Translations under genes and position numbers: made by a program
Shown here: in pieces, positions 1 to 64,000 of the stretch
How the letters are laid out: the number at the start of each line of letters is the position of its first letter
Position numbering within the stretch: position 1 is the first letter of the stretch
Notes under the pieces: generated by a model
The model's database searches: none
What the model was told of the DNA's origin: nothing
Seen by the model: only the letters and a program-made list of their open reading frames with translations
Sequence record: NZ_CP025192.1
DNA: 64,000 nucleotides
Source of the DNA: a plasmid
Strand: one strand, 5' to 3'

Positions 1-179
1 AGGTCGATGGCGGCCGGGTAGAGGAAGGCCACGGCCGCCGTCGTGCTCAGCAGGAGGCCGGAGAACTGGCTGCCGAGCAGGTCCGCGAGCCGGACGGTGA
101 AGGGCCGCACGTCGCGGTACCCCATCCCGCCGCCGCGCTCGAATTGACTCTGCGGCCCGGAGATCTCGCGCTGGATCAT
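1..179 (-). CDS. Partial CDS (5' end only; gene runs off the window start) encoding the N-terminus of a membrane protein (MIQREISGPQSQFERGGGMGYRDV...FSGLLLSTTAAVAFLYPAAID). It lies downstream of dotM, where IncI/Dot systems carry the type IV coupling protein (DotL/TrbC).
   Basis: ATG at 179..177 with upstream GG-rich tract; hydrophobic TM segment; position after dotM-like gene. Family assignment is inference only. Confidence 0.3.
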   Translation of the reverse strand, partial: MIQREISGPQSQFERGGGMGYRDVRPFTVRLADLLGSQFSGLLLSTTAAVAFLYPAAID

Positions 180-189
180 GGCGTGGCGC

Positions 190-729
190 TCAGCGTTCCA
201 GCCCGAAGCCGTCGCGCGCCGGCCGCGCGGGGCCAGGGGCCGCAGCCGCCGGTACGGTGGGCGGCCGGGGCGTGGCGGCCTGGGGCAATGGCGCCGTGCC
301 CGGTGGCACGGAGGGTGGCAGCACGACCGGTCCCTGGCCGAGCTGCTGCCGCAGCTGCTGCATCGGCGACGGGCCGGGTACCGGCAGGTCGGCGCCGGGC
401 TGCGGACCACGCGGTGGGGGCGGCTGGGAGAGCGACGCCCGGGCTCCGGCGTCGGCGCTCGCCAGCCGCTCCGCCCTGCCGCTTTCCGCGTTGCCGCCGA
501 GGATCGCGCCGCCCGTGAAGGACAGGACCGTGCAGGCAACCAGGACGACCCAGTCGAAGCGGTTCCGCACGGCTCGCACGGTGGTCGCTTCCGACACCTT
601 TCCGGCTGCCCTTTCGGAATCGCCGAGGTGGAAGTGGACATGCACGGGCCGGCCCGCGTCCTGCTGCGGGACCGACGCGACGGTCCGGCCCAGGAAGTCG
701 GCGAGCGGGCTCTCGGGGTTGGGGTTCAC
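190..729 (-). CDS. Hypothetical membrane protein with a proline-rich C-terminal tail (179 aa).
   Basis: ORF track; GTG start overlapping the dotM stop (GTGA); one TM segment (FDWVVLVACTVLSFTGGAILG); the upstream box CCGTTCGCATCG lies about 40 nt upstream. Confidence 0.4.
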   Translation of the reverse strand: MNPNPESPLADFLGRTVASVPQQDAGRPVHVHFHLGDSERAAGKVSEATTVRAVRNRFDWVVLVACTVLSFTGGAILGGNAESGRAERLASADAGARASLSQPPPPRGPQPGADLPVPGPSPMQQLRQQLGQGPVVLPPSVPPGTAPLPQAATPRPPTVPAAAAPGPARPARDGFGLER

Positions 730-1907
730 GGCTGCGTCCTCGCTGTCTGCTCCTCGGCATGCTGGAGGAGCGCGATGCGAACGGCCCGCTCCGCCTCGTC
801 GAGCTGCGGTGGGAACAGGGGACAGCGAGCCTGGCGCTCGGCCTGCCAGTGCGAGCGCGAACCGACCGCCTCGACCCGTGGATTGGGCTGGCTGTTCTGC
901 CCGGGGCCGTGGCCGGGGAAGCCCAGCGAATGCAGGGCGTACCAGAGGGAGCGGTCGAGCAGCTTGAGGCCGTTGAACTGCGCCGGGGCGAGGATGCCGG
1001 ACTCCAGCCGCGCGGCGTTGAGCAGCCCCATCAGGGCGGTGGTCTCGTAGGCGTGGCGGGCAGCCGCCGCCTCGGCCGCCTCGTGCGCCGCTCCCTCGGC
1101 CAGCACGGCATCGGCCCGCAGCAGCACCGCCGGAGGGACCGGCAGGCTCTCCGCAGGGCCGGTGGGCGACGGATCACGGGCCTGCCCCAGCGCCTCGGCG
1201 AGATCGCCCAGCAGCTGCTGGCATTCCTCGCGCCGCCCGCTTAGGTGCAGCGCGAAGGCCGCGAAGATGACGCGCCCCGCCGGGGAGGCCCGGCGCGGGC
1301 CGCGCCAGACGGGGCCGAGCTGAAGGAGCAGCGCCTGCCGCAGCCTGGTCCCGTCCACCTCTCCCTTGGCATCGAGGCAGAAGCGGCCGGCCCATTCCTG
1401 GACGTGCAGGGCGGGATCGGCCGGCCGAGGCGCCTTGGGAGCCGGATCGACGAGCTTCAGGTGCCGGCCGAGCATGGCACTGGCCGCCCGGTAGAAGCGG
1501 GCCTGCTCGCGCAGCAGGCCGTCGAGGTCGAAGCGCCGCCGAAAGCGGCCCGGCGGCGCCCCGACGAAGCAGAGCACGGCCAGGGCGCCGATCAGCCCGG
1601 CCGCCGGCCACCGGAAGAAGCCGTTGACCTGCCCGCACATCGCCACCAGGCGCTCGAAGCTGACGGTCGCGTAGTTGCCGTGGATCACGCCCTGCCGCAG
1701 CGCCTCGTAGCCGTCGGTGAAACGGCCGATGAAGGTCATCTTGCGGATCTGCAGCCAGGCCACCGCCTCGACCACCTCGCGGTGGTAGCTCGACCACAGC
1801 ATCCAGCCGAGGAAGCCGCAGCCGATGACGATCACGATCAGGCTGAGGAAGACGTAGTCGTCGCTCGACGCCCAGCCGCGGCGGGCGCCACCTCCCGCCG
1901 TGCTCAT
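726..1907 (-). CDS. dotM: DotM/IcmP (TrbA-like) type IVB secretion inner-membrane component.
   Basis: 393 aa; N-terminal TM helices (DYVFLSLIVIVIGCGFLGWMLW, LIGALAVLCFVGA) followed by a large soluble domain; size and position within a Dot/Icm cluster; ATGA overlap with the upstream gene. Confidence 0.45.
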   Translation of the reverse strand: MSTAGGGARRGWASSDDYVFLSLIVIVIGCGFLGWMLWSSYHREVVEAVAWLQIRKMTFIGRFTDGYEALRQGVIHGNYATVSFERLVAMCGQVNGFFRWPAAGLIGALAVLCFVGAPPGRFRRRFDLDGLLREQARFYRAASAMLGRHLKLVDPAPKAPRPADPALHVQEWAGRFCLDAKGEVDGTRLRQALLLQLGPVWRGPRRASPAGRVIFAAFALHLSGRREECQQLLGDLAEALGQARDPSPTGPAESLPVPPAVLLRADAVLAEGAAHEAAEAAAARHAYETTALMGLLNAARLESGILAPAQFNGLKLLDRSLWYALHSLGFPGHGPGQNSQPNPRVEAVGSRSHWQAERQARCPLFPPQLDEAERAVRIALLQHAEEQTARTQP

Positions 1908-2356
1908 GCCGGGGCTCCGAAGAACACGATGTTGGCGTGGTGCCGTCTTGGCTCGATGCCTTGCCGCTCCGCCGGCTGGGTGCCGTCATAGCCTGGCAGC
2001 GCCGCGAGATAGAGGTTCAGCGGCCAGACGATGCCCTCGGGCATCGCCCGGGCATCGACCTCCATCACCTCGCCGCCGATCCGTCGCCGGAAGCGGCGCC
2101 GGGTGGCGAGGGCGGCGATCGAGGACAGCTCCATCGCGAAGCGCACCGCCGCGTTGTCGAGCGGCAGGCCGGTGTGGTCGCGCATCCAGACCAGCACCGG
2201 GGACAGCGCCCGGATCAGCCGGGCCGCCAGGCTGCGCCAGGGGCCGTGGCAAACCGCGCGGAAGCCCGTCATGCGGCGCAGCAACGCGAGGCTGACCGCC
2301 TCGGCGTCGCCGTCGCGCAGGGCATCGGGCGGGCGGTCGGGAAAGCAGGCGCTGGC
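1904..2356 (-). CDS. Hypothetical protein (150 aa).
   Basis: In-frame ATG at 2356 with a GGAGA ribosome-binding site; high GC3; conserved upstream box at about 2397-2408; stop overlaps the dotM start. Confidence 0.4.
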   Translation of the reverse strand, partial: ASACFPDRPPDALRDGDAEAVSLALLRRMTGFRAVCHGPWRSLAARLIRALSPVLVWMRDHTGLPLDNAAVRFAMELSSIAALATRRRFRRRIGGEVMEVDARAMPEGIVWPLNLYLAALPGYDGTQPAERQGIEPRRHHANIVFFGAPA

Positions 2357-2415
2357 CATGCGGGTCTCCGGTCTCATACGCGGAATCTGCCCTGGCTCCT
2401 TGCGAACGGCGCCGC

Positions 2416-2928
2416 TCAGGGTGTGCCCCTGGACCCCGTGCCGCTGGTCCGGTCGCGCAGCCGCAGGACCTGGGTCAGCACCTGGCGCAGATAGCGGTCC
2501 TTGTAGACCTCGGTGCGGGAGTGGTAGCGGCCGACACCCTCCCAGAAGTCGCCGCCGGCGCTGTCGAGGGCCGTGCGAAGGATCCAGGCGCCCGCCTCGA
2601 CATTGGCGCAGAAATTGTTGAGCAACGCCTCGCGCGCGGCGGCGACGCTGGTCCCCCAGCGCCGGGCGATGGCCGGCAGGTGGATCTCGTTGATCTGCAT
2701 CGGGCCGATATCGACCGTGCCGTTGGTGTTGCCGCTGGTCCGGCCGATCGAGCCGCCCTCGACCGCGAGCAGCACCGCGATCACGCCCGGTGGCACCCGG
2801 TGCAGCGCCGCCGCGGCGCGGATGCACTCGGTCACCGCCGTCACCGTGGCGTCGGAGACGTCGTCTGCCCTGGCTTGCCCCACCAGGAGGTAGGGGAGGA
2901 TGGCGGCAGCCAGCAGGGTGGCTCTCAT
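2416..2928 (-). CDS. Secreted lytic transglycosylase (SLT domain), a VirB1-like T4SS accessory enzyme.
   Basis: Signal peptide MRATLLAAAILPYLLVGQARA; SLT active-site region ...GPMQINEIHLP...; 170 aa. Confidence 0.7.
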   Translation of the reverse strand: MRATLLAAAILPYLLVGQARADDVSDATVTAVTECIRAAAALHRVPPGVIAVLLAVEGGSIGRTSGNTNGTVDIGPMQINEIHLPAIARRWGTSVAAAREALLNNFCANVEAGAWILRTALDSAGGDFWEGVGRYHSRTEVYKDRYLRQVLTQVLRLRDRTSGTGSRGTP

Positions 2929-3350
2929 GGGCTGGCTCCCGGGGCCGGGCGCCGGGGTGGGGAGGCCTCCGCGCGCAGCGTGCGCCAGACCTCGGCGAAG
3001 TCGTTGACGACCAGCGCGGTCGGGCCGCCGGTCCGGTGGATCGCCTCCAGCGCCGAGAGGGCGACCACCGTGAAGGGCTCGCCCCGCACCCCTGCCACCC
3101 GGTAGCCCAGCAGCGCGGCGGGATCGCGGTGCTGCTCGACGCCCAGCCCGCGCCCGGTGGCCGCCTGCCAGACGGCGCCGGCGGCGGCGAGGATGCTGGG
3201 CATCACCCCGTCCGGTGCGCCGGCCAGATCGGCGGGCAGGCGGTGCAGCCGGCCGGAACCCTCGTCGCGCAGCAGCAGGGGCCGGCCATCGCGCTCGACC
3301 ATCGCCTGCAGGGCGCGGCCGAGCCGGTCGAGATCCAGGGGCGGGCTCAT
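2925..3350 (-). CDS. Hypothetical protein (141 aa).
   Basis: ATG at 3350 preceded by GGAGGCTGGC; ATGA overlap with the icmT-like stop; start chosen over the longer 280-aa ORF because the N-terminal extension is Arg/Pro junk. Confidence 0.4.
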   Translation of the reverse strand: MSPPLDLDRLGRALQAMVERDGRPLLLRDEGSGRLHRLPADLAGAPDGVMPSILAAAGAVWQAATGRGLGVEQHRDPAALLGYRVAGVRGEPFTVVALSALEAIHRTGGPTALVVNDFAEVWRTLRAEASPPRRPAPGASP

Positions 3351-3595
3351 GCCAGCCTCCGGCGGCGCCAGGCGGGGACGGCGGGCCGCAGCCGGCCGAC
3401 CAGCCAGCGGCGCAGCACCCGCAGCAGCGCCGGCACCGTCAGCCCGAAGAAGCTGATCGTGCCGAAGAACACGGTGCCGGCGAGGGCGACGTAGAGGGTG
3501 GCCCAGCTCCAGTAGACCACGAAGCACAGCACCGGCAGGCAGGCGCGGGCGTCGAGCATGAGGATGCGCACGGGCAGGGCGGTGTTGCGCCACAT
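3347..3595 (-). CDS. icmT: IcmT/TraK-like small inner-membrane protein (82 aa).
   Basis: 82 aa, two hydrophobic segments (LPVLCFVVYWSWATLYVALAGTVFFGTISFFGLTV); TGATG coupling to the dotB stop; size matches IcmT (86 aa). Confidence 0.45.
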   Translation of the reverse strand: MWRNTALPVRILMLDARACLPVLCFVVYWSWATLYVALAGTVFFGTISFFGLTVPALLRVLRRWLVGRLRPAVPAWRRRRLA

Positions 3596-4779
3596 CAGCC
3601 GATCTCCTTGAGCGCGCGGGCCGCCACGGCCTCGGTGATCCGGCCCTGTTCCAGGGCCGAGCGGATCGAGGCGGTGAAGCTCTGACCCTGGGTGTCGACC
3701 GCCTCGCGGGTGATGACCGGCCAGGCGCCGGGATCGGCCCGCAGCAGCCGGGTCCGCAGCCCGGCATCGAAGGCGAGGAACTCGCGGATCGCGGTCCGGC
3801 GGCCGTCGGCCGAGGGCAGCAGGCGCTGGTTGACGACGAGGCGCAGCGACTGCGCGACCGAGGCCACGAGGTTGTCGCGCTCGTCGCGCGGGCACAGGGT
3901 GGTGATGCGCTGCATGGTCAGCGGCACGTCGTCGGCGTGGATGGTGGTGGTCAGCGCGTGGCCGGAGATGGCGGCGTGGATCGAGGCGGCCATGGTGGCG
4001 CTGTCGCGGCACTCGCCGACGATGATGTCGGTGGGCTCGCGGCGCATGCAGCCGCGGATGAAGGCCTCGAAGCTGGGCAGGTCGCGCGGCACCTCGGTCT
4101 GGGCCATGGTGGAGCTGGCGGTCGGGAAGCGGTCGAGCAGGAACTCGACCGGCGCCGCCGCCTCCTGGATGTTGTAGTGCCCCTCCGGGTCGGCCAGCTT
4201 GGCCACCGTCATGCCGGCGATCAGGGTGGACTTCCCCGAGCCGGTGCCGCCCGAGACGATCACCATGCCGCGCTCGGGAAAGCAGGCGGCGAGGATGCCG
4301 GGCTCGACCAGCTGCTGGGCCAGCGAGGGCGGCAGGTCGGGGATCGGGCGCAGCACGATGTTGGCGCCCTCGCGCCGCGCCGCGCGGATCGGGGTGGCGT
4401 TGAGCCGGAAGCGCAGCCGGCGCGAGCGGGACAGGCCCACCTCGTAGCTGACGTCGAAGTCGGAGCCGCCCTGCAGGCGGGCGGTGCCGTCGGCGCCGTA
4501 GAGGTGGTTGGTGATGTCGCCGAGCTCGACCTCGCTCAGCATGCCGCGCGTGGCGCGGCGGTTGCGGCCGTGGATGCGGACCCAGACCGGGTGGCCGGTC
4601 TGGAAGGCGATGCGCGAGGCGCCGTGCTCGTAGGCCCAGACCAGTAGCGCATCCAGCCCCGGCGCCTGCTTGCGTGGCTCCGTCACCCAGCGCTGGCCTT
4701 CGCCGGGCCAGGGATCCGGGTCGCGCGCCGGGGCGGTCGCCTCGCCGACTTCGGCTGGCAGCGGCAGGACGAGGTTCAT
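3595..4779 (-). CDS. dotB: DotB, the PilT/VirB11-family secretion ATPase of type IVB systems.
   Basis: Walker A GGTGSGKST, plus VirB11/PilT-like motifs (DIIVGECRD, His box HALTTTIHADD); start refined to ATG 4779 (MNLVLPLP...), which overlaps the dotC stop as ATGA. Confidence 0.8.
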   Translation of the reverse strand: MNLVLPLPAEVGEATAPARDPDPWPGEGQRWVTEPRKQAPGLDALLVWAYEHGASRIAFQTGHPVWVRIHGRNRRATRGMLSEVELGDITNHLYGADGTARLQGGSDFDVSYEVGLSRSRRLRFRLNATPIRAARREGANIVLRPIPDLPPSLAQQLVEPGILAACFPERGMVIVSGGTGSGKSTLIAGMTVAKLADPEGHYNIQEAAAPVEFLLDRFPTASSTMAQTEVPRDLPSFEAFIRGCMRREPTDIIVGECRDSATMAASIHAAISGHALTTTIHADDVPLTMQRITTLCPRDERDNLVASVAQSLRLVVNQRLLPSADGRRTAIREFLAFDAGLRTRLLRADPGAWPVITREAVDTQGQSFTASIRSALEQGRITEAVAARALKEIG

Positions 4780-5741
4780 CGGCAGCCTGCCCCAGGCTGC
4801 CAGCGCCGGATATTCGCCTGCAGACCGGGCTGCTCGGTGATGCGCACCACCCGGTCGCCGATGTTCAGCCGCGACCGGCCGCCCTCGGTGTTGCGGGTCT
4901 CGAAGGCGACCCGCGGCTCCTCCACCAGCCCGGCGCGCAGCAGCACCCGGTAGCGGGCCATGCCGACGATGTCGCGCTGCAACCGGCCGAGATCGGAGAG
5001 GAAGATCGTCACCGCCTGCTTCTCGCCCTGGGCCCAACCCTCGGCGACGCCACGGTTCCAGTAGGCCACCTCCTGGCGGGTGCGCGGCAGTGCCGCGTCG
5101 GCCGGGCGGGCCGGGCTGCCCCAGGCACGGACCAGGTAGGAGCGCCAGTCCGGCGGCGCGGAGGTCAGCTGTGCCTCGCGGGTGATCTCGAAGATGCAGG
5201 AGGTCTCGCGCGCCACCTGGCCGTTCTCGCCCAGCGCGAAGGCCATCTGCGCCTCGGAGACGATGGGCGGGCGCATCAGCGTCTGGCCGCCGCCCACCGG
5301 CAGCACCAGGGGGCGGAAGTCGTAGGTGGCGGTGAGCTGGGCCTCGTAGCGGCGCAGCATCTCGTTGATGGCGAAAGAGCGGGCGGCGAGGCCGCCCTGG
5401 GCGCCATAGGTCATGGCGGCCTGCCGGAGCACCTCGGCGCGGCCGGTCTCCAGCCCGTCGCCGGGCAGGTCGCCCGGGCGGGCGGCCTGCAGCGCCTCCA
5501 GCGAGGGCGGGGCGTCGCCACCCTCCACCACCGGCATGTTGCCGGCGCCGGTGATCGGCTGGTTCAGCTGGCTGGCGAGCGACCGGGCGGCGGCGTCGTA
5601 CTGCGCCTCGTTGGGCATGGGCGGGCTGGGGAGGAGGCGCACCGAACCCTCGGCACGCACGCCAGGGGCGAAGGCCAGGGCGAGGAGGGCGGTCGCGGCG
5701 AGCAGCGCCGGGCGCCGCGGGGCGGGGCGGGGCTCAGACAC
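4776..5741 (-). CDS. dotC: DotC-like secretion-system lipoprotein/periplasmic protein.
   Basis: GTG start at 5741 (verified on the DNA) lies 7 nt after the dotD stop; signal peptide ...LLAATALLALAFAPGVRA; dotD-dotC-dotB order as in Legionella region I. Confidence 0.55.
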   Translation of the reverse strand: MSEPRPAPRRPALLAATALLALAFAPGVRAEGSVRLLPSPPMPNEAQYDAAARSLASQLNQPITGAGNMPVVEGGDAPPSLEALQAARPGDLPGDGLETGRAEVLRQAAMTYGAQGGLAARSFAINEMLRRYEAQLTATYDFRPLVLPVGGGQTLMRPPIVSEAQMAFALGENGQVARETSCIFEITREAQLTSAPPDWRSYLVRAWGSPARPADAALPRTRQEVAYWNRGVAEGWAQGEKQAVTIFLSDLGRLQRDIVGMARYRVLLRAGLVEEPRVAFETRNTEGGRSRLNIGDRVVRITEQPGLQANIRRWQPGAGCR

Positions 5742-6216
5742 GATGCACCACCTGGACCGTGCGGGAGGCCGGATCGAGCTGCACCGTGGCATAGGCCCCG
5801 GCCTGCTCGCCGAGGGCGGCGAAGGCGTCCACGACCGTGGTGGCGGGCAGGTTGAGCGAGACCGGCACGGGCTGCGGCCGCTCGACTCCCTCGACGCTCG
5901 ACACCACCACCCGGTAGCCCACGACATCGGCGAGCTTGCGCACGCCATCGGCCAGCGGGCCGTTCCAGGCGAAGGCGATGGGACGCTGCAGCTCCTCCGG
6001 CACCACGCGGCCGCGACGGGCGGTGAGGTCCACCCGGCTGACGCCGCCGAGCTGCGAGAGCTGCTGCCCCACCTGCTCCATCGACTGGCGGAGCGCGATC
6101 TCCGGGTTGGGCATGCCGGGGGTTGCGATCTCGGCCGTGGGGCCGCCCGTGGCGCAGCCCGCGAGGCCGACCAACCCCATCAAGGCCAGCATCAGCCGGC
6201 TGTTCATCCTCGCCAT
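5734..6216 (-). CDS. dotD: DotD-like outer-membrane lipoprotein (160 aa).
   Basis: Lipobox LVGLAGC after a basic N-terminus; 160 aa, matching DotD size; directly upstream of dotC. Confidence 0.6.
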   Translation of the reverse strand: MARMNSRLMLALMGLVGLAGCATGGPTAEIATPGMPNPEIALRQSMEQVGQQLSQLGGVSRVDLTARRGRVVPEELQRPIAFAWNGPLADGVRKLADVVGYRVVVSSVEGVERPQPVPVSLNLPATTVVDAFAALGEQAGAYATVQLDPASRTVQVVHRV

Positions 6217-6338
6217 GCGGGACCTCCGTTCCTATGCGTGAAGCATGGAGCGGAGCGATGCGAACGGGAGGCCTCCCTTTGCAGCTGCGGGCTCGTTCGC
6301 CGACCTGTCAGGCTGACGAGGACGGGGCTACGAATCCT

Positions 6339-6355
6339 GTGTTCGCATCGAACAC
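6339..6355. promoter_or_regulatory. Perfect palindrome GTGTTCG-CAT-CGAACAC between icmB and dotD; a full-site version of the recurring upstream box.
   Basis: Seen directly in the sequence; shares GTTCGCATCG with the box. Confidence 0.4.
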
Positions 6356-6373
6356 GGCCCCTATGCGACGCGA

Positions 6374-9300
6374 CTATTCGGCCGCCAGCTTCTGGGAAGG
6401 CTGGCCATGATCGGGCGCCACGTCCCGCAGGACGATGCCGAGGCCTTTGCCGTCGATCAGCTCGGCGGCGATCTCGTCCACCACGCCGGCTTCGGCGCGC
6501 GTGTCCAGCTCGCCGAGCTTGAGCCGCTCGTTCTTGCGCCGCTCGATCTCCTTCACCGCCGAGCCGCGCTTGAACACCTTCGCCAACCGCCGCAGCGCCT
6601 CCGAGAAGCCCAGGGCCGCATAGAGGCGGTTGCGCAGGCTGGTGTCGCCCGGCGTGGTGCTCAGCGCCCACAGCTCGACCGGGCCCAGCGAGTTGATGAG
6701 CATCTGCTCGTACTTGGCACCGCCGGCGGTCAGCACCGCGAGGAAGGGAGCCCCGTTCGGTCCCGGGCCGTTGAGCGCATAGCGCACGACATCCGCACTC
6801 GCGGCCGACAGGTCGAAGCGCGTGATGATCTCTTCGCGCTCCTTCTCGTCGCCGGTCCGCAGGATGAAGCGCCCGGTGCTCTGGGCGACGATGGCCTCGC
6901 CCATGTCCTCCAGCCGCTGCGACGAGAAGCCGAGCTGGATGTTGTGCTTGCGGCCCTCGCGCACGTCGAGCTCGGCCTGGGCGCGGACCAGCGGGCTGCC
7001 CCTGGTGCGGTGCCACTCGTCGTAGTCGAGGCGCTTGACCGCCTCCATCACCTCCTGGAACCGCTCGCGGTGGTAGTCGCGCACCGGCTCGGGGACGAAC
7101 TGCGCGTAGTCCGGGTGCAGGAAGAAGTTCCGCGCCAGCAGATGCCGCGCCAGCATGTACATCAGCTCGGTCTGCCGGTTCGCCGCCGCCGAGCCGGCCG
7201 GAGCCACCGCGGCGAGGTCGAGCACGATGATGCGGGCCGGGCCGAAATCCAGGCGGGTTGGCCGGCTCAACGAGGGAAAGCGCCGGATCAGATCGTAGAC
7301 GTAGCGCTCGAACAGGGTGCAGGCGGACTCGCTGGTCTCGGCGATATGCAGGTCCTTGAAGGCGTCGCGGATCTGGTCCGAGCGGGCGGCGGCGATCAGG
7401 TCCTGCAGCACCGGCACGGCATGGCGCTGCGCTACCTCGGCCAGCCGCATCTCGCCGGCGCCGATCAGCGCATCCACGGCGTCGCGCCACCAGGGGGTAT
7501 CGCCGGGCAGGACGAGCCCGTGGCGGCGCAGCGCGGCATCCACCTCCGGCTCCACGCCGGCCCGGTAGGGCTTCGGCGAGCCGCCGGTGACGTCGGTGCA
7601 GAGCCGGTAGGCCTCGTCGATCACGGCGCCGATCAGCTGCGCCATGCCCTCGAAGGGAGTGGAGGTATCCGGGGGCGTGGTGGCCAGCGCCAGGAAGTTC
7701 TGCAGGAAGGACCGCTCCAGTGGCAGCGGGTAGTGGCAGCCGACCTGCAGGTCGAAGATATTGACCTCGTAGCCCGGCCCGAACTGCATGGTGACGAAGA
7801 TCGCCTCGTGCTCGCGCGCGGGGCCGAGCGCCTCGCGCACCAGCCGCACGAAGCCCTGCGCCGAAGGGCCGATATCGGCCTTGCCGATCAGCGGCAGCCT
7901 GGCGCCCTTGACCCCGAGCACGGCGGGGCTGAGCACCAGGCCGAGGTTGATGCAGTTGGCCAGCACCGACTTGCCGGAACCGGGCGGCGCCACGAAGACG
8001 TCGCAGACGAGCGGGCGCTTGTCGCCGCCGGAGGGGTCGTAGGGCCAGATGGCGCCGTCGGGCCGGCGGAACAGCACCGAGCCCTGCTCCCAGGGCGAGG
8101 CGGTGCGGTTCCAGGGCAGCATGGCGAAGGCGTCGCCCAGCAGGGCGATCTGCGGCGTGCCGGTCGAGGTGAGCGACAGGCCGGGGACGCTGGACAGCGC
8201 CCCCTCCAGCGGATCGCCGGCGATCGGGGTGGTCTTGCAGTTGCCCCAGCCCTCGATGCGCTGCGCCAGGGTCGAGGCGCGACGGCGCAGCAGCCGCATC
8301 TCGCCGGCCGGGGCCCAGGTCGCGAAGGAGGCGCGCAGCCGCACGCCGATGTGGTTGTCCTCGTTGCGGGCCTGCCGCAGGGCGTCGAAGGCGCGCCGGA
8401 TATCGGCGTTGCCGGGGAACATCGAGAAGAAGGTCGCGGCGACCTCCTTGATCTGCATGGCGTTGCGGCCGCCGCCCTCGATCACCACGGCGCTGCGCCA
8501 GGGGATGCGGTCCTGGCCCAGCCGGGCGGAAAGCTCGACGAAGGGACGCGGATCCTCGGGCCCCACCGCCATGTCCACCGGGGCATAGTCGTGATCGCCG
8601 ATGCGGACGCGCTGGCCCCCCAGCGTCTCGGCATCGGCATGGAACATCTGCTCGGCCACGGCCGGCCACAGCATGCCGGCGGTGGGGCTCTCGCCGCCAT
8701 CGGGATCCTCGGTCGCCCGCGGCATCACCCGGTCGCCCGGCAACGTCGCCTTCCAGTCGGAGCCGGCGGTTTCGCGGTAGACGGATTCGCGGATCACCCT
8801 GAGCGCCTCGTGGGCATCCAGTTCGCGGGTGGCGACGTCGTTGTTGCCGAGCGACGCGACGACCCGCGAGACGAAGGCCGTGTGCCGCGCCGCCATCACC
8901 TCGGAGCGCAGGTAGTAGCGCTGGCTGTTGCCGGCGCGCGGCCCCTCGCGCGAGAGGACCTTCTGCTCCTCGGCCATCTGCCGGCGCTCCTCCTTGGTCA
9001 GGACAGCGCGGCGGGTCCAGAGCACGTAGTAGGCGGCCTCCCAGCGCATGATCCGGGGCCACAGCGCCGCGCGTTCCTCGAGCACGTCCGAGACGTTGAG
9101 ACCGAGTTCCCGTGCGATGGTGCGGCAGGAGGCGAGGTTCAGCCGCTCGATCTCGACCCCGGCCATGTCCGGGTCGGAGACGTACCAGCCGACAATGGCG
9201 TGGCCACGGTCCTCCAGCGCGCCCGCCAGGTCGATGCGCTGTGCCGTGGCGATGCGCTCGACGTCGTCGCGCTTGGCCATCCGCCGCATGCCCTCGATAC

Positions 9301-9439
9301 GGACCACGCTGAGGTAGTCGCATTGGCGCGTCACCAGGGCGTCGCCATGGGCGGTCTCGATCTCGCAGAAGGCCGGCAGCGGCTGGCGGAGAACCAGCGA
9401 CAGGCCGGCGAGGCCACGGGTGATGGCGGTGGCGATCAT
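6374..9439 (-). CDS. icmB: DotO/IcmB (TraU-like) VirB4-family T4SS ATPase, about 1022 aa.
   Basis: Walker A FVAPPGSGKSVLAN; length typical of IcmB/DotO (about 1000 aa); start refined to MIATAITRG... (codon 170 of the 1190-aa ORF), overlapping the icmJ stop. Confidence 0.75.
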   Translation of the reverse strand: MIATAITRGLAGLSLVLRQPLPAFCEIETAHGDALVTRQCDYLSVVRIEGMRRMAKRDDVERIATAQRIDLAGALEDRGHAIVGWYVSDPDMAGVEIERLNLASCRTIARELGLNVSDVLEERAALWPRIMRWEAAYYVLWTRRAVLTKEERRQMAEEQKVLSREGPRAGNSQRYYLRSEVMAARHTAFVSRVVASLGNNDVATRELDAHEALRVIRESVYRETAGSDWKATLPGDRVMPRATEDPDGGESPTAGMLWPAVAEQMFHADAETLGGQRVRIGDHDYAPVDMAVGPEDPRPFVELSARLGQDRIPWRSAVVIEGGGRNAMQIKEVAATFFSMFPGNADIRRAFDALRQARNEDNHIGVRLRASFATWAPAGEMRLLRRRASTLAQRIEGWGNCKTTPIAGDPLEGALSSVPGLSLTSTGTPQIALLGDAFAMLPWNRTASPWEQGSVLFRRPDGAIWPYDPSGGDKRPLVCDVFVAPPGSGKSVLANCINLGLVLSPAVLGVKGARLPLIGKADIGPSAQGFVRLVREALGPAREHEAIFVTMQFGPGYEVNIFDLQVGCHYPLPLERSFLQNFLALATTPPDTSTPFEGMAQLIGAVIDEAYRLCTDVTGGSPKPYRAGVEPEVDAALRRHGLVLPGDTPWWRDAVDALIGAGEMRLAEVAQRHAVPVLQDLIAAARSDQIRDAFKDLHIAETSESACTLFERYVYDLIRRFPSLSRPTRLDFGPARIIVLDLAAVAPAGSAAANRQTELMYMLARHLLARNFFLHPDYAQFVPEPVRDYHRERFQEVMEAVKRLDYDEWHRTRGSPLVRAQAELDVREGRKHNIQLGFSSQRLEDMGEAIVAQSTGRFILRTGDEKEREEIITRFDLSAASADVVRYALNGPGPNGAPFLAVLTAGGAKYEQMLINSLGPVELWALSTTPGDTSLRNRLYAALGFSEALRRLAKVFKRGSAVKEIERRKNERLKLGELDTRAEAGVVDEIAAELIDGKGLGIVLRDVAPDHGQPSQKLAAE

Positions 9440-10095
9440 GCGGCCTCCGGGCGGTGGTGGATCATCCTGGGCGCGCCCCAGGCGCGCAGCAGGTCCGGAT
9501 AGATGTCCTCCTTGCCGCGCGGCATCCGGCCGAGCGGCAGCAGGCGGACGCCGCCAAGGAGGTAGGCCCGGTCCTGGTAGGCGCGCGGCGCGAGGCCGAG
9601 CAGCGCGGCGCCGAGCACCGCCGGATCGTGGGTCAGGAGCTTGCTGGCGCAGATCGCCTGGCGGGCCCGGAACGCGGTCAGGGCCCGCCAGGCGGCGATG
9701 GTGGCCGGGCTTTCCCGGCGTGGCAGGATGTCGAGCGTCGGATCGTCGCCCGCCTCCAGCAAGGAGAGCTGGGCGGCGCGCGCGACGGCGAACAGCGCCT
9801 GCTGGCTCATCTCCGGCAGCCAGATCAGGGTCGCGGATCCCTCGGCCGCCGCGGTGTCGAGGTGCTGCGTGAGATGGCAGAGGGTACAGGCCACGGCGAG
9901 GTTGCCGGGCGCGGCGTCGGCCTCGTCGCCGTTCAGGTGGAACCATTCCTGCCGGCCCGCGGCGAGGGCGCCGCAGAACCGGCAGGGAATGTCGGGCACC
10001 GGGGCGGGGTCCACCTTGGTCGCCCGCCGCTCCCGGCAGGCCGCGCCGCCCCAGGAGGACGTATGCGACGACAGCAGGAGCGGCGGGAAACGCAT
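9436..10095 (-). CDS. icmJ: IcmJ/DotN-like cysteine-rich (Zn-binding) protein, 220 aa.
   Basis: Cys motifs CRFCGALA ... CTLCHLTQH; size; located immediately upstream of icmB as in Legionella (icmD-icmJ-icmB). Confidence 0.5.
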   Translation of the reverse strand: MRFPPLLLSSHTSSWGGAACRERRATKVDPAPVPDIPCRFCGALAAGRQEWFHLNGDEADAAPGNLAVACTLCHLTQHLDTAAAEGSATLIWLPEMSQQALFAVARAAQLSLLEAGDDPTLDILPRRESPATIAAWRALTAFRARQAICASKLLTHDPAVLGAALLGLAPRAYQDRAYLLGGVRLLPLGRMPRGKEDIYPDLLRAWGAPRMIHHRPEAA

Positions 10096-10111
10096 GGTGG
10101 GAGGCCCCGGC

Positions 10112-10546
10112 TCAGTTGAAGGTGACGACCGAGTTGGTGCCGCTGACCGTCGCGGAGCCACCGGAGGCGGTCTGCGCTGCCTTGCCGATCCAGACGCCGC
10201 CGGTGGCGAAGAGGCCGCAGAGCACGATGCCGGCGAGGCCCATGGCGACCTTGCCGCCCTCGCGGTTCTGCGGCTGGCGCGACTGCCACAGGGCCCAGGC
10301 GCCGCCGATCAGGCAGATCAGCGCCGCGACGTACATCGCCATGGAGCCGAGGTTGCCGCCGGCGGTGGCCGCCTCCTGCGCCATGGTGCCGACCTGGCCG
10401 CCGATGGTGTTGGCGGCCTGGGCGAAGGCGTTGCCGGAGAAGAACGCCCCCATGGCCGCCGCCATCAGCGCCAGCCCGACGCGGCGGCGCAGGATCGCGC
10501 CCTGGGGGCGCGGGGCGAGGGTGGTCTTGTGGGAGATGATCGACAC
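10112..10546 (-). CDS. icmD: IcmD/DotP-like small membrane/secreted protein (about 145 aa).
   Basis: GTG start at 10546 with a GGAAAG ribosome-binding site; signal-like N-terminus (RRR then VGLALMAAAMGAFFSGNAFA); second hydrophobic segment; paralogue of the next gene; position before icmJ. Confidence 0.4.
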   Translation of the reverse strand: MSIISHKTTLAPRPQGAILRRRVGLALMAAAMGAFFSGNAFAQAANTIGGQVGTMAQEAATAGGNLGSMAMYVAALICLIGGAWALWQSRQPQNREGGKVAMGLAGIVLCGLFATGGVWIGKAAQTASGGSATVSGTNSVVTFN

Positions 10547-10647
10547 GATGATCGCTTTCCTGTTCAGGGCCGGGGCGCCGTCGGCGACCCTGCGATGATG
10601 CTGTGCGAGGTCCTTGCGAACGGCGCGCAGGATTTTTCGCGCGATCC

Positions 10648-11175
10648 TCAGGCGAACAGCGCGGCGAGGAAGGTCGCCAGCGGCAGCACGTTGATGAGCA
10701 TGACGCCAAAGACGAACTGCACGAGGCAGCCACCCTGCGGCCGGCGGCTGATGCCGCGCATCACCGCCCACCAGGCGAACACGGCCATCAGCGCCATCAT
10801 CGCGCCGAAGGCCTGGAAGAAACCCTGGAAGATGGTGACGACGTTGACGACGGTCTCGGCGGGAGTGGCACCCAGGGCGCCGCTGGCGCTCGGCACGTAG
10901 CCGAAGGCGCCGCCGGTGCCGACGATGATGGACGAGCCGCCGCTGCGGTTGGCCATGGTCAGGATGCCGTCGAAGCTGGCGAAGACGCCGCTCAGCACCA
11001 GCGACACCCAGGGGATCCAGGGCTTGCCCCGGAAGGGGTTGTGCGGTTGCGCCTGCTGCCAGAAGCCCCAGGCGCCGAAAAGGAAGGCGGCGATGGCCGC
11101 CAGGTAGCAGAAGGCGGGGACGAGGAAGGTGATCGCGCCACCGACATCGGCCGCGAAGTTGGCGAGGCCCTGCAT
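10648..11175 (-). CDS. icmC: IcmC/DotE-like polytopic small membrane protein (175 aa).
   Basis: Four hydrophobic helices; paralogous to the icmD-like gene; position between dotF-like and icmD-like genes as in Legionella region II. Confidence 0.4.
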   Translation of the reverse strand: MQGLANFAADVGGAITFLVPAFCYLAAIAAFLFGAWGFWQQAQPHNPFRGKPWIPWVSLVLSGVFASFDGILTMANRSGGSSIIVGTGGAFGYVPSASGALGATPAETVVNVVTIFQGFFQAFGAMMALMAVFAWWAVMRGISRRPQGGCLVQFVFGVMLINVLPLATFLAALFA

Positions 11176-11186
11176 GGTGGCGCGTC

Positions 11187-12584
11187 CTACTGGATGGAGC
11201 CGCGCTCAGCGCGCACGACCCAGGTCGCGCCCTGCTGCGCGATGGCGGTGATGCGGCCGTAGCCCGGCACCCGGTCACCGACGGCGACCTGGAGCTGGGT
11301 GCCGGACTCGCCGGTGTTGTCCACCTCGGAGAGCATGGCGAGCCCGGGAGAGGCCGCCTGGACCCGGTAGCGGCGCCTCACGGTGTCGCTGGGAGCCGGG
11401 GTCCGCGACGCGGCGGCGGTGACCGGCGGTGCCGGGGCGGGAGCTGCTGCCAGAGGCATTGGCGCCGGCGGCACCGGCGAACCCATGGCGGCCGCCACGG
11501 AGCCGCGCGCCTCGGCGAGTGCCACGCGACGCGAGAGATCGGCCGTGGCGGCATCGAGGCGCTCCCGGGCGGCCGCCATGTCCGCGCGCAGCTGCCGGTT
11601 CTCCTCGCGTAGGTCGCGCACCATGGTCCCGATCGTCGTCACCAGCCCCAGCACCTCGACCTGCTGCGGCGTGCTCATCGGTGCCGGGCGCAACCCGGCC
11701 GCCACGGTGACCGGATCGGGCGTCGCGAACTGGCTGGCTACCGTCGCGGGGGCCGGCACCGGGATGACCGTCAGGGGCGCCGGCGTGGTCACGACCCCCG
11801 CCGCCCTTGCCGGGGGTGCGGCGGACGCCACGGCGGCTGGGGGCGGCTCCGCCGCGGCGGTGGCTGCGGGTGTGCTGGTCGTCACGGACGGGATGACCGC
11901 GGTCGGCGGCGTCTGGATCGGGGCAGGGTCGGCAGGCGCCGTGACCATGGCAGGGCGCGGCGTGGTCACCTCGGGGGGCGTGCCGCCGGTTGCCACGGGC
12001 GGCCGGGCGGGGACTTCCCCGATCCGGGGTGCCAGTGGCGTCGGTTCCACGATGCGGCGAGCGGGCGGCGAGGCGGCCGGCGTGGGAAGGTTGCCTTCGG
12101 CCGTGGCCGGCGCGGGGCGGGCAGGGTTGGCCTGGAAGCCCACGATCTCCTGCAACTGCTGCTGCGGCGGGGCCGGGCGGTGCCGCTCGCGCTCGACCGG
12201 CGGCACCGACACCGGCGCGGGGCCGGCGGCGATCCGCGCCGAGGGCGCGACCAGCTCGGGGCCATGCGGCGCGATGACCTGCCGGGCGCCTTCCATCGCA
12301 CCCTGCAGGCTCGCCGACACTCGCCGGAGGTCGAGGGGATAGATCGTGTTGTAGGGGGACGCCAGGAAGGCACCACCCGCGAGCAGCAGCACGGCACCGA
12401 GGGCCACACCACCGAGGAGGCGGCTGCGCCTCCTGGCGCGAGGGGCGGGCTTCGCCGGGCTTATCGCCTCGCTAGGCCGCTGCGGAGGCTCCTGCGGCGC
12501 ACCGGGGCTCGACGGGCCCGCCGGGCCCGGCGCGTCCGCGGTCAGCGGCCGGAAATCGGGATGCGCGACGAGGTGGGTGTCCAT
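11187..12584 (-). CDS. dotF: DotF/IcmG (TraP)-like bitopic inner-membrane protein with a Pro/Ala-rich linker and coiled coil (466 aa).
   Basis: ATG 12584 (MDTHLVAHPDF...); TM helix LLGGVALGAVLLLAGGAFLA; long proline-rich periplasmic region; coiled-coil (QQVEVLGLVTTIGTMVRDLREENRQLRADMAAARERL); the upstream box lies about 45 nt upstream. Confidence 0.4.
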   Translation of the reverse strand: MDTHLVAHPDFRPLTADAPGPAGPSSPGAPQEPPQRPSEAISPAKPAPRARRRSRLLGGVALGAVLLLAGGAFLASPYNTIYPLDLRRVSASLQGAMEGARQVIAPHGPELVAPSARIAAGPAPVSVPPVERERHRPAPPQQQLQEIVGFQANPARPAPATAEGNLPTPAASPPARRIVEPTPLAPRIGEVPARPPVATGGTPPEVTTPRPAMVTAPADPAPIQTPPTAVIPSVTTSTPAATAAAEPPPAAVASAAPPARAAGVVTTPAPLTVIPVPAPATVASQFATPDPVTVAAGLRPAPMSTPQQVEVLGLVTTIGTMVRDLREENRQLRADMAAARERLDAATADLSRRVALAEARGSVAAAMGSPVPPAPMPLAAAPAPAPPVTAAASRTPAPSDTVRRRYRVQAASPGLAMLSEVDNTGESGTQLQVAVGDRVPGYGRITAIAQQGATWVVRAERGSIQ

Positions 12585-12664
12585 GAGACGATCCTGCTGG
12601 GCGTTGGCCCGCAGGATCGTCCACCCCGACGCGAACGGCGCCCGGGAAAGCCACCGGCCAGGCG

Positions 12665-13975
12665 TCAGTCGGCGGCGCGCAGATCCTGTAGGAACATGAT
12701 CCCGACCGGTGCATTGGCGGCGAGATGGATGGTCGGGCCGCGCGGCGCCGCCTGTTCCAGTGCCCGGCCAACCTGCTGCGCGGCGACGCCGGCACCGACC
12801 GCGAGCTGCTGCTCCGGGTTGAGGCGGGTGATGAAGGAGGTGCCACCCAGGGGGTTGAGCTGCCCATAGGTGTTCGAGGTGGTCGCGACGGCCTGGCCGA
12901 GCCCGGCGATGAAGGCCGCGGCGGCGGGCAGCACGAAGCGCTCCAACATCCGCTGGTCGACGTTGGTGGCCACCGCGGTCTCCATGCTGTCGGGGGCCAC
13001 CACGATGCCGTCGGCCTGGATGGTCTGACCCTGGTACTGCACACGCGTGACGCGGACGACGAGGCGGTTGCTCTGCCCGGCCCGGTTGAAGCTGCCGATC
13101 AGGCGAGCGCCCGCGATGGGGCCGCTGTCGGCCTGCAGCACGATGGGACCGCCCGTCTCCGAGCTGACCGCCAGCACGGTGTGGGCATAGAGACCCCGCC
13201 CGGCCGGCATCAACACACGGCCCTGGCGCACGCTGCCGCCGGGGAGGGCGCCATCCGTCTCCGTGGTCGCCGGGCGCGTGACACGGCCGGCGGAAGCCGG
13301 TCGGGCGAAGGCACCTGCGCCGTCCCGGCCGTCCTCGGCGGCGGCGGATGGCGCGAGGGTCACGGTGGTCTGCCCCGGGCGACCCTGCCAGCCGCCGAAC
13401 AGCCCATTCACCGCGGCGCGGAAGGCCGGATCGTCGGCCGGCGTCGTCGGCGTATTCGTTTGGGCGACTGTGCGGATCGGGTTCGGGGAGGGGGTCGCGC
13501 GCATCGGCGGAGGCGCGTAGAGCAGGGCCGGGGGCGGTGCCTCCACCGTGGCCGGTCGCACGGCCGGCGGGGAGACAACCGGTGCCGCCGGCGCGGGCGT
13601 TGCGATCGCGGCCGGGAGCTGGACGGGCGGCGGCAGCTGCAGATCCGGCGGAATGCCGCGCTGGCTGGCGTTGATCGGGGGCGTGAAGGACCGTCCAGCC
13701 TGCTGCGCTCGCTCGGCTTGCCGCTGGTTGTCGGCCACCGCGAGGCGGTCCTGGTAGGGGTTGCTGTTGGGACCACCCGGCAGCGTGTTGACCGGGGTCT
13801 GCCGCGCCGCGCGGCTTTCCGCGGGGGGCTCGGTGGAGCCGAGTGCCGCCCAGATGGCGGTGCCCACCACGGTCGCGCCGAGGGCGGCGATCCCGGCGAG
13901 CCGCATCGGCCCGGCGCCGAGGGCGCGGTTGAAGGGGTTGCGCAGCACCCTGCGCCGGATGGCGGCGTCGGACAT
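12665..13975 (-). CDS. dotG: DotG/IcmE (TraO)-like protein with a VirB10-like C-terminal domain, 436 aa.
   Basis: ATG 13975 overlaps the dotH stop (TGATG); TM helix then Pro-rich spacer then conserved C-terminal beta-rich domain; length matches IncI TraO (about 430 aa). Confidence 0.45.
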   Translation of the reverse strand: MSDAAIRRRVLRNPFNRALGAGPMRLAGIAALGATVVGTAIWAALGSTEPPAESRAARQTPVNTLPGGPNSNPYQDRLAVADNQRQAERAQQAGRSFTPPINASQRGIPPDLQLPPPVQLPAAIATPAPAAPVVSPPAVRPATVEAPPPALLYAPPPMRATPSPNPIRTVAQTNTPTTPADDPAFRAAVNGLFGGWQGRPGQTTVTLAPSAAAEDGRDGAGAFARPASAGRVTRPATTETDGALPGGSVRQGRVLMPAGRGLYAHTVLAVSSETGGPIVLQADSGPIAGARLIGSFNRAGQSNRLVVRVTRVQYQGQTIQADGIVVAPDSMETAVATNVDQRMLERFVLPAAAAFIAGLGQAVATTSNTYGQLNPLGGTSFITRLNPEQQLAVGAGVAAQQVGRALEQAAPRGPTIHLAANAPVGIMFLQDLRAAD

Positions 13976-14949
13976 CAGCGTTCCTCGCGCAGCTCGGCCG
14001 AGACCGTGCGGTTGTTGACGGAGAGCAGCACGACCGGCGTCTGCGCCAGTGCGTAGACCGTGGTTCCACCCTCGCCGTACTGCGAGGCGTCCCAGGGCGG
14101 CGACAGCAGGGTGTGGCGCGTGCGCAGGTAGAGCTGGCTGCCCAGCCGCCAGGCCCGCACGTCGTCGGGCGAGACACCGCTGACGGCGAGGGGCACGGCA
14201 TCGGCCGGGGCCACGCCGGAGAGCATGGCGGTCAGGTAGGGGGCGCCGGTCACGGGCGCGCCCGGACGGGTGTCGATCTGAATGCGGGCGTTCGGCCCTC
14301 GGTTGGAGACGTGGATGCTGACATCCGCGTCGTAGCGCGACTGGCCGGCCACCAGCAGGAAGGAGATCGGCTTGGGCGCCCCCTGCAGGTTGACCAGCAG
14401 GCCGCCGCGCGGCGCCACGGACATCGGCGTGATCTGGATGGTGTTGGAGCCGCGCACCGGGACGCAGACATGGAAACCCGTCAGGTCGGCAGACGGCCCT
14501 CCGGGGCCGGCGGGTCCGGCATTGGGCGAGGTCGAGCAGCCGCCGACGCCGGCACCGCCGCCGCCCGAGACGTTGGCGTTGTTGGAGTTGGTATCCCAGG
14601 CGATGGGCCATGGCTGGCCGGTGTTGTCGAAGAAGCTGAGCGCGGTGGGGTAGCCGCGCACGGTCTGCACGATGGAGGTCGGCTGGCCGGGCTGGAAGCC
14701 GACATTCACCGGCCGGCTCACGGGCGCCGCCACGATGGCGACGCTCTCCTCCTGGGCGCGGCGCACCTCGCCGTAGCGGCGCGCCAGCTCGCGGATCATC
14801 TCCGGGGTGAGCGGGATCGCGTCCTCCAGGATGCGGTCGCGCGTGGCGGCCCGATCCGCCGGGCTCGGCGGTGGCGGCGCCTGGGCCGATGCGGCAGCGG
14901 CGAGCACGGAGCCCGCGGCAAGGCCAAGGATGGCGTGACGGACATGCAC
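13975..14949 (-). CDS. dotH: DotH/IcmK (TraN)-like secreted outer-membrane-complex protein, 324 aa.
   Basis: Signal peptide MHVRHAILGLAAGSVLAAAASAQA; size matches TraN/IcmK; position between icmL and dotG as in Legionella. Confidence 0.5.
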   Translation of the reverse strand: MHVRHAILGLAAGSVLAAAASAQAPPPPSPADRAATRDRILEDAIPLTPEMIRELARRYGEVRRAQEESVAIVAAPVSRPVNVGFQPGQPTSIVQTVRGYPTALSFFDNTGQPWPIAWDTNSNNANVSGGGGAGVGGCSTSPNAGPAGPGGPSADLTGFHVCVPVRGSNTIQITPMSVAPRGGLLVNLQGAPKPISFLLVAGQSRYDADVSIHVSNRGPNARIQIDTRPGAPVTGAPYLTAMLSGVAPADAVPLAVSGVSPDDVRAWRLGSQLYLRTRHTLLSPPWDASQYGEGGTTVYALAQTPVVLLSVNNRTVSAELREER

Positions 14950-14969
14950 GAGAGGAGCTCCTGATCCGG

Positions 14970-15599
14970 CTATCGGGCGATGGCGACCAGCTGGTCGATC
15001 ATCAGGCCGTCCGGACGATCCTCGTCGTTGGTGCGAACGACGACCGTCGAGATGGTCAGGTTGGTCTGGCTCGTCTGCTGCGAGTTCTCGCAGGTCTGCA
15101 CGATGGGAAACTGCACCGTGTGGCTCAGGCGCCCCCGCACGATCTGCGTGTCGGCGATGGTGGCGGCGCGCTGCGCCTGGGCGTAGCAGACCATGCGCCC
15201 GGCCTTCATCGCCTCGAAGTTGCCGCTGGCTTGGTAGCTACGGGCGAAGCTGTTCCAGCCCTGCAGCGAGAAGCGCCGTCCCGCCGTGTTCAGCTGCGTC
15301 GGGTAGTCGTGATAGTTGACATTATAGGCGGCGAGCACCGCCCGGACCGTCCATTCCAGCAGCTGCGCGTCATCCACGACGGGGCTTTCGAGCGCGCGGA
15401 TCGGCCGCGGCGGGTTGCGACCGTCGACCAGGAAGTAGCGGGTTTCGCTGGGGCGTGTCTGCAGCCAGTAGGAATGCGCCAGCGCCGAGAGGGTGACGAC
15501 GGACATGGCGACCGTCAGGAGGGTGAGGCGATTGACCAGGCGTCCCTGGAACTCCGGATCGCTCAGCCGGTGACTGATCGCCGTGCGCGCATTCTGCAT
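14970..15599 (-). CDS. icmL: DotI/IcmL (TraM)-like VirB8-fold inner-membrane protein, 209 aa.
   Basis: One N-terminal TM helix (LTLLTVAMSVVTLSALA) plus periplasmic domain; 209 aa (IcmL is 212 aa); first structural gene after the regulators. Confidence 0.55.
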   Translation of the reverse strand: MQNARTAISHRLSDPEFQGRLVNRLTLLTVAMSVVTLSALAHSYWLQTRPSETRYFLVDGRNPPRPIRALESPVVDDAQLLEWTVRAVLAAYNVNYHDYPTQLNTAGRRFSLQGWNSFARSYQASGNFEAMKAGRMVCYAQAQRAATIADTQIVRGRLSHTVQFPIVQTCENSQQTSQTNLTISTVVVRTNDEDRPDGLMIDQLVAIAR

Positions 15600-15663
15600 G
15601 ACAAGGTTCCATCCTGATGACGGAATCCTCGGTCATGGTGATGCGAACAGCCACGGATCGCCG

Positions 15664-16797
15664 CTAATGGTCCAGGTTGGATACCTCTCGCTGGTAGCCG
15701 CTCGACCGCTTGGTGAGTGGGGCGACATAGGTCCATCGGTTGCCGAAGAACAGACGACCCGCATGCTTGTGGCATTGACGGACCTCCATTCCGGCCTCGT
15801 GCAGCCGCCTGCGCGCCAGGTCGGGGTCATAGGTGTCGGTCAGCTCCTCCCGCGGCCGTGGCGGGACATTCATCAGGTGCAGCCGCGATACGACGGCGCT
15901 GAAGGGAATGCCGAGATCGCGGGCGACGGCGCGCGGGTGCTGGCCGGCCCAGCGGGTGCTCGCGAGGTAGAGTTCGAGGCGTGGCGTCCAGGCCACCTGA
16001 CCGCGGCTGGCGCGCACCTCGACGGCGAGCGGCAGGCCATCGAAGCCCGTCAGCGTCCGGACGCGCCGCATCCCGGCCTCCGGCGTGGGGAGGGGGGCCA
16101 TCTCCGCCTGGGTATCGGCCTGCTGCAGGCCACTCGTCCTGCGCCCGGACACCGCCGCGGTGGGAGCCTCGACGGGGGACAGGGTGCAGATGACCTGCGC
16201 GCGCCTCCGAGACGTCAGGATCGGGGGCTGTGCGACGGGGGAGTGGCTCACGATCGGCGGCAATGCCTGACTGCCGCCCGCGAGAGATGATCCGGCTCTG
16301 GGGGCTGCAGCGGCCTGTCGGGCCTCGCCCATCTCGCCGACCGCGCGGATCGTGGGGCGACGGATGTCGCCTCGCCGGCGGCTCGGGAGGCCGAGGCGTC
16401 GGCTCAGGGCGTAGATGCCACCCCGGGAGCGCCCGAAGGTGTCGGCCATGCTGCCGCCGTCCCAATTGGCGATCCAGCACTCGATGAATAGTGATAGATC
16501 ACTGGTCTTCCAGGCACGAGGATGGTTGCTTCGCCGCATGGGATGATCGGGCGGCGTGGCCATCCCGCATGCCACGACACGCTCCAGAATGAAGGCGACG
16601 GTCACGCCGAGGCAGCATTGCAGGGCTTCCAGGCCGTGTCCCTTCGCGATCATCGCTGCGAGAACCCGGTCGAACCTCCAGTTGGAGACCGTGCCCGCCC
16701 CGCTTGGTGCCGCGCCCTGGTTACCCTTCCTGCCGGCGACAGCGCCGCCGGAAATCTGCCCTGACATGCCCGAAGCCCCAGTCGTTCCCGGGCGCAC
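15664..16797 (-). CDS. Protein containing two to three tandem GcrA-like N-terminal DNA-binding repeats (start codon uncertain).
   Basis: Repeats WIANWDGGSMADTFGRSRGGIYALSRRLGL, LASTRWAGQHPRAVARDLGIPFSAVVSRLHLM and LAAMIAKGHGLEALQCCLGVTVAFILERVVACGM match the GcrA DBD signature (W..G.S...IA..LG..RNAVIGKVHRLGL); the first about 40 aa of the ORF are Gly-rich and may not be translated. Confidence 0.4.
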   Translation of the reverse strand: MRPGTTGASGMSGQISGGAVAGRKGNQGAAPSGAGTVSNWRFDRVLAAMIAKGHGLEALQCCLGVTVAFILERVVACGMATPPDHPMRRSNHPRAWKTSDLSLFIECWIANWDGGSMADTFGRSRGGIYALSRRLGLPSRRRGDIRRPTIRAVGEMGEARQAAAAPRAGSSLAGGSQALPPIVSHSPVAQPPILTSRRRAQVICTLSPVEAPTAAVSGRRTSGLQQADTQAEMAPLPTPEAGMRRVRTLTGFDGLPLAVEVRASRGQVAWTPRLELYLASTRWAGQHPRAVARDLGIPFSAVVSRLHLMNVPPRPREELTDTYDPDLARRRLHEAGMEVRQCHKHAGRLFFGNRWTYVAPLTKRSSGYQREVSNLDH

Positions 16798-16949
16798 ACT
16801 GTCACAACCGTGATCGAAGAAGCAATGAGAATTGGATTTAACCGAAGCGATTTGGCGTTGTTTTCGGCTCTATCGCAATCAAGAACCAGGGTTCCGTCCA
16901 TGGCCCTTAAGGCTATCCTACTGTATTCGCTGCCTTCAGGGGATCGGGA

Positions 16950-17444
16950 CTACCGCTTGCTGCGGCCACCATAGGGGTTCGATCGTGTTCGCATCGTCCG
17001 GGCTAACTGCACCAGACGATCGATTTCGGCCAGGACCGTATCGAGGTCCTCCAGACGGTGCCCCTCGTCGCTCTCCGGCTGAGATCTCCTGCCTGTCCTG
17101 CGGTCGGGCTCCGGCGCCGTGTCGCGCTGGCCCTCTGTCGCATAGATGGAAGGCAGCAGATCGGCCGGCTCGACGCCAAGGCTTCGGGCGATGCCGAGCA
17201 GGGTCTTGAGCGTGAGGTACTGCAGCCCGTTCTCGACCGAGAAGATCGTGGTGACCTGCAACCCGGCCTTCACGGCCAGCTCTGCCTGGGTCAGGGACTG
17301 TTCAGTCCGGATTTCCCTGATGCGTCTGCCCACGACGGCAAGATAGGGATCGACATCACGCTCCGCGCCGCGAGTGCGGCGAGACGGCGCCGAGGGTACG
17401 GCCGTTGGCGATTGGGTAACCGAGGCCTGCTCGGGCTTCTTCAT
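16950..17444 (-). CDS. XRE-family (Cro/CI-type) helix-turn-helix transcriptional regulator, 164 aa.
   Basis: HTH motif LAVVGRRIREIRTEQSLTQAELAVKAGLQVTTIFSVENG; first gene of the minus-strand T4SS operon. Confidence 0.6.
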   Translation of the reverse strand: MKKPEQASVTQSPTAVPSAPSRRTRGAERDVDPYLAVVGRRIREIRTEQSLTQAELAVKAGLQVTTIFSVENGLQYLTLKTLLGIARSLGVEPADLLPSIYATEGQRDTAPEPDRRTGRRSQPESDEGHRLEDLDTVLAEIDRLVQLARTMRTRSNPYGGRSKR

Positions 17445-17542
17445 CGGGGACAGGCCGCCCGGCCGTCACGCCCGGGCATCGGACGTCGTGGATGCCGTTC
17501 GCATCGGCGAAGGGCAGTGGAGGGAGAAGGAGAACCCACGCC

Positions 17543-17974
17543 ATGGCATTTCCCCCGGTCGTCCTGTTGACCTTGCAACTCCTGCACCCCTCCACTGTCC
17601 CGGTTACCCCGGTCGACTTCCGTTTGATGCCATCCGGCGCCGTCGTGGCGGAATCCGGCCATATGGATCAAGCGAATACACCCCATGGTAGCACCGATAC
17701 ATCGCAAACGCCCACCCGCCGCTCATCGCGGCCGGCGGCCGGCGATGCCGGGCCCGCCAGGATGCAGGGCTACGGCACTGATATCCCACTGTCATTTGCC
17801 GTCCGGCAGATCGTCCCGAGGGGAATCAGGGTGGTCTACGGCCCCGGTGTGACACCCGAAACAACGGTTTCCTGGACCGGTGGCAAGGTCTGGTACGAGG
17901 TCCTGCGGGACGCCCTCAAGCCCCAGCGGCTTCGGCTGCTGCTCTCGGGGCAGACCGCCACCATCGCCCGCTAG
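17543..17974 (+). CDS. Hypothetical secreted protein (143 aa).
   Basis: ATG 17543 preceded by GGAGGGAGAAGGAGAA; hydrophobic N-terminus MAFPPVVLLTLQLL; conserved box CCGTTCGCATCG about 37 nt upstream. Confidence 0.4.
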   Translation: MAFPPVVLLTLQLLHPSTVPVTPVDFRLMPSGAVVAESGHMDQANTPHGSTDTSQTPTRRSSRPAAGDAGPARMQGYGTDIPLSFAVRQIVPRGIRVVYGPGVTPETTVSWTGGKVWYEVLRDALKPQRLRLLLSGQTATIAR

Positions 17975-18046
17975 GCCGGGTGGCTGGCACGCCGTTCGCG
18001 TCGCGCCCTGCCAGCCTGTGCCCTCCTTGGAGAGTGGAGGGGCACC

Positions 18047-18505
18047 GTGCCCGACCTGGAGCGAGATGGCGTCTTGGAATGGGTCCGGCGCGCCGAGCCC
18101 GCCGTGGCGGCGATGGTGGCGGGACTGATCCGGTCCGTGGAGGACGATCCGGCCGTGCTGCCGCTGCTGACCGCATTTGGCCAGCATCTCGATAAGGATG
18201 CCGGCGGCGGCGGCAGCCTCGCCGGCCTTTTCACCGACGAGGGCCTGCATCTCCGGGAGGCCATGGCCCAGCTCGGCGTCGCACGGCTGCTGCGGCTGCT
18301 CGCCTGGTTCGACGAGGCGCCCGTGGGCCGCTTTCATCCCTGGCCCGAGGCCCTGCTGCGCGACGAAACCACCGAAGCCGGCGCCTGCCTTCGGGCCATG
18401 CTGGCGGCGCTGCACCGCCAGACCCTGCTGGAACGCCTGTTCGCCCCAGCGCGGCTGCAGCTGCTGGCCGAGGTCCTGGGCGAAGCCCGCCGGGAGGCCG
18501 CGTGA
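18047..18505 (+). CDS. Hypothetical protein (152 aa).
   Basis: GTG start with GGAGAGTGGAGGGG ribosome-binding site; conserved box CCGTTCGCGTCG about 45 nt upstream; stop overlaps the next start. Confidence 0.35.
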   Translation: MPDLERDGVLEWVRRAEPAVAAMVAGLIRSVEDDPAVLPLLTAFGQHLDKDAGGGGSLAGLFTDEGLHLREAMAQLGVARLLRLLAWFDEAPVGRFHPWPEALLRDETTEAGACLRAMLAALHRQTLLERLFAPARLQLLAEVLGEARREAA

Positions 18506-19026
18506 TGCGTCGCACCTGCCTCGCCCTGGCGCTGCTCGCGACCCTGCTCGCCGCGCCCTCCCTCGCCCGGGCGCAATCGACCGGCAGCGTGGGCTGTACC
18601 GCGATCACCCAGGCCGCCGCCGGAGCCATCGAGGCGCGGGTCCAGGCCGACGACACGGCCATCCAGGCGCCCACCAGCGTCCGCAACCTGACCTGCCTCG
18701 ACGGCTTCTTTCGCGGCGTCGGCCTCAACGTGATCGCCAGCCTGCTCGATCCTACCAACCTGCTCGACGCCATCCAGGGTCAGATCTGCGCCACGGTCAG
18801 CCAGGCCTGGCAGTCGGCGCTCGGCTCCATCCAGTGCGGCCTCACCGTCAGCGGCTTCAACCTGGGCTTCGGCGGGATCGGCGGTGGCCTGATGTGCCCG
18901 CGTCTGTCCTTCGGCGGCGGCGGTCCGCCCATCGGTACCTTCGGAACGGGCTTCGGGACGTCGGGCAACTTCTACGTCAACGGCTCACCCCTGGCGCCCT
19001 CCGGCTACACCCTGCCAAGCCGCTAG
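18502..19026 (+). CDS. Secreted Cys-containing, Gly-rich protein (174 aa).
   Basis: Signal peptide MMRRTCLALALLATLLAAPSLARA; six Cys; Gly-rich C-terminus. Confidence 0.4.
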   Translation: MMRRTCLALALLATLLAAPSLARAQSTGSVGCTAITQAAAGAIEARVQADDTAIQAPTSVRNLTCLDGFFRGVGLNVIASLLDPTNLLDAIQGQICATVSQAWQSALGSIQCGLTVSGFNLGFGGIGGGLMCPRLSFGGGGPPIGTFGTGFGTSGNFYVNGSPLAPSGYTLPSR

Positions 19027-19044
19027 ACGGCACGGAGCGATCCC

Positions 19045-20244
19045 ATGCGGAAACATCTCAGGACCACTGTCGCCATCCTGGTCGTGGCCGGCACCGTGAC
19101 AACGGTTGCCCCCCGCCCGGCCCATGCGGAATGGCCGACCTTCGATGCCGTCACCCACCTCCTGCTGACGCAGGCGCAGCAGGTCCTCAACAATGCGATC
19201 ACCCGTGTCTATGACAACATCACCAGTATCGGGAACCTGATCGGCGACCGCATCACCAACATGGGGGGGCTGCTGGACACCAAGCTGGGCGATGGCTTCA
19301 CCCAGGTCTCCAACTATCAGCGCGCGCAGATCAGCGCGGTCCAGCAGATCGCCGACGCCTCCAACACCGCCAATGCACGCTTCCAGCGCGACATGCGGAA
19401 CACCGAGATCCGCGACGAGCACACTGCCTCGCCGCAGGCCTGCCTTGCTCTCGACAGCGGCCAGGCGGCCACGGTGTCGCGCATCCAGGGCGACCGGATC
19501 GCGACCGCCATCGCTGACGTCATGGACTTGCGGGGCGAAGGCGGTCAGGGCACCGCCGCCTGGTACGGGCAGGCGCAGTCCATGACGTCGAGCAACGCGC
19601 TGCATCTCGCCCGCTACTGCGACCAGGACGAAGAGGCGGCTGGCCTCTGCACCATCTCCGTTCGCCCCAATGCCGACGTGCGAGCCTCGTCCTTCAACGG
19701 CCGCGAGGTCTACGCCGACGTCGACGAGGTGAACGCCGCGAACGACTACGCCACCAACGTCGTGCAGCCGGTCGTGCCGGCGGCGCTGCGCGGCGACCAC
19801 CTCACCTCCGTTGAGGGTCAGAACGCCTCGGCCCTTCGCCGGGCCTACGACGCCCGCATGTCCCTGGCGCGCTCTGTGTTCAGCACGCAGATCGCCATGA
19901 CGGCGCCGGCGGTGACGCTGAACGAGGCCCAGCGCGCCCAGATCACGGCGCGCGGCGGCACGCCGCCCGCGGCCGGTTCCTGGATGCAGGTGCTCTCCCT
20001 GGAAGTGGACCGTCGCTTCTCGGATACGGCCTGGGCGGCGTCTTTGCAGGCGATGACGCCGGCGGCCGTCTCGCGTGAGATCGCGGCGCAGCTCGCGCTC
20101 TCCAACTACCTCGCGCTGCAGAACCTGCGCGTGCAGCAGCAGGTGGCGGCCGTCGGCGCGGCGAACCTCGCGATCGCCGCCGAGCGGGGCTTTCCCGGCG
20201 TCGGCGCGACCCCGATCCCCTCCCCGTCCTTCGTCGCCAACTGA
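19045..20244 (+). CDS. Secreted protein, possibly IcmX/TraW-like (399 aa).
   Basis: Signal peptide; position (two genes upstream of the dotA/traY-like gene) mirrors traW-traX-traY of IncI plasmids. Family call is positional only. Confidence 0.3.
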   Translation: MRKHLRTTVAILVVAGTVTTVAPRPAHAEWPTFDAVTHLLLTQAQQVLNNAITRVYDNITSIGNLIGDRITNMGGLLDTKLGDGFTQVSNYQRAQISAVQQIADASNTANARFQRDMRNTEIRDEHTASPQACLALDSGQAATVSRIQGDRIATAIADVMDLRGEGGQGTAAWYGQAQSMTSSNALHLARYCDQDEEAAGLCTISVRPNADVRASSFNGREVYADVDEVNAANDYATNVVQPVVPAALRGDHLTSVEGQNASALRRAYDARMSLARSVFSTQIAMTAPAVTLNEAQRAQITARGGTPPAAGSWMQVLSLEVDRRFSDTAWAASLQAMTPAAVSREIAAQLALSNYLALQNLRVQQQVAAVGAANLAIAAERGFPGVGATPIPSPSFVAN

Positions 20245-20255
20245 GGAGCTTTCCC

Positions 20256-21692
20256 ATGTCCACCACCCTATCCGACGCGCCACGCCCAGCGGCGCGTGGT
20301 CCCGATCCGCTCCGTGAGCTGTTCGACCGGATGAACGAGGTGCGTGCCACCCTCTCCGGGCACGATCCCAGGCTGAGCCGCCAGATCGAGGAGGTCACCC
20401 GGCTGCTGCACCAGCCCGATGTCGTCCGCGACGAGGCGCTGCGGACCCGCGCTGCCTACGCACATCAGGATTTCTCCCGCCTGGCCGGTCCGGTCGGCGG
20501 CGTGCCGGAGGGTCTGCGTGCCGAACTCGGCCGCCTTGCCAACTCGGCGCCGGGGCTGGAAAACGAGCGTATCCGCGACCTGCTGCGCGAAGTGCCGGAC
20601 CTGCGGGATCGGCGCCTCGCCCATGATATCCGCACCCTCGCCGTCGTCACGGGCAAGGAGGGTGGCGACCAGTACCGCCCCGACGTCATGGATAAGGTGG
20701 AGGCGCTGGAGCGGCGGGTGATGACGCTCTCGCCGACCTTCGGGAGTGCTGCCGCCCGGCACGCGCAGCCTGACCTGGCCGCCGGCGGGCCGCAGGCGAC
20801 CGCAACCCCAGCCGCCGCGGCGTCCACGGCGCGGACGCCCCAGCCCGAGGAGAAGCCGACCGTGCCGGCTTCGCCGTTGGTGCAGTCCAGCGTCTCCCCA
20901 GGCGAAGGCGCGCGCGCACCGCGACAGCCCGAGACCGGCCAGCAGGCTACCCAGCAGCCTACCCCGGCCCCGGCCGCCATTCGTGCGGCCGAGGGGCAGG
21001 CCCAGCCGGCTCAGCCCGCGCTGGGTGCCCGCGATGCAGGTCCGGTCGAGCGGCTGGTGGCTTCGATGGTGCCCCCTCGTCCCGCCAGCCCGCCTCCCTG
21101 GGAGCCGCAGCCGACCCCGATCACCGAGCGGATCGGGAGCTACCTGGCCAACCGTGCCGACAGCAAGGCACTGGAGACCGCCGAGGCGTCCGGGCAGCGC
21201 GCCGTGGATGCTCTGCGGGGCTTCGCCCAGGGGGCCGGCGCGGCGGTGATGGCTCGGATCAATGAGGCCGCCCGCTCCGATCCCCGCAGCATGGAGGGGG
21301 TGCTGGCCGAGATGCGCGAAGGTGGACGGCATGCCGAGCTGCGCACGCAGTTCAACAACGCCCTCGTCCAGGAGAAGGGTCTGGCCGCCGCTTACGATGC
21401 CGCCGCCTCGGCCGTGAAGCAGTACGGGACCGATCGCCAGGCCGCCGAGGCGGTGATCCTCAAGCGATCCGAGCCGGCGGCCCTGGCCGGGCGCTTCGAG
21501 CGGCTCGACGCCGCCATCGGCGAGGCCGCGTCCCACCTGCCCAGCCGCCAGGAGGGGAAGAGCGTGGTGGACGAACTCGGCCAGAAGGTCGCCGAGCTGG
21601 TGCGGCGAGCGGCCGACGCGGTTCGCAACGTCTTCCAGCAGGACCATCGCCAGGGCGTCTCGGCCGCCTCATCCCCGTCTCCCAGCCCATAG
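20256..21692 (+). CDS. Hypothetical Ala/Pro-rich protein (478 aa) in the traX position.
   Basis: ORF track; GAGG ribosome-binding site before the ATG; no recognisable domain. Confidence 0.35.
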   Translation: MSTTLSDAPRPAARGPDPLRELFDRMNEVRATLSGHDPRLSRQIEEVTRLLHQPDVVRDEALRTRAAYAHQDFSRLAGPVGGVPEGLRAELGRLANSAPGLENERIRDLLREVPDLRDRRLAHDIRTLAVVTGKEGGDQYRPDVMDKVEALERRVMTLSPTFGSAAARHAQPDLAAGGPQATATPAAAASTARTPQPEEKPTVPASPLVQSSVSPGEGARAPRQPETGQQATQQPTPAPAAIRAAEGQAQPAQPALGARDAGPVERLVASMVPPRPASPPPWEPQPTPITERIGSYLANRADSKALETAEASGQRAVDALRGFAQGAGAAVMARINEAARSDPRSMEGVLAEMREGGRHAELRTQFNNALVQEKGLAAAYDAAASAVKQYGTDRQAAEAVILKRSEPAALAGRFERLDAAIGEAASHLPSRQEGKSVVDELGQKVAELVRRAADAVRNVFQQDHRQGVSAASSPSPSP

Positions 21693-21749
21693 GCTCATTC
21701 GCGTCGCCCTCTCCCATCCTCGTCTGCAAATTCCGGCCGCGAGGATGCG

Positions 21750-24071
21750 ATGCGACGCCCAACCCTGTTTCTGGCCCTGGCCACCCTGGCGCCGGTCCTG
21801 CTCCTCGCGGGGCCGGCGCTCGCCCAGGGGACGGGCGTGAACCTCAGCTGGTCCGCCCTTGATCCCGGTGACGACTGGGCTGCCATAGTCATCCGCTCCG
21901 TCTTCCCGATCAATGGCTCGGCCGGAACCGTCAGCACCGGCAACGCCGCCACGGTGATCGGCACCCTGGTCCGCTCCCTCACCGGCTTCGTGGCGGCCAT
22001 CGCCATGTTCTACCTCGTCTATTCCATGGTGATGCAGATCTGGCGCGGTGCCGAGACCTCGCGCCTGCTCACCGACGGCATGAGCGGCATGATGGCCCTC
22101 CGTCTCGGGGTGGCGGCGATCTTCATGTTCCCGCTGGCCAACGGCTTCTCCGCCGGGCAGGCCGCCGTGGTGCAGGCCTCGATGTGGGGCATCGGCATGG
22201 CCAAGACCGTCTACACCTCGGCCGTCACGGCGATCGGCGCCGATGCGCGCGTCATCGCCGATCCGATTGTCCCGGGCAGCCGCACCATCGTCGCCGGGCT
22301 GATCCGCAACGAGTTCTGCCGCGCACTCGTCAACGCCGCCGCCAACAACCCCAACCTGGTGCCGGCGCCGGGCGCCATCGCCTCAAGCGGGGTCGGCAGC
22401 GTGCCGGCCTTCGAGACCTGGGCCTACCGCCTGTCCAGTGGCAACGAGAGCGGCGCCCCGGCCTGCGGCACCGTCACCCTGGCCCAGCCGGCCAGCACCA
22501 ACACCGTCGCCGGTGTCGATGTCGGCATGGTCGACCAGCAGCGCCGGATCCTGAACAGCGTCGTCACGGGCAGCATCCGGCCGCAGGTCGAGAGCGCCGC
22601 GCAGGCCTTCTACGCCACCCGCCAGGCGTCGGCGCTGCAGCCACTGCTGGGCGTGCTGACCAGCGCCACCAGCCAGTACAACAGCCAGCTCACGGCGGCA
22701 GCCAGCGGTGCCATGAGCCGCATCCGCGGCTCCCTGCAGGATGCCCGCGGCAGCGGCGCCACCCCGGACGCCACCGCGATCCGCCTGAGCGCGCTCGGAT
22801 GGTCGGCCGCCGGTGCCTACTATCTCGAATTCTCCCGCCTCAACGGCGCCACCCTCTCGCTGATGAGCGGCGTACCGCGCGTCGAGCGTCCCTCCTATCT
22901 GGGCCTCGGCCCGGCCCTCACCGCCGATGTGGCGCCGCTTTCCGCTGCCGCCGAGGCGTTCATGGAGCGGGTCAGCGCCTACGTCGCCACCACCGACCAA
23001 GCCAACACGCCCTTCGGCGGCTCGGGCCTGTTCTCCGGCGCCTCGCCGGCCGAGGACGGCGCCGGCATGATGGAGCGGGTGTTCCGCTCCCTGGGCCTGA
23101 GCGAGCGGATCCTCGGCCTCGTCACCAACTACTTCGTCACCCCTGGTACCTTGGTCTGGATCGACCCGTTCGGCAGCCTGATGCAACTCGGCCACGCCAT
23201 GGTCGCGGCCGGTATGGGGGCGCTGGGGCTGGCGGGGATCGGGGTGGGCGGGTCCAATGCCGTCGGCACCGCCCTGGGCGGCGTGCCGCTGGTGGGTGGG
23301 GTGCTGGCGGCCAGCTTCAGCGGATTGGGCAAGGCGTTGGAATTCCTCGGCCCGGCGATCTTCGCGCTGATCTCCGGCCTGCTCCTCCCCGGCCTGACCA
23401 TCGCCTTCGTGCTGCCGCTCATCCCCTTTCTGATCTGGGTCGCCGGCGTCGCCGGCTGGCTGATCCTGGTCTGCGAGGCGGTGATCGCGGTGCCGCTGTG
23501 GATGCTGGCGCACATGACCATGCGCGGCGAGGGCCTGCACGGCCGGGCCACCGAGGGATACTCGCTGCTGTTCAACGTGCTGTTCCGCCCGGTGCTGATG
23601 CTGCTCGGGCTGTTCCTCGGCTACTTCATCTTCGCCAGCATGTCCTGGCTGCTGCGGCTGAGCTTCGGGGTGGCGGCAGGCTTCGTGCTGGGCAACGGCT
23701 GGATCGTAACCAACGTGCTCGGGGTCGTGGTGCTGCTCTGCGTCTTCGTGCTGGCCCACGTCGTCCTGGCGCTGCTGTCCTTCCGCATGATCTCCCTGGT
23801 GCCCCACCACGTCCCGCGCCTGATCGGCTTCCTGCCGGCGAACCGGGTCGACATGGACGGCTTCAGCCGGGATGCTGCGCTGGTTGGGGCGGCAGGGGCA
23901 TTGCAAAACATCGACGGTGCCGCTCGAAGGCTTGGTGGTTCGGCTCGCAATTCTGGTGATCGAACCCTGGCGCCGACGGCAATAGCTGGACCGCAAGGGC
24001 GGGCAGCAAGTAAGGAGATGGACTCTACCCTCCGGGCATCGACAGAGATCTCCGGCGCTAGGGATGAATGA
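21750..24071 (+). CDS. dotA: DotA/TraY-like large polytopic inner-membrane protein (773 aa).
   Basis: Signal peptide plus TM1, a large periplasmic domain (about 400 aa), then about 8 C-terminal TM helices; length close to IncI TraY (about 745 aa); box variant TCATTCGCGTCG about 45 nt upstream. Confidence 0.5.
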   Translation: MRRPTLFLALATLAPVLLLAGPALAQGTGVNLSWSALDPGDDWAAIVIRSVFPINGSAGTVSTGNAATVIGTLVRSLTGFVAAIAMFYLVYSMVMQIWRGAETSRLLTDGMSGMMALRLGVAAIFMFPLANGFSAGQAAVVQASMWGIGMAKTVYTSAVTAIGADARVIADPIVPGSRTIVAGLIRNEFCRALVNAAANNPNLVPAPGAIASSGVGSVPAFETWAYRLSSGNESGAPACGTVTLAQPASTNTVAGVDVGMVDQQRRILNSVVTGSIRPQVESAAQAFYATRQASALQPLLGVLTSATSQYNSQLTAAASGAMSRIRGSLQDARGSGATPDATAIRLSALGWSAAGAYYLEFSRLNGATLSLMSGVPRVERPSYLGLGPALTADVAPLSAAAEAFMERVSAYVATTDQANTPFGGSGLFSGASPAEDGAGMMERVFRSLGLSERILGLVTNYFVTPGTLVWIDPFGSLMQLGHAMVAAGMGALGLAGIGVGGSNAVGTALGGVPLVGGVLAASFSGLGKALEFLGPAIFALISGLLLPGLTIAFVLPLIPFLIWVAGVAGWLILVCEAVIAVPLWMLAHMTMRGEGLHGRATEGYSLLFNVLFRPVLMLLGLFLGYFIFASMSWLLRLSFGVAAGFVLGNGWIVTNVLGVVVLLCVFVLAHVVLALLSFRMISLVPHHVPRLIGFLPANRVDMDGFSRDAALVGAAGALQNIDGAARRLGGSARNSGDRTLAPTAIAGPQGRAASKEMDSTLRASTEISGARDE

Positions 24072-24074
24072 CCG

Positions 24075-24524
24075 ATGAACGATGACGGCGAGAGCCAAGG
24101 AATGAGCGGAACGGCCGGCTACCTGCTAGGCAGGATGTCGGCAGAAAACGCTCGTTCGCGTTCGGATTGGGTCGATAATCTTGTGGCCCGTCGGCGGCGC
24201 CCGGAAGCGCGTTTCTTCCGTGAAGCTGATGTACATGCGAAGATCGCTGAATGGCAGGCTGCGCTCGCCTCAAGGGACGCCATCATCGATCAGCTACAGG
24301 AGCATGCTGCTGGTCTCGCCAGCGAGCGGGATCAGTGGCGTGACTACGCGAAGGCGATCGAGGGCGAGCGGGAGGAACTGAAGGAGCAGTTCCGCAGCCT
24401 GACCGTGAACGCCAACCTCATGGTCGAGCGCCTCGACGAGTACGACAGGGCGAACGAGGCGCTGGAGGCGGAAGTCGAGGCGCTGCGCGCCGAGATCGCC
24501 CGCCTCAAGGGCAGTGGCGGGTAG
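24075..24524 (+). CDS. Coiled-coil protein (149 aa).
   Basis: Heptad-rich C-terminus (EALEAEVEALRAEIARLKG); starts 4 nt after the dotA-like stop. Confidence 0.35.
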   Translation: MNDDGESQGMSGTAGYLLGRMSAENARSRSDWVDNLVARRRRPEARFFREADVHAKIAEWQAALASRDAIIDQLQEHAAGLASERDQWRDYAKAIEGEREELKEQFRSLTVNANLMVERLDEYDRANEALEAEVEALRAEIARLKGSGG

Positions 24525-24580
24525 CGCAGGCCGTTCGCAACGATACTGGGCAGCATGGGGCCGCAACCAGGACAGGCCCC

Positions 24581-24898
24581 ATGCCCTACGCTCGAAACCT
24601 CCTCCTCGCCGCTCTCGCGTCGATCCCACTCGCGGCCTGCAGCAGCGGCAACATCCGCACCGCCGGCAGCTACAGTGCTCCGGCCGCGCCGCAGGTCCAG
24701 AATCCCAACTACGATCCCTATGCCGCTCCGGGCACCGTCAATGCCACCTGGGCGCCGCCCGTGCTCAACCGTAACGGCACCATCGTGAAGCCCAACGATC
24801 CGCGCGGGGCGATGGCCGGCAGGCCGGACTACGAGCATGCCCCGTGGGCCACGGGCGCGGCCGGCGGTGCCACCTACGCCCCACCCGGCACCTTCTGA
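24581..24898 (+). CDS. Small lipoprotein (105 aa).
   Basis: Lipobox SIPLAAC; conserved box CCGTTCGCAACG about 40 nt upstream; sits in the position of entry-exclusion genes downstream of traY in IncI plasmids (speculative). Confidence 0.4.
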   Translation: MPYARNLLLAALASIPLAACSSGNIRTAGSYSAPAAPQVQNPNYDPYAAPGTVNATWAPPVLNRNGTIVKPNDPRGAMAGRPDYEHAPWATGAAGGATYAPPGTF

Positions 24899-24921
24899 CG
24901 ACCTGGCGGCCGGTGCGGCGG

Positions 24922-25305
24922 CTATCGGGCCGGCCGCACATCCGTGCGGCTGAAATCGTCGCCGACGTAGAGCAGCGGCGCGTCGTGCTCGATCGCCAGC
25001 ACGTAGGCGAAGCAGTCGCCGAAGTTCAGCCCCGCCGGGTGGACGCCCTTGCCCCAGCGCGCATAGGCCTCGGCCATGCGCCGCGCCGTCCCCGGTGTGA
25101 CGCTCGCGACCTCGAAGCCCAGGCCCTCGACCAGCTGGCGCATCTCCACCCCGAGATCGCGCCGGCCCGCCACGATCAGCGCCTCCGCCATGGTCCCGGC
25201 CGAGATCGCCAGGGCGTCGGCCGCCTCCAGCACATCCATGCAGGCCTCGGCCTCGGGCTCGTCGAGCAGGATCGCCAGCAGCGCCGAGGTGTCGACCGCG
25301 ATCAT
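24922..25305 (-). CDS. vapC: VapC-type PIN-domain toxin (127 aa).
   Basis: MIAVDTSALLAIL...; PIN acidic residues; start overlaps the stop of the upstream antitoxin. Confidence 0.65.
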   Translation of the reverse strand: MIAVDTSALLAILLDEPEAEACMDVLEAADALAISAGTMAEALIVAGRRDLGVEMRQLVEGLGFEVASVTPGTARRMAEAYARWGKGVHPAGLNFGDCFAYVLAIEHDAPLLYVGDDFSRTDVRPAR

Positions 25306-25559
25306 CGCGGCAGCCCGGCCTCGTCGTACAGATCGTCCTGACTGCGGGCGGCGCTCACGCCGGCCCGTGCCTTGGCGGCACCGACGCGGCGCAGCTCCTC
25401 CATCAGGGCGCGGCGTCCGGCTGCATCCGGTGTCCGGTGCACCGGGACCAGGCGCACGGCGGCGCGGCCATGACGCGTCAGCACGACCTCGTCGCCGGCC
25501 TCGGCCCGGCGCACCAGCTCGGTCAGCTGCCCCTTCGCATCCGTCACGGAGACCTGCAC
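25302..25559 (-). CDS. vapB: Phd/YefM-family antitoxin (85 aa).
   Basis: MQVSVTDAKGQLTELVRRAEAGDEVVLTRHGRAAVRLVPV is the Phd/YefM fold signature; directly upstream of the PIN toxin. Confidence 0.65.
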   Translation of the reverse strand: MQVSVTDAKGQLTELVRRAEAGDEVVLTRHGRAAVRLVPVHRTPDAAGRRALMEELRRVGAAKARAGVSAARSQDDLYDEAGLPR

Positions 25560-25644
25560 GATCGAACCCCAGCAGAAAGCCTCCCGGCGAAATAGACCAT
25601 CGGGTGGTCCATTTCAACGATGCTGGCGCTGAGTGGTATCGGGG

Positions 25645-26199
25645 TCAGCCGGCGCTCGGCCAGAATCGGTCGGCCGATCGGAGGTACTCCCCGGCCGAGC
25701 CCAGCCGCCGCGTGCGCAGCTGCCAGTTCGCCCAGGCATTGCGGAAGGCGAGCACGAAGAACGCGGCGCAGAAGGGCAGGAACTGCACCGCCGCCCAGAA
25801 GCGTCCCTGGCCTGCGGGAAGCACCGTCATCTGCCAGGTCCATAGCCCCAGCGCGGCCCAGCCGGCCGCGAAGCAGCCCCAGGCCACCCGCGCCGTCTGC
25901 CGGCGCCGCCGCAGCCAGCGCCGCTTCAGCTCGAACTCGGTGAGGCCCATCGCGAAGGCCGTCGCCCCCGGGTCGAGGCGGCCGTCCTCGTCGGCGATCG
26001 GGCCACGCACCGGGGCCGGCTCGCGCCGGATCGCGGCGACGAGGCCCCGGACCAGCCCGTAGCCGGACCGGATCTCGGCCACTCCGGTCGTCTCGGCGGC
26101 CCTGCGAGCCGCCCAGCGGGGGCCGGCGAGTAGCCATCCGAAGCGCCGACGACTACCAGGGTGGTCGCCCTGCAGCCCGGGTCCCAGGTCGATGGCCAT
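25645..26199 (-). CDS. Hypothetical inner-membrane protein (184 aa).
   Basis: Two to three C-terminal TM segments; 4 nt downstream of the DsbC-like gene (operon). Confidence 0.35.
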   Translation of the reverse strand: MAIDLGPGLQGDHPGSRRRFGWLLAGPRWAARRAAETTGVAEIRSGYGLVRGLVAAIRREPAPVRGPIADEDGRLDPGATAFAMGLTEFELKRRWLRRRRQTARVAWGCFAAGWAALGLWTWQMTVLPAGQGRFWAAVQFLPFCAAFFVLAFRNAWANWQLRTRRLGSAGEYLRSADRFWPSAG

Positions 26200-26202
26200 G
26201 GC

Positions 26203-27369
26203 TCAGCCCCCGGTTGCGGTCGCGACCAGCGCCTCGAGGTTGTTGGGCAGTCCATCCGTCCGCCCCTCCGTGCCATCGGCCCGGCGCCAGACCAGCGTCG
26301 GCGTCCCGCGCAGGCCGATCGAGGCCGCTGCGGCCCCATTCTCCCGCAACCGCGCGGCCGCTTCCGGCGCCGGCGGGGCCCGCAGGTCGCCCCGGCTCCA
26401 GGCGGCGATCATCGCTTCCTCCGAGCGGCTCAGCATCGCGAGCGCGTCGGCGGTGCTCCGCCCGGCATTGTGGTGATCGAGGATGGCCACGGGGATCACC
26501 GACAGGTGCAGCCGGCCGGCCGCGACCAGCGGCTGCAGGCGCCGCAGGGCCTGGACCGAGTAGCCGCACTGCGGATCCACGAACATCCAGACATGCGGCG
26601 CCCCCTCGGGGCCCGCAGTGCCGGCATGGGCTCGCTGGGCCACCGCGACCGGGCTGGCGGCCGGCGCGACTGCCCCGCCGCCGGCACCTTGAGCCGGCCC
26701 GCCGGCCGGCTGCGTCGCACCGGGCGCGACGTCCCCGATGGTGACGGTCGGGATCGCCCCTTCGATGCCCGCCACATGATCGCGGGTGAGGTTCTTGCCC
26801 GCCGTGTCCCACATCACCCCGGGAATGACGCGCTCCCCGTCGGGGGTCGCGTAGAATACCTGGAAGGCGTCGCCGCTGCGCAGCACCACGCTGCGAAGGC
26901 CCTCGCGCTCACCGAGATCCGTGACGCCCGCGCCCCCGATCTCACGGAGACGCGCCAGGGTCAGGTCCACCGGAAAGCCCGCCACCATGGCCCGTCCGGA
27001 AGGCAGCACCGAGAGCAGCATGAACTCGGCGCCGGAGCGGGCCACGACCAGGCGCAGGCCATGGCTCAGCCCCAGGTCCTGCAAGGTGGCACCGGCCTGG
27101 GACACGCGCTGCAGCACCGGCACCGAGAGATCTCCGCCGGGCGTCGCCACCGTGGCAGGAGCTGCTGACGGCGCAGCCGCCGGCGCCGCGGCACGCTGGA
27201 CCGCGGGCGTGGGCGCGGTTGGCCAGGCCTGGGGCGCGGCGGATACCGGAGCCGGGAGGGCCAGGGTGGGAGGCGCATCGGGCCCGGCAGAGGCGGGGCA
27301 GAGGGTCTGCGCCATGGAGATGGCCGGCAGGCCAACCAGGGCGCAGGTGGTCAGGAGGATGCGTCGCAT
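26203..27369 (-). CDS. Secreted DsbC/DsbG-like thioredoxin-fold protein with a CxxS active site (TrbB-like position), about 388 aa.
   Basis: Signal peptide MRRILLTTCALVGLPAISMA; thioredoxin-fold motif FVDPQCGYSVQAL (CGYS instead of CGYC); Pro/Ala-rich linker; conserved box CCGTTCGCATCG about 42 nt upstream. Confidence 0.5.
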   Translation of the reverse strand: MRRILLTTCALVGLPAISMAQTLCPASAGPDAPPTLALPAPVSAAPQAWPTAPTPAVQRAAAPAAAPSAAPATVATPGGDLSVPVLQRVSQAGATLQDLGLSHGLRLVVARSGAEFMLLSVLPSGRAMVAGFPVDLTLARLREIGGAGVTDLGEREGLRSVVLRSGDAFQVFYATPDGERVIPGVMWDTAGKNLTRDHVAGIEGAIPTVTIGDVAPGATQPAGGPAQGAGGGAVAPAASPVAVAQRAHAGTAGPEGAPHVWMFVDPQCGYSVQALRRLQPLVAAGRLHLSVIPVAILDHHNAGRSTADALAMLSRSEEAMIAAWSRGDLRAPPAPEAAARLRENGAAAASIGLRGTPTLVWRRADGTEGRTDGLPNNLEALVATATGG

Positions 27370-27401
27370 GGGTCTCGTCCGGTGCTGATGACCGGCCGAG
27401 C

Positions 27402-28199
27402 CTAGGAAGGGGCGATGCGAACGGGGCTGTCGTGATACCCCGCTGCCGGGGCAAGGACGACGGGCTCCATGTTGTCGAGCAGCTGGCTCGTGGCCGACAG
27501 GACGTTGAACAACACAGGGGTGAACCAGGGCCGCGTCTCGAAACTCTCGCAGAATTCCAGGCCGCAGAGGAGCACGGCGGCCAAGGCGGTGATACCCGCG
27601 ACGGTGATCGGCGCGGCGAGGGCGAGCTCGTCCAGAACCTCGTCCAGAGGTCGCTGAGCATCGAGGTAGGCCTGCTCCTCGGCGGCGACGTCGCCGGCAC
27701 CTGCCCGCATGAGCGAGCATGCCTGCCGCGAGAGCGCCACGAGATGCAGATCCGCCGACCTGTCGTTCGCTGCCTCGATCACAGCGGCGTCTGACAGAAT
27801 TCGTGACAGGTGAGCATCGAGCGCCACCATGTGGGCGGTCGTCAGAGCCGCGAGACCCTCGTCCGGCTCCTCGTCCCGCCGCATCGAGCAGAGGGTGAGC
27901 AGAATGTCGCTTTGCAGGAGCAGTCCCCGCGCCGAGGTGGGCGACAGGCTCGCCGCATGAAACACAGCGCGTCCCAATCTCTTCTCGACCGCGATATGCG
28001 AGGCGCTGTCTGACTCGCCCTCGTTCGGCCCCGCCCTGCGACGAACCGTCGCCGCCTGGCGGCTCCAATGTTCCCGGACCTGTCCCAGCAGGGCGATTTC
28101 ACGGCGCAGGCTCTCCAGTGCCCATTCGTCGCCGCGTGTACCGATCGGGCCGGGGAAGGTCGTGATCTTCTGTCCGGCCCTGGTCGGGAACATGGTCAC
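27402..28199 (-). CDS. Hypothetical protein with a C-terminal TM segment (265 aa).
   Basis: ORF track; high GC3; 4-nt overlap with the upstream ORF. Confidence 0.3.
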   Translation of the reverse strand: MTMFPTRAGQKITTFPGPIGTRGDEWALESLRREIALLGQVREHWSRQAATVRRRAGPNEGESDSASHIAVEKRLGRAVFHAASLSPTSARGLLLQSDILLTLCSMRRDEEPDEGLAALTTAHMVALDAHLSRILSDAAVIEAANDRSADLHLVALSRQACSLMRAGAGDVAAEEQAYLDAQRPLDEVLDELALAAPITVAGITALAAVLLCGLEFCESFETRPWFTPVLFNVLSATSQLLDNMEPVVLAPAAGYHDSPVRIAPS

Positions 28200-28741
28200 G
28201 CGGCCCTCCCGGCCAGGCTGGTGCGGCCAGCCGTGGCGGCGTCGTCAGGGAAGATGGCGGCTTCGGCCGGCATCCAGGCGTCTGGTTCGCACGACGACAT
28301 CGCCCTGGAACCCGAACTGTGTCCGCAGCAGGATGAGCAGCCGATCGAGACTGCGGAAGGAACGGCGTACTGCCGTCTCACTGTCGCTGAGGACATGCCA
28401 GTCCGGGTGCCAACTGCCGACAACATAAACCGTGAAGATGTTGCCGCCATCGGCCGCTGGCTCTTGCTCGACCAACACGGAACGGAGGTAGCGACCGCTG
28501 CATAGCAAATGCCGCAGTTGACTGAAAAGGATCGGGGGAGGCCCGACGAGTGGTTGGACCCCCTCGGAGGGAACGGCGCGGTCGGCTCGACCATCGGATC
28601 CTGTGCCTTGAGTGTCGTTGCCGCGTCCCGCCATGCCGACAGAATGCGCGCCCATGTTACGTGCGACCAGTGCTGGAAATGCGCGTCTATCGCCGAGTGC
28701 TCATCCGCTTCGTCGGCTGAAGGCACCACCTGCGTCGTCAC
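28196..28741 (-). CDS. Hypothetical Ser/Cys-rich protein (181 aa).
   Basis: High GC3 in this frame; 4-nt overlaps with both neighbours. The composition is odd, so this call is tentative. Confidence 0.25.
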   Translation of the reverse strand: MTTQVVPSADEADEHSAIDAHFQHWSHVTWARILSAWRDAATTLKAQDPMVEPTAPFPPRGSNHSSGLPRSFSVNCGICYAAVATSVPCWSSKSQRPMAATSSRFMLSAVGTRTGMSSATVRRQYAVPSAVSIGCSSCCGHSSGSRAMSSCEPDAWMPAEAAIFPDDAATAGRTSLAGRAA

Positions 28742-29247
28742 ACATCAGCAATGGCGTGGAGCACTGATGCCAGCGATGGATAGCGTCGGCTGTCCCCATC
28801 GAATTCATCGAGCTGCCAGCCACCTTCTGTGGGGTAGGCGATCCAGCTCGGCGTGCCGTCGAGGTCGCCGATCTCGACGACCTTCGAGGCATGTTGACCC
28901 GGCTCGGGGATGCGTGCCCGTAGCCCCCAAGGCTCGGCCCCCGGATTCCAACGCGCGATTTCAGCATGATGCCGGCAGCCAAGCGCCTCGTTCGAGCAGA
29001 TGGCACGCGTGGCTCCCGTGGAATCAACGCAGTAGAGGGCGAAGAGATTGGCATTAACCCCAATACGCTCCGTCGGCACGGTGCGATTTAATAGAAATGT
29101 CCTTAGATTGTTGGTCCAGAATCCCATGCCGTCTTGTCCCACTTCAAACTTATTCAATGAGTTGATAGCGGGTAACGCAAGCTGAACACTCGTAGCAACG
29201 ACAAAAAACCTGATCCAAAAATAAGAATTTGTGTAAAACTGCGCCAT
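28738..29247 (-). CDS. Hypothetical protein (169 aa); the start may be internal (M41).
   Basis: The N-terminal 40 codons lie in an AT-rich tract with atypical codon usage, while the rest is GC-rich; first gene after the AT-rich divergent promoter region. Confidence 0.3.
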   Translation of the reverse strand: MAQFYTNSYFWIRFFVVATSVQLALPAINSLNKFEVGQDGMGFWTNNLRTFLLNRTVPTERIGVNANLFALYCVDSTGATRAICSNEALGCRHHAEIARWNPGAEPWGLRARIPEPGQHASKVVEIGDLDGTPSWIAYPTEGGWQLDEFDGDSRRYPSLASVLHAIADV

Positions 29248-29314
29248 TCCACGAGAAAGTCACTGCTCCGAGCGAAGCTATACATTCCTTCCCAGTGAGG
29301 GTTGCTCATACCTA

Positions 29315-30595
29315 GTGGCGATTTTAAGGTTATGCGCGAAGGACGGAGAGATAGGCCGCGTGAAGAAGGCAAATCGCACACATACTCACGGAATTGTGAC
29401 ATCGTTCGGGCGCTCCCCGGTTGCGGTCGATGCTGTCCGTGGCTGCCTCGACGACATGCGTCAGCATTGCGATGCTCCGCCAACGCTGGTTCTTCTCTTC
29501 GGGGGTGGAAAGCTGGAGCCGGAGGTGCTCCTGGAGACTCTCAACCAGACGCTTCCGGGTGTTCCCGTCATCGGCGGATCCGCCGCCGGCGTGATCGCGA
29601 CGTCAGCGTTGGGCTGCACCGGCCTCGAAGTCGGGATGGTCGCCTTTTTCGATCCGGCGGTCACGCCGAAGGTCCATGCGACCTATGAGCTGTTGGAGAG
29701 TGACTACGAGGCGGGCCGACAGTTGGGGATGTCGGCACGCGGCACCCACGCGCCGGCATCCGCCGTGCTGCTCTTCTACGACAGTGTCCGCGCCTTCCAA
29801 CCACGTCAGCTGCACCTTGCCGGCTCCGTCCTCGATGGCTTCCGGTCCGGCTGGCAGCGAGAGGCCCTGGTCATCGGTGGCGGTTTGCTGACGGATCTCA
29901 ATCTCTCGGATGGCTGGATGCTGCTGGATGGCAGTGTGCGCCGCCATGCCGCTGCAGCATTGGTCTTTCCTCCCGGCGTCAGCATCTCGACGGAGGTGCT
30001 TCATGCCTGCAGGCCCGTGAGCGCCTACATGACGATCACCAGGATCGAAGGTGCCGAGGTGTTCGAGCTCGATGGCGACCCGGCACTGGACGTCATCGAA
30101 GAGCGCATCGGCCAGCCGCTCGTTGACAGCGCCGGCCATCCCACGCGGATCCTGACACTCGGCGAGAAGCTCGACGATCCCTGGGAAGTCGGATCGCCCG
30201 AGGATTACGTCAACCGGTTGATCCTGACAGGAAACCGCTCTGTCGGAAGCGTCACGCTCTTCGAGCCCGATTTCAGCGAGGGGACGATGGTGCAGCTGAT
30301 GCAGAACGACAGCCAGATCATGCTGGATTCGGCCCGGGACGGCGCACTTGCCGCGATGCAGGCGACTGCGGAGGGCACCGATCCGTTCCTGCGTCTCTAT
30401 ATCGACTGCGCCGGGCGCGCCAGCATGATGAGCGGCACGGAGACCGAGGAGGCCAAGGTGGTGACGGAGACGCTGTCCGATGGCGTGCCGTTCCTGGGCT
30501 TCTATTCCGGCGTCGAGATTGCACCGGTTCGTGGGATCAGCCGCCCGCTCGACTGGACCGGCGTGCTTGCAACCCTGCGGGTGCAGCGGTCGTGA
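29315..30595 (+). CDS. FIST-domain (FIST_N plus FIST_C) sensor protein with no output domain; start codon uncertain (GTG 29315, or internal GTG/ATG).
   Basis: Overall architecture of FIST N- and C-domains (...PTLVLLFGGGKL..., ...ALVFPPGVSIST...); stop overlaps the next gene. Confidence 0.55.
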   Translation: MAILRLCAKDGEIGRVKKANRTHTHGIVTSFGRSPVAVDAVRGCLDDMRQHCDAPPTLVLLFGGGKLEPEVLLETLNQTLPGVPVIGGSAAGVIATSALGCTGLEVGMVAFFDPAVTPKVHATYELLESDYEAGRQLGMSARGTHAPASAVLLFYDSVRAFQPRQLHLAGSVLDGFRSGWQREALVIGGGLLTDLNLSDGWMLLDGSVRRHAAAALVFPPGVSISTEVLHACRPVSAYMTITRIEGAEVFELDGDPALDVIEERIGQPLVDSAGHPTRILTLGEKLDDPWEVGSPEDYVNRLILTGNRSVGSVTLFEPDFSEGTMVQLMQNDSQIMLDSARDGALAAMQATAEGTDPFLRLYIDCAGRASMMSGTETEEAKVVTETLSDGVPFLGFYSGVEIAPVRGISRPLDWTGVLATLRVQRS

Positions 30596-31620
30596 GCCGA
30601 GATCTCAAGAACTCCTTCGAGAAGGAGTTCCTCTACTATCGCCGCTTCTGCGACCGGTTGGGCAAGGACGTCCAACGCCTGCAGGCCGAGCGGGATCGCC
30701 TTGCCCAGGAAGTGAGGCTGCACCTTCTGCAAGGACGCTTCGAGCGCGACCTGAGCCACACGGCGGCCTACGCTCTGGACATCGAGCACCTGACCGAACG
30801 GGTCCTCGACGCCATCGCCCAGCACATGCTCTCAACGAAGGCCCTGATCCTGGCGGAAAGCGAGGCGAGCCGCGGAGAGTTCTGCATCGTCGCATCGCTA
30901 GGCCACGAGGCGGCGGCGCGGAAGCGTGTGTTCACCTTGAACAAGATCCCCGTCCTGGCCCTGATCGAAAAGGATGGTGGCGCTGCGACGGATCTTCGGC
31001 GCTCCCTCGCACCCGTTCTCGATTTCCTGGGTCCTGGCCCATTCATCTGGGAGTACGACGAGGAAAGCGGCTACGCGGTTGCTATCCTCGGCAGCATCGG
31101 CCAGAGCGAGGAGATATTCTGCCAACAGGCGGAGGAGTTGTCGCATACCGCGCTGACAGGTCTGGTGCATGGTCTGTGGCGCCTGCGTGCGCGTGAGGCC
31201 GTCGCCTCAGAGACCACTAATGGCCAGGGTCTGGCTGCCCAACCGCTCGGGGAGGTGCAGCGTTCCGATGATAGGAGCTCCGGGCCAAGCATGGATCCCG
31301 GTCGCCCGACGATCCGGGAGAGCGAGATCACGGCACAGCTCGGCCTGGGCGGAACGATCCTCGACGTCACGGTTCTGGCGCAGGCGGATGGCGAGTTTCG
31401 GCTGCTGCTGCGTCCGAGCTGGGGGCGTGGCTTTCGTTGCGTCGCGACCTATCGACGGAACAGCGACCGTACCTACAAGGACTTCAGCCGGCTTCTGGCC
31501 TTCGTGCGCGGCGTCTGCCGCTACCATGGCCCTCTACGTGTGCTGGAGGATAGCGAGCCGGAGGTGCCTGTGCATCAGGTGTCGGGCATGATCTTCAACA
31601 CCGGAACGAAACCGAATTGA
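30592..31620 (+). CDS. Hypothetical protein translationally coupled to the FIST gene (342 aa).
   Basis: 4-nt overlap with the FIST stop; N-terminal coiled coil; no recognised output domain. Confidence 0.4.
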   Translation: MSRDLKNSFEKEFLYYRRFCDRLGKDVQRLQAERDRLAQEVRLHLLQGRFERDLSHTAAYALDIEHLTERVLDAIAQHMLSTKALILAESEASRGEFCIVASLGHEAAARKRVFTLNKIPVLALIEKDGGAATDLRRSLAPVLDFLGPGPFIWEYDEESGYAVAILGSIGQSEEIFCQQAEELSHTALTGLVHGLWRLRAREAVASETTNGQGLAAQPLGEVQRSDDRSSGPSMDPGRPTIRESEITAQLGLGGTILDVTVLAQADGEFRLLLRPSWGRGFRCVATYRRNSDRTYKDFSRLLAFVRGVCRYHGPLRVLEDSEPEVPVHQVSGMIFNTGTKPN

Positions 31621-31816
31621 CGGCTGTGCAGTCAGCAATTTTCTCTTGCGGTGGATCGCGCCTCTTTATGCGAACGACCCAGTGAAAGTCACAAGGTTTG
31701 CGGCGATTGGGCATGCGGCTTCGATCTCATGTCCTGGGGCCGAGCTGTGTCCTGCTGCTGGCGCCGTGCCATGGTCCTTTCCAGAGGGAAGCCGTAGGCA
31801 CCTCAGGCGGTCCCAC

Positions 31817-32646
31817 GGCATTGTCACGTTGGCCAGCTCTGGCTGGAACGAACTCGTCAGGCGAAGCTGGCGGCATGCCGTCCGAGCCCACCACCTACCC
31901 CGGCTACCGTTTCCCGGCCGAGGTCATCCAGCATGCTGTCTGGCTCTACCACCTGTTCAGCCTGAGCCTACGCGACATCGAGCTGATCCTGGCCGAGCGG
32001 GGCGTGGTGGTCAGCTACGAGAGTATCCGTCGCTGGTGCCTCCGCTTCGGCACGGAGTTCGCGGCCAAGCTGCGCAAGCGGCGGCCAAGACCGGGCGACA
32101 CCTGGCACATGGATGAAGTTTACCTGAAGATCAACGGCGAGCTCTTTTATCTCTGGCGCGCGGTGGATCAGCACGGAGTCGTGCTCGACATCCTGGTGCA
32201 GGAGCGCCGCAATGCCACGGCCGCCAAACGCTTCTTCAAGCGCCTGCTGGTGGGCCTCCAGTATAGACCCCGCAAGATCGTCACCGATGGGCTCCGCAGC
32301 TATGGCGTTGCACAGCGAGAGGTCCTACCCGGTGTGCAGCATCGGACCAGCCGCTACCTGAACAATCGTGCCGAGAATTCCCATAGGCCGACCCGACGTC
32401 GAGAACGCGCGATGCAGCGCTTCAAGTCAGCCGGGCAAGCCCAGCGGTTTTTGTCGGCGCACGCGATGATCTATGGCCACTTCCGTCCGCGGCGGCACCT
32501 GATGGCCGCCGATCAATACCGGCGCGAGCGCTCCAAGGCCTTTCGGATCTGGCGGCAGGAGACGTGTGCCCATATGGCGGCGTAAGGTCACGCAAACTCC
32601 GCCTCGCGGTCAAACTTGCTCGGTCCCCAAACAACGTGACAATGCC
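31817..32646 (+). mobile_element. IS6-family insertion sequence (about 830 bp) with 16-bp terminal inverted repeats GGCATTGTCACGTTGG / CAACGTGACAATGCC.
   Basis: Inverted repeats found at both ends; single transposase ORF; size equals IS26-like elements (820 bp). Confidence 0.7.
31875..32585 (+). CDS. tnp: IS6-family DDE transposase (236 aa).
   Basis: ...HMDEVYLKINGELFYLWRAVDQHGVVLDILVQERRNATAAKRFFKRLL... matches the IS26/IS6 transposase core; start MPSEPTTYPGYRF. Confidence 0.75.
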   Translation: MPSEPTTYPGYRFPAEVIQHAVWLYHLFSLSLRDIELILAERGVVVSYESIRRWCLRFGTEFAAKLRKRRPRPGDTWHMDEVYLKINGELFYLWRAVDQHGVVLDILVQERRNATAAKRFFKRLLVGLQYRPRKIVTDGLRSYGVAQREVLPGVQHRTSRYLNNRAENSHRPTRRRERAMQRFKSAGQAQRFLSAHAMIYGHFRPRRHLMAADQYRRERSKAFRIWRQETCAHMAA

Positions 32647-32926
32647 CGGGCGTCTGAAGCGAAGCCGTGTGCCGAAGCCGTGCAACGACCGCGAGCTCTA
32701 CCGGAGAGCGCTGGACGAGGTTGTACGAGAGCTGGAGACGCGGTGGCCGGAATCGACAGCCCGGCCTCGCTCTCTCAAGCCCGCGCAGTGGCCTATGGCG
32801 GGAGATTGAGGCTGCCTGGAGGCCATCGGCCGCCTGGTGAGCAGCCTCGCGCCCTCTGCGACGGAAACCGGTCTCGTGGCTCATCGGGTGAGGCTGCCGA
32901 TCGCGCCCTGCAACATGACGCTTTCC

Positions 32927-32996
32927 TCGGACGGCATGCCGCCAGCTTCGCCTGACGAGTTCGTTCCAGCCAGAGCTGGCCAACGTGACAATGCCG
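32927..32996 (-). repeat. Inverted solo copy of the IS6 left end (about 70 bp: the inverted repeat plus the first 11 nt of tnp), marking a second, deleted IS6 copy.
   Basis: The sequence 32927-32996 is the reverse complement of 31806-31886 (about 62 of 62 identical up to ATGCCGTCCGA, then diverges). Confidence 0.6.
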
Positions 32997-32999
32997 CAA

Positions 33000-33507
33000 C
33001 GGGCCCTCTCGTAAAGGCGGCTGTCGGTCGGATGCGCGATGGCCTTCTCCATAACGGTGGTGTCCACCGCGATCTCGGACAGGCTGCGCGACGTCACGGC
33101 CCCGCAGGCACGACCCGCCTCGATAGTCTTGGTAAGCAGCCACTCCACGCCCTCCTCGCCGATGCGGCCGCGCCAGCGGCTGAGCGAGGAGGGGTGAATG
33201 GGCGGGCGGTGCTGGAAGCAGGTCTCGCCAGTGAAGTGCTGGAAGTACGGGTTCTCCACCCATCGGGCGAGCACCGCCTCGTCCGAAAGGTTGAAGGCGT
33301 GCTGCAGGTACATCAGCCCCGCCACCAGGCGCGGATGGGTGGCGGGCCGTCCCTCACCAGCTGGAAAGAAGCCCGCCCACTCCCGCTCGAACCATGGCCA
33401 GTCGATCAACCCGGCGAGCCGGACCAGCTCATGCCGTCCATCGATCATGTCGACCAGCCGTGGCCGCAGCAGGTCGGCCTGTTCCAAAGGGCGGGGACGA
33501 TGCTTCA
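33000..33507 (-). pseudogene. IS5/IS1182-family transposase gene, N-terminal fragment (DUF772 region) truncated by the IS6 fragment.
   Basis: ...LMYLQHAFNLSDEAVLARWVENPYFQHFTG... (DUF772 signature) and ...VDTTVMEKAIAHPTDSRLYE...; the reading frame runs directly into the IS6 end sequence. Confidence 0.5.
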
Positions 33508-33627
33508 TGCCCGCCAGAATCGCAGGATTATCGCATGGTTCCAACTGATCCCTGCAATTCCGGAGCGCCCAAACCAACAATTCTCCCAAGCAAATCAGTG
33601 CCCGGGAGCTTGTTCAGACCCGACGAC

Positions 33628-34814
33628 CACACTACACGACAGTGATGGCTGGGAGGTCAGGGATGAGTTGAAATGGAGGATTCATCCCTCGCGCAGAAGG
33701 ATCCTGGCCATGACTGCTCTGCCCGGCTCTCTCATGTCGACGCTATCGTCGCATCTGGCCCTGAGCAGCAGCCGCCTGGAAACGATGGTGGTGATCATCC
33801 TGGGGCTGGTGAACGGCCGCACCGTGAACCTGAGCCACATCGCCAGCCAGTTTTCCGGGCCGGCGCGTCTTTCCTCCAATTACCGTCGTCTGCAGCGTTT
33901 CTTCCAGTTCGTGCGGCTCGACGAAGCATGGCTTGCCCGCACCCTGATCGGACTTTTGAACCTGCGCGCACCGTTCACGCTATGTCTGGACCGGACCAGC
34001 TGGAAGGTGGGTGCGAAGGACATCAACCTTCTGGTGCTGGCGATTGCCGCGCGTCGGGTGCGCATCCCCATCCTGTGGAGCGTGCTTGCGGCGGGCTGCA
34101 GCAGCACCACTGACCGCAAGGACCTGATGACGCGCTACCTGGCCATATTCGGCGCGGGCTCGATCGATACCCTGCTTGCCGACCGCGAGTTCGTCGGCAA
34201 TCACTGGTTCGAGTTCCTGCTGGGCAACGACATCCCTTTCGCGATCAGGGTCAAGGAGAACCTTGACGTCGTTCTGGATGACGGCCGCAAAGCCGCGCTT
34301 GCCTCCCTGACCAGACACAAGAGGACGCGCCTTCAACTGGCCGGCCACAAAGGACACTTCGCGGGAATGAGTGCGGCCTACGCCAGAACGATGGCGTTCG
34401 TTGCCAAACGACGCGAAGACGGCACCATGATCGTCATCGCCACCAATCGCGAGCCGAAAACTGCCTTGTCCATCTACAGGAAGCGCTGGCAGATCGAATG
34501 CCTCTTCTCCGATACCAAGACGCGGGGCTTCAACATGGAGGACACCAGGATCACCCGTCCTGCCAAGTTGCACCTGCTTGTCGCCATGGTCACGCTGGCT
34601 CTGGCATGGGCTCATGCCTGCGCATCACGGAGCAAAGGCCGGACCAACATTGAAACGGCAGGTCATGGCTACCGGCGAAAGTCCTGGTTCCGCACCGGCC
34701 TCGACATCCTCCGGCATTGGATCCTCACACAGCCAGGCGCCGCCCAAGACCTTTGGCAACATATCTGGGCTCAAGCCAAATACAGGTCGTTCAGAACCAG
34801 CGTCGTGTAGTGTG
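33628..34814 (+). mobile_element. IS4-family insertion sequence (1187 bp) with 13-bp inverted repeats (CACACTACACGAC / GTCGTGTAGTGTG) and a 9-bp target-site duplication CCCGACGAC.
   Basis: Perfect 9-bp direct repeats at 33619-33627 and 34815-34823 flank the inverted repeats; one transposase ORF. Confidence 0.65.
33710..34810 (+). CDS. tnp: IS4-family DDE transposase (366 aa).
   Basis: ...LADREFVGNHWFEFL..., ...YRKRWQIECLFSDTKTRGFNMEDT... (the YREK region typical of IS4/IS10-type transposases). Confidence 0.7.
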   Translation: MTALPGSLMSTLSSHLALSSSRLETMVVIILGLVNGRTVNLSHIASQFSGPARLSSNYRRLQRFFQFVRLDEAWLARTLIGLLNLRAPFTLCLDRTSWKVGAKDINLLVLAIAARRVRIPILWSVLAAGCSSTTDRKDLMTRYLAIFGAGSIDTLLADREFVGNHWFEFLLGNDIPFAIRVKENLDVVLDDGRKAALASLTRHKRTRLQLAGHKGHFAGMSAAYARTMAFVAKRREDGTMIVIATNREPKTALSIYRKRWQIECLFSDTKTRGFNMEDTRITRPAKLHLLVAMVTLALAWAHACASRSKGRTNIETAGHGYRRKSWFRTGLDILRHWILTQPGAAQDLWQHIWAQAKYRSFRTSVV

Positions 34815-35198
34815 CCCGACGACGTAGTGCGGGTCTCCGCGGAGTTCGTGCTCCGCCTCGGTCAGTGCGAAGCGTGCCAGGATGCGGTCCATCCAGGGCT
34901 GTGTACGTAGCTTACGGTCGGCATAGATCACGAAGCGCCGCGTCGGGATGTGATAGACGACACGTCCGCGCGGCCACTCCTCATACTCCGACCAGAGCGG
35001 TGCGCCCGGCAGTCCGAGGCGACGCAGGCCTGACGCTCCCATCCTGGCCAGCTTCGTCCAGTATTCGTAGTGGCCGCCATGGGTCAGGAACTCCCCGTAG
35101 GTTTCTCCGCCCGCAAGCGGCACGAGGTCGACCAGCAATGCTGGCTGCTGGCCAGCTCCGACGATGCCCCAGAAGATGCCGATGGAGGGTTGCGTCAT
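34791..35198 (-). CDS. Hypothetical protein (135 aa) whose last codons were replaced by the IS4 insertion.
   Basis: The ORF's 3' end (about 8 codons) lies inside the IS4 right inverted repeat; reconstruction across the target-site duplication gives an alternative C-terminus. Confidence 0.35.
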   Translation of the reverse strand: MTQPSIGIFWGIVGAGQQPALLVDLVPLAGGETYGEFLTHGGHYEYWTKLARMGASGLRRLGLPGAPLWSEYEEWPRGRVVYHIPTRRFVIYADRKLRTQPWMDRILARFALTEAEHELRGDPHYVVGHTTRRWF

Positions 35199-35306
35199 CC
35201 GGGCTTCCTGCCGCGGGTCACCCTTCCGCGATCCGCAATGTGCCCTGATCCCGGCTGTGGATCACTCCGGACAGGGGGCGAGGATCCGTGGGGCGACGGA
35301 AGCGGC

Positions 35307-36035
35307 TCAAGCTTGCCATCCCCGCATCCTGTCGCGCGCCTGCGCGATCTTCTCCCTGGCTCTGTCCGTCAGGGGCCAGCCCCTGCTCACCCTTGGGCTC
35401 GGATGGGGCAGCCCCAGCATCGCGCAGGAATGCTGGCCGTACTCGCCGAGGTCGAAGGTCACCTTCTCTTCCCATTGCCCGTCCGCCGACTGGTCCGCAT
35501 CGGACGGCACCCAGTGTACGTCGTACCTTCGACCCTGACCTGGCCTGGGATGACGCAGGAGTGCCAGTGCGCTGAGCGCCTCGCCGTTGCCCAGGCAGAC
35601 CACCACGGCCGGGCGCACCACATGCAGGAGGAACCGGTGCACCGGCCAGCAGTGCTGCCACCACAGGTCCCACGGTCTTTCCAGCGCGCCCGCGTCGTTC
35701 GACTTCACGAAAAGGGCGTTGGTGGAGAGGGTTTTCCGTGGATCGACGTTCAGTTCCTTGAAGACCGAGCAGATCCTGCTCTGCAATATGCTGTGGCCTG
35801 AGCCACCGTAGTTGTCGTCGACCCATTCGTTCCACGCGACCTTTCCCCGTGACCGCTCGATCGATGCCCCGATCGTGAGGCTCTCCGCCGTACCGTCGCC
35901 CTCGGCACTGCCGCCCGGATTGAAGCCCATGACATACAGCGGGCCGGGCACGAGCGTGTCGGCGCCGCTGACCAGAACGGCGCCAGGCTTTTCGGCGATG
36001 CCGCTCAGCAGTTCGGCGATAGTGTCGAGATGCAT
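35307..36035 (-). CDS. Uracil-DNA-glycosylase-superfamily protein (242 aa).
   Basis: Motif-B-like LGLPHPSPRVSRGW and motif-A-like VMGFNPGG; ATG 36035. Confidence 0.45.
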   Translation of the reverse strand: MHLDTIAELLSGIAEKPGAVLVSGADTLVPGPLYVMGFNPGGSAEGDGTAESLTIGASIERSRGKVAWNEWVDDNYGGSGHSILQSRICSVFKELNVDPRKTLSTNALFVKSNDAGALERPWDLWWQHCWPVHRFLLHVVRPAVVVCLGNGEALSALALLRHPRPGQGRRYDVHWVPSDADQSADGQWEEKVTFDLGEYGQHSCAMLGLPHPSPRVSRGWPLTDRAREKIAQARDRMRGWQA

Positions 36036-36112
36036 GCCCTGTCTTCCGGTATCTGTTGGGACGGTTGGTTCAACGCGCCGCTCGCGCCGATCGGTGAAGC
36101 CGCCTTCATACC

Positions 36113-37228
36113 TCAGCCCTCCTCGGCGTTCTTCCAGATCCGTTGCGTGGGGTTGTTGCGCCACAGATCCGCCGGCCGCAGATAGCCCAGCGCGACCTCG
36201 GCGGAGCGGTGCCGGGTCTGTCGCATGACCTGGGCGAGGTCGGCGCCCTGCTCGCCGGCCGCGGTGGCCAGCCCTGCGCGCAGAGAGTGCCCCGAGAAGC
36301 GCTCCCACCCCTCCAGCCCGGCCGCCTCGGCTGCCCCCTTCACCAGCCGCCACACCGCCTTGTCCGACAGCGCGGCGGTGGAGAGCTTCCCTGCCTTGCT
36401 CATGCCCACAAAGAGCGGCCGCTCCCGATCGGAGCCCCCGCCGGTGATGTCGGAAGCCCCCTTCCGGAAACCCAGCCAGGCCTCCAGCGCCGCCAGCGGA
36501 CAGCAGCCCGGCTCGGCCGGGTTGGCCCAGACGGCGACCTCCTGGCCGGCGCCGCGCTGGTCGGTCTTGGAGCGGCGGATCAGCACGCGCAGGCCCCGGC
36601 CCGGGACGACCTCCACATCCCCCAGTGCCAGACCCACCAGCTCGCTGCGCCGCAGCGCCGCCCCGAAGCCCACCAGCAGCAGCGCCCGGTCGCGGGCGCC
36701 GAGCGGGGTGGTGGCGGGCGGACGGGCGGCCAGCATCAGCCGCAGGGCGTCCGGGCCGGCCGCGGCGGCGCGCCTGCGGGGGCGGGTGCCGTGGCTGCGG
36801 GCGATGCCCTCGAGCACCATGGCCAGCCGCGGCTCGCGCGGATCCAGCGCCACCCCGGCCAGGCGGTGGGCGGCCTGGATGGCGGCGAGGTGGACGCGCA
36901 GGCTGGCGGGGCTGAGGCCCCGGCCGGCGCAGGCGGTGGCATAGAGGGCCAGCGTGCCGGCATCGCCCGAAAGCGGCTCGCGGCCGAGCGAGCGGCACCA
37001 GCGCTCGTAGCCGCTCCAGGCGGAGCGGTAGGCGCGCCGGGTGCCGGGGCCGCGGGCGCGGGTGGCATAGACCGCGGCCTGGGCGGCGAGTTCGCGGAGT
37101 TCGGCGGCGCGGGCGGCGCCACCCGGCACCACCAGGTCGCCCAGCAGCGTGGTGTGCAGGATCAGGCTGCCGTCCGCGGCCGGCGTCGCCGGGGAGGCGG
37201 GCGGGGCAGGGGAGCCGGCGCCGGTCAT
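36113..37228 (-). CDS. int: Tyrosine site-specific recombinase/integrase (371 aa).
   Basis: Catalytic-domain motifs RRSELVGL, RRSKTDQRG, GHSLRAG, RHRS...LGYLR; start overlaps the vapC stop. Confidence 0.75.
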   Translation of the reverse strand: MTGAGSPAPPASPATPAADGSLILHTTLLGDLVVPGGAARAAELRELAAQAAVYATRARGPGTRRAYRSAWSGYERWCRSLGREPLSGDAGTLALYATACAGRGLSPASLRVHLAAIQAAHRLAGVALDPREPRLAMVLEGIARSHGTRPRRRAAAAGPDALRLMLAARPPATTPLGARDRALLLVGFGAALRRSELVGLALGDVEVVPGRGLRVLIRRSKTDQRGAGQEVAVWANPAEPGCCPLAALEAWLGFRKGASDITGGGSDRERPLFVGMSKAGKLSTAALSDKAVWRLVKGAAEAAGLEGWERFSGHSLRAGLATAAGEQGADLAQVMRQTRHRSAEVALGYLRPADLWRNNPTQRIWKNAEEG

Positions 37229-37632
37229 GGCGCGGCGAAGGGGTTGCGGATGGTCAGTTGCCCTTCGACCACCTGCCCGTCCTGCAGATCCTCGGAGAAG
37301 AGCGTGTCGCAGCCGGCCTCCAGGGCCGAGGCCAGGATCAAGGCATCGTAGATCGTGTAGCCCAGCCTCTCCGCCAGCCCAACGGCCGCCTCGTGCGTCG
37401 CGACGGTGAGCGGCCGGGGCGCCGGACAGAGAGTCCGGATGGCGGCCAGCGCCTGCATGACCTCGGGCCAGGGCCGGCGTAGCTTGCGGCGGGCGACGGC
37501 GGTGAACTCGTTGAGCACCTGGACGCTGACCAGGCCGCCCCGGGCCAGGAGGCCGCGCGCCGTCTCGGAACGCGGATCCGGCTGCAGGGCAGCGTAGAGC
37601 AGGATGTTGGTATCGAGGAAGGGCCGGTTCAT
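37225..37632 (-). CDS. vapC: VapC-type PIN-domain toxin (135 aa).
   Basis: MNRPFLDTNILLYA...; PIN fold residues; overlaps the upstream antitoxin stop. Confidence 0.65.
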   Translation of the reverse strand: MNRPFLDTNILLYAALQPDPRSETARGLLARGGLVSVQVLNEFTAVARRKLRRPWPEVMQALAAIRTLCPAPRPLTVATHEAAVGLAERLGYTIYDALILASALEAGCDTLFSEDLQDGQVVEGQLTIRNPFAAP

Positions 37633-37865
37633 CCGCCACGCTCGTTGGCTTCGTCGCGCGAGAAACGGAAGCCGTCGGGCAGGTGCCAGCCGAGACCGCG
37701 CAGCGCCTCGATCGCCTCGTCGCGGCGGCGGTCGCGGGCCACGCGGAAGGTGTGGGAGTCGGCCACCTCGATGGCGACCTCGTCGCCCTCGCGCAGGCCC
37801 AAAGCCTCGACCACGGCGGCGGGGAGGCGAACGGCGAGGCTGTTGCCCCAGCGGCTGACCTGCAT
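37629..37865 (-). CDS. vapB: AbrB/MazE/SpoVT-family antitoxin (VapB-type), 78 aa.
   Basis: MQVSRWGNSLAVRLPAAVVEALGLREGDEVAIEV is the swapped-hairpin AbrB-type fold signature. Confidence 0.65.
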   Translation of the reverse strand: MQVSRWGNSLAVRLPAAVVEALGLREGDEVAIEVADSHTFRVARDRRRDEAIEALRGLGWHLPDGFRFSRDEANERGG

Positions 37866-37878
37866 GGCGATCTCCTAA

Positions 37879-37906
37879 GGATATACTTTGTGAATGGTAT
37901 ATCCTC
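37879..37906. promoter_or_regulatory. Perfect 9-bp inverted repeat AGGATATAC-N10-GTATATCCT, 14 nt upstream of vapB; putative autoregulatory operator in an AT-rich promoter region.
   Basis: Seen directly in the sequence; location typical of TA-operon operators. Confidence 0.4.
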
Positions 37907-38146
37907 CGTGCGGCGCGAGCAAGCTTTTCCGTCCGCAAATGGGGATTAGCGGACGGAAGAACGGGCGCTGCCTGCGGGGGCGCGACACGGTCGCCGGGGG
38001 CGTTTGGCGGGGCGGCTGAGTAGCACAAGTGAAGCCCGTCTTTTGATTTCATTTCGCGTTTCAGGACACTGTTTTTATACATATCCTCAGTACGAAGAAT
38101 AGGAGCCTCGAAGCCCCTTCAACAGCTCCCAGCAGAGGTTGGCGGC

Positions 38147-39259
38147 ATGGTAGACTGGGACGAAAACGATCCCGACGACGGCAGCACGCCGCCCTGCGCC
38201 GCGCGCCGGCCCGGTGCACGCCTACCGGCGACCGCGCCCGATCCCGCCCGGCTGCTGCTCCCGCTGGCCCAGGCTGAGGACCTCGTCTCGCGCCTCGACG
38301 CCCGCGCCGGGGCCGCTTCGGAGGCGCTGCGCGAGGGCCTGGTCGCCCGCCTGGCGCTGGCCGAGGCTAGCTCCTGGCTCACCCAGGCGGGCCTGCCCAC
38401 CCACCCGCACGACCTCGCCCTTCGTGCCGCCGGCCTCACCGGCTCCTGGAGTGCCGCCTCCGACCTGCACCGCCTGGAGCGCGCCATGCCCGCCACCTGG
38501 GGTGGCCGCGACGGCGAGGTGGGCGCGGTCGCCGCCGAGCACCCGGTGGAGCAGGCGCTGGCGCTCGCCCGCCTGCTGGCCCGGCTGCCGGTGTTCCGGA
38601 CGGATCCGCTGGACGCGGCGGAGACGCTCGCCGCGGCGCTGCGCGCCCTGGGCGACAGCGCCTGGCCCGCCGCCATCGCTTCGCCCGGCGCCGCGGTCCC
38701 GGACGTCGCGGCCTGGCGGCGAGGCTGGTTGCGGGCGGGGGAGGGGTTGCCGGCCCTGCTGGCCGCCGCGGAGGCCACGGCCTGCTGGATGCGCGAGGCC
38801 GGGGAGGGGGACATCGCCCGGCCGGAGCCGCAGCAGGCGGTGTTCCTGGCCGCCGTGCTGCTGAAGCGCCGGCGGCGGCTGGGCCATGTGCCTTTGGTCT
38901 TCTGGAGCGGGGCGGGGCCGGGGGAGCGTCTGCCGCGTCCCACCGCGGATCCGGCCGCGTGGCCCGTGCTGTTCCTTGCTCGCGTGGCGACGGCAGCCCG
39001 GCGTGGGCTGGAGGTGCTGGACCGCCTGGAGGTGGCACAGCAGCGACTTGCCGTGCTGGCCGAGGGCGCGCGGCGCTCCTCCTCGCTGCCCGCCGCGGCG
39101 GCGCTGCTGCTGCGCCGGCCGCTCGTCACCGCGCCACAGCTGGCGAAGGACCTCGGCCTGACCCATCAGGGCGCGCTGCTGATCCTGGCCAAGCTGCAGG
39201 GGGCCCGGATCGTCCAGGAGGTGACGGGCAGGGGGAGCTTCAGGGCATACGTCACATGA
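38147..39259 (+). CDS. Hypothetical protein with a C-terminal winged-HTH-like segment (370 aa).
   Basis: ORF track; C-terminus ...TAPQLAKDLGLTHQGALLILAKLQGARIVQEV...; upstream AT-rich region. Confidence 0.4.
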   Translation: MVDWDENDPDDGSTPPCAARRPGARLPATAPDPARLLLPLAQAEDLVSRLDARAGAASEALREGLVARLALAEASSWLTQAGLPTHPHDLALRAAGLTGSWSAASDLHRLERAMPATWGGRDGEVGAVAAEHPVEQALALARLLARLPVFRTDPLDAAETLAAALRALGDSAWPAAIASPGAAVPDVAAWRRGWLRAGEGLPALLAAAEATACWMREAGEGDIARPEPQQAVFLAAVLLKRRRRLGHVPLVFWSGAGPGERLPRPTADPAAWPVLFLARVATAARRGLEVLDRLEVAQQRLAVLAEGARRSSSLPAAAALLLRRPLVTAPQLAKDLGLTHQGALLILAKLQGARIVQEVTGRGSFRAYVT

Positions 39260-39525
39260 TGCTTTGAGACAGGGGGTTATCCGGGAGATAGGTACGTCGT
39301 TGTTCTTGGCGCCAGACCTGGACACTATGGCAACAGATCTTGTGCTGAAGCCGATCAGTGTGGGCTAGCGGCAACACAGGATGGGAGGGTTGCCTTGAGG
39401 ACCTGCTTCGGAGCGCGATCGAGCGTTGACACGGCGCGCCCTACGGGCACGCCAAGCGTCCGAAGGCCTCCGAGGCGAGGACTCACCGTCGCGCGCCCCG
39501 TGAAGGCCCTCGTCCCACCTGAACC

Positions 39526-41390
39526 TCAAAATGTCAGCGTCATGAGGAAGCGAAAGGTGCGCCCAGGCAGCAGCACCTCGTCCTTCTTGAAGGAGGCGAC
39601 GTTGCGAATGTCGGAGTCCAGCAGGTTGCTGCCGATGACCGAAAAGTTCGCGCTACGGACGTCATCGAGGCGAGCCGTGTAGCCAATGCTGGCGTTGAGC
39701 AGCTCATAGCCCTTGGTCGAGGTCTCGTTCTCGCTCACTTTGTTCTGGTTGAAGGCGTGAAGGTAGTCGACGGTGCTCTGGAAGTCACCGCCGCGCCAGA
39801 AGACGCCACCACCCAGGCGGTGGGGAGGGATGCGGGGCAGGTTTCCGGCGCCGTTCGTGAACTGTGCCCGCACGAAGTCGTAGCGGCCCAATATGCCGAC
39901 GATACCATCCCCGATGCTGAAGAGGTCTTGCTCCGCCTTAGCCTCCATGCCGTAGAAGCGGGCATTGCGCTGGCCGTAAGCGGTTTGCCGAAACTCCCCG
40001 TCTCCGCCGACCGCACAGGAGCTGAACTCCTCGCCGCAATTGGCCCCGGTGAGGACCCGATAGATGAAGTTGTCGAAGTGCGAGTAGTAGGCGCTGCCGT
40101 CAAAGCGCGTGCGCCCGATCACTCGTGCCAGGCCCAGCTCCACCGTGGCTGCGGCTTCCTTGCGGAGGTTTGGGTCGCCGATGTCGAAGGTGCCCGAGGC
40201 ATCGTGGGCGCCGCGCGAGTAGAGTTCGGCCGCGCTGGGCGCGCGCTCCACATACTGCCCGGTCAGGCGCGCCTGCATGGCCCAGGGCAGGTCGTAAAGA
40301 GCACCGGCGCTGAAGCTGACCGGCGTGAAGCGGCGCCGACGGCCGGTGTTCTCCAGTTCTACATCGGGATCAACAGGCAGATTTCCGTCCGGAAAGTCCG
40401 CCGTAGCGCCAGCGACACGGGCGAGCTCGATACGCGTGGAGGCCTGCAGACGCAGCCGCGAGGTCAAAGTCAGCTCCTCGAACAGATAGGCGGCGTAATT
40501 GTCGGTACGGGAGGGCGGGATGAACTCGAAGAACTCGCCGGTGGTCCGCAGCCGCTCCGACTCGGCAGAGAGGCCGAAGGTGCCGTTCAGCATGCCGATT
40601 CCGGTTTCCACCGGAACATGCTGCATCTCCAGCCGGCCGTCCCAGGTGTTGTTGCGGAATCCACCATGAACCACCCGGTTGTCATAGGCCGCGAAAGGAT
40701 CGTCGCCTCCCTCATCCTCATCGGCAGCCCCGATTTCCTCGTGGTGGTAGGTGGTGAAGCCGAACCAGCCGCTGATGCGCTGGATGGGGCCGCGGTCGGG
40801 CCGGTACTCGGCACGGTTGGACCAGCGCACCTGCTCCGCGTCGATCGCTGTGCGCGCCGCGGCATCCTCGCCACCGGGGATCTCGTAAAGGCTGCGGAAG
40901 TGCGACACGGAGGTGCCGACGAAGCCCTGGTTGAAGATGTAACTCAGCCCCGCCGATTTTCCGTCGGTGCGCACGCCGCTGTTCTCTTGCCGCCTGCCGC
41001 CTGGGATACGGTAGTCGCTGTCGTAGCGGCCAAACAGGTCGAAATGGGCCACCCAGTTGCCGGCACGGACGTCGGTGCTGCCCACCCCGTTCCAGCCACG
41101 CGTTCCGGTGTTCCAGCCACCGGAGAGATGCCCTTGCACGGCGCGGTCCGGTAGCATGGTGGGAATGCGGTTGTTGATGACGTTCACCACACCGCCGATG
41201 GCCTGGGAGCCCCAGCGCAGCGCGGCAGGACCACGCACCACCTCGATCCGTTCCGCCGTCAGCGGATCAAGCGGAACCACATGATCCTCGCCGTAGGAAG
41301 AGACATCGCCAGAGGCAAAGCCGTTCTCCTGCAGGCGTGTGGATCGGCATGGAATAGGAACCCTGTTGGAGGGGTGATCGGCGTCCAAAA
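39526..41390 (-). pseudogene. TonB-dependent outer-membrane receptor lacking its 5' end (signal peptide, TonB box and part of the plug), truncated by the ISL3 insertion.
   Basis: C-terminal ...TFRFLMTLTF (terminal aromatic residue); beta-barrel repeats; the frame starts within the plug domain and is contiguous with the ISL3 end. Confidence 0.6.
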
Positions 41391-43036
41391 GGGGCTCTGA
41401 CGCAATTTCGATGGCGGTCATCGGCCTGCTGCTATGACGCGGGCCTGGAGCAGGTCGAGATTCCCTCTGCCATACATCTGGCGTTTGACCACCTTCAGCT
41501 TGTTGATCTGCCCCTCGGCTTGGGCGTTGGACCAAGCGGAGGAAATTGCGGCTCGGACGGCGACATGATCCCGGGCGAGCCCGCGCGCGAACGGGGCCAG
41601 GAGGCTGGCTGCCGCCCTGTCGAGCCAGCCATCCAACGCGGCCTCATGTTTTCGGCGGATCAAGGCGTGAAAGGCTTCGACGATCTCCCGCGCCTGGACC
41701 AGGGTAGGCACCGCTGCTTCGATAGCAGCCACCGTCACAGTCTGCGTCTTGGACAGGCTGTCACGCGCCATGGTCATCAGGCGTGCCACGGTGCGGGCCG
41801 ACGGAACACGGCTCAGCCCCTCGACGTTGACCTGCTCTGACCGGCGGCGACGCGTCGCCCACTCTGCGACCACCCGCAGCGAGCCGTGGAAGCCGAGATC
41901 GCGAAGCTCGCGCCACAGCGCGGCGCCGTTGCGGACTCCAGCCGCCCAGCGCGCGTCCAGCCAGGGGAGGTGTGCGTCGAGCGAGCTTTCCCGCGTGCGG
42001 AACACATCCGCGCGCTGGCCGCGCAGGATGCGCCGCACCGTTCCGCGGCTATGACCGGTGCACCGGACGATCTCCTTGATCGCCTTGCCCGCCTTGTGCA
42101 GCGCCAAGACCGCGGCGTTGGCGTCCTCACGTCGGAGATAACCCTCGTACTGGAGCTTCTCCGCCGCGGTCAGCAGCCGGGGGTCGACCGTGGTGGCGCC
42201 GATAGCCGCGCGCACCTGGCGCATGCAGGCTCGGGTCGCGGCCAGAAAAGCCTGGCTGGCGTTCTCCATCAGGTGCCAACGATCGGCTACCTGCATCGCA
42301 TCAGGTAGCGCCCGTGCCGCGGCCAGGGCGTAGGCGCCACCGCGGTCGCGGGTCACGATCTCGATCTGCGGCTGGCCGGACAACCAGGCCTGCGCCGTTG
42401 CGGGCTCGCGGTCGGGCAAGAGGGCGATAGTGCGTCGTCGCTCCAGGTCGCAGATCAGCGTGCCGTAACGGTGGTTGCGCTTCCACGCCCAATCATCGAT
42501 CCCGACCGCCTGCGGTGGCGTGAACGCTGGGCTTCCACGGCGCCGGACGACCCGCAGCAAGGTGTCGTTGCTGACCGGTAATCGCAGCCTCTGGGCGAAG
42601 CTCGCGGCCGGACGGCCGCCAAGCGCCAGGCCGAGGTGGTGGACGATCTCGTCCAGCCGGGCCGTGCGCCGAGCCCATGGCGTCGCAGCCACGAACCGTT
42701 CGGAGAAGATGCGGCGGGGGCACAGGGCACGGTCGCAGCGGAACCGCCGGACGAGGAGCTTCAATTCCACAGGACGCCCGCTCAACGGGAGATCGGCCAA
42801 GTTCCGAGTGTAGCGGCTGTGCACTCGATGGCTGACGCCACCACAGCCGGGACAGATCCCTGCTACCGTTGATGGTCGCACCGTCATCACCACCGCTGTG
42901 CCGGTCTCGTCCACGCTCTCCAGGACGAATCCTGGCGGGATTAAAGCTGCTGGACTGAGGTTCCTCGCCATCCTGCTGATCCCTGACTGACCAGGGAACC
43001 CAGCACGTCAACTTCAGCAAAATTGAGTCAGAACCC
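41391..43036 (-). mobile_element. ISL3-family insertion sequence (about 1.65 kb) with imperfect terminal inverted repeats of about 20 bp (GGGGCTCTGACGCAATTTCG / CAAAATTGAGTCAGAACCC).
   Basis: Inverted repeats found by reverse-complement comparison (about 17 of 20 matches); single transposase ORF. Confidence 0.55.
41418..42971 (-). CDS. tnp: ISL3-family transposase (517 aa).
   Basis: N-terminal zinc finger CPGCGGVSHRVH; C-terminal ISL3 hallmark ...EGQINKLKVVKRQMYGRGNLDLLQARV. Confidence 0.75.
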   Translation of the reverse strand: MARNLSPAALIPPGFVLESVDETGTAVVMTVRPSTVAGICPGCGGVSHRVHSRYTRNLADLPLSGRPVELKLLVRRFRCDRALCPRRIFSERFVAATPWARRTARLDEIVHHLGLALGGRPAASFAQRLRLPVSNDTLLRVVRRRGSPAFTPPQAVGIDDWAWKRNHRYGTLICDLERRRTIALLPDREPATAQAWLSGQPQIEIVTRDRGGAYALAAARALPDAMQVADRWHLMENASQAFLAATRACMRQVRAAIGATTVDPRLLTAAEKLQYEGYLRREDANAAVLALHKAGKAIKEIVRCTGHSRGTVRRILRGQRADVFRTRESSLDAHLPWLDARWAAGVRNGAALWRELRDLGFHGSLRVVAEWATRRRRSEQVNVEGLSRVPSARTVARLMTMARDSLSKTQTVTVAAIEAAVPTLVQAREIVEAFHALIRRKHEAALDGWLDRAAASLLAPFARGLARDHVAVRAAISSAWSNAQAEGQINKLKVVKRQMYGRGNLDLLQARVIAAGR

Positions 43037-43179
43037 TGATTCAGTGCCGATTGACAGGCAACGGCGCGTTGTTCAGCTTCCGGCGCGAAGGCCTGCTGTA
43101 GCCGTGGATCAGGCTGGCGCAGGCGCATCGGCCGCCATCGTCCGATCGGAGTGAGCACAGTATGTCGTCGCCAGAGCAA

Positions 43180-44181
43180 CTATAGAAAGTCTCGCCCCGC
43201 GTGCTCCTCGAAGAGCCGCGCGTTGCGAACGTAGCCAGACAGCACCTGGACGCTCTTGTGCCGTGACTGCTGCTGCATCTGGAAGATGCTCGCCCCGGCG
43301 CGCGCCGCCGCGGTGAGGAAGCCCGCGCGTAGGCTGTGCCCGCCGAAGGTGCCGGCGTCGAGGCCCGCCGCGGCGACGCGCGCCTGCACGATGCGCGCGA
43401 TGGCGCGGTCGCTCATCGGGTCGGCGGTGACGCGTCGGCCGTCGTTGGAGATGCGGCGGAACACGGAGCCCTCGGCGATGCCGGCGCGCGCGAGCCAGGC
43501 CTCGAGGTGGCGCACGGGGTGCAGCCGCCGGCCCTCCGGCACGGCGATCTCGGCGCCGCGGCCCTCCTGGTCACCCTTGGAGCGGCGGATGGTGACGCGG
43601 TAGCCCTCCGGGACCCGGTGCAGGTCCTCGACGCGTAGCGCGACGAGCTCGCTCCGCCGCAGGCAGGCGGCCATGCCGAAGGCGATGAGCGCGCGGTCGC
43701 GCACCTCGCGCAGCCCGCCGCCGCGGATCGCGTGCAGCACGTCGCGCGTGACGTCGGCGTCGGCCGCGGCCTTGCGCGCCGGCGGCCGGCCGTGCGCGCG
43801 GCGGACGCCGGCCATGATCTCGTGGATGATCGCGCCCTGCCCGGTTTTCTGCGGCGGCTGGCGGCCGGCCCGGCGGTGGACCCAGCCGATGGCGGCGAGC
43901 TGCACCTGCACCCAGGCGGGCGACATGCCGCGGGCGGCCTCGGCGGCGAGCCAGCCGGCGACGACGGCCGGGTGCGCCGGCAGCGGGTCGTGGCCCTGGG
44001 CGGCGCACCAGGCGGCGAAGGCGTCCCAGGCGCGCTCGTACTTCAGCCGGGTGGAGGCGGCGCGCGACGCGGCGGCGTAGCCGCGCGCGGCCTCGACCAC
44101 CTCCGGGGCGAGCGCGGGCGACCGGTCCGCGGCCTCCGCCGCCGGCACGAGCGCCCCCGATCCCTCGTCCCCGGCCCCCAT
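43180..44181 (-). CDS. int: Tyrosine site-specific recombinase, paralogue of int at 36113-37228 (333 aa from M37; the ORF extends to 44289).
   Basis: RRSELVAL, RRSKGDQEGRG, GHSLRAG, RHKS...SGYVR motifs; same family as the first integrase. Confidence 0.7.
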   Translation of the reverse strand: MGAGDEGSGALVPAAEAADRSPALAPEVVEAARGYAAASRAASTRLKYERAWDAFAAWCAAQGHDPLPAHPAVVAGWLAAEAARGMSPAWVQVQLAAIGWVHRRAGRQPPQKTGQGAIIHEIMAGVRRAHGRPPARKAAADADVTRDVLHAIRGGGLREVRDRALIAFGMAACLRRSELVALRVEDLHRVPEGYRVTIRRSKGDQEGRGAEIAVPEGRRLHPVRHLEAWLARAGIAEGSVFRRISNDGRRVTADPMSDRAIARIVQARVAAAGLDAGTFGGHSLRAGFLTAAARAGASIFQMQQQSRHKSVQVLSGYVRNARLFEEHAGRDFL

Positions 44182-44208
44182 GAGCCTCCCTGCCCCAGCG
44201 CGCGTCCT

Positions 44209-44237
44209 GTGTCCGGAAAAGAGAAGTTTCCGGACAC
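44209..44237. promoter_or_regulatory. Perfect 11-bp inverted repeat GTGTCCGGAAA-N7-TTTCCGGACAC about 30 nt upstream of the integrase-2 start; candidate operator or recombinase-binding site.
   Basis: Seen directly in the sequence. Confidence 0.35.
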
Positions 44238-44431
44238 AGCCACCGTAGCCGCAGGCTTGCTCCGAGGGCAAGCCTTCTGGCAGCCGCAATGCGGCAGGAG
44301 GTGAGCGGTGGTAAGGCCAGTTACCGCTCCTAACGCGGGCGCCGCTTGTTGCCGTCGCCAGCGACGCGCGTCCACACTCCTAGACAGCAACGAAGATGCT
44401 AATAGGCGTGTAGCCGGTAGAGGAGGCAAAG

Positions 44432-46198
44432 TTGTACAAACCGGGGGGCACCATCGCCGAGGCACTCAGCCGCATCCAGAACAAGACCTATGTTCTGCCG
44501 GCGATCCAGCGCGAATTCGTCTGGAAGCCAGAGCAGATCGAGCGGCTGTTCGACAGCCTGATGCAGGGCTATCCGTTCGGCACCTTCCTGTTTTGGAAGG
44601 TGGAGCCGAGCACCAGCGGCAAGTTCAAGTTTTACGACTTCGTGCTGAACTACCATCAGCGCGACGCCGCGCACTGCCCGGAGCTCGGCAAGATGCACCA
44701 CCAGAGCGTCACGGCAGTGCTCGACGGACAGCAGCGCCTCACTGCCCTCAACATCGGCCTACGCGGTTCGATGGCGATCAAGCAGCCGAACAAATGGTGG
44801 ACCAACCCGGACGCATTTCCAAAGCGAACGCTGCGCCTGGACCTGCTCGCACCGCAGACACCAGACGAGGACGGGGTGGTCTATCGGTTCCGCTTCCTCG
44901 ACGACGGCCAGGCTGCGCGAGATGAGAAAGCCCACTGGTTCAGTGTGCCCGAGATCCTAGGCATGGAGGACGGACCGGCCATGTTGTCCGCGCTTATGAC
45001 GCGCGGGCTGCAAGGTGACGCTCTAAGGGCCGCCTATTCGACCCTCGACCGCCTCCACCGAGTCGTCCACTCGCACAACCTGATCAACTACTATGAAGAG
45101 GAGACGCAGGACGTCGAGCGCGTACTGAACATCTTCATCCGCCTGAACTCCGGCGGAACGGTGCTTTCCTATTCCGACCTCCTGCTGAGCATCGCGGTCG
45201 CTCAATGGAAGCAGGTGGACGCACGCGCCGAGATCCATGCTCTGGTCGACGAGCTGAACCGGATCGGTACGGGCTTCTCATTGAGCCAGGATTTTGTGCT
45301 GAAGGCGGGGCTGATGCTGGCCGACATCGCCAGCGTCGGCTTCAAGGTCGAGAATTTCACCACCGCCAACATGGCCGCGCTCGAGGCGAACTGGCCCGCC
45401 ATCCGGGCGGCGCTCGTGCGGACGGTCGAGCTGGCGGCCAGCTTTGGCCTCAACGGTCAAACCCTCCGCGCCGACAGCGCCCTCCTGCCGATCGCCTATC
45501 ATCTCTATCGCCGGAACGTGCCTGCCAACTATGCCAGCCACAGCCAGTTCGCGGCAGATCGGGAGGCAATACGGGGTTGGTTGATCCGCTCGCTCCTGAA
45601 GGCGTCCGGCATCTGGGGCAGCGGCCTGGACACGCTGCTGACAGCCCTTCGCGAGGTCGTCCAGCAGCACGGGGCGGATGCCTTCCCGGTCATTCAGCTC
45701 AGGCAGGTGATGACGCAACGCGGCAAGTCGCTGACCTTCGAGCCGGCCGAAGTCGACGACCTTCTGCACATGGAATACGGCGACAAGCGGCTCTTTCCTC
45801 TGCTCGCCTTGCTGTTCCCGTTCGTCGACCTCAGGAACAACTTTCATGTCGATCACGTCTTCCCAATCTCTCGCTTCTCCCGCGCGAAGCTGCTGAAGGC
45901 GGGATTCAGCGGGGATCAGGCGGAGGACCTCGCCCGGCACGCGAACCAGCTGCCCAACCTGCAGCTGCTCGACGGCGCGATTAACAACGAGAAGCGCGCC
46001 GCCATGCCCGGCGAGTGGCTGGCCAAACAGTATCCTGATCCATCATCGGCGCAGCACTATCGAGAGAAGCATCTGCTTGGGAATGTGCCGGACGACCTCA
46101 CGGGCTTCGCGGCCTTCCACGCGGCGCGGCGGGACCGGTTGCGAACTGTGCTGACCGGGATGCTGGTAGGACCGGCGCAGGTGTCGGATCAGGGGTAG
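44432..46198 (+). CDS. DUF262 (ParB/Srx-like NTPase) plus DUF1524 (His-Me finger nuclease) fusion; a GmrSD/SspE-like defence nuclease (588 aa).
   Basis: N-terminal LPAIQREFVW (DUF262 DGQQR-type motif ...LDGQQRLTAL); C-terminal ...NFHVDHVFPIS... (DUF1524 HxxH/HNH-like); TTG start with GGAGG ribosome-binding site. Confidence 0.7.
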   Translation: MYKPGGTIAEALSRIQNKTYVLPAIQREFVWKPEQIERLFDSLMQGYPFGTFLFWKVEPSTSGKFKFYDFVLNYHQRDAAHCPELGKMHHQSVTAVLDGQQRLTALNIGLRGSMAIKQPNKWWTNPDAFPKRTLRLDLLAPQTPDEDGVVYRFRFLDDGQAARDEKAHWFSVPEILGMEDGPAMLSALMTRGLQGDALRAAYSTLDRLHRVVHSHNLINYYEEETQDVERVLNIFIRLNSGGTVLSYSDLLLSIAVAQWKQVDARAEIHALVDELNRIGTGFSLSQDFVLKAGLMLADIASVGFKVENFTTANMAALEANWPAIRAALVRTVELAASFGLNGQTLRADSALLPIAYHLYRRNVPANYASHSQFAADREAIRGWLIRSLLKASGIWGSGLDTLLTALREVVQQHGADAFPVIQLRQVMTQRGKSLTFEPAEVDDLLHMEYGDKRLFPLLALLFPFVDLRNNFHVDHVFPISRFSRAKLLKAGFSGDQAEDLARHANQLPNLQLLDGAINNEKRAAMPGEWLAKQYPDPSSAQHYREKHLLGNVPDDLTGFAAFHAARRDRLRTVLTGMLVGPAQVSDQG

Positions 46199-46379
46199 CT
46201 GACTGTCTGGAAACTCTGAGCAGGCGGCGCTTCGCCGGAGCATGGTGCGCGACATCGCCGCGCAGATCATGCCCCCGAACTTATTGAGAGGGCTTGGGTC
46301 ATCTTGAACCGTGCGCATGCCCAGCGGGCCTTTCAGCCCTACCCGTGGCGGCAGCTCTTTCAACTGCACCCGAGCCGGC

Positions 46380-47102
46380 TCAATAAGGGTTCGCCAAGGC
46401 CACGACCCGATTGCCCGCACCGTCGCCTCGCACCTCCAAGGCCGGCGATGTCGACAGGAGGTAAGCGGCCGAGTCGCCCAGCGCGAACGGGAACATGACC
46501 GGGCTCGACGAGATGCCATCGACCGGGAGCGCGCGCCCCGCATACCGCAGGCACGCTTCGCTGAGCCACGCCGCGACCGGCGAGCCGTGCAGATCGATGG
46601 CAGGGGCGCGGGTGATCCGCTTCCCGTTGTCCAACTTCTCGATCGTCCCCCAGCTCGCCTGCGACTGGAGCACCATGTTCGTCATGCGGCGCGTACCCTC
46701 GCGCTCCCCGTAGGTCTCCGCCATCCGCCGGTGGACTTCCGCCGACCTGCAGTCGCCGTGCAGCGCCGTCAGCCGGCCAACGATCTCAGCCACCCTTCCG
46801 AAGAAGCTGTAGGTCGCCAGGGCCATACCCCAGGTCAGCGGGACGGCCGTCGTGGACGGCGCAGCGCGATAGATTCGCGCCCCGCGCGCGGTGAAGTCGA
46901 GGAGGTCCGGGCGCGGCTCGAGCCACAGCCTGTTCAGAACCGTCCGGGTCTTCTTCTTGGCCGCCGGGCCGGGATGCGCGGCGTCCAGCAACGCCGTCAG
47001 CTCGCCGAGGCTCGCCAGCCCGGCGCTCACGCGAAGAGCCGCCTCGGCCAGCTCGAGCGGGACGAAGCGGTCGAAGCCAATCTGTGCGGCGGCCGTGCTC
47101 AT
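46380..47102 (-). CDS. brxA: BrxA (DUF1819-like), the terminal gene of the type 3 BREX operon (240 aa).
   Basis: Position immediately after pglZ with ATGA overlap; size; all-alpha predicted composition. Assignment rests mainly on synteny. Confidence 0.45.
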   Translation of the reverse strand: MSTAAAQIGFDRFVPLELAEAALRVSAGLASLGELTALLDAAHPGPAAKKKTRTVLNRLWLEPRPDLLDFTARGARIYRAAPSTTAVPLTWGMALATYSFFGRVAEIVGRLTALHGDCRSAEVHRRMAETYGEREGTRRMTNMVLQSQASWGTIEKLDNGKRITRAPAIDLHGSPVAAWLSEACLRYAGRALPVDGISSSPVMFPFALGDSAAYLLSTSPALEVRGDGAGNRVVALANPY

Positions 47103-49093
47103 TGATCGGCGTCCGCAACCTGCACCCGCACGAACGGCACGATGAGCTCCTCGACCGATGGTCCGCCGTGAGCGACGATCCGCTCCCCCCGCGGCACGAA
47201 CGCCTTCCGAGTGCCCGCGTACACCGGCAACACTTCTGGAGGTAGCCCGGGCACGCCGAGACGGAAGGTGTCGAGCTCCGAAGGGACGGACGCCGCCAAC
47301 GCGTCGCTACGGTATGTCCGAACCCTCTCGCCCTTGACCTCGGACACCACGCCCTGGCTGAGCCGCCCGATTCCTTCGGCCTCCACGTTCCCGTGGTCGG
47401 CCGTCAGGTAGACCTGGTAGCCGTGCCCGGCGAGCAAGCGGACGAGGCCTTCGGCAAACCCGGTGTCGCACCAAGCGGCGATTTGGCCGCTGATGCCCCG
47501 CTTCCCGAGCATCGCCCCGTGCACCAGCTCGTCGACCATGTCGACGACGATCCCGGCCACCTTCATTCCCGGCTTAGATATCGCCACGGCCAAGTCGGCC
47601 AGTTGCTCCGTCCGCTTCAACCCCTTCGCGTAGCACACCTCCGAGCTGCGGAGGCCGTTCTCCTGCCAGAAGCGCGCCCAAAGCTGCGGCTCCTGGGCCG
47701 TGGTGTCGATGGAGGTGGGGAACTCGCGCGGGCGGAGGCCGGAGAAGAGGGCCTGCCGGGAAACGGAGGTCAGGGTCGGAAGCCACGCGAAGCACGCGCC
47801 ATCGTCCGCGGCGAAGCCGCGGACCCGCGCGGCCAGGTGGTCGCGGACCTGTAGCCACTGGTCCATGGCCAGGCCGTCGAACACCACGAGCGCAACGCGC
47901 ACCTCGCCGGCGGCGCGGCGCAGCGCGAGGTACCTCGGCACGTGGTGGACCATGACCGGCCCCCTCGCGGCCGGGAGGGACGGAAGGTCCGCGAAATGCG
48001 TCGTGACCCAGAGCCTCAGGCGATCGTCGGCGTCGCGCTGTAGTTGACTCACCTGCTGCTCCAGCGGTTTCGCGGCATCCACGTTCAGGGAGTGGAAGCG
48101 GAAGATCAGCTCCCCGAGGCGGCGCGCGAAGTCGGCCCAGTCGCGGTGGGACGACCCCGTCGAAGGTAGATTGGTGGCAAGCCGCCTGGCCCCCTGGCCC
48201 ACCAAGTCTGCCTGCGTGTGCGGGTCTTCGACCAACCCCACCCTCACCCATTCCGGCACGCCGGCGGGCGGCCTCCCGACGCCGACCGGACGAAGCCCGC
48301 CATCGAGGAACAACGTGCCGACGATCGCCCGGACGTCGGGGTGCTCGAACGGCACCGCGATGGCAATCGACTCCACGGCTTCCGCGTCCGGGCCGCTGCC
48401 AGCGTCGATGCCCTGCTGGAGCAGGAACCGGCGCCAGGCATCCTGCAGGACGCGCAACGTGAAGCTCATGGATGAGAGCAGATCGGCGACCGGGAGACCT
48501 CCGATCGCGGTGTCCTTCAACAGCTGCGCGACGTGGTCGGCCAGCACCCTCGGCAGGCTCGATCCGCGGTAGTGCAGGCGCAGCAGCTCCCGCCAGAAGT
48601 CCTCCGGGCCGCCCAGCATGTAGGGGCTGATCCGGAAGACGCGGGTGAGGATGAAGTCCTTGGTCGCCGCCTCGCCCAGCGGCTGCGGCGCATGCCGGTC
48701 TTGCGCCTGGAACATCGCCTCGTGATGCTCCGAGGCGATCTGCCTCACCACGCTGTAGCTCAGCCTCGGGAAGAGGTCTGCCAAGCTGAGGCTTACCGTG
48801 CGAGCCTGACGGATGTAGTCCCACGGCAGCACGTTCACGTCGGTTCCGCGCAGCTGCAACACCAGCGCTTTTTCCGGTCCCGCCTCCCCCCGGTCCCACG
48901 CGTCCCGGTAGCGTTCCTCGAACTCCACGCGGAAGACGACCGGGTCGTCGAAGGGCAGAACCTCGAAGCCTCTCTCCCGGAGGCTGTGCAGCACGGCCTC
49001 GTCCAGTAGCACGTCGTCAGGATCGCAGGCGATCCAGAATCGGGCCAGCTCGGTGGGGAACTCCCGAAGGATCCGGTCGGTCCACGCGCTCAC
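47099..49093 (-). CDS. pglZ: PglZ (BREX alkaline-phosphatase-superfamily protein), 664 aa.
   Basis: PglZ-like core ...VYLTADHGNVEAEG..., ...VVFDGLAMDQW...; ATGA overlap with the brxHII stop. Confidence 0.65.
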   Translation of the reverse strand: MSAWTDRILREFPTELARFWIACDPDDVLLDEAVLHSLRERGFEVLPFDDPVVFRVEFEERYRDAWDRGEAGPEKALVLQLRGTDVNVLPWDYIRQARTVSLSLADLFPRLSYSVVRQIASEHHEAMFQAQDRHAPQPLGEAATKDFILTRVFRISPYMLGGPEDFWRELLRLHYRGSSLPRVLADHVAQLLKDTAIGGLPVADLLSSMSFTLRVLQDAWRRFLLQQGIDAGSGPDAEAVESIAIAVPFEHPDVRAIVGTLFLDGGLRPVGVGRPPAGVPEWVRVGLVEDPHTQADLVGQGARRLATNLPSTGSSHRDWADFARRLGELIFRFHSLNVDAAKPLEQQVSQLQRDADDRLRLWVTTHFADLPSLPAARGPVMVHHVPRYLALRRAAGEVRVALVVFDGLAMDQWLQVRDHLAARVRGFAADDGACFAWLPTLTSVSRQALFSGLRPREFPTSIDTTAQEPQLWARFWQENGLRSSEVCYAKGLKRTEQLADLAVAISKPGMKVAGIVVDMVDELVHGAMLGKRGISGQIAAWCDTGFAEGLVRLLAGHGYQVYLTADHGNVEAEGIGRLSQGVVSEVKGERVRTYRSDALAASVPSELDTFRLGVPGLPPEVLPVYAGTRKAFVPRGERIVAHGGPSVEELIVPFVRVQVADADQ

Positions 49094-51903
49094 GACGCGC
49101 CGCCCGCCGGGCCGCCAACGCGCAGCATGAGAACGGAGTGGAGGTCGGGCACGCGGATCTCGGCGGCGTCGAGCCGCGCCATGCGGGTCTCGTGCTCCGC
49201 GCGCAGGCGCCTGCGGCGATACTCGCGCACGCTCGGGAGCCCGATGCGGCCGATGGCCTGATACCTGACTTCGTAGGCGTGGCGGGCGCGGTCGCGCTCC
49301 TCCCGGATGCGGGCTGCGTGCTCTTCCGCCAGCTCGGCGAAGACCTGCTCACCGTTGGAGACGGCCGCACGCTTGGCGTCGTGGAACCACCGGCCCGGGA
49401 CCTTCTCCGAGGAAAGCCCGACCAGCCGGATGCGCTCCGTGACGAGGAGATCCCAGATCCGCCTCGCGGTCGGCATGAACATGCGCCCCTCGTCGCTCAC
49501 GAAGACCGCCAGGAAGCGCCGCCTGCCGAAGTCCTCGGCCGACAGACCGATCTGCCAAAGGGACCACACGCCCCTGACGGTATCGGGCAGCCCGCCGACC
49601 TCGACCACCGGGAGCGGCTGACCGTCCACGCAGCGGGGCAGCTCGGTGATGACGGCCCGGGCCCGCGCGTCCTCGAGCGTGACCCACTCCACGTCCGGCC
49701 GGCTCGCCGCGGTACGCGCGTCGAAGCACGCACCGACAGATTCGCTGCCGTCGATCCAGCGGAGACGCCACGTATCGCCGTCCTTGATCGCAGCGCCCCC
49801 CTTCCCCGGCAGGCCGGTCGTGATCGCCCGCTCGAGCCAGAACTGCGCGGGGTGGTCCTGCCACTTGCGTGCGCCTTCCGCGTCGAGCTCCTGGTCGCCG
49901 GCGAGGAGGTCGACGTTCCTGCGGCTCTCTGCGACTGCCGACCGGAGCTGCGACGCCACCGCATCGCACTCGGCTTCGATCGCGTCCGGGTTCTGGAGGC
50001 CCTGCACGAACAGCTCGTCGAACAGCCCGTCCGCCTCAACCGAGTCCATCACGTCCGCCGCCTTGTCGACGCCAAACTCCTCCGCGATGACGGCGAGCTT
50101 CGCCTCGAGAACCTCGCGGACCCGGTGCTCGACGGTGTCCTCAAGGACCAGGTTGATCGCGCGCACCACATGCGGCTGGCCGATGCGATCGACGCGACCG
50201 ATGCGCTGCTCGACCCGCATGGGGTTCCACGGCATGTCGAAGTTGACGATCACGTGGCAGAACTGGAGGTTGAGCCCCTCGCCACCGGCGTCGGTGGAGA
50301 CGAGAATCCTGACGTCGCGGGCGAACGCCTGCTGCGCCCGCGTGCGGGTCTCAAGGTCCATGCCGCCGTTGAGCGTTGCGACCGAGAAGCCACGCGCCTC
50401 TAGGAGCGCGGCGAGCATGGCCTGCGTCGGCACGAACTCCGTGAAGACGAGGACCTTCAGCTGCGGGTCCCCTTCCTCCTGCTGGAGTTTGTAGATGAGA
50501 TCCAGCAGCGCCTCGGCTTTCGCGTCGGTCCCCTGGGCCTCAGTAGAGCGGGCGAGCTCGAGAAGCACCTTGACCTCCGCCTTCTCCGTCTGCCAGCCCC
50601 TCGCCTCGACGGCCAAGTCGATCTGCGCCTGGCCGTCCAGATCCGCCCACTCGTCGACGTCGGCGGTCTCGAAAAGGGACGGCTGGAGCTGCGGCTGGTC
50701 CAGCATTGCCAGGCGGTTCTCAAGCGTCGCGCGGATAGCCGCGGTGCTCGACGTCACCAGCCTCTGCATGAGTATCATGAGGAACCCGATGTGCCGCTGC
50801 TTCGCGGCCAGCGCCTGGTTGTAGCCGTGGCGGACGTAGTCGGTGATCGCCTCGTAGAGACTCCTCTGGGCCGCGTGGCGGTCCTGCCATGCTACGGGAT
50901 GCAGCCTCGTCATCCGCGGCTTGAAGAGGGCCCTGCCTTCCGCGTCGATCGCGGCGCGCTTCTCCGTCCGGATCACGAACGGCCGGACGCGGTCGCTCGT
51001 CACGCTACTCTCGTCGGGGAAGGAATCGCGGTCGAGCAGCTGCATGAGCCGGTGGAACTGGTCGGTCTTGCCCTGGTGGGGCGTCGCCGACAGGAGGAGC
51101 AGGTAGGGTGCGGCCTCGGCCAGCGCCGCCCCGAGCTTGTACCGCGCGACCTGGTCCGTGCTGCCGCCCATGCGGTGCGCTTCGTCGATGATGACCAGGT
51201 CCCACGACGCCGAGACCAGGTCCTCGAAGCGCTCCCGGTTGTACGTGCTGAGCTGCTCGAGGGTCCAGCCGCGGCGCCCGTCCAGGGGCTTTACGGAATC
51301 GAGCGAGCAGATCACCTGGTCGTGGAGTCGCCAGAGGTTCTCCTCGTCGCTGCGCCACTGGCGGAAAGCGGAGAGCTCGGCCGGTTCGACGAATTGGAAG
51401 CTCTCGCCGAAGTGCAGCCGCATCTCCGCCTGCCACTGGCGCACGAGCCCCTTGGGCGCGACGACGAGGATCCGCTTCGCCATGCCGCGGAGCTTCAGCT
51501 CGCGTAGGATCAGCCCGGCCTCGATCGTCTTCCCGAGGCCCACCTCGTCCGCCAGGAGGTAGCGGATCCGGTGGCGCGCCATCGCGCGGTTCAGCGCGTA
51601 GAGCTGGTGCGGCAGCGGCACCACGCTGGACTGGACCGGCGCGAGCAGGAGGTCGTCCTCCAGCGCGTCGAGCAACCTCGCCGCCGCTGCGGTATGCAGG
51701 ACGTGTTCGACCGTGGGCTGGACGGAGCCGAGCTGCGCGAGATCCTTCTCGCGGGCGCGTACGACAGCGTCACGGCTAGGCAGCCAAACCCGATAGGCGA
51801 CCTCGCCCCAGATCTCTTCCCGGTCGATCACCCGGCAGGGTGCGGCATGTCGTCCGTGCCAACACCAATCGCCTACCGAGTGCCTGCCGCCGAGCTTGTT
51901 CAC
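49090..51903 (-). CDS. brxHII: BrxHII, SF2 (SNF2/DEAH-like) helicase of type 3 BREX (937 aa from GTG).
   Basis: Motif I LADEVGLGKT, motif II DLVIIDEAHRMGG, helicase C-terminal motifs; GTG start overlapping the pglXI stop (GTGA). Confidence 0.7.
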   Translation of the reverse strand: MNKLGGRHSVGDWCWHGRHAAPCRVIDREEIWGEVAYRVWLPSRDAVVRAREKDLAQLGSVQPTVEHVLHTAAAARLLDALEDDLLLAPVQSSVVPLPHQLYALNRAMARHRIRYLLADEVGLGKTIEAGLILRELKLRGMAKRILVVAPKGLVRQWQAEMRLHFGESFQFVEPAELSAFRQWRSDEENLWRLHDQVICSLDSVKPLDGRRGWTLEQLSTYNRERFEDLVSASWDLVIIDEAHRMGGSTDQVARYKLGAALAEAAPYLLLLSATPHQGKTDQFHRLMQLLDRDSFPDESSVTSDRVRPFVIRTEKRAAIDAEGRALFKPRMTRLHPVAWQDRHAAQRSLYEAITDYVRHGYNQALAAKQRHIGFLMILMQRLVTSSTAAIRATLENRLAMLDQPQLQPSLFETADVDEWADLDGQAQIDLAVEARGWQTEKAEVKVLLELARSTEAQGTDAKAEALLDLIYKLQQEEGDPQLKVLVFTEFVPTQAMLAALLEARGFSVATLNGGMDLETRTRAQQAFARDVRILVSTDAGGEGLNLQFCHVIVNFDMPWNPMRVEQRIGRVDRIGQPHVVRAINLVLEDTVEHRVREVLEAKLAVIAEEFGVDKAADVMDSVEADGLFDELFVQGLQNPDAIEAECDAVASQLRSAVAESRRNVDLLAGDQELDAEGARKWQDHPAQFWLERAITTGLPGKGGAAIKDGDTWRLRWIDGSESVGACFDARTAASRPDVEWVTLEDARARAVITELPRCVDGQPLPVVEVGGLPDTVRGVWSLWQIGLSAEDFGRRRFLAVFVSDEGRMFMPTARRIWDLLVTERIRLVGLSSEKVPGRWFHDAKRAAVSNGEQVFAELAEEHAARIREERDRARHAYEVRYQAIGRIGLPSVREYRRRRLRAEHETRMARLDAAEIRVPDLHSVLMLRVGGPAGGAS

Positions 51904-54677
51904 CCGCCCCCCTCGGTCCGGGTGAGCGCCTGATCGTACCAGAGGAGGAGCTTCTCGTCCTCCTGCAGCGCCTCCTCGGGAATCTTCTGGGCGACGTCGA
52001 TGATGATTTTGTAGTTCTTGGCCGACCAAGCCACCTTGAAGCCCGCGCGGAGCACTTCAAGACGGAACTCCTTCAGCCGTCGTCCGGGAGCTACTCGATA
52101 CCCCTCGAACTCTTTTAGCAAAGCCCTCTCACGCTTCTGCTCCAGATCTTGCGCCTTACCAGGATCCGGCACGAACCAGCGGTCCTTCGCTTTTGCTTTC
52201 AACACTGGATCAGATTTCTCGCGATTCCGCATTTCATGATAGTTTGTTGAAAGATAGTTATGGATTTGGCTGGGCACATCGCTAGATCCATCGTAGCGCA
52301 AGAAATTGTCCTCAAGAAGATCGGAAAGTTCGGGGCGTGTTTCGTGCTTTTTCCAGCCTGCCCCGAGCTGAGTGATGAACTCCGGGTGCAATTCCTGGTA
52401 GGTCGATGGCCGCTTCCGGAGAAAATCGGTCAACCAATCGATGGCGCTACGTTCGTCTGCAACGAACATTTCCATTTGCGGTGCCTTAGGCACTTGAGCG
52501 CGCTTCTTATCATACTCAATGACCTGATCAGGCAAGAATACCATGCCGTCTCGCTCTGGAAAGCGGCTCCGAAGACCTTCCTGAAACTCTTGGCTGGAAA
52601 GAGGCACAGGCACATTGTGCCGGATAAACCACGCCACCATACGGTCAAACAGGATGCGGGGATCGCGCTCCGCGATGAACTCGAGCGCGGCAGCCTTCTG
52701 TTTTGTCACTGGCAACTGACGAAGATGGGTCTGGACAAAATCCCAGGCTGACTCCATTGCAGGCTGGTTTTCAAACCGCTGTTCCAATCCGCCATTCGGT
52801 TTATATGCCGATATTATGAGATCCTGCTTTACTGCGACGGTAGTGGTAACGGACTTGAAACTTCCCTGCTTCTTGTCGAGAGTTGACACATCGGCAACCA
52901 CGAACCCAGCTTCTTGTAAAGCGGTTTGCAGGCTGTTCCAAACAGACGCTTGTGTATTCGAAAATACAACAGTCATCCACCGACCTGGTTTGAGGACACG
53001 GTAATATTCAGCGAAGCAAGAGGCCATTATTCGACGATAATCATCAAGAGATTTTTGTGATGCACGATTTTCTTTGGACCGGTCTACAATCGCATCAAGC
53101 CGTGCGTCCGTCATAACGCCATGCCATGCCTCAACAAGAAAATTGAGTTCTGCGTACGGTAGATTTTCTCCGAACGGAGGGTCGGTGAATACATAGTCGA
53201 TCGAGGAGTCTTCTAGGGGGAGTTTGGCTGCTGTGCCTGTGGTTGTGATAGCATTCTGTGATCTAAGCCTGAAGGCGTCGAAAGCCTTCTCAAGACGGCT
53301 CAGCTTACCTTCAAGAATATACCACGGACTGCATTCTGCATGCTGCGCTCCAACATAATAAACGCCAGCCAGATATTGGTTGACTTGCGAAAAGTGAGTT
53401 GGCGCATATCGCGCGAGGATGGACATACCCCAAATCGCTTGCTCTACGAAGTACATCAACATCGATCGAATGCGGCCATCTTTGTAATTACACGCGCTCC
53501 GCCACAAAGCTCCCATGCCGTGCGCTGCACGAGACAGAAACATGTCTTGAACAGACGTAACGCCTTTGTCACGCATTCGTGGAGCTTCCCACATATCGGC
53601 ATATGGGAAGCCGGTGGTGGGGACCTCTTCTGGAATAGGAAGGTCGTTGATTTTCTTGATGAGAGCTAGGTCAGCAGCATCTGGCTTCTTCTCATACCGG
53701 GTGCCGCCCACTTTATACGAGATTAACGAAGGCGCGCGCTTGGGGACGCTTATCGTCTTGCCGGACAGAGCATCAATCTTCGTCTCATAGCGACGATCCA
53801 GCTTCTTTTTCGTAAGTGTTGCGCCGCAGTGGGGGCATGGAAATTCGTCCCGCACTCGCTTAGTCGAATCATCGAGTGCTTCGTCGATGAAATTCACTTC
53901 GTCGGCGCAGTCGGGACACGTGAAGAGTTCGCTCCAAACCGTGAACTCAATTCGCCCCTTCGTTTTCCGATCTACATGCAATGTTTCATACATCCAGCCA
54001 ATCTCGCGCTCGACTTCAGCGAGCAACCGCTTCCCGGCGGCGGCAAAGGCGCCGACATCAAATGGTAGATTATAGTTCGCGGCGATGAAGGTCGCCGCCG
54101 GCGACAGGTCGTTCAAAACGACCTTGCGTGCGCCCCATCGGGGCGCTGGTTGGCCAGCCTTCTTCCACTCCATCTCGAGCTGCTGGCGGTAGGTGGCGGG
54201 CGCCGTGCCGCACCATTGTGCCGCCACGCCTGTCATGCCTGACCCAGCAAAGCCGTCGAGCACGACGTCACCCGGTTCGGTGAAGTGCAGGATAGACGGC
54301 ACGATGGCCAAGTGCGGCACTTTGGTGTGATAGGAGTGCGCCTTATAGATCGGGTCCGTCTTACCGACCGAGACATCAATCGCCATCGGCTCGCGCGCAT
54401 ACTCCTTGGCCGGGTCGTAGGGCTTGCCGCAGTGCTTCACGAAATCGGCTAGCCAAGGGTTAGGGCAGGCCGTGTAGTAGGGCGGATCCGACATGGCCAG
54501 GATCGCCTCGTCGGTCCCCTTCGGGAACCCCTCCTGTGTGCGGAAGGCGGGGTCCTTCAGCTTCTCGGCCAGCAGCTTCCGGAAATGCTCGCGGCGCGCG
54601 TCCTCGTTCGGAAAGGTCAGCCCCAGGCATGTCACCGCACCTGCCGCGCCAGGGCGAGGGATCAGAGTCTCATTCAT
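51900..54677 (-). CDS. pglXI: PglXI, the BREX type 3 N6-adenine DNA methyltransferase (925 aa).
   Basis: DPPY motif (ILAMSDPPYYTACPNPW) and a second DPPF motif (DYVFTDPPFGENLPY); SAM-binding-like region VLDGFAGSGMTG; Cys4 cluster CPDC...CPHC; lower GC than its neighbours. Confidence 0.7.
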   Translation of the reverse strand: MNETLIPRPGAAGAVTCLGLTFPNEDARREHFRKLLAEKLKDPAFRTQEGFPKGTDEAILAMSDPPYYTACPNPWLADFVKHCGKPYDPAKEYAREPMAIDVSVGKTDPIYKAHSYHTKVPHLAIVPSILHFTEPGDVVLDGFAGSGMTGVAAQWCGTAPATYRQQLEMEWKKAGQPAPRWGARKVVLNDLSPAATFIAANYNLPFDVGAFAAAGKRLLAEVEREIGWMYETLHVDRKTKGRIEFTVWSELFTCPDCADEVNFIDEALDDSTKRVRDEFPCPHCGATLTKKKLDRRYETKIDALSGKTISVPKRAPSLISYKVGGTRYEKKPDAADLALIKKINDLPIPEEVPTTGFPYADMWEAPRMRDKGVTSVQDMFLSRAAHGMGALWRSACNYKDGRIRSMLMYFVEQAIWGMSILARYAPTHFSQVNQYLAGVYYVGAQHAECSPWYILEGKLSRLEKAFDAFRLRSQNAITTTGTAAKLPLEDSSIDYVFTDPPFGENLPYAELNFLVEAWHGVMTDARLDAIVDRSKENRASQKSLDDYRRIMASCFAEYYRVLKPGRWMTVVFSNTQASVWNSLQTALQEAGFVVADVSTLDKKQGSFKSVTTTVAVKQDLIISAYKPNGGLEQRFENQPAMESAWDFVQTHLRQLPVTKQKAAALEFIAERDPRILFDRMVAWFIRHNVPVPLSSQEFQEGLRSRFPERDGMVFLPDQVIEYDKKRAQVPKAPQMEMFVADERSAIDWLTDFLRKRPSTYQELHPEFITQLGAGWKKHETRPELSDLLEDNFLRYDGSSDVPSQIHNYLSTNYHEMRNREKSDPVLKAKAKDRWFVPDPGKAQDLEQKRERALLKEFEGYRVAPGRRLKEFRLEVLRAGFKVAWSAKNYKIIIDVAQKIPEEALQEDEKLLLWYDQALTRTEGGG

Positions 54678-56544
54678 TGTCGGCCTCGTTCGTGGGGCGC
54701 GCCGCGGGCTGACGGCCTGCGCGCAGCGCTCGGAGCTTGATGCCGGCCTCCGTCAGCACATACTGCTGGTTTGGCGACCGAGGTTTGTCCGGTACGGTCA
54801 TTCGCAGTACGCGCGCCTGCAGAAGCGGCTCGAGGTACTGTGCCATGAAGTGCGGACGCTGCTTGTAGCCCGCCCGCGCCATGAGATCTGCGAGGCTGCG
54901 CGGCACGTCCGCGTGCTCGACGACGCGCCACTGGCCTTCAGTCAACCGATCAAGCGACCGAACAAGCTCGGGCTGGCTGTCGGCAGCTTGTTCGGTGGCT
55001 TGTTCGGTCGTGGATGACGCCGTTGTCTGGTCCCCGCCCCCTTGGCCCTGTGGCGCCGCACCGGCCAGCGACGGCCCGTAACGCGAGCGGAGATGGGCGG
55101 GCAGCGTGTACTGAGCCCCCCCGGTTTCTAGCGGTGCCACCAGAACCTGGGCAACCAGGCGCTCGATAACCGCCTTCGCCGCAGCACTGGTCAGGCCCGT
55201 GAGCGCCTTGACGTCGGTGAGGTCGATGTGGCCGCGGCGGGTAAGGTACGCGAAGACCGCCGCCTCGTGCTCCGACAGGCTGGCCCCGAGGCTCGCCTGA
55301 GCCAGGAGCTGCTCCTCGGTGATCAGCTTCTCCTTCCGCATCGTCAGCCGGAAGGTCTTGTCCGCCTTGTCGTTGTCGATCTCCGGCGGGAGATAGCCGA
55401 GGCTCCGCCAGCCGTTGAAGATCGCGCCGACCCCGGTGCCGCCCTGGTCGGACAGACCGATACGCCGGAAGGCGTTCACGACGCTTGGGTTGCGGACCTC
55501 CTTGTCGCCGGGGTCCAGCAGCCTTTCCCTCGGGGAGAACGCATCGCCCGGATTGAAGAACTCGGTCTGGTTATGGAAGAACCTGATCACCGGGAGCCGT
55601 GTGTGGTCAGAGAAGTCCTGGTGGATGAGCAGGTTGATGGCCGCCTCGCGGAAGGACACGTAATCGGCGGGGTCATCGTCGCGTCTAAAGGTCGCCGCGT
55701 CGACCGAGAACGGGCGCTCGCTGTGCTTGAAGTAGAAGCCGACGATGCTCTGCCAGGTCTGGATCAGGTTCTCTTCGCAGGTCACGCGGTCCGCCCAGCG
55801 GACGCTCGGGGAGTAGTCATCCGCGCCGCTCCGATACAGCTGCAGGTCTACCGCCATGCGGGGTAGGATTTGACGGAAGTAGCCGTCCGCGCCCAGCGTG
55901 AGGATCGCTGCCCGAGTCGGGAGCAGGACGCCGCCGTGCTCGACGACGAAGCTCCACCTGCGCAGGAAGGCGTCATCGTCGTCGCCCTCGTTCCTCCCTG
56001 GGTTGCTGGCGTTGAAGCGTGCCCGGTACCACCGCAGCGATGCTGCGTCGAAGCACTGTTTGATGTCCAAATCCAACGGCTCAGCATCGAAGCGCTCGGT
56101 GGCCCCATCCCGATAGAAGCGGAGCAACTCGTCGGCGGTGCACGTGTCATCGCGACCACCCCGACGGATGAATGCCTTGCGCAGATCCCGGTCGATGTAG
56201 ACCGGCTTAGCGCGACGTTCGGCCTCGGGGATCCAGAAGGCCAGCACCGTGCCTTCGGGCAGATTGTGCAGGTGAGCGCGGACAGGCAGCCGTACGCTAA
56301 TCTTGTTCAGATCGCGCAATTGGCCGAGGAAGTCGTTCTGAACATTGTCCGCCTCGACGACGCCGGTGACCGAGAAGGAGCCGCGCGTCTCCTTGACCCC
56401 GAACACGAGGTACCCACCCGACGTATTGGCGAACGCGCTCACCGTGGAGAAGGCATTGCGCGGCACCATCGTGGCGGCCTCCTTGAACTCCACGTCGTTC
56501 CATTCGATGGACTGGAGCTTCGCCAGCAACTCGTCGCGGGTCAT
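54670..56544 (-). CDS. AlbA_2/Schlafen-like (divergent AAA-4) N-terminal domain plus HATPase_c_4-like domain plus C-terminal wHTH protein (COG2865-type), embedded in the BREX operon (624 aa).
   Basis: ...IEWNDVEFKEAATMVPRNAFSTVSAFANTSGGYLVFGV... is the AlbA_2 signature; ATG 56544 lies 2 nt after the brxC stop; 8-nt overlap with the pglXI start. Confidence 0.6.
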   Translation of the reverse strand: MTRDELLAKLQSIEWNDVEFKEAATMVPRNAFSTVSAFANTSGGYLVFGVKETRGSFSVTGVVEADNVQNDFLGQLRDLNKISVRLPVRAHLHNLPEGTVLAFWIPEAERRAKPVYIDRDLRKAFIRRGGRDDTCTADELLRFYRDGATERFDAEPLDLDIKQCFDAASLRWYRARFNASNPGRNEGDDDDAFLRRWSFVVEHGGVLLPTRAAILTLGADGYFRQILPRMAVDLQLYRSGADDYSPSVRWADRVTCEENLIQTWQSIVGFYFKHSERPFSVDAATFRRDDDPADYVSFREAAINLLIHQDFSDHTRLPVIRFFHNQTEFFNPGDAFSPRERLLDPGDKEVRNPSVVNAFRRIGLSDQGGTGVGAIFNGWRSLGYLPPEIDNDKADKTFRLTMRKEKLITEEQLLAQASLGASLSEHEAAVFAYLTRRGHIDLTDVKALTGLTSAAAKAVIERLVAQVLVAPLETGGAQYTLPAHLRSRYGPSLAGAAPQGQGGGDQTTASSTTEQATEQAADSQPELVRSLDRLTEGQWRVVEHADVPRSLADLMARAGYKQRPHFMAQYLEPLLQARVLRMTVPDKPRSPNQQYVLTEAGIKLRALRAGRQPAARPTNEADNE

Positions 56545-56546
56545 GG

Positions 56547-59500
56547 CTACTCCACCACGAACCGCAGTTTGGTGGTGTCCCTGCCCTTGCACCGGTCGCT
56601 CAGGAACGTCTCGAAACGCTTGCGCAGGTCCTCGGGCGTGGCCGGCGAACCGCCCTGGAGCAGCGCCTGCTTGATCTCGCCGCCGGTGACTGGGATCTTC
56701 TCGAGGCCTGACAGCGCCTCCTGCACCGCCGCGACGAAGTCCGAGCCCACCGGATCGGGAAGCGCCTTCGACGCGACGAACCCGTCGACCAGCTTCCGGG
56801 TCGCGGGCTTGAGCAGGTCGAAGTTCGCCTGGATTATCGGGTCTTCCAGGTTGTCCAGCAGCGTCTGCTGCCACCCATCGAGCAGCCGGTCGAGCTCGCC
56901 GTCCAGCTGCTTCAGCATGGTCGCTGCCGGCAGCATGTCGCCCTGTTCGCTCGTCGGCCGGAAGTGGCAGTGTGGGCAAACAGGACTGGCTGCGAGGTCC
57001 GCATCCATCAAAGAGTCGCAGCTCTTTAGCTTGCCGAGCTTGTCCTCGAAGCTGTCGAGCTGGCTGGTGGGCATCAAGGAAATGTTGCGGAGCACTCGCA
57101 TTGCGATCAGCCGACCGTCCTTGCGCAGAGCTTCCTTACTCTTGTTCTCCGCCACGCCGAGGCGCGCTCTGCTATGCTGCCCGACGTAGGCAGCAACGTA
57201 GTCTTTCTTCAGGCGTGCCAGGATTTGCCGGTACTCGCCTGCGTGCTGCGCAGTTCGATCGGTTGCGAGCCGCTCAAACACCTGCTTGCGCGCCGCTTGC
57301 GCCTGCTGCACCCAGGGATCATCGCCCGTCAGCACCATCTCGGCCTGCGAGAGGTAGCCGGCCGCGGTGCCCAATTCCGCGACGAGTTCCAGCATGCGTT
57401 CGACGGCGTCCAGCGCCTCCAGGTGCTTCTTTTGCGCCGCCACGTCGTCCGAGCCGACGCGCAGGTTCTTGAGCTTGCCCACCGTGTTGTACGGAGACAG
57501 ACTCTCCGCGAAGGCCTTCAGCGCATCCAGCTTCGCCCGCCAGTCGGCGAGCTCGTTCTCGCGCAGGAGCGGCTGCCCCCAGAAGCTCAGCCGTCCCGCC
57601 ATATCGGTCGTCGCGGCGAGCACGCGCCGCGTCAGCTTCGTGACCTCCTCCTGCAGCCGCTTGACCGGCTCGTCGGACCCCTGCGCGGCCTGCTGCGCGA
57701 GACCGGGCTGGAGGCCGAGCATCTCGAATAGCGCGCGAAGGACGGCGACGTTGATCTCCCGCGGGGCCTCGACGTGCTTAAACTGCCGGAGCTCGTCGAG
57801 CGGCCGCTCGGCGAGCAGCGCGATCTTGCCAGGATCGATCTTGTCGCCGGCGACCGCCAGCACGATGTCGCCCGAGTAGACGAGTGCGCCCAGCACCGCG
57901 ACGAGCAGATCGGGCTCTAGCCGGAACTTGAGCGGCGCGAAGTACTCGACGTCGGCGCCGCCGCTCAGCAGCTCGCCGCGGTTCAGCACCTGCCCGTGGC
58001 CCTTCGCCTTGAGACGCGAGAGGACCTCCTGCGCGTAGCGGGACCGCTCCGGGTCGAGGCGATCGCCGTCCAGCATCTCGAGGCCGTCCAGGATGACCAC
58101 CGCGTCCTTGGTGCGGGGCCCGCCGGCGAGGGCGCGCAGCGCGTTCCCAACGAGCTGCTTTCGGTTCGCCTCGGTCAGCAGCGCAGTGAACGTCGGGTAC
58201 TCGGGCGCCACCTCAGCGAACCGGTTGCCCAGCGCCACGCCGGCGATCACGTTCACCACGTCGCGGAAGTTGATGCGCTCGTCGGGCCGCAGCCGCGCCT
58301 TGTCGCGCAGCGAGATCCCCTTCGTCCACTCCTGTAGGGTCCGGGCCTTGCCCTGGTAGGTGACCTCGTAGGCCGCCATTTGCTTTTCCTGCAGCCACTT
58401 GCCCATCTCGCGCAGGGCGTCGTTCGCCTTGTCGAGGTAGACGCTTTTGGCGGCGCCGCTGGCGGTCGACGCGAGGTCCTGCGCAGCGGCGTAGCAGGAC
58501 AGGTGCCGCCTGATCGCGTCGTCGGGGCCCTTGAGCCGGAAGAACACCTCGTCGGCCTTGTGCTCGTCGCGAAAGCGCGGCGGCTCGAACGGCTGGATGA
58601 AGTAGATGTAGAAGTCGCGCTCGGGCTGCGCCGTCGGCCGGTCGTTCGGCGCGCCGAAGAAGAGGTAGCCGATGCGCTCGACGCGGCGCTCCTGCCACTC
58701 GATCTGGTACTGCCAGATCTGGTGGCCGGCGACGTAGGTGGTCTCGTCCGTGCGCTCCATGAGCTGGCGGACCGCGCTGAAGTAGGCGCGGTCGAGCGCG
58801 TCGTCCGAGAGCGCCTCGGCCCGCTTCTCGATCTGGGCGTCGTAGTCGACGTCCTTCTTTAAATCCAGGAAGTACTGGTCGGTGTCGGGCGCCCTGGAGA
58901 TGAACTGGCCGTTGACGGTCTTCAGCGTCTCGCGGAGGACGGTCTGCACCAGGGAAAGCAGGTCGGCGTCGGGCTCGCCGCCCATCGCGTCGATGCCCGG
59001 TTGGAACAGGCAGAGCGTGTCCCGCAGTTCGGTGGCGGTTGGCCCCACGGGCACGTAGATGTCCCCGCCCGTCGTCAGCCGGTGCACCGAGAGGCCGTTG
59101 ATGATCCGGAGCGCCATTGGCCGGTAGGCGGGACGGGTGAACGCCTTCCTTACCCGTTCGGACAGAACCTCGGAAACTTTCAGCACCGGCCCGATGCTCG
59201 GGTCGGCGCGGAGGACGGAGTTGGCCGTGATCGTGTCCCAGAACCTGTCGTAGCCGATCAGCCCCGGGCGGTCGCCCGGTACCTCGTCGTCCAGGATGTC
59301 CTGGATCTGGTCGCGGAGGGTGACCAGCGCGCCGCGCTTCTCGGCGAAGACCAGGCGCTCGAACGTCCCGATGTAGTCGGGGTGCACCGGGAACAGCCGC
59401 ACGTAGTCGTCCATGCGCTCGTTCATGGACCCGTAAAACTTGGAGAACGGCGCCAGGTACGCCCGGATCCGCTCCTGCTGGTCGGCGGTCTTCTTCAGCA

Positions 59501-60278
59501 GACGCTCCGCCACGACGAAGCTGACGTCCTGCCGGGCGAGCAGGATCTGCGTGAACCGGTCCTTCACGCGGCGCAGGCTGTCGGCCACGTGCTGGAAGCG
59601 GCTGCTGTCGAAGACCGCCTCCTGGACGCCGGCGACGAAGCGGAACCTCAGGTGCTTCGTGACCTCGCCGATCTCCCGCAGGAAGGACAGGTCGAGGACG
59701 AGGTCGTGGTCCCTCCGGGACCGCAGGTACTCGAGGAACTCGTCGACGACGAGGAGTACGCCCTGGTTTGGGTGGCGCTCGGCGAAGGCCGCCATCATCT
59801 CCTCGAAGGCGGCCTTGTTGTTGATGACCTTGTTGGCCGGCGGGAAGACGTAGCTTACCCCGTTCTTCTCTAAGAAGATCTCGAGCTGCTGCGTGACGAT
59901 GTCCCGCAGGGACATCTGGCTCGAGATCTCGATGCGGTGCACCTTGAACTTCCCGGCGATCGCCGCGGCCGCCTCGGCGACCTTAGGATGGCGGATCATC
60001 GGGACGTACGCGGCGTCTTCGGCCACCAGCGAGAGTACCGACATGAGGTGCGACTTGCCGGTGCCGTAGTTCCCGACGACGAGCACCCCCTTGTGGTCCA
60101 CCGCCTCGTCGAACGAGAGCTGCGGGACGATGAGCTTCGCGATCCGCTCAGCCATGTCGTCCGAGATCACGTAGGTCGACACCAGCTTCCGCGCCTCGTC
60201 CGGGCGGTTGGCGTCCAGAAGTTGGATGACGGACTCGATCGGCTCGAACTGGATCAGGTCGCCATAGCGCATCGGCAT
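56547..60278 (-). CDS. brxC: BrxC/PglY, the large P-loop ATPase of BREX (1243 aa).
   Basis: Walker A VVGNYGTGKSHLMS, Walker B LLVVDEF; about 1200 aa with long helical C-terminus; start MPMRYGDLIQFEPIESV with AGGAAAG ribosome-binding site 14 nt after the brxF stop. Confidence 0.65.
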   Translation of the reverse strand: MPMRYGDLIQFEPIESVIQLLDANRPDEARKLVSTYVISDDMAERIAKLIVPQLSFDEAVDHKGVLVVGNYGTGKSHLMSVLSLVAEDAAYVPMIRHPKVAEAAAAIAGKFKVHRIEISSQMSLRDIVTQQLEIFLEKNGVSYVFPPANKVINNKAAFEEMMAAFAERHPNQGVLLVVDEFLEYLRSRRDHDLVLDLSFLREIGEVTKHLRFRFVAGVQEAVFDSSRFQHVADSLRRVKDRFTQILLARQDVSFVVAERLLKKTADQQERIRAYLAPFSKFYGSMNERMDDYVRLFPVHPDYIGTFERLVFAEKRGALVTLRDQIQDILDDEVPGDRPGLIGYDRFWDTITANSVLRADPSIGPVLKVSEVLSERVRKAFTRPAYRPMALRIINGLSVHRLTTGGDIYVPVGPTATELRDTLCLFQPGIDAMGGEPDADLLSLVQTVLRETLKTVNGQFISRAPDTDQYFLDLKKDVDYDAQIEKRAEALSDDALDRAYFSAVRQLMERTDETTYVAGHQIWQYQIEWQERRVERIGYLFFGAPNDRPTAQPERDFYIYFIQPFEPPRFRDEHKADEVFFRLKGPDDAIRRHLSCYAAAQDLASTASGAAKSVYLDKANDALREMGKWLQEKQMAAYEVTYQGKARTLQEWTKGISLRDKARLRPDERINFRDVVNVIAGVALGNRFAEVAPEYPTFTALLTEANRKQLVGNALRALAGGPRTKDAVVILDGLEMLDGDRLDPERSRYAQEVLSRLKAKGHGQVLNRGELLSGGADVEYFAPLKFRLEPDLLVAVLGALVYSGDIVLAVAGDKIDPGKIALLAERPLDELRQFKHVEAPREINVAVLRALFEMLGLQPGLAQQAAQGSDEPVKRLQEEVTKLTRRVLAATTDMAGRLSFWGQPLLRENELADWRAKLDALKAFAESLSPYNTVGKLKNLRVGSDDVAAQKKHLEALDAVERMLELVAELGTAAGYLSQAEMVLTGDDPWVQQAQAARKQVFERLATDRTAQHAGEYRQILARLKKDYVAAYVGQHSRARLGVAENKSKEALRKDGRLIAMRVLRNISLMPTSQLDSFEDKLGKLKSCDSLMDADLAASPVCPHCHFRPTSEQGDMLPAATMLKQLDGELDRLLDGWQQTLLDNLEDPIIQANFDLLKPATRKLVDGFVASKALPDPVGSDFVAAVQEALSGLEKIPVTGGEIKQALLQGGSPATPEDLRKRFETFLSDRCKGRDTTKLRFVVE

Positions 60279-60291
60279 CCGGTCTTTCCTG

Positions 60292-60831
60292 CTAACCAAC
60301 ATTGAACGGCACCCACCCTTCCGTGCCGTAGTTCTGGTGCTCCGGGTGGCCCGGCACCGCGTAGACCAGACGCCCGTCCCGCAGCTCTCCCGGCCAAGCG
60401 GCGACGACGCGGCGCCCGTGGGAGTGCCGCCTCATCAGGTCCAGGGGACTGAGCCGTAGGGTCCAGTCGAAGAGGAGCTCTATGTTGTCCCAGAGCAGCA
60501 GGTCACGGCCGACCGTCCCGTCGGCCAGTTCCTTCAGCAGGTCGGGAGCCATGAGGTGCCGTTGGGACGCGGGCAGCGGGACGAGGAGGCGGCCGAGAGC
60601 CTCGCCCAGCCGCATGACGGGGGCATTCCGGCGCGTGGAAAGCTGCCCCAGCAGCTTGCTCTTGCCGGATCCCGGAGGACCGACGAGGAGCACGAGCTTG
60701 CTATTCAAGCCCGCGACGTCTTCGACGAGGCGCTCAAGGATGTCGATCACGGTACGCGCCTTGAACAGAGCCGAAGGTTCCGACCTCGAGCCGCATCGAG
60801 CGCCGACGCGAGGCTCTCTGGCGGAGGGCAC
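60292..60831 (-). CDS. brxF: BrxF-like small P-loop ATPase, first structural gene of type 3 BREX (179 aa).
   Basis: Walker A LVGPPGSGKSKL; size; position directly upstream of brxC. Confidence 0.45.
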   Translation of the reverse strand: MPSAREPRVGARCGSRSEPSALFKARTVIDILERLVEDVAGLNSKLVLLVGPPGSGKSKLLGQLSTRRNAPVMRLGEALGRLLVPLPASQRHLMAPDLLKELADGTVGRDLLLWDNIELLFDWTLRLSPLDLMRRHSHGRRVVAAWPGELRDGRLVYAVPGHPEHQNYGTEGWVPFNVG

Positions 60832-60859
60832 GGAGCGGCTCGATCAGGGGTGCTCATCG

Positions 60860-61060
60860 TCAGGATTTGGACTGGGCAGGCACAGGGCGGACGGGGGATG
60901 AGCGACCCGCCTCGATCGCCTTGAGGCGGTCGAACTCCTCGAAGGCCATCACCACGACGACCGGTCGTCCGTGCTTGGCGACGATCAGCGGCTCGATCCG
61001 GGCGAGGTCGATCAGCCGACCGAACCCGTACTTCGCCTCCTTGGCGGTCAGCGTCTTCAT
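60860..61060 (-). CDS. Phd/YefM-like antitoxin-fold protein (66 aa) with no adjacent toxin, 28 nt upstream of brxF.
   Basis: MKTLTAKEAKYGFGRLIDLARIEPLIVAKHGRPVVVVMAFEEFDRL is the Phd/YefM signature; ATG 61060. Confidence 0.5.
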   Translation of the reverse strand: MKTLTAKEAKYGFGRLIDLARIEPLIVAKHGRPVVVVMAFEEFDRLKAIEAGRSSPVRPVPAQSKS

Positions 61061-61359
61061 GCTCCACTCCGGATACGAGACGACCATCGGCCAAAATGGC
61101 CAAAATTTCAATCTCCGCGGGATGAGCAGACCCGGCACCGCGCCGTGCGGGCGGGGTGACTTGCCGGTGCAGGGCATGCGGCCCGTTGGCAAGTACTGGT
61201 CCGCTCATGGAGATGACGACTGCCAGCAGGATTGCCTGCTCGCGCCGAGGCAAGCCCACCGCATATCGAATAGATGCTAGCAATTACCTTGTTGGCGCTA
61301 GCTTGAGGATGCTACGACCTGCGTGATGACGTGCGTCGGTAGGGCCGAAGGGGGACGGA

Positions 61360-62022
61360 GTGGCTGCGACGGTGCTGACGGTGGCGTCCACAAAGGGCGG
61401 CGCCGGCAAGACGACGATCGTGATGGCGCTCGCCGGCACCCTCGCCGCCGAGGGGCTGCGCGTCGCTGTCGTGGACGCAGACCCGAACCGCGCCTACGCC
61501 TCCTGGGCCGAGCAGGCCTACGAGGGCCCCGCCATCGCGGTCCGCGCCGAGGCAGACGAGGCGCGGCTCGCGGCGGCGATCGACGAGCTATCGCCCCAGG
61601 CCGACCTGGTCCTGGTGGACACGGCCGGCTTCGGCAACCGCGCCGCCCTGCTCGCCATGGCCGCGGCCGACGCCGTGCTCGTGCCCTGCACCCCGAGCCG
61701 CGCCGACGTCGAGCAGGCCGCTAAGACACTGGAACTGGTGGATGGCGCCGCTCGGGCGGCGCGGCGCGCCATCCCCGCGCGCGTTGTTCCATCGCGCCTG
61801 AAGCAGGCGACCGCGGTGTCGCGCCATGCGGTGGCCGAGCTCGACGCGGCCGCCCTCCCCCGCACCGCCGCCGGGGTCGGCGACCGCGTCGCCTTCGCCG
61901 AGATGACCTTCTCCGGCCGCGTCCCCGCCGGCGGCGACGCCGGGCAGGAGGTCGCGAAGCTGGTCGCGGAGCTGCGCAAGCTCGGCTGGTTGCCGCCCAA
62001 GCCGAGGGCGGCTCGCGCGTAG
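61360..62022 (+). CDS. parA: ParA/Soj-family partition ATPase (220 aa).
   Basis: Deviant Walker A STKGGAGKTT; GTG start with GGGGGACGGAG ribosome-binding site. Confidence 0.75.
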   Translation: MAATVLTVASTKGGAGKTTIVMALAGTLAAEGLRVAVVDADPNRAYASWAEQAYEGPAIAVRAEADEARLAAAIDELSPQADLVLVDTAGFGNRAALLAMAAADAVLVPCTPSRADVEQAAKTLELVDGAARAARRAIPARVVPSRLKQATAVSRHAVAELDAAALPRTAAGVGDRVAFAEMTFSGRVPAGGDAGQEVAKLVAELRKLGWLPPKPRAARA

Positions 62023-62064
62023 CGCCTATATGCTAGCAGGTATGAGCAAGCACGAGGACCTACC

Positions 62065-62412
62065 ATGTCCAGCAAGGGCCTGAAGCCTGCCATTGCCCGT
62101 CCCTCCGCGCGGGAAGCACTCGCCGCCGCGGACGCCGTCGCCCAGCAGGCCGGGCTGCCGCCCGCCGCCCTCTCGCCACGCCCCCCACCCCCTGCCCCGG
62201 CTGCTCCTCCCTCGGCGCCGCCCGAAGAGGAACTCGTGCAGGTGAACATTCGCGTCCGCCGCGGCCTCGGCGACCAGCTCGCGGATAGGGCGCGGGCGGA
62301 TGGTACGACGCAGAAGGTGCTGGTCTGCCGGGCGCTCGCGGCCGCCGGCTTCGACGTGCATCCGGAGGACCTCCGGGCGACCCCCGCGCCGCGCCGCCGC
62401 GGCAGCAGCTAG
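62065..62412 (+). CDS. parG: Ribbon-helix-helix (ParG/CopG-like) partition/centromere-binding protein (115 aa).
   Basis: C-terminal RHH ...VQVNIRVRRGLGDQLADRARADGTTQKVLVCRALAAAGF...; follows parA. Confidence 0.5.
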   Translation: MSSKGLKPAIARPSAREALAAADAVAQQAGLPPAALSPRPPPPAPAAPPSAPPEEELVQVNIRVRRGLGDQLADRARADGTTQKVLVCRALAAAGFDVHPEDLRATPAPRRRGSS

Positions 62413-62499
62413 CAGCTACGGAGATGGTGTCGGTAGCGTACGAACCGAAGCGCCATCTCCCCTCCCCCGCCGAGCGCCTTCGGAGCCAAACGCATCACG

Positions 62500-62640
62500 G
62501 GTCGGAAATTCGTACCCTGGTGACGCTCTGGTGCGGACCGATCCGGTATCGGTTACCCACAGCCGATTCGTACCTTGGTGACGCCAGTTCGTACCCGACC
62601 GACGCAGGACGAGTCGTCCCCCGTACCCTGGTGACGCATC
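62500..62640. repeat. Three direct iterons TTCGTACC(C/T)TGGTGACGC (plus degenerate copies) upstream of repA; a putative oriV.
   Basis: Copies at about 62507, 62566 and 62619; related inverted half-sites (GGTACGAATT, GAGTACGAGCC) follow. Confidence 0.5.
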
Positions 62641-62775
62641 CAAATATGGATTCAATTAGCTTTCCTAGGACCGTCAGCAGAGTACGAGCCGGCACAGGGG
62701 AAAAACCTCGCCCGGAAGAGGCGTCGGCAGGGTACGAATTGCGCCAGCTGCCCTGGATGTGCAGCGTGCTCCCGC

Positions 62776-63786
62776 ATGGACGATTCCACCGACACCGCTT
62801 GGCCGCTTTCCGTGGGAGCCGACGAGGCCCTTGAAGGGCGCCTGCGCGGCCGGCTCGAGGTTCTAGGCATCCAGCAGGCGCTCAATCTCGCCCCGACGGC
62901 CCTCGACCGGCGCTGCATCGAGGCCATCCACATGGTCCTTACCGACGAGGATGGTGCGCCCAACTTCGTGCACGCCGGCTTCGCAATGACCGCCCTCCCT
63001 CACAAGCGCATCGAGGCAACTGAATGGGTCCGCGACGGCGCCGACATCCGCCTGCGGATCGAGAGCGGCAAGACCCATGACGGAACGGCGGTCGGGGTAC
63101 CGTTCGGCTATGTGGCCCGCCTGATCCTCCTCTATCTGCAGACGGAGGCCATCAAGACCCGCTCCCGTGAGGTCGAGCTCGGCCGCTCCATGCACAGCTG
63201 GCTGAAGGCAATGGGCCTGAACAGCGGCGGCAAGGGCTACGAAGCGGTCCGCGAGCAGAGCCGGCGCCTCAGCCTCTGCCGGCTGACCTTCTATCGGATC
63301 GGCGAGGGCGGCGAGGCCGTGATGAACGGCGGCTTCGTCCGGGAGGCGATCCTGCCAGGCAGGGACAGCGGCGGCACGCAGCTCTCCCTCTGGCGGGAGA
63401 CGGTCGTGCTCGACGAGGTGTTCTACGAAAGCCTCATCCGACACCCCCTCCCCGTCCGCGAGACCGCCATTCGGGCGCTGGCCGGCCGGAGCATGGCGAT
63501 CGACCTCTACATCTGGCTCGCCTACCGGCTCCACCATTTGGCGAAGCCGACTCGGGTACCATGGCCGGCGCTCTACCGACAGTTCGGCGCGGGCTTCGCG
63601 CTCCAGCGTCAGTTCAAGGCGCACGCGCGCGAGGCGCTCGCCCTCGCCCTCTCCGCCTACCCGGAGGCGCAGGTGCGGGTGGACGACGAGGCCATCACCC
63701 TCATGCCCTCCCCTGCCCCGGTCCCCGAGCGCGCACGGGCGCCCGCCGCGAGCGCCGTGCCGAAACGCCTACTGCATAGGCGGTAG
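62776..63786 (+). CDS. repA: Plasmid replication initiator RepA (RPA family, PF10134-like), 336 aa.
   Basis: Iterons upstream; similarity in outline to alphaproteobacterial RepA (…LPHKRI…WVRDGADIRLRIESG…); downstream of parAG. Family call at moderate confidence. Confidence 0.5.
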   Translation: MDDSTDTAWPLSVGADEALEGRLRGRLEVLGIQQALNLAPTALDRRCIEAIHMVLTDEDGAPNFVHAGFAMTALPHKRIEATEWVRDGADIRLRIESGKTHDGTAVGVPFGYVARLILLYLQTEAIKTRSREVELGRSMHSWLKAMGLNSGGKGYEAVREQSRRLSLCRLTFYRIGEGGEAVMNGGFVREAILPGRDSGGTQLSLWRETVVLDEVFYESLIRHPLPVRETAIRALAGRSMAIDLYIWLAYRLHHLAKPTRVPWPALYRQFGAGFALQRQFKAHAREALALALSAYPEAQVRVDDEAITLMPSPAPVPERARAPAASAVPKRLLHRR

Positions 63787-64000
63787 AAGCTAGCAGGTAG
63801 GTGCTGCGGGATTGGCCGGGCGACTCAACAAGAAGGTCCTCCTCCTCATCGACGAGTACGGGACCGTCGGCGCCGAGGATCTCTAGCTCGGCGCCGTGGT
63901 TGCCCTGGCGCGCGGCGGCCCCGCCCGGTGCTCTACGCGGCCGCCGTCGTCGAGACGGCGAACGCCGGGCTCGCCCGGTTCGGGCGCGAGACGATCGGCA

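Follow-up and report, generated by a model that had tools for sequence, protein, structure and literature searches.

The window, i.e., the whole 64,000-nt stretch of the Roseomonas mucosa plasmid analyzed here (NZ_CP025192.1), contains a Dot/Icm-type (type IVB) transfer gene cluster at 1-28200. The original prediction described a 12-nt box repeated upstream of genes in this cluster and oriented with them, and this has been confirmed: eleven clear copies are present, plus one more inside icmL, and each of them reads in the same direction as its downstream gene. The exact sequence CCGTTCGCNNCG occurs seven times in the window, compared to 0.78 expected, a count reached in 0 of 100 shuffles; the remaining copies listed in the prediction are recovered once two mismatches are allowed. 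The complete signal consists of two parts, yyGTTCGC(A/G)yCG and, after eight unspecified bases, a hexamer sANNNT, whose A and T are +21 and +25 in the signal numbering. Judging from the sequence, about a dozen gene groups of the transfer machine most likely share this box as a common promoter signal.

Sites in the window

Sites were scored with a PWM covering the box and the hexamer together. The identified sites are (coordinates, strand, description, PWM score):

759..784, minus strand, box CCGTTCGCATCG (773-784) and hexamer CAGCAT (759-764), inside the 3' end of dotM, 21.2
2384..2409, minus strand, box CCGTTCGCAAGG (2398-2409) and hexamer CAGATT, before ORF 1904-2359, 16.6
6242..6267, minus strand, box CCGTTCGCATCG (6256-6267) and hexamer CATGCT, before dotD (5734-6216), 20.7
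10598..10623, minus strand, box CCGTTCGCAAGG (10612-10623) and hexamer CAGCAT, before ORF 10112-10546, 19.7
12613..12638, minus strand, box CCGTTCGCGTCG (12627-12638) and hexamer GATCCT, before ORF 11187-12584, 24.3
15015..15040, minus strand, box-like TCGTTCGCACCA (15029-15040) and GATCGT, inside the 3' end of icmL, 24.1
15625..15650, minus strand, box CTGTTCGCATCA (15639-15650) and hexamer GAGGAT, before icmL (14970-15599), 18.3
17495..17520, plus strand, box CCGTTCGCATCG (17495-17506) and weak hexamer CAGTGG, before ORF 17543-17974, 11.3
17992..18017, plus strand, box CCGTTCGCGTCG (17992-18003) and hexamer CAGCCT, before the icmW-like gene (18047-18505), 25.4
21695..21720, plus strand, box TCATTCGCGTCG (21695-21706) and hexamer CATCCT, before dotA (21750-24071), 24.1
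24531..24556, plus strand, box CCGTTCGCAACG (24531-24542) and hexamer CAGCAT, before the small ORF 24581-24898, 20.4
27399..27424, minus strand, box CCGTTCGCATCG (27413-27424) and hexamer TAGGCT, before the DsbC-like gene (26203-27369), 20.6

Most box coordinates given earlier hold within 1 nt; the first copy lies at 773-784, not at 768-779. Ten sites have their start codon 36-43 nt past the 3' end of the box; for gene 10112-10546 this distance is 65 nt, and for dotH 79 nt. The hexamer is located 22-29 nt ahead of the start codon at 10 of the 12 sites; the leader of ORF 10112-10546 is longer (51 nt from the hexamer to the GTG), and the hexamer of the 15015..15040 site lies 65 nt ahead of dotH. 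The 17495 copy heads rightward genes inside a 98-nt divergent gap adjoining the XRE gene, and its score is only 11.3 because the T at +25 is missing.

In the window, 12 sites score at least 16 and 20 sites at least 13, while Markov-1 random sequences contain 0-7 sites scoring at least 13. Within the non-T4SS part (28-64 kb) a score of at least 16 is reached only by a TTCGTG variant at 50428, and the 180-kb sister plasmid p2-HV1, scanned in full, has just two sites above 20 outside the cluster. Neither a -35 element nor dyad symmetry is seen at the box sites. A scan of 9000-28500 for sigma-70 consensus promoters gave no coincidence with any box site, its single match being at chance level.

Two general rules of the original prediction did not hold. 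Not every gap longer than 40 nt has a box, as gaps 16768-16949 (upstream of the GcrA-like gene), 25560-25644 and 28200-28244 are box-free, and tight junctions are not box-free, as the boxes at 773 and 27413 are inside the 3' ends of the upstream genes at tightly packed junctions. At 27413 the upstream gene uses the TAG of the hexamer TAGGCT as its stop codon. The 773-784 box heads a unit comprised of hyp177 (196-729) and the coupling protein gene, the 6242..6267 site heads the run dotD-dotC-dotB-icmT-ORF-transglycosylase, and the 15625..15650 site heads icmL-dotH-dotG.

Conservation in related clusters

The signal is present in more than 40 related clusters, with IcmL 49-85% identical, including related plasmids of other soil and skin bacteria; clusters with the box span two alphaproteobacterial families and Acidobacteriota-binned contigs. 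The same genes are preceded by the box in relatives with IcmL identity down to 49%, namely DotD, ORF144, ORF465, IcmL, ORF143, IcmW, DotA, ORF105 and the DsbC-like gene, and the box is kept at the same non-coding positions though the flanking sequence diverges. The site is retained upstream of DotD in 23/23 related loci holding the gene (PWM 16-26), upstream of dotA in 27/27 (PWM 19-28), and before ORF 10112-10546 in 30 of 31 (PWM at least 13). Orthologous sites were also found for 759..784 (loci L001 and L003), for 2384..2409 (PWM 19-20 in L002-L004), and for the DsbC-like gene (PWM 18 in L003 and L004). The 15015..15040 site recurs in many related loci, but as its box-like copy overlaps a conserved IcmL peptide, its function is uncertain. 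Across related loci, scores before DotM, DotB, DotC, DotO, DotG and the regulator genes are at background, mostly 8 or lower, with the exception of the XRE gene, which has intermediate scores of 11-15 in L005-L010 and L036.

TTCGCGC[CG] occurs 239 times in 33 distant loci, and 66% of all these occurrences have an A at +21 and 58% a T at +25, compared to a background of approximately 17%. Conservation does not extend upstream of the box, and within the hexamer positions 2 and 6 vary much less than positions 3-5. The box variant is particular to each cluster and common to all its promoters, even within the genus Roseomonas.

In 15 loci icmL is of a short type, with a conserved ATG 6-8 nt past the hexamer and no ribosome-binding site, and all 15 copies retain the box, the 8-nt spacing, A+21 and T+25; for pRX1 the PGAP annotation gives the identical icmL start. 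Elsewhere the distance between the hexamer and the ATG clusters at 23-30 nt. The short-type arrangement is that expected of a leaderless mRNA, hence the hexamer is probably a -10 element, with the box at about -32 to -21.

Putative promoter and its candidate reader

We propose, with a probability of about 70%, that the box forms the upstream part of a non-canonical promoter specific to the element, with an element-encoded reader and hairpins as a second layer. The A at +21 would correspond to -11 and the T at +25 to -7, transcription would start about 7 nt past the hexamer, and the box would cover the downstream edge of the -35 position and the upstream part of the spacer. The type IVB transfer cluster would be divided by about a dozen promoters of this kind into units switched on together. 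An internal promoter element had been listed as an alternative in the original prediction, and it is favored by the two-part geometry, the leaderless icmL layout and the gene-specific conservation. Against it, none of the known sigma spacings would accommodate a box at -32 to -21 separated from the hexamer by only 8 nt; the hexamer begins with C or G, not with T, and it is poor (CAGTGG) in the 17495 copy, which heads an operon.

As the box variants are cluster-specific, their reader is probably a regulator encoded by the element itself. Two regulator genes are located next to each other in the cluster:

15664..16767, minus strand, gene of the three-HTH protein (367 aa), candidate box reader, no box in front
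16950..17444, minus strand, XRE-type HTH gene (HTH_3, E=1.6e-11)

The best candidate seems to be the three-HTH protein, which has three-helix HTH domains at aa 27-67, 88-125 and 262-299. The second of them resembles the GcrA DNA-binding domain, and the third, in relatives, resembles sigma-70 region 4. Compared with the GcrA DNA-binding domain 5yiu, the family profile gives a match at E=2e-6, and Pfam yields sub-threshold GcrA matches in 24 and Sigma70_r4_2 matches in 16 of 65 relatives; the window protein itself has no Pfam match (GcrA with E=1.3 only, from a shallow alignment), and Foldseek with its full model gave nothing significant. Residues of the candidate were also compared with the box variants, with no correlation drawn. 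The gene is syntenic in nearly all clusters and lies directly upstream of icmL in 4/4 distant family members looked up; in related loci it is never preceded by a box. Bound to the box as a single molecule with a fixed orientation, this protein may assist the host RNA polymerase at promoters lacking a -35 element. Thus, of the two binders named in the original prediction, the GcrA-like one stands at the family level. Since the Beijerinckiaceae clusters retain the box but lack the XRE gene, the XRE protein cannot be the universal reader; it is possibly an upstream switch specific to some lineages.

GcrA of Caulobacter crescentus is a monomeric sigma-70 cofactor (PMC4647560, PMC9976885), with upstream sites centered at -20 ± 1 and -30 ± 2, in the spacer (PMC9976885). 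Like GcrA promoters, the promoters proposed here have an asymmetric, monomer-type site between -35 and -10, and the alphaproteobacterial host range is similar. On the other hand, GcrA reads methylated GANTC (YGAKTCG), absent from the box, its promoters have both -35 and -10, and it combines one DNA-binding domain with a sigma-interacting domain, whereas the candidate has three HTH domains and no sigma-interacting domain detectable in its family. GcrA is also chromosomal and controls the cell cycle, while the three-HTH gene travels with the transfer cluster.

Hairpins, alternative explanations and known systems

At several promoters the hexamer is included in a predicted RNA hairpin:

12583..12624, minus strand, hairpin GACGATCCTGC...GCAGGATCGTC, -31 kcal/mol
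21712..21750, plus strand, hairpin CATCCTCG...CGAGGATG, covarying, the hexamer paired with the dotA ribosome-binding site
24548..24586, plus strand, hairpin GCATGGGGCC...GGCCCCATGC, -22 kcal/mol, the hexamer paired with the start codon of ORF 24581-24898

The first hairpin has the hexamer as its 5' arm and the ribosome-binding site of ORF 11187-12584 as its 3' arm, with a compensatory C-G to T-A change in L002/L004. In the dotA alignment 80.8% of cells are paired, compared to 32-47% with the partner columns slid, 9 of 14 pairs changed on both sides, and the covariation score was reached by 0/500 shuffles. The third hairpin is retained in 15 loci despite differing sequences. The stability is far above controls at dotA, ORF105, ORF465 and the DsbC-like gene. 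The dotD, icmW and ORF143 promoters have weak hairpins or none (mean z about -0.5 to -1). At many of the promoters, the hexamer and the following bases of a read-through transcript would pair with the ribosome-binding site or the start codon of the next gene, hiding it, while a transcript begun at the box promoter would have no 5' arm and be translatable. As the covarying hairpins include the hexamer, the CCT preference may partly reflect RNA pairing, not polymerase contacts.

The hairpins also suggest an RNA-level element, the box of a long polycistronic mRNA being bound by a protein or processed, which would open the hairpin hiding the ribosome-binding site 8 nt further on and permit translation. 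The compensatory changes in hairpins running from the hexamer to the SD or AUG, as well as the linear, directional box at a tight distance from the start codon, agree with it, and the layout recalls the boxA-spacer-boxB nut site. Still, we consider it unlikely: the short-type icmL copies have neither an SD nor room for a hairpin, yet 15/15 keep the whole signal; three promoters have weak hairpins or none; the hairpin register shifts from gene to gene, while the box-hexamer spacing is constant; the second and sixth hexamer bases, A and T, are much better conserved than positions 3-5; the 17495 copy heads an operon in a divergent gap; and no Rfam family matches the signal. RNA hairpins do overlap the signal, but mRNA processing, mentioned in the original prediction, is not supported as its primary role.

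Slightly less likely still is an alternative sigma factor, host ECF-type or plasmid-borne, reading the box as a -35-type element, instead of an activator with the housekeeping sigma. It would account for the two-part directional motif with fixed spacing and no canonical -35 or -10, and the region 4-like third HTH domain of the relatives points the same way. However, the annotations of the cluster and of the entire 180-kb sister plasmid include no sigma-factor gene, the window yielded none either, and the three-HTH protein has no region-2-like domain. The hexamer is only 11 nt from TTCGCG and 14 nt from CCGTTC, shorter than the usual ECF promoter spacing of 16-17 nt. A host factor is also at odds with box variants that differ between clusters of one genus and with the spread of the box over two alphaproteobacterial families and Acidobacteriota-binned contigs.

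A repressor operator on each internal promoter, bound, e.g., by the XRE protein, is improbable. It is the monomeric form of the original suggestion that the box is a half-site of a dimeric operator. XRE repressors are frequent in mobile elements, the XRE gene adjoins the divergent promoter region, and a box that overlaps the core promoter could keep RNA polymerase out. But promoters with no recognizable -35 need activation rather than repression, and the XRE gene is absent from clusters retaining the box. The half-site itself is not supported, as there is no -35 and no dyad partner at any conserved copy, the signal is strictly directional, with a fixed 8-nt spacing to the -10-like hexamer, and GTTCG-N3-CGAAC is not enriched (five matches vs. 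2.7 expected). The sole palindrome is real but is another element:

6339..6355, palindrome GTGTTCGCATCGAACAC, a conserved hairpin of its own (GTGTTC-N5-GAACAC) following dotO, with a loop that varies from strain to strain

Finally, a compositional or coding artefact, that is, a GC-rich 12-mer recurring by chance or via conserved peptides, is scarcely credible, as, although an exact metagenome scan for CCGTTCGCGCCG-N8-CANCCT gives mostly non-T4SS coding matches (78/80 among the loci listed) and the 15029 copy overlaps the IcmL peptide, for the 11 gene-junction copies it is refuted by the enrichment, co-orientation upstream of starts, orthologous conservation at non-coding positions and two-part geometry.

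If the element-specific promoter reading is true, the type IVB transfer cluster would be a multi-unit regulon switched on together, probably by an element-encoded protein. Master-activator boxes are known in other elements: SetCD boxes in SXT/R391 ICEs, AcaCD boxes in IncC plasmids and BisDC promoters in ICEclc. There, too, a single directional box at or near -35 precedes most transfer operons, and the boxes define the regulon of an element-encoded activator that is itself outside it, but these activators are heteromeric and FlhDC-like, the box sequences are different, and the secretion systems belong to other types (MPF-F/G/T) than type IVB; no FlhDC-like gene is annotated here. Phage T4 middle promoters combine a MotA box centered at -30 with a sigma-70 -10, AsiA remodeling sigma region 4; the similarity is a -10 with a non-sigma box replacing the -35 at a shorter fixed distance and an element-encoded reader, while the MotA box, (a/t)(a/t)(a/t)TGCTT(t/c)A, is about 12 nt from the -10, the host and element are unrelated, and no MotA or AsiA homologue is seen here. 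In Legionella, Dot/Icm regulation involves PmrA and CpxR boxes and CsrA, and regulatory boxes also precede type IVB secretion genes. As the original prediction held, the box differs from both the PmrA tandem cTTAATatT and the CpxR GTAAA-N6-GWAAA, and those response regulators are host-chromosomal and control mostly effector genes.

The hairpins resemble fold-back inhibition in IS10/IS50, where read-through transcripts reportedly hide the transposase ribosome-binding site (Davis, Simons and Kleckner 1985; Krebs and Reznikoff 1986). There, as is proposed for the present cluster with its predicted start sites, the 5' arm lies upstream of the element's own start site and the 3' arm covers the SD or AUG, and outside transcripts fold, so that only those from the own promoter are translated. 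Unlike in IS10/IS50, many internal promoters of a single gene cluster share the arrangement here, and the 5' arm is the putative -10 hexamer itself.

Box copies and the two-part signal

Region 1-28200 of the window is assigned to a type IVB (Dot/Icm-like, MPF-I) transfer cluster based on Pfam domains (DotM, lytic transglycosylase, DotB, DotC/TraI, DotD, DotG/TrbI, DotH/IcmK, DotI/IcmL, IcmW and an XRE-type HTH) and on the PGAP annotation of the sister plasmid p2-HV1 (NZ_CP034926.1), from which IcmT, DotO, DotA and the coupling protein were added. Its genes are arranged divergently, the leftward set from about 17444 and the rightward set from 17543. The overall GC content of the window is about 70%, and the segment 14000-24000 matches plasmids of Roseomonas mucosa and Roseomonas sp. 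FDAARGOS_362 at 100% identity and another set of Roseomonas plasmids at 82%.

We suggest that the 12-mer yyGTTCGC(A/G)yCG repeated in this cluster (hereafter, the box) and a hexamer downstream of it form a conserved two-part promoter that defines a transfer-gene regulon in alphaproteobacterial type IVB clusters. Judging from sequence, the probability that the box is a promoter element is roughly 0.7. The features discussed below are as follows.

Features of the cluster relevant to the box
15015-15040 (-), box-and-hexamer-like sequence in the last 90 nt of icmL, 65 nt before dotH
15664-16767 (-), gene of a protein with three helix-turn-helix domains (three-HTH protein), directly upstream of icmL
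16950-17444 (-), XRE gene
16985-16996, box copy in the opposite orientation
17515-17520 (+), hexamer of the promoter before ORF 17543

The enrichment of the 12-mer is real: CCGTTCGCNNCG is observed seven times with 0.78 expected, none of 100 shuffles reaching seven, and the remaining listed copies were found with two mismatches allowed. After small coordinate corrections, the copy number given in the original prediction holds, with 11 copies at gene junctions and a twelfth inside the 3' end of icmL, and so does the claim that every copy is co-directional with the downstream gene. Two generalizations made along with it do not: three gaps longer than 40 nt (16768-16949, 25560-25644 and 28200-28244) are box-free, and the boxes at 773 and 27413 are located within the end of the upstream gene, at junctions of the tight type that had been described as lacking boxes. 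The opposite-orientation copy at 16985-16996 is indeed present, but is not conserved in the paralogue clusters.

When the copies were aligned, a further conserved block appeared downstream of the 12-mer at a spacing of exactly 8 nt, mostly CAGCAT, CATCCT or GATCCT (sANNNT). For comparison, 33 related clusters were fetched via IcmL (49-76% identity) from Acetobacteraceae, Beijerinckiaceae (Methylocapsa, Roseiarcus, Rhodoblastus) and a few contigs binned as Acidobacteriota, and three 82%-identical Roseomonas paralogue clusters were also used. In the distant loci, TTCGCGC[CG] occurs 239 times in all; over these occurrences, the second hexamer position (+21) is A in 66% and the sixth (+25) is T in 58%, the background being about 17%; conservation is weak at hexamer positions 3-5, and sequence 5' of the box is not conserved in these occurrences. 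An A in the second and a T in the sixth position define the -10 element of the sigma-70 family. Both are features of the hexamer, whose first base is C or G, not T. A canonical -35 hexamer, resembling TTGACA and placed 16-18 nt upstream of the -10, is not present, the information content at positions -3 to +2 of the box being below 0.35 bit.

The position of the box is kept before the same genes in nearly every orthologous cluster. When a box-plus-hexamer matrix was scored within 220 nt upstream of each homologue of each cluster gene, high scores recurred in nearly every locus before DotD, ORF 10112-10546, ORF 11187-12584, IcmL and ORF 17543-17974, and likewise before IcmW, DotA, ORF 24581-24898, the DsbC-like gene and ORF 1904-2359. 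Scores were at background (PWM mostly <=8) for DotM, the transglycosylase, IcmT, DotB, DotC, DotO, DotG and both HTH genes, with the exception of the XRE gene, scoring 11-15 in loci L005-L010 and L036. The sequence between the box, the hexamer and the start codon otherwise varies freely.

The icmL-internal copy is high-scoring in many clusters (for example, at L005 10560, L008 10560, L041 18754, L042 11917, L043 2356, L044 3642 and L045 10334) and overlaps the conserved C-terminal peptide of IcmL; from sequence, we cannot tell whether it is an internal promoter or a by-product of coding.

On p2-HV1 (180 kb), 12 sites score at least 18 within the cluster, and only two score above 20 elsewhere. 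Each of these two is a strong box with a hexamer. One (NZ_CP034926.1, 18816-18827, minus strand) precedes a DUF3991/TOPRIM primase operon, in the gap before the primase gene, whose start is annotated at 18607; counted from the start of the box, the first ATG comes about 57 nt downstream, where no gene is annotated. The other (152101-152112, minus strand) has a small nuclease gene and a GTGTTC-N5-GAACAC palindrome nearby. DNA-processing genes may also belong to the regulon.

An exact scan of metagenomes with the pattern CCGTTCGCGCCG-N8-CANCCT gave at least 120 matching stretches, 80 of which were listed. Among the listed matches, two of 80 belong to T4BSS and the rest are mostly within coding sequence; about 25 of the 80 represent one conserved coding stretch (...ccgcgcagcttCAGCCTgatcgcgatccacaagcacggc...) of an unrelated widespread gene (loci L049, L057, L058, L067, L079, L080, L084, L087, L088, L094, L096, L098-L101, L103, L105, L109, L114, L116, L117, L123 and L124). 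At very large database size, the motif alone has no marker specificity, and the matches listed give no evidence of a host-wide regulon.

Promoter reading and its alternatives

An internal promoter element had originally been mentioned as an alternative, and is now favoured by the fixed spacing, the -10-like hexamer and the layout of icmL. Start codons follow the hexamer at sharply preferred distances, namely 6-8 nt, 23-30 nt and about 41 nt. The shortest spacing is that of icmL in 15 loci (L012, L014, L015, L017, L019, L020, L022-L025, L028, L030, L033, L035 and L037; short-type icmL), where the ATG of the conserved N-terminus (M-Q/E/D-N-Q...) comes directly after the hexamer with no ribosome-binding site. 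In Methylocapsa polymorpha pRX1 the PGAP call agrees with this start, and all 15 short-type copies carry both the A and the T of the hexamer. With the ATG 6-8 nt behind a -10-like hexamer, this is the layout to be expected of a leaderless mRNA, and icmL in Beijerinckiaceae-type clusters appears to be leaderless. In Roseomonas, a leader of some 18 nt precedes icmL and includes a ribosome-binding site.

If A+21 is taken as -11, the box would occupy approximately -32 to -21, and transcription would start about 7 nt after the hexamer.

Inferred transcription start sites in the window (approximate, with A as -11)
752
2377
6235
10591
12606
15618
17527
18024
21727
24563
27392

A scan of 9000-28500 with the sigma-70 consensus gave no match at any box site and a single match at chance level. 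The copy at 17495 heads the rightward genes, inside a 98-nt divergent gap. Its hexamer is the weakest of the set (CAGTGG; CAGCAA in L002-L004), with no T at +25, and this head-of-operon promoter may be regulated differently, e.g., jointly with the divergent XRE gene. For ORF 11187-12584 (minus strand), the PGAP start on p2-HV1 is the equivalent of 12407, and NZ_CP025190 has a longer form. With an AGGA in front of it and the hexamer 28 nt upstream, the ATG at 12584 agrees with the conserved promoter layout, and the shorter annotation is probably wrong.

The main alternative operates at the RNA level, with the box as an RNA-binding or processing site 5' of a hairpin that hides the ribosome-binding site on a polycistronic mRNA. 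Its main support is the hairpins themselves: at many promoters, the hexamer with the following bases can pair with the ribosome-binding site or start codon of the gene behind it.

Hairpin arms (5' arm/3' arm)
CATCCTCGCGGG/CCCGCGAGGATG, before dotA
GATCCTGTGGG/CCCACAGGATC, before ORF 11187-12584
CAGCATGGGGCC/GGCCCCATGC, before ORF 24581-24898

At the dotA hairpin, 80.8% of cells pair in 19 clusters, compared to 32-47% with the partner columns slid; changes on both sides are seen in nine of 14 pairs, and the covariation score was reached by none of 500 shuffles. The mean stability z is -4.9 for dotA, -4.0 for ORF 24581-24898 (ORF105), -3.6 for the DsbC-like gene and -2.3 for ORF 11187-12584 (ORF465), and only about -0.5 to -1 at dotD, icmW and ORF 17543-17974 (ORF143). 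What argues for a promoter and not an RNA element is short-type icmL, which has no room for a hairpin and still keeps the box, the spacing, A+21 and T+25, and also the copy at 17495 in front of the rightward genes. Rfam 15 covariance models produced no matches in 1-30000 at E up to 1.

Given the inferred start, the gene's own transcript would lack the 5' arm, so that the hairpin could form only in RNA reading through from upstream, and translation of the hairpin-bearing genes would depend on activation of their own promoter. Insulation from read-through is a possible role of the hairpins, at somewhat less than even odds. Fold-back inhibition in IS10 and IS50 follows the same logic; pairing with the Shine-Dalgarno sequence or AUG and covariation are observed here, and the 5' arm would lie upstream of the start if the promoter is placed correctly. 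The preference for CCT within the hexamer may also be due to the hairpins.

The initially preferred identity, a half-site of a dimeric-regulator operator, is not supported, as no conserved copy has an inverted partner, and the proposed operator GTTCG-N3-CGAAC occurs at chance level (five matches with 2.7 expected, one of them exact). The palindrome at 6339-6355, cited as a box dyad, is a separate hairpin, GTGTTC-N5-GAACAC. Since its loop is variable (GATGC in the window; AGGCT, GATGT and AACGT in other clusters), the resemblance to the box is accidental and strain-specific. This hairpin is found about 18 nt after the dotO stop in every Roseomonas cluster and not in the non-Roseomonas loci, and could be a short terminator-like hairpin or an operator of a dimeric regulator.

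Copies of GTGTTC-N5-GAACAC
6339-6355, window
8337-8353, L001
9213-9229, L002
9137-9153, L003
5254-5270, L004
near 19300, L005-L010
14992-15008 and 30115-30131, L038 (two more copies elsewhere on p2-HV1)

The dotO-dotD gap (6217-6373 in the window; 7473-8374 in L001; 8181-9276 in L002) is also a hot spot of toxin-antitoxin insertion, with a PIN/Phd pair in p2-HV1, a VapC pair on the other strand in R. gilardii, and none in the window, L003 and L004. The dotD box is retained in all compared gaps, with or without an insertion.

Other identities were rejected: a nut-type antitermination site (the hairpin sequence is different at every site and pairs with the local Shine-Dalgarno sequence or AUG, there are about 12 copies per cluster, and short-type icmL copies have no hairpin), an EcfG promoter GGAAC-N16-CGTT with the box as -10 (no conservation 5' of the box), the sigma-54 -24/-12 layout (GG and GC pairs are not found at the required spacing), and the alphaproteobacterial LexA box GTTC-N7-GTTC (by eye, only the copy at 773 is close, GTTC-N7-GCTC).

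The candidate reader of the box

The flanking positions of the box are cluster-specific, with one variant common to all 5-12 promoters of a cluster.

Box variants
TTCGCATCG, R. mucosa and R. gilardii clusters
TTCGCGCCG, other Roseomonas species
CATTCGCGCAA, pRX1
GAGTTCGCGCCG, Rhodoblastus

This concerted change over many independent sites, differing within one genus, suggests that the reader of the box moves together with the element. Neither the cluster nor the sister plasmid has an annotated sigma-factor gene. The original prediction named two candidate binders, the XRE protein and the three-HTH protein, the latter as GcrA-like. The XRE gene is missing from the Beijerinckiaceae clusters, and hence its product could be at most an upstream switch in some lineages. 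The three-HTH protein is retained as the best candidate, with odds only slightly short of even. Its homologues are present in nearly all loci and are never preceded by the box.

The family had no annotation. A word-index protein search gave just seven relatives, and an exhaustive profile search was needed for the whole family, 457 representatives at E <=0.001. All four distant members that were looked up adjoin icmL, in the same place. The AlphaFold2 model consists of three three-helix bundles (aa 27-67, 88-125 and 262-299, pLDDT about 80-90) on disordered linkers, and its C-terminal 60 aa are of low confidence. For a model of this architecture, whole-chain comparison is uninformative; Foldseek with the full-length model against PDB yielded only generic HTH matches at E >=1.

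The window protein has no Pfam hit. A seven-sequence profile matched the GcrA DNA-binding domain 5yiu with E=1.3, and a 65-sequence family profile matched 5yiu and 7ye1 with E=2e-6. Among the 65 relatives, 24 have sub-threshold hits to Pfam GcrA and 16, hits to sigma-70 region 4. Five GcrA hits inspected individually score 21-25 bits (below the 26.9-bit cut-off) and cover profile positions 2-76 only; in these five members, the C-terminal half of the profile, with the domain of GcrA interacting with sigma-70 domain 2, is not matched.

GcrA is a monomeric sigma-70 cofactor, whose upstream sites are located in the -35/-10 spacer and centred near -20 and -30 (PMC9976885). By the predicted start, the asymmetric box at -32 to -21 would occupy the same zone of the spacer, but the consensus yyGTTCGC(G/A)yCG has no GANTC, whereas the GcrA core is methylated GANTC (YGAKTCG). 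Given the missing Pfam hit and GANTC, and with no sigma-interacting domain detected, we do not classify the three-HTH protein as a GcrA member; that it works like GcrA is a lead. An apparent link between recognition-helix residues and box variants ('YAL' versus 'YAQ/WAK' following the ATC variant of R. mucosa and R. gilardii) was broken by locus L011.

Known systems and neighbouring DNA

SXT, IncC and ICEclc are known to have a common activator box in front of their transfer operons. Like the SetCD/AcaCD-type transfer regulons, the system described here has the same directional box before most transfer operons and not before the regulator genes. An FlhDC-like activator pair is neither annotated in the cluster or on the sister plasmid nor detected by Pfam scans of the window ORFs. 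What is new is the predicted placement of the box in the spacer, the absence of -35, the second use of the hexamer as an arm against the ribosome-binding site, and the candidate reader; our literature search found no description of the box, its architecture or the candidate reader.

A more speculative model, less likely than not, is that of a promoter code of their own in a family of alphaproteobacterial type IVB conjugation clusters. An element-borne three-HTH monomeric cofactor with GcrA-type and sigma-region-4-type domains would redirect host RNA polymerase to about a dozen -35-less promoters by an 8-12 bp spacer box, the protein and the box co-evolving into private variants. The -10 hexamer would at the same time be the 5' arm of a hairpin silencing the ribosome-binding site on read-through RNA, and gene groups would be translated only from activator-started transcripts.

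To our knowledge, essentially no regulation has been described for type IVB conjugation outside Legionella and IncI plasmids. The proposed regulon is a concrete and testable one for widespread alphaproteobacterial plasmids and integrated elements, including plasmids of the human skin bacterium Roseomonas mucosa. It has a defined promoter signal, about a dozen units mapped as co-regulated and conserved in two bacterial families, and a named candidate activator. If the candidate is confirmed, GcrA would shift from a cell-cycle speciality to a broader class of polymerase cofactors borrowed by mobile elements. Moreover, within the clusters the motif is a practical marker for correcting start codons and operon boundaries (e.g., 12584 versus 12407 of PGAP), and the hairpins hint at how gene clusters in general could stay unaffected by transcription entering from outside.

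The 28-64 kb part of the window contains IS elements, integrases, GmrSD and a BREX-like defence island. The island (44432-60302) comprises a GmrSD-type endonuclease, a PglZ protein, an SNF2-family helicase, a DNA methylase and a 1251-aa DUF6079 ATPase, and is flanked by integrases and an ISL3 element; the methylase gene sits in a low-GC segment (the GC content dips to 0.51 at 52001-54000). The island itself was not found in the plasmid collection, where 40-64 kb had no matches except IS copies.

The cluster is adjoined by a FIST-domain sensor gene and a downstream coiled-coil ORF (29456-31620, plus strand, in the window; 31578-33877 in L003; 30589-32888 in L004). The two are retained beside the cluster in Roseomonas plasmids, the fetched range of most other loci ending short of them, and could signal into the transfer switch.

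Follow-up and report, generated by a model that had tools for sequence, protein, structure and literature searches.

An optional Schlafen-type gene inside a complete type 3 BREX operon on a plasmid

The plasmid record NZ_CP025192.1 carries, within the 64,000-nt stretch analysed here (the window, in which all operon positions are counted), a complete type 3 BREX operon with an additional gene of the Schlafen family between brxC and pglXI. This gene is an optional, exchangeable cassette and not a core subunit, and we lean towards reading its predicted product as a dispensable, BREX-dedicated backup effector of the tRNase type. The pairing of BREX with Schlafen proteins was already published in 2026, and the locus is an instance of it: proteins that have a Schlafen RNase, a minimal histidine kinase and also a wHTH show close linkage to BREX and BREX-related core loci, the number of taxa being at least 1017 (PMC12839542, NAR, January 2026), and a Schlafen-ATPase-DNA-binding "Cluster 2" is tightly associated with BREX (PMC13462974, Nat Commun, July 2026). 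The remark in the initial annotation that such proteins are not described as BREX subunits is, with these two reports, outdated.

The operon occupies the minus strand from 46380 to 60831 in the order brxF-brxC-[624-aa gene]-pglXI-brxHII-pglZ-brxA, with all seven genes co-oriented. The type 3 BREX gene order with one inserted gene, proposed from the sequence beforehand, was borne out by strong HMM matches to all six core genes, and BrxF, a DUF6079-type BrxC, PglXI, BrxHII, a BREX-3 PglZ and BrxA, the features of BREX-3 membership, are all present in one cluster. The gene brxF (longest ORF at 60292–60831), encoding a BREX-3 P-loop/inactive STAND protein, matched NF033453 with 162.5 bits (cut-off 50) and the PADLOC BrxF model with E = 2e-36; its start is probably near 60750 (152–163 aa in the sister-locus annotations). 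The DUF6079-type BREX-3 ATPase gene brxC (56547–60302) matched PF19557 over its full length with 1896 bits and PADLOC BrxC PDLC02482 with 1753 bits, its start being probably M9 (60278) according to the sister-locus annotation; its product is 69–86% identical to BrxC in 80 species. Downstream of the inserted gene lie pglXI (51900–54677; PADLOC PDLC02541, 1331 bits; PF01555), a predicted N6-adenine methyltransferase of the N6_N4_Mtase type rather than a type 1 or type 2 PglX, the SNF2-family helicase gene brxHII (49090–51903; PADLOC PDLC02500 for BrxHI/BrxHII, 1401 bits; SNF2-rel_dom and Helicase_C), pglZ of the BREX-3 type (47099–49093; NF033449, 666 bits, cut-off 250; PF08665) and brxA of the BREX-3 type (46380–47102; PADLOC PDLC02444, E = 2.4e-55). 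The identity of both flanking genes, BrxC and PglXI, on which the initial annotation had made its proposal depend, was thus upheld. Although the window has about 70% G+C and many spurious ORFs, the E-values from 0 to 1e-55 exclude chance matches. Outside the operon, a GmrSD-family (HEC-05) type IV restriction-like gene on the plus strand (44432–46198; PADLOC HEC-05, 739 bits; GmrSD_N and GmrSD_C) is convergent with brxA.

The inserted gene (54670–56544, minus strand) encodes a 624-aa protein in which the previously suggested AlbA_2, HATPase_c_4 and wHTH content was found above the Pfam gathering scores throughout: SLFN_AlbA_2 at residues ~14–135 (57.1 bits vs 25.3), HATPase_c_4 (PF13749, GHKL ATPase-like) at residues ~296–401 (36.4 bits vs 26) and two C-terminal wHTH regions at residues ~425–470 and 550–598, including a Fic-like_C wHTH match (54.2 bits vs 27). 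By its domain matches, the protein is a predicted "Schlatpase" supradomain (SLFN + GHKL) plus HTH. The prokaryotic Schlafen motif, defined as Ex4(E/D)xK (10.1101/2025.07.24.666596), is present as E14-x4-E19-x-K21 (EWNDVEFK; codons at 56482–56505, minus strand); across 29 BREX-embedded homologues, E14 and K21 do not vary, and both main clades retain E19. Equally invariant in these 29 proteins are the residues of the GHKL N-box, E300-x3-N304-x3-H308-x-D310 (REAAINLLIHQD; codons at 55615–55647, minus strand), together with P332, G333, R351, N352 and G371. From the motif alone, E300 and N304 may be the equivalents of the E314/N318 ATP/Mg pair of RzAgo. The PDB profile matches were to 2kyy (AlbA_2) and 3lmm, and mammalian SLFN8, SLFN5 and SLFN14 were matched weakly over the motif region; apart from such weak Schlafen matches, the PDB searches returned only structural-genomics entries (2kyy, 3lmm, 4rgl). 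The AF2 model was poor (mean pLDDT 53.2, pTM 0.38), its input being 55 orthologues, none of them below 64% identity.

The gene is intact, and the purifying selection on it equals that on the core genes: its dN/dS is 0.14–0.15, compared with 0.10–0.19 for brxC, brxHII and pglZ. A protein of Roseomonas mucosa matches its product with 100% identity, the identical protein occurs on 8 contigs, and the other 119 full-length orthologues listed are 64–90% identical. The possibility of a degraded pseudogene, raised together with the original proposal, was ruled out by the full-length ORF, the identical protein on the 8 contigs, the orthologues at 64–100% identity and the dN/dS of about 0.15. The PADLOC check suggested at the same time was successful for the BREX-3 core genes and not for the inserted gene: none of the PADLOC and NCBIfam models matches the 624-aa protein, and DefenseFinder/PADLOC-style tools would therefore show a plain BREX-3 operon at this locus.

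Reading of the junctions confirmed the described 2-nt distance to brxC and the 8-nt overlap with pglXI. The brxC stop (TAG) and the 2-nt spacer occupy 56545–56549 on the minus strand, the junction reading ...GTGGTGGAG TAG CC ATG ACC..., with GGAG 6 nt before the ATG; it is of the termination-reinitiation type. At the other end, the stop of the Schlafen gene and the start of pglXI overlap by 8 nt, ATGAATGA (54670–54677, minus strand; ...GAC A ATGAATGA G..., with GAGG upstream), and the identical overlap is present in L086, L087, L088 and L089. Further down the operon, brxHII begins at a GTG that runs into the stop of pglXI (GTGA); pglZ and brxA have a 4-nt overlap each with their own upstream gene. 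The short spacer after brxC is a recurrent feature: it measures 1–4 nt in 23 of 28 measurable metagenome junctions and 2–4 nt at most genome-locus junctions, the latter estimated from tblastn coordinates. Since the Schlafen gene is co-oriented with and tightly joined to both brxC and pglXI, it is made from the BREX transcript.

Comparison with other type 3 BREX loci, proposed in the initial annotation as a check, was performed on a BrxC-anchored sample with one genome per species, which gave 77 informative BREX-3 loci. A Schlafen gene of the same architecture was present in 25 of them (about one third); the remaining 52 closely related loci lacked it and had their other genes intact. In the genome and metagenome loci, two clades of the family are seen, at three alternative sites (brxC/pglXI, pglXI/brxHII and brxHII/pglZ). 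On the BrxC tree, the gene is distributed almost at random: Fitch parsimony requires at least 20 gains or losses, and shuffled labels require 25 on average. Known autonomous defence systems, namely PD-T7-3, HEC-01A/B, PDC-M61A/B, OLD-like and SIR2+HerA genes, are found at these junctions too, as are HATPase_c_3 genes. It is the combination of partial presence, three junctions, a near-random tree pattern and autonomous systems at the same sites that makes the gene an optional, exchangeable cassette. The argument that the gene is co-translated and hence not a passenger finds no support in this distribution. A 104-aa ORF following brxC in L083 was considered as a Schlafen remnant and rejected, as it matches the low-complexity linker only.

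With such patchy spread and such neighbours, the gene might be an autonomous passenger: a single-gene Schlafen defence sitting in a BREX-3 recombination hot spot and borrowing the promoter, with no interplay with BREX. Other pSlfn proteins do function alone (10.1101/2025.07.24.666596), one clade member (L146) neighbours a Gabija-like pair and has 6 kb free of BREX in both directions, and the identity of clade A proteins to the window protein does not follow that of BrxC (65% for the Schlafen protein both in L010 and in L070, where BrxC is 85% and 72% identical, respectively). Against this stands the almost complete confinement of the family to BREX loci. Among 80 Schlafen-anchored metagenome loci, 74 fell within BREX-3 and another 2 lay upstream of a BREX-1-like operon, which is far above ordinary defence-island co-localisation, and all eight clade A contexts examined were in BREX; moreover, it has the operon's orientation in every case, and in most it begins 1–4 nt past the brxC stop. 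Although the confinement could simply come from spread by recombination between homologous flanks, we consider a passenger without any interplay unlikely.

The near-exclusive BREX context and the conserved 1–4-nt coupling to brxC are also compatible with an integral subunit or effector of a BREX-3 subtype: in the loci with the gene, the Schlatpase-HTH protein would bind to the BrxC/PglXI complex and provide the restriction activity. The overlap with pglXI and a dN/dS no different from the core genes point in the same direction, as does the fact that the sister loci L086 and L087 inherited the gene and the operon backbone together. A subunit of this kind is, however, hard to reconcile with the 52 close loci lacking the gene, with its varying position and two clades, or with gains and losses near random on the BrxC tree, and the type 1 precedent of an embedded PARIS that is dispensable for methylation (PMC11341690) speaks against it as well; we regard it as quite improbable. 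In its most far-reaching form, to which we give little credence, the Schlatpase-HTH protein would be physically coupled to BrxC, with a fixed stoichiometry set via the 1–4-nt junction, and would be the actual executioner of the subtype, with recognition of unmethylated phage DNA by BrxC/PglXI licensing an ATP-driven assembly of the Schlafen tRNase. If this were true, such BREX-3 systems would act by translation arrest and not by a block of phage DNA replication.

The sister loci differ from the window locus mainly by a swap of the pglXI allele. Between ~52050 and 54100, pglXI has a GC content of ~0.50 vs ~0.68 in its flanks, and 55–66% nucleotide identity to the sister loci vs 85–98% elsewhere; its dS is ~2.0–2.25 vs 0.07–0.6 for the other operon genes. 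By composition and divergence, this segment is a low-GC recombinant replacement.

A third role, that of an operon transcriptional regulator, is implied by the old COG2865 label "predicted transcriptional regulator": the wHTH would bind the BREX promoter, the other domains being sensory. The two C-terminal wHTH regions with the Fic-like_C match agree with such a role, and the GHKL-like module could serve as a ligand-controlled switch. The invariant Ex4ExK nuclease motif, however, is needless for a repressor, and the gene lies in the middle of the operon, neither upstream nor divergent; a promoter/terminator scan across the operon did not rise over chance level, with no promoter-like site found near the Schlafen gene. 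Candidate regulators are present upstream instead. Here, a Phd/YefM-like ORF of 66 aa (60860–61060, minus strand; PF02604, 46.9 bits vs a cut-off of 29.8) adjoins brxF, and L086 and L087 each have an orthologous ORF in the equivalent position; no toxin partner lies beside it, and it may be the operon regulator. Its start coincides with the upper limit of the region (61060) as delimited in the initial annotation. Elsewhere, in L001 and L090, true BrxR genes (WYL/BrxR) are located upstream of the operon. A regulatory role of the Schlafen protein is thus very improbable. A BrxR-type (WYL) regulator in particular, which would have WHD, WYL and BrxR_CTD domains and be encoded ahead of the operon, was rejected, as Pfam detects no WYL or BrxR domains in the 624-aa protein and the gene is mid-operon. 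From the initial suggestion of an additional effector, sensor or regulatory subunit, the effector remains a reasonable reading, in contrast to the core subunit and the BrxR-like regulator.

The backup effector which we favour would work as follows, the steps being modelled on the characterised relatives RzAgo, RorSlfn5 and Cash. A type 3 BREX operon would have gained the optional Schlatpase-HTH cassette at the brxC/pglXI junction. ATP-driven oligomerisation, as in RzAgo, would bring the Schlafen active sites together, and the assembled enzyme would cut tRNA and halt translation, with abortive infection or an arrest of growth as the outcome. The trigger or the restraint might come from the wHTH domains and a stoichiometric co-expression with BrxC. 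The protein would act as a second-line effector once BREX is overwhelmed or inhibited, similar to what was proposed for PARIS in type 1 BREX, and it would not be needed for BREX methylation or basic BREX restriction.

Very little work exists on type 3 BREX. A tRNase of the Schlafen type on the BREX-3 transcript would connect a methylation-based system with an abortive layer that acts by translation arrest; PARIS has been linked in a similar way to type 1 BREX and to restriction-modification systems. The window is a clean and intact example of a known association, not a discovery. The facts added to it can steer experiments: the cassette is optional, mobile among three junctions, drawn from two clades, near BREX-exclusive and usually set 1–4 nt behind brxC.

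The closest published counterparts are the BREX-linked Schlafen proteins of PMC12839542, read there from a census as backup suicidal effectors, and "Cluster 2" of PMC13462974. The window protein has the same architecture and the same placement within or beside the BREX core, without substantive difference; in the part of the PMC12839542 supplementary files that was accessible, the terms "Roseomonas", "Teichococcus" and "Schlafen" were not found. Beyond these two papers, the present analysis adds the frequency of about one third in BREX-3, the three junctions, the two clades, the 1–4-nt coupling to brxC and the patchy phylogeny. Among solved structures, the closest relatives are 3LMM (a 583-aa protein) for the GHKL/HTH part and 2KYY ("RecG-related" AlbA_2) for AlbA_2, both being structural-genomics entries without an assigned function and of low identity to the window protein. 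The pSlfn proteins are tRNases in which E15/D20 are essential; the HisKinase-HTH architecture makes up 19.2% of those catalogued, and of seven pSlfn genes tested no more than two gave protection, namely the fusions with DUF262 and with an Ig-like domain (10.1101/2025.07.24.666596). RorSlfn5 and DUF262-Slfn from that study, and the CRISPR-associated Cash (PMC13462974), share the Ex4(E/D)xK nuclease motif and the defence-island context with the window protein but have other sensors (Ig-like, DUF262 and Csx15) and act either alone, each as a single gene, or together with type III CRISPR.

The SLFN + GHKL "Schlatpase" module has been characterised mechanistically only in the Schlafen-Argonaute RzAgo, where an E/N pair binds ATP-Mg and ATP drives tetramerisation and tRNA cleavage (10.64898/2026.05.29.728809). 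Like this SLFN-pAgo protein, the window protein combines SLFN_AlbA_2 (PF04326) with the PF13749 GHKL domain and a conserved E...N ATP/Mg box; unlike it, it has no Argonaute core or guide-dependent sensing and carries two wHTH domains in a BREX-3 operon. As a second defence module nested in a BREX cluster, it resembles PARIS (ariA/ariB), which lies in the type 1 BREX island of Salmonella D23580, is dispensable for BREX methylation and has been proposed to complement BREX against anti-restriction proteins (PMC11341690). PARIS, however, consists of an OLD-type ATPase and a TOPRIM nuclease, unrelated proteins associated with another BREX type, whereas a spacer of only 2 nt lies between brxC and the Schlafen gene, which also shares 8 nt with pglXI.

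Seven ORFs of the same orientation occupy positions 46380-60831 on the minus strand, in a window of ~70% G+C, and their products were identified using three independent HMM libraries (Pfam, PADLOC and NCBIfam). These are BrxF (NF033453, 162.5 bits against a cut-off of 50), BrxC of the DUF6079 type (PF19557, 1896 bits), a protein of 624 aa encoded at 54670-56544, PglXI (PADLOC, 1331 bits), BrxHII (PADLOC, 1401 bits), PglZ of the BREX-3 type (NF033449, 666 bits against a cut-off of 250) and BrxA (PADLOC, E = 2e-55). The identity of the BREX genes is thus unambiguous, and the libraries bear out the flanking genes as BREX-3 genes. The 624-aa protein contains SLFN_AlbA_2, HATPase_c_4 (PF13749) and Fic-like_C winged-helix domains, each above the Pfam gathering score, while no model in PADLOC or NCBIfam matched it. 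Its gene is separated from brxC by a spacer of 2 nt (GAG-TAG-CC-ATG), with GGAG six bases 5' of the ATG, and overlaps pglXI by 8 nt (ATGAATGA). Both junctions are as described in the initial annotation, whose observation of an extra, translationally coupled gene in a BREX-3 operon is confirmed since the HMM identities and the junction sequences agree. The probable starts of brxC and brxF are 60278 and ~60750, respectively; a 66-aa Phd/YefM-like ORF starts at 61060, the position formerly given as the upper bound of the feature.

The inserted protein is identical (100%) to a protein of Roseomonas mucosa, and its best 120 orthologues, from Alpha-, Beta- and Gammaproteobacteria, Desulfuromonadales and Verrucomicrobiota, align with it end to end (97-100% coverage, 615-631 aa, 64-100% identity). 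Compared with L086 and L087, the two sister operons, its gene has a dN/dS of 0.14-0.15, which lies within the 0.10-0.19 obtained for brxC, brxHII and pglZ. The gene might be taken for a transcriptional regulator on account of the two wHTH domains of its product, which we regard as very improbable; the protein also carries the Schlafen catalytic motif, Ex4(E/D)xK (10.1101/2025.07.24.666596), as E14-E19-K21. Among 29 BREX-embedded homologues, E14 and K21 do not vary, and the GHKL N-box residues E300, N304, H308 and D310 are invariant, as are P332/G333, R351/N352 and G371. A profile of the two main clades of BREX-embedded Schlafens (A, to which the window protein belongs, and B) matches 2kyy, an AlbA_2 NMR structure, and 3lmm, with weak matches to mammalian SLFN8, SLFN5 and SLFN14 across the motif region. 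The AlphaFold2 model of the inserted protein was poor (pLDDT 53).

The distribution of the gene among BREX-3 operons was followed by scanning a BrxC alignment against one genome per species and locating the operon genes by tblastn in the 80 best loci, whose BrxC is 69-86% identical to that of the window. In many of them, just 35-104 nt separate brxC from pglXI; the remaining loci have inserts at brxC|pglXI, at pglXI|brxHII or at both. After clustering of the inserts and scanning of cluster representatives, the Schlafen-GHKL-wHTH family proved the commonest insert at these junctions, being present in 25 of 77 informative loci: nine with clade A after brxC, five with clade B after brxC, nine with clade B after pglXI and two with short variants. 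When presence or absence was mapped on a neighbour-joining tree of BrxC, 20 parsimony changes were needed, against a mean of 25 (minimum 19) for shuffled labels; gain, loss or exchange of the gene has thus taken place nearly without regard to the backbone. Identity of clade A proteins to the window protein (59-67%) did not follow BrxC identity (72-85%). Three BREX-3 loci (L051, L062 and L067) had no brxHII match and carried AAA_21-type (HEC-01-like) genes between pglXI and pglZ, consistent with the published figure of BrxHII in only 77% of BREX-3 taxa; BREX-3 is counted in 919 taxa in PMC12839542.

Across loci L006-L085, the brxC|pglXI and pglXI|brxHII junctions are hot spots for nested defence cassettes. 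Inserts other than Schlafen include PD-T7-3 (11 loci), HEC-01A/B (AAA_21 + DUF4276), PDC-M61A/B, an OLD-like ATPase-TOPRIM, a SIR2 + HerA pair, a HATPase_c_3 protein and SfsA, together with unannotated families of ~444 aa, ~639 aa and 140 aa and a 344-aa AAA_21 protein paired with an unannotated one of 170 aa. In one locus, a 146-aa ORF following an OLD-like cassette (L037:15701-16141) matches the window Schlafen over the C-terminal wHTH part alone (36% identity, residues 518-612); it may have been left behind by a cassette since displaced. A conserved 629-aa HATPase_c_3 (MORC-like GHKL) gene lies at L001:8037-9926, L005:11853-13742, L033:13817-15703 and L070:14813-16699, and also in L121, L125 and L128. 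In this small and biased sample, it was found only in Schlafen-carrying BREX-3 loci, directly before or after the Schlafen gene or on the other side of pglXI, and the two genes may form a two-gene module.

Because the inserted gene is optional, changes position, is phylogenetically patchy and occupies sites also used by autonomous defence cassettes, its membership of the core system is rejected. For all its tight coupling to brxC and pglXI, it is therefore distinctly unlikely to be an integral subunit of a BREX-3 subtype. The shared insertion sites would also suit an autonomous passenger, and this reading, although rather doubtful, has to be weighed against the contexts of the Schlafen family itself. 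A Schlafen-anchored scan of metagenome contigs gave 80 loci, with the gene at pglXI|brxHII in 41, at brxC|pglXI in 32 and, as a third insertion point seen once, at brxHII|pglZ in L124 (Ga0116169_1017750); three were uninformative. In two further loci (L140 and L143) a Schlafen of the same clade, with 68-69% identity to the clade B query (the L046 protein), immediately precedes a type 1-like brxA-brxB-brxC operon, so the family is not strictly BREX-3-specific. In the one left (L146) it adjoins a Gabija-like OLD + UvrD pair. Each of the eight clade A contexts inspected singly was in BREX-3 after brxC, one of them on a Roseicitreum plasmid, and of the 28 measurable metagenome cases in which the Schlafen gene follows brxC, 23 had a spacer of 1-4 nt. 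Since nearly all of the family lies in BREX operons, always co-oriented with them and usually starting a few bases past the brxC stop, a functional association with BREX is likely. The initial proposal of a BREX variant with an additional effector, sensor or regulatory subunit is partly supported.

Taken together, absence from the core and probable association make a dispensable, BREX-dedicated accessory effector the best-supported reading, and the full model, including a mechanism borrowed from relatives, seems to us somewhat better than an even bet. The Schlafen-Argonaute RzAgo has the same PF13749 GHKL domain, which on binding ATP causes tetramerisation; the Schlafen nuclease cleft is built in this way, leading to tRNA cleavage and abortive infection. 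RorSlfn5 and Cash are likewise tRNases activated by phage or signal. By analogy, the GHKL domain of the inserted protein would bind ATP and drive oligomerisation, and the oligomer would form a nuclease cleft that might cleave tRNA and abort infection.

When the operon's DNA was aligned three ways with that of both sister operons, identity was 85-98% throughout, except at ~52050-54100 (minus strand, within pglXI, PglXI residues ~190-875), where it falls to 55-66%. The G+C content of this segment is ~0.50 against ~0.68 in its flanks, with sharp edges, and pglXI has a dS of ~2.0-2.25 to the sister operons. Judged from sequence, recombination appears to have replaced the PglXI methyltransferase core and target-recognition region with sequence from a lower-GC donor; the simplest reading is a probable change of specificity. 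Immediately upstream of brxF, the Phd/YefM-type antitoxin-like ORF (60860-61060, minus strand, 66 aa) is present in both sister operons, and no adjoining toxin gene was found. Other BREX-3 loci (L001 and L090) have a WYL/BrxR gene upstream, for which this ORF may stand in as regulator of the operon. The surroundings comprise a tyrosine integrase (43180-44289), three IS transposases, including an ISL3 transposase (41418-42971), a type IV restriction-like gene of the GmrSD family (44432-46198, plus strand, convergent with brxA; PADLOC HEC-05, 739 bits) and a ParA/VirC1-like gene (61360-62022). The BREX island is in a mobile context, possibly a plasmid or ICE. The region 28000-35000 has a lower G+C (0.62-0.64) and contains a FIST-domain gene and IS6/IS240-type and DDE_Tnp_1 transposases.

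The locus is of an already known kind: BREX-associated Schlafen proteins have been called backup suicidal effectors (PMC12839542), and a Schlafen-ATPase-DNA-binding cluster is closely tied to BREX (PMC13462974, Nat Commun, July 2026). The novelty initially claimed for the association thus fails, as it is in print. Of 5930 prokaryotic Schlafens, 19.2% have the Slfn-HisKinase-HTH architecture, and experimental defence was reported in the same work only for other architectures (10.1101/2025.07.24.666596). The GmrSD/HEC-05 gene beside brxA resembles BrxU next to type 1 BREX on pEFER. PARIS, nested in Salmonella type 1 BREX, where embedded genes are not needed for methylation, is a precedent for a second system embedded in BREX.
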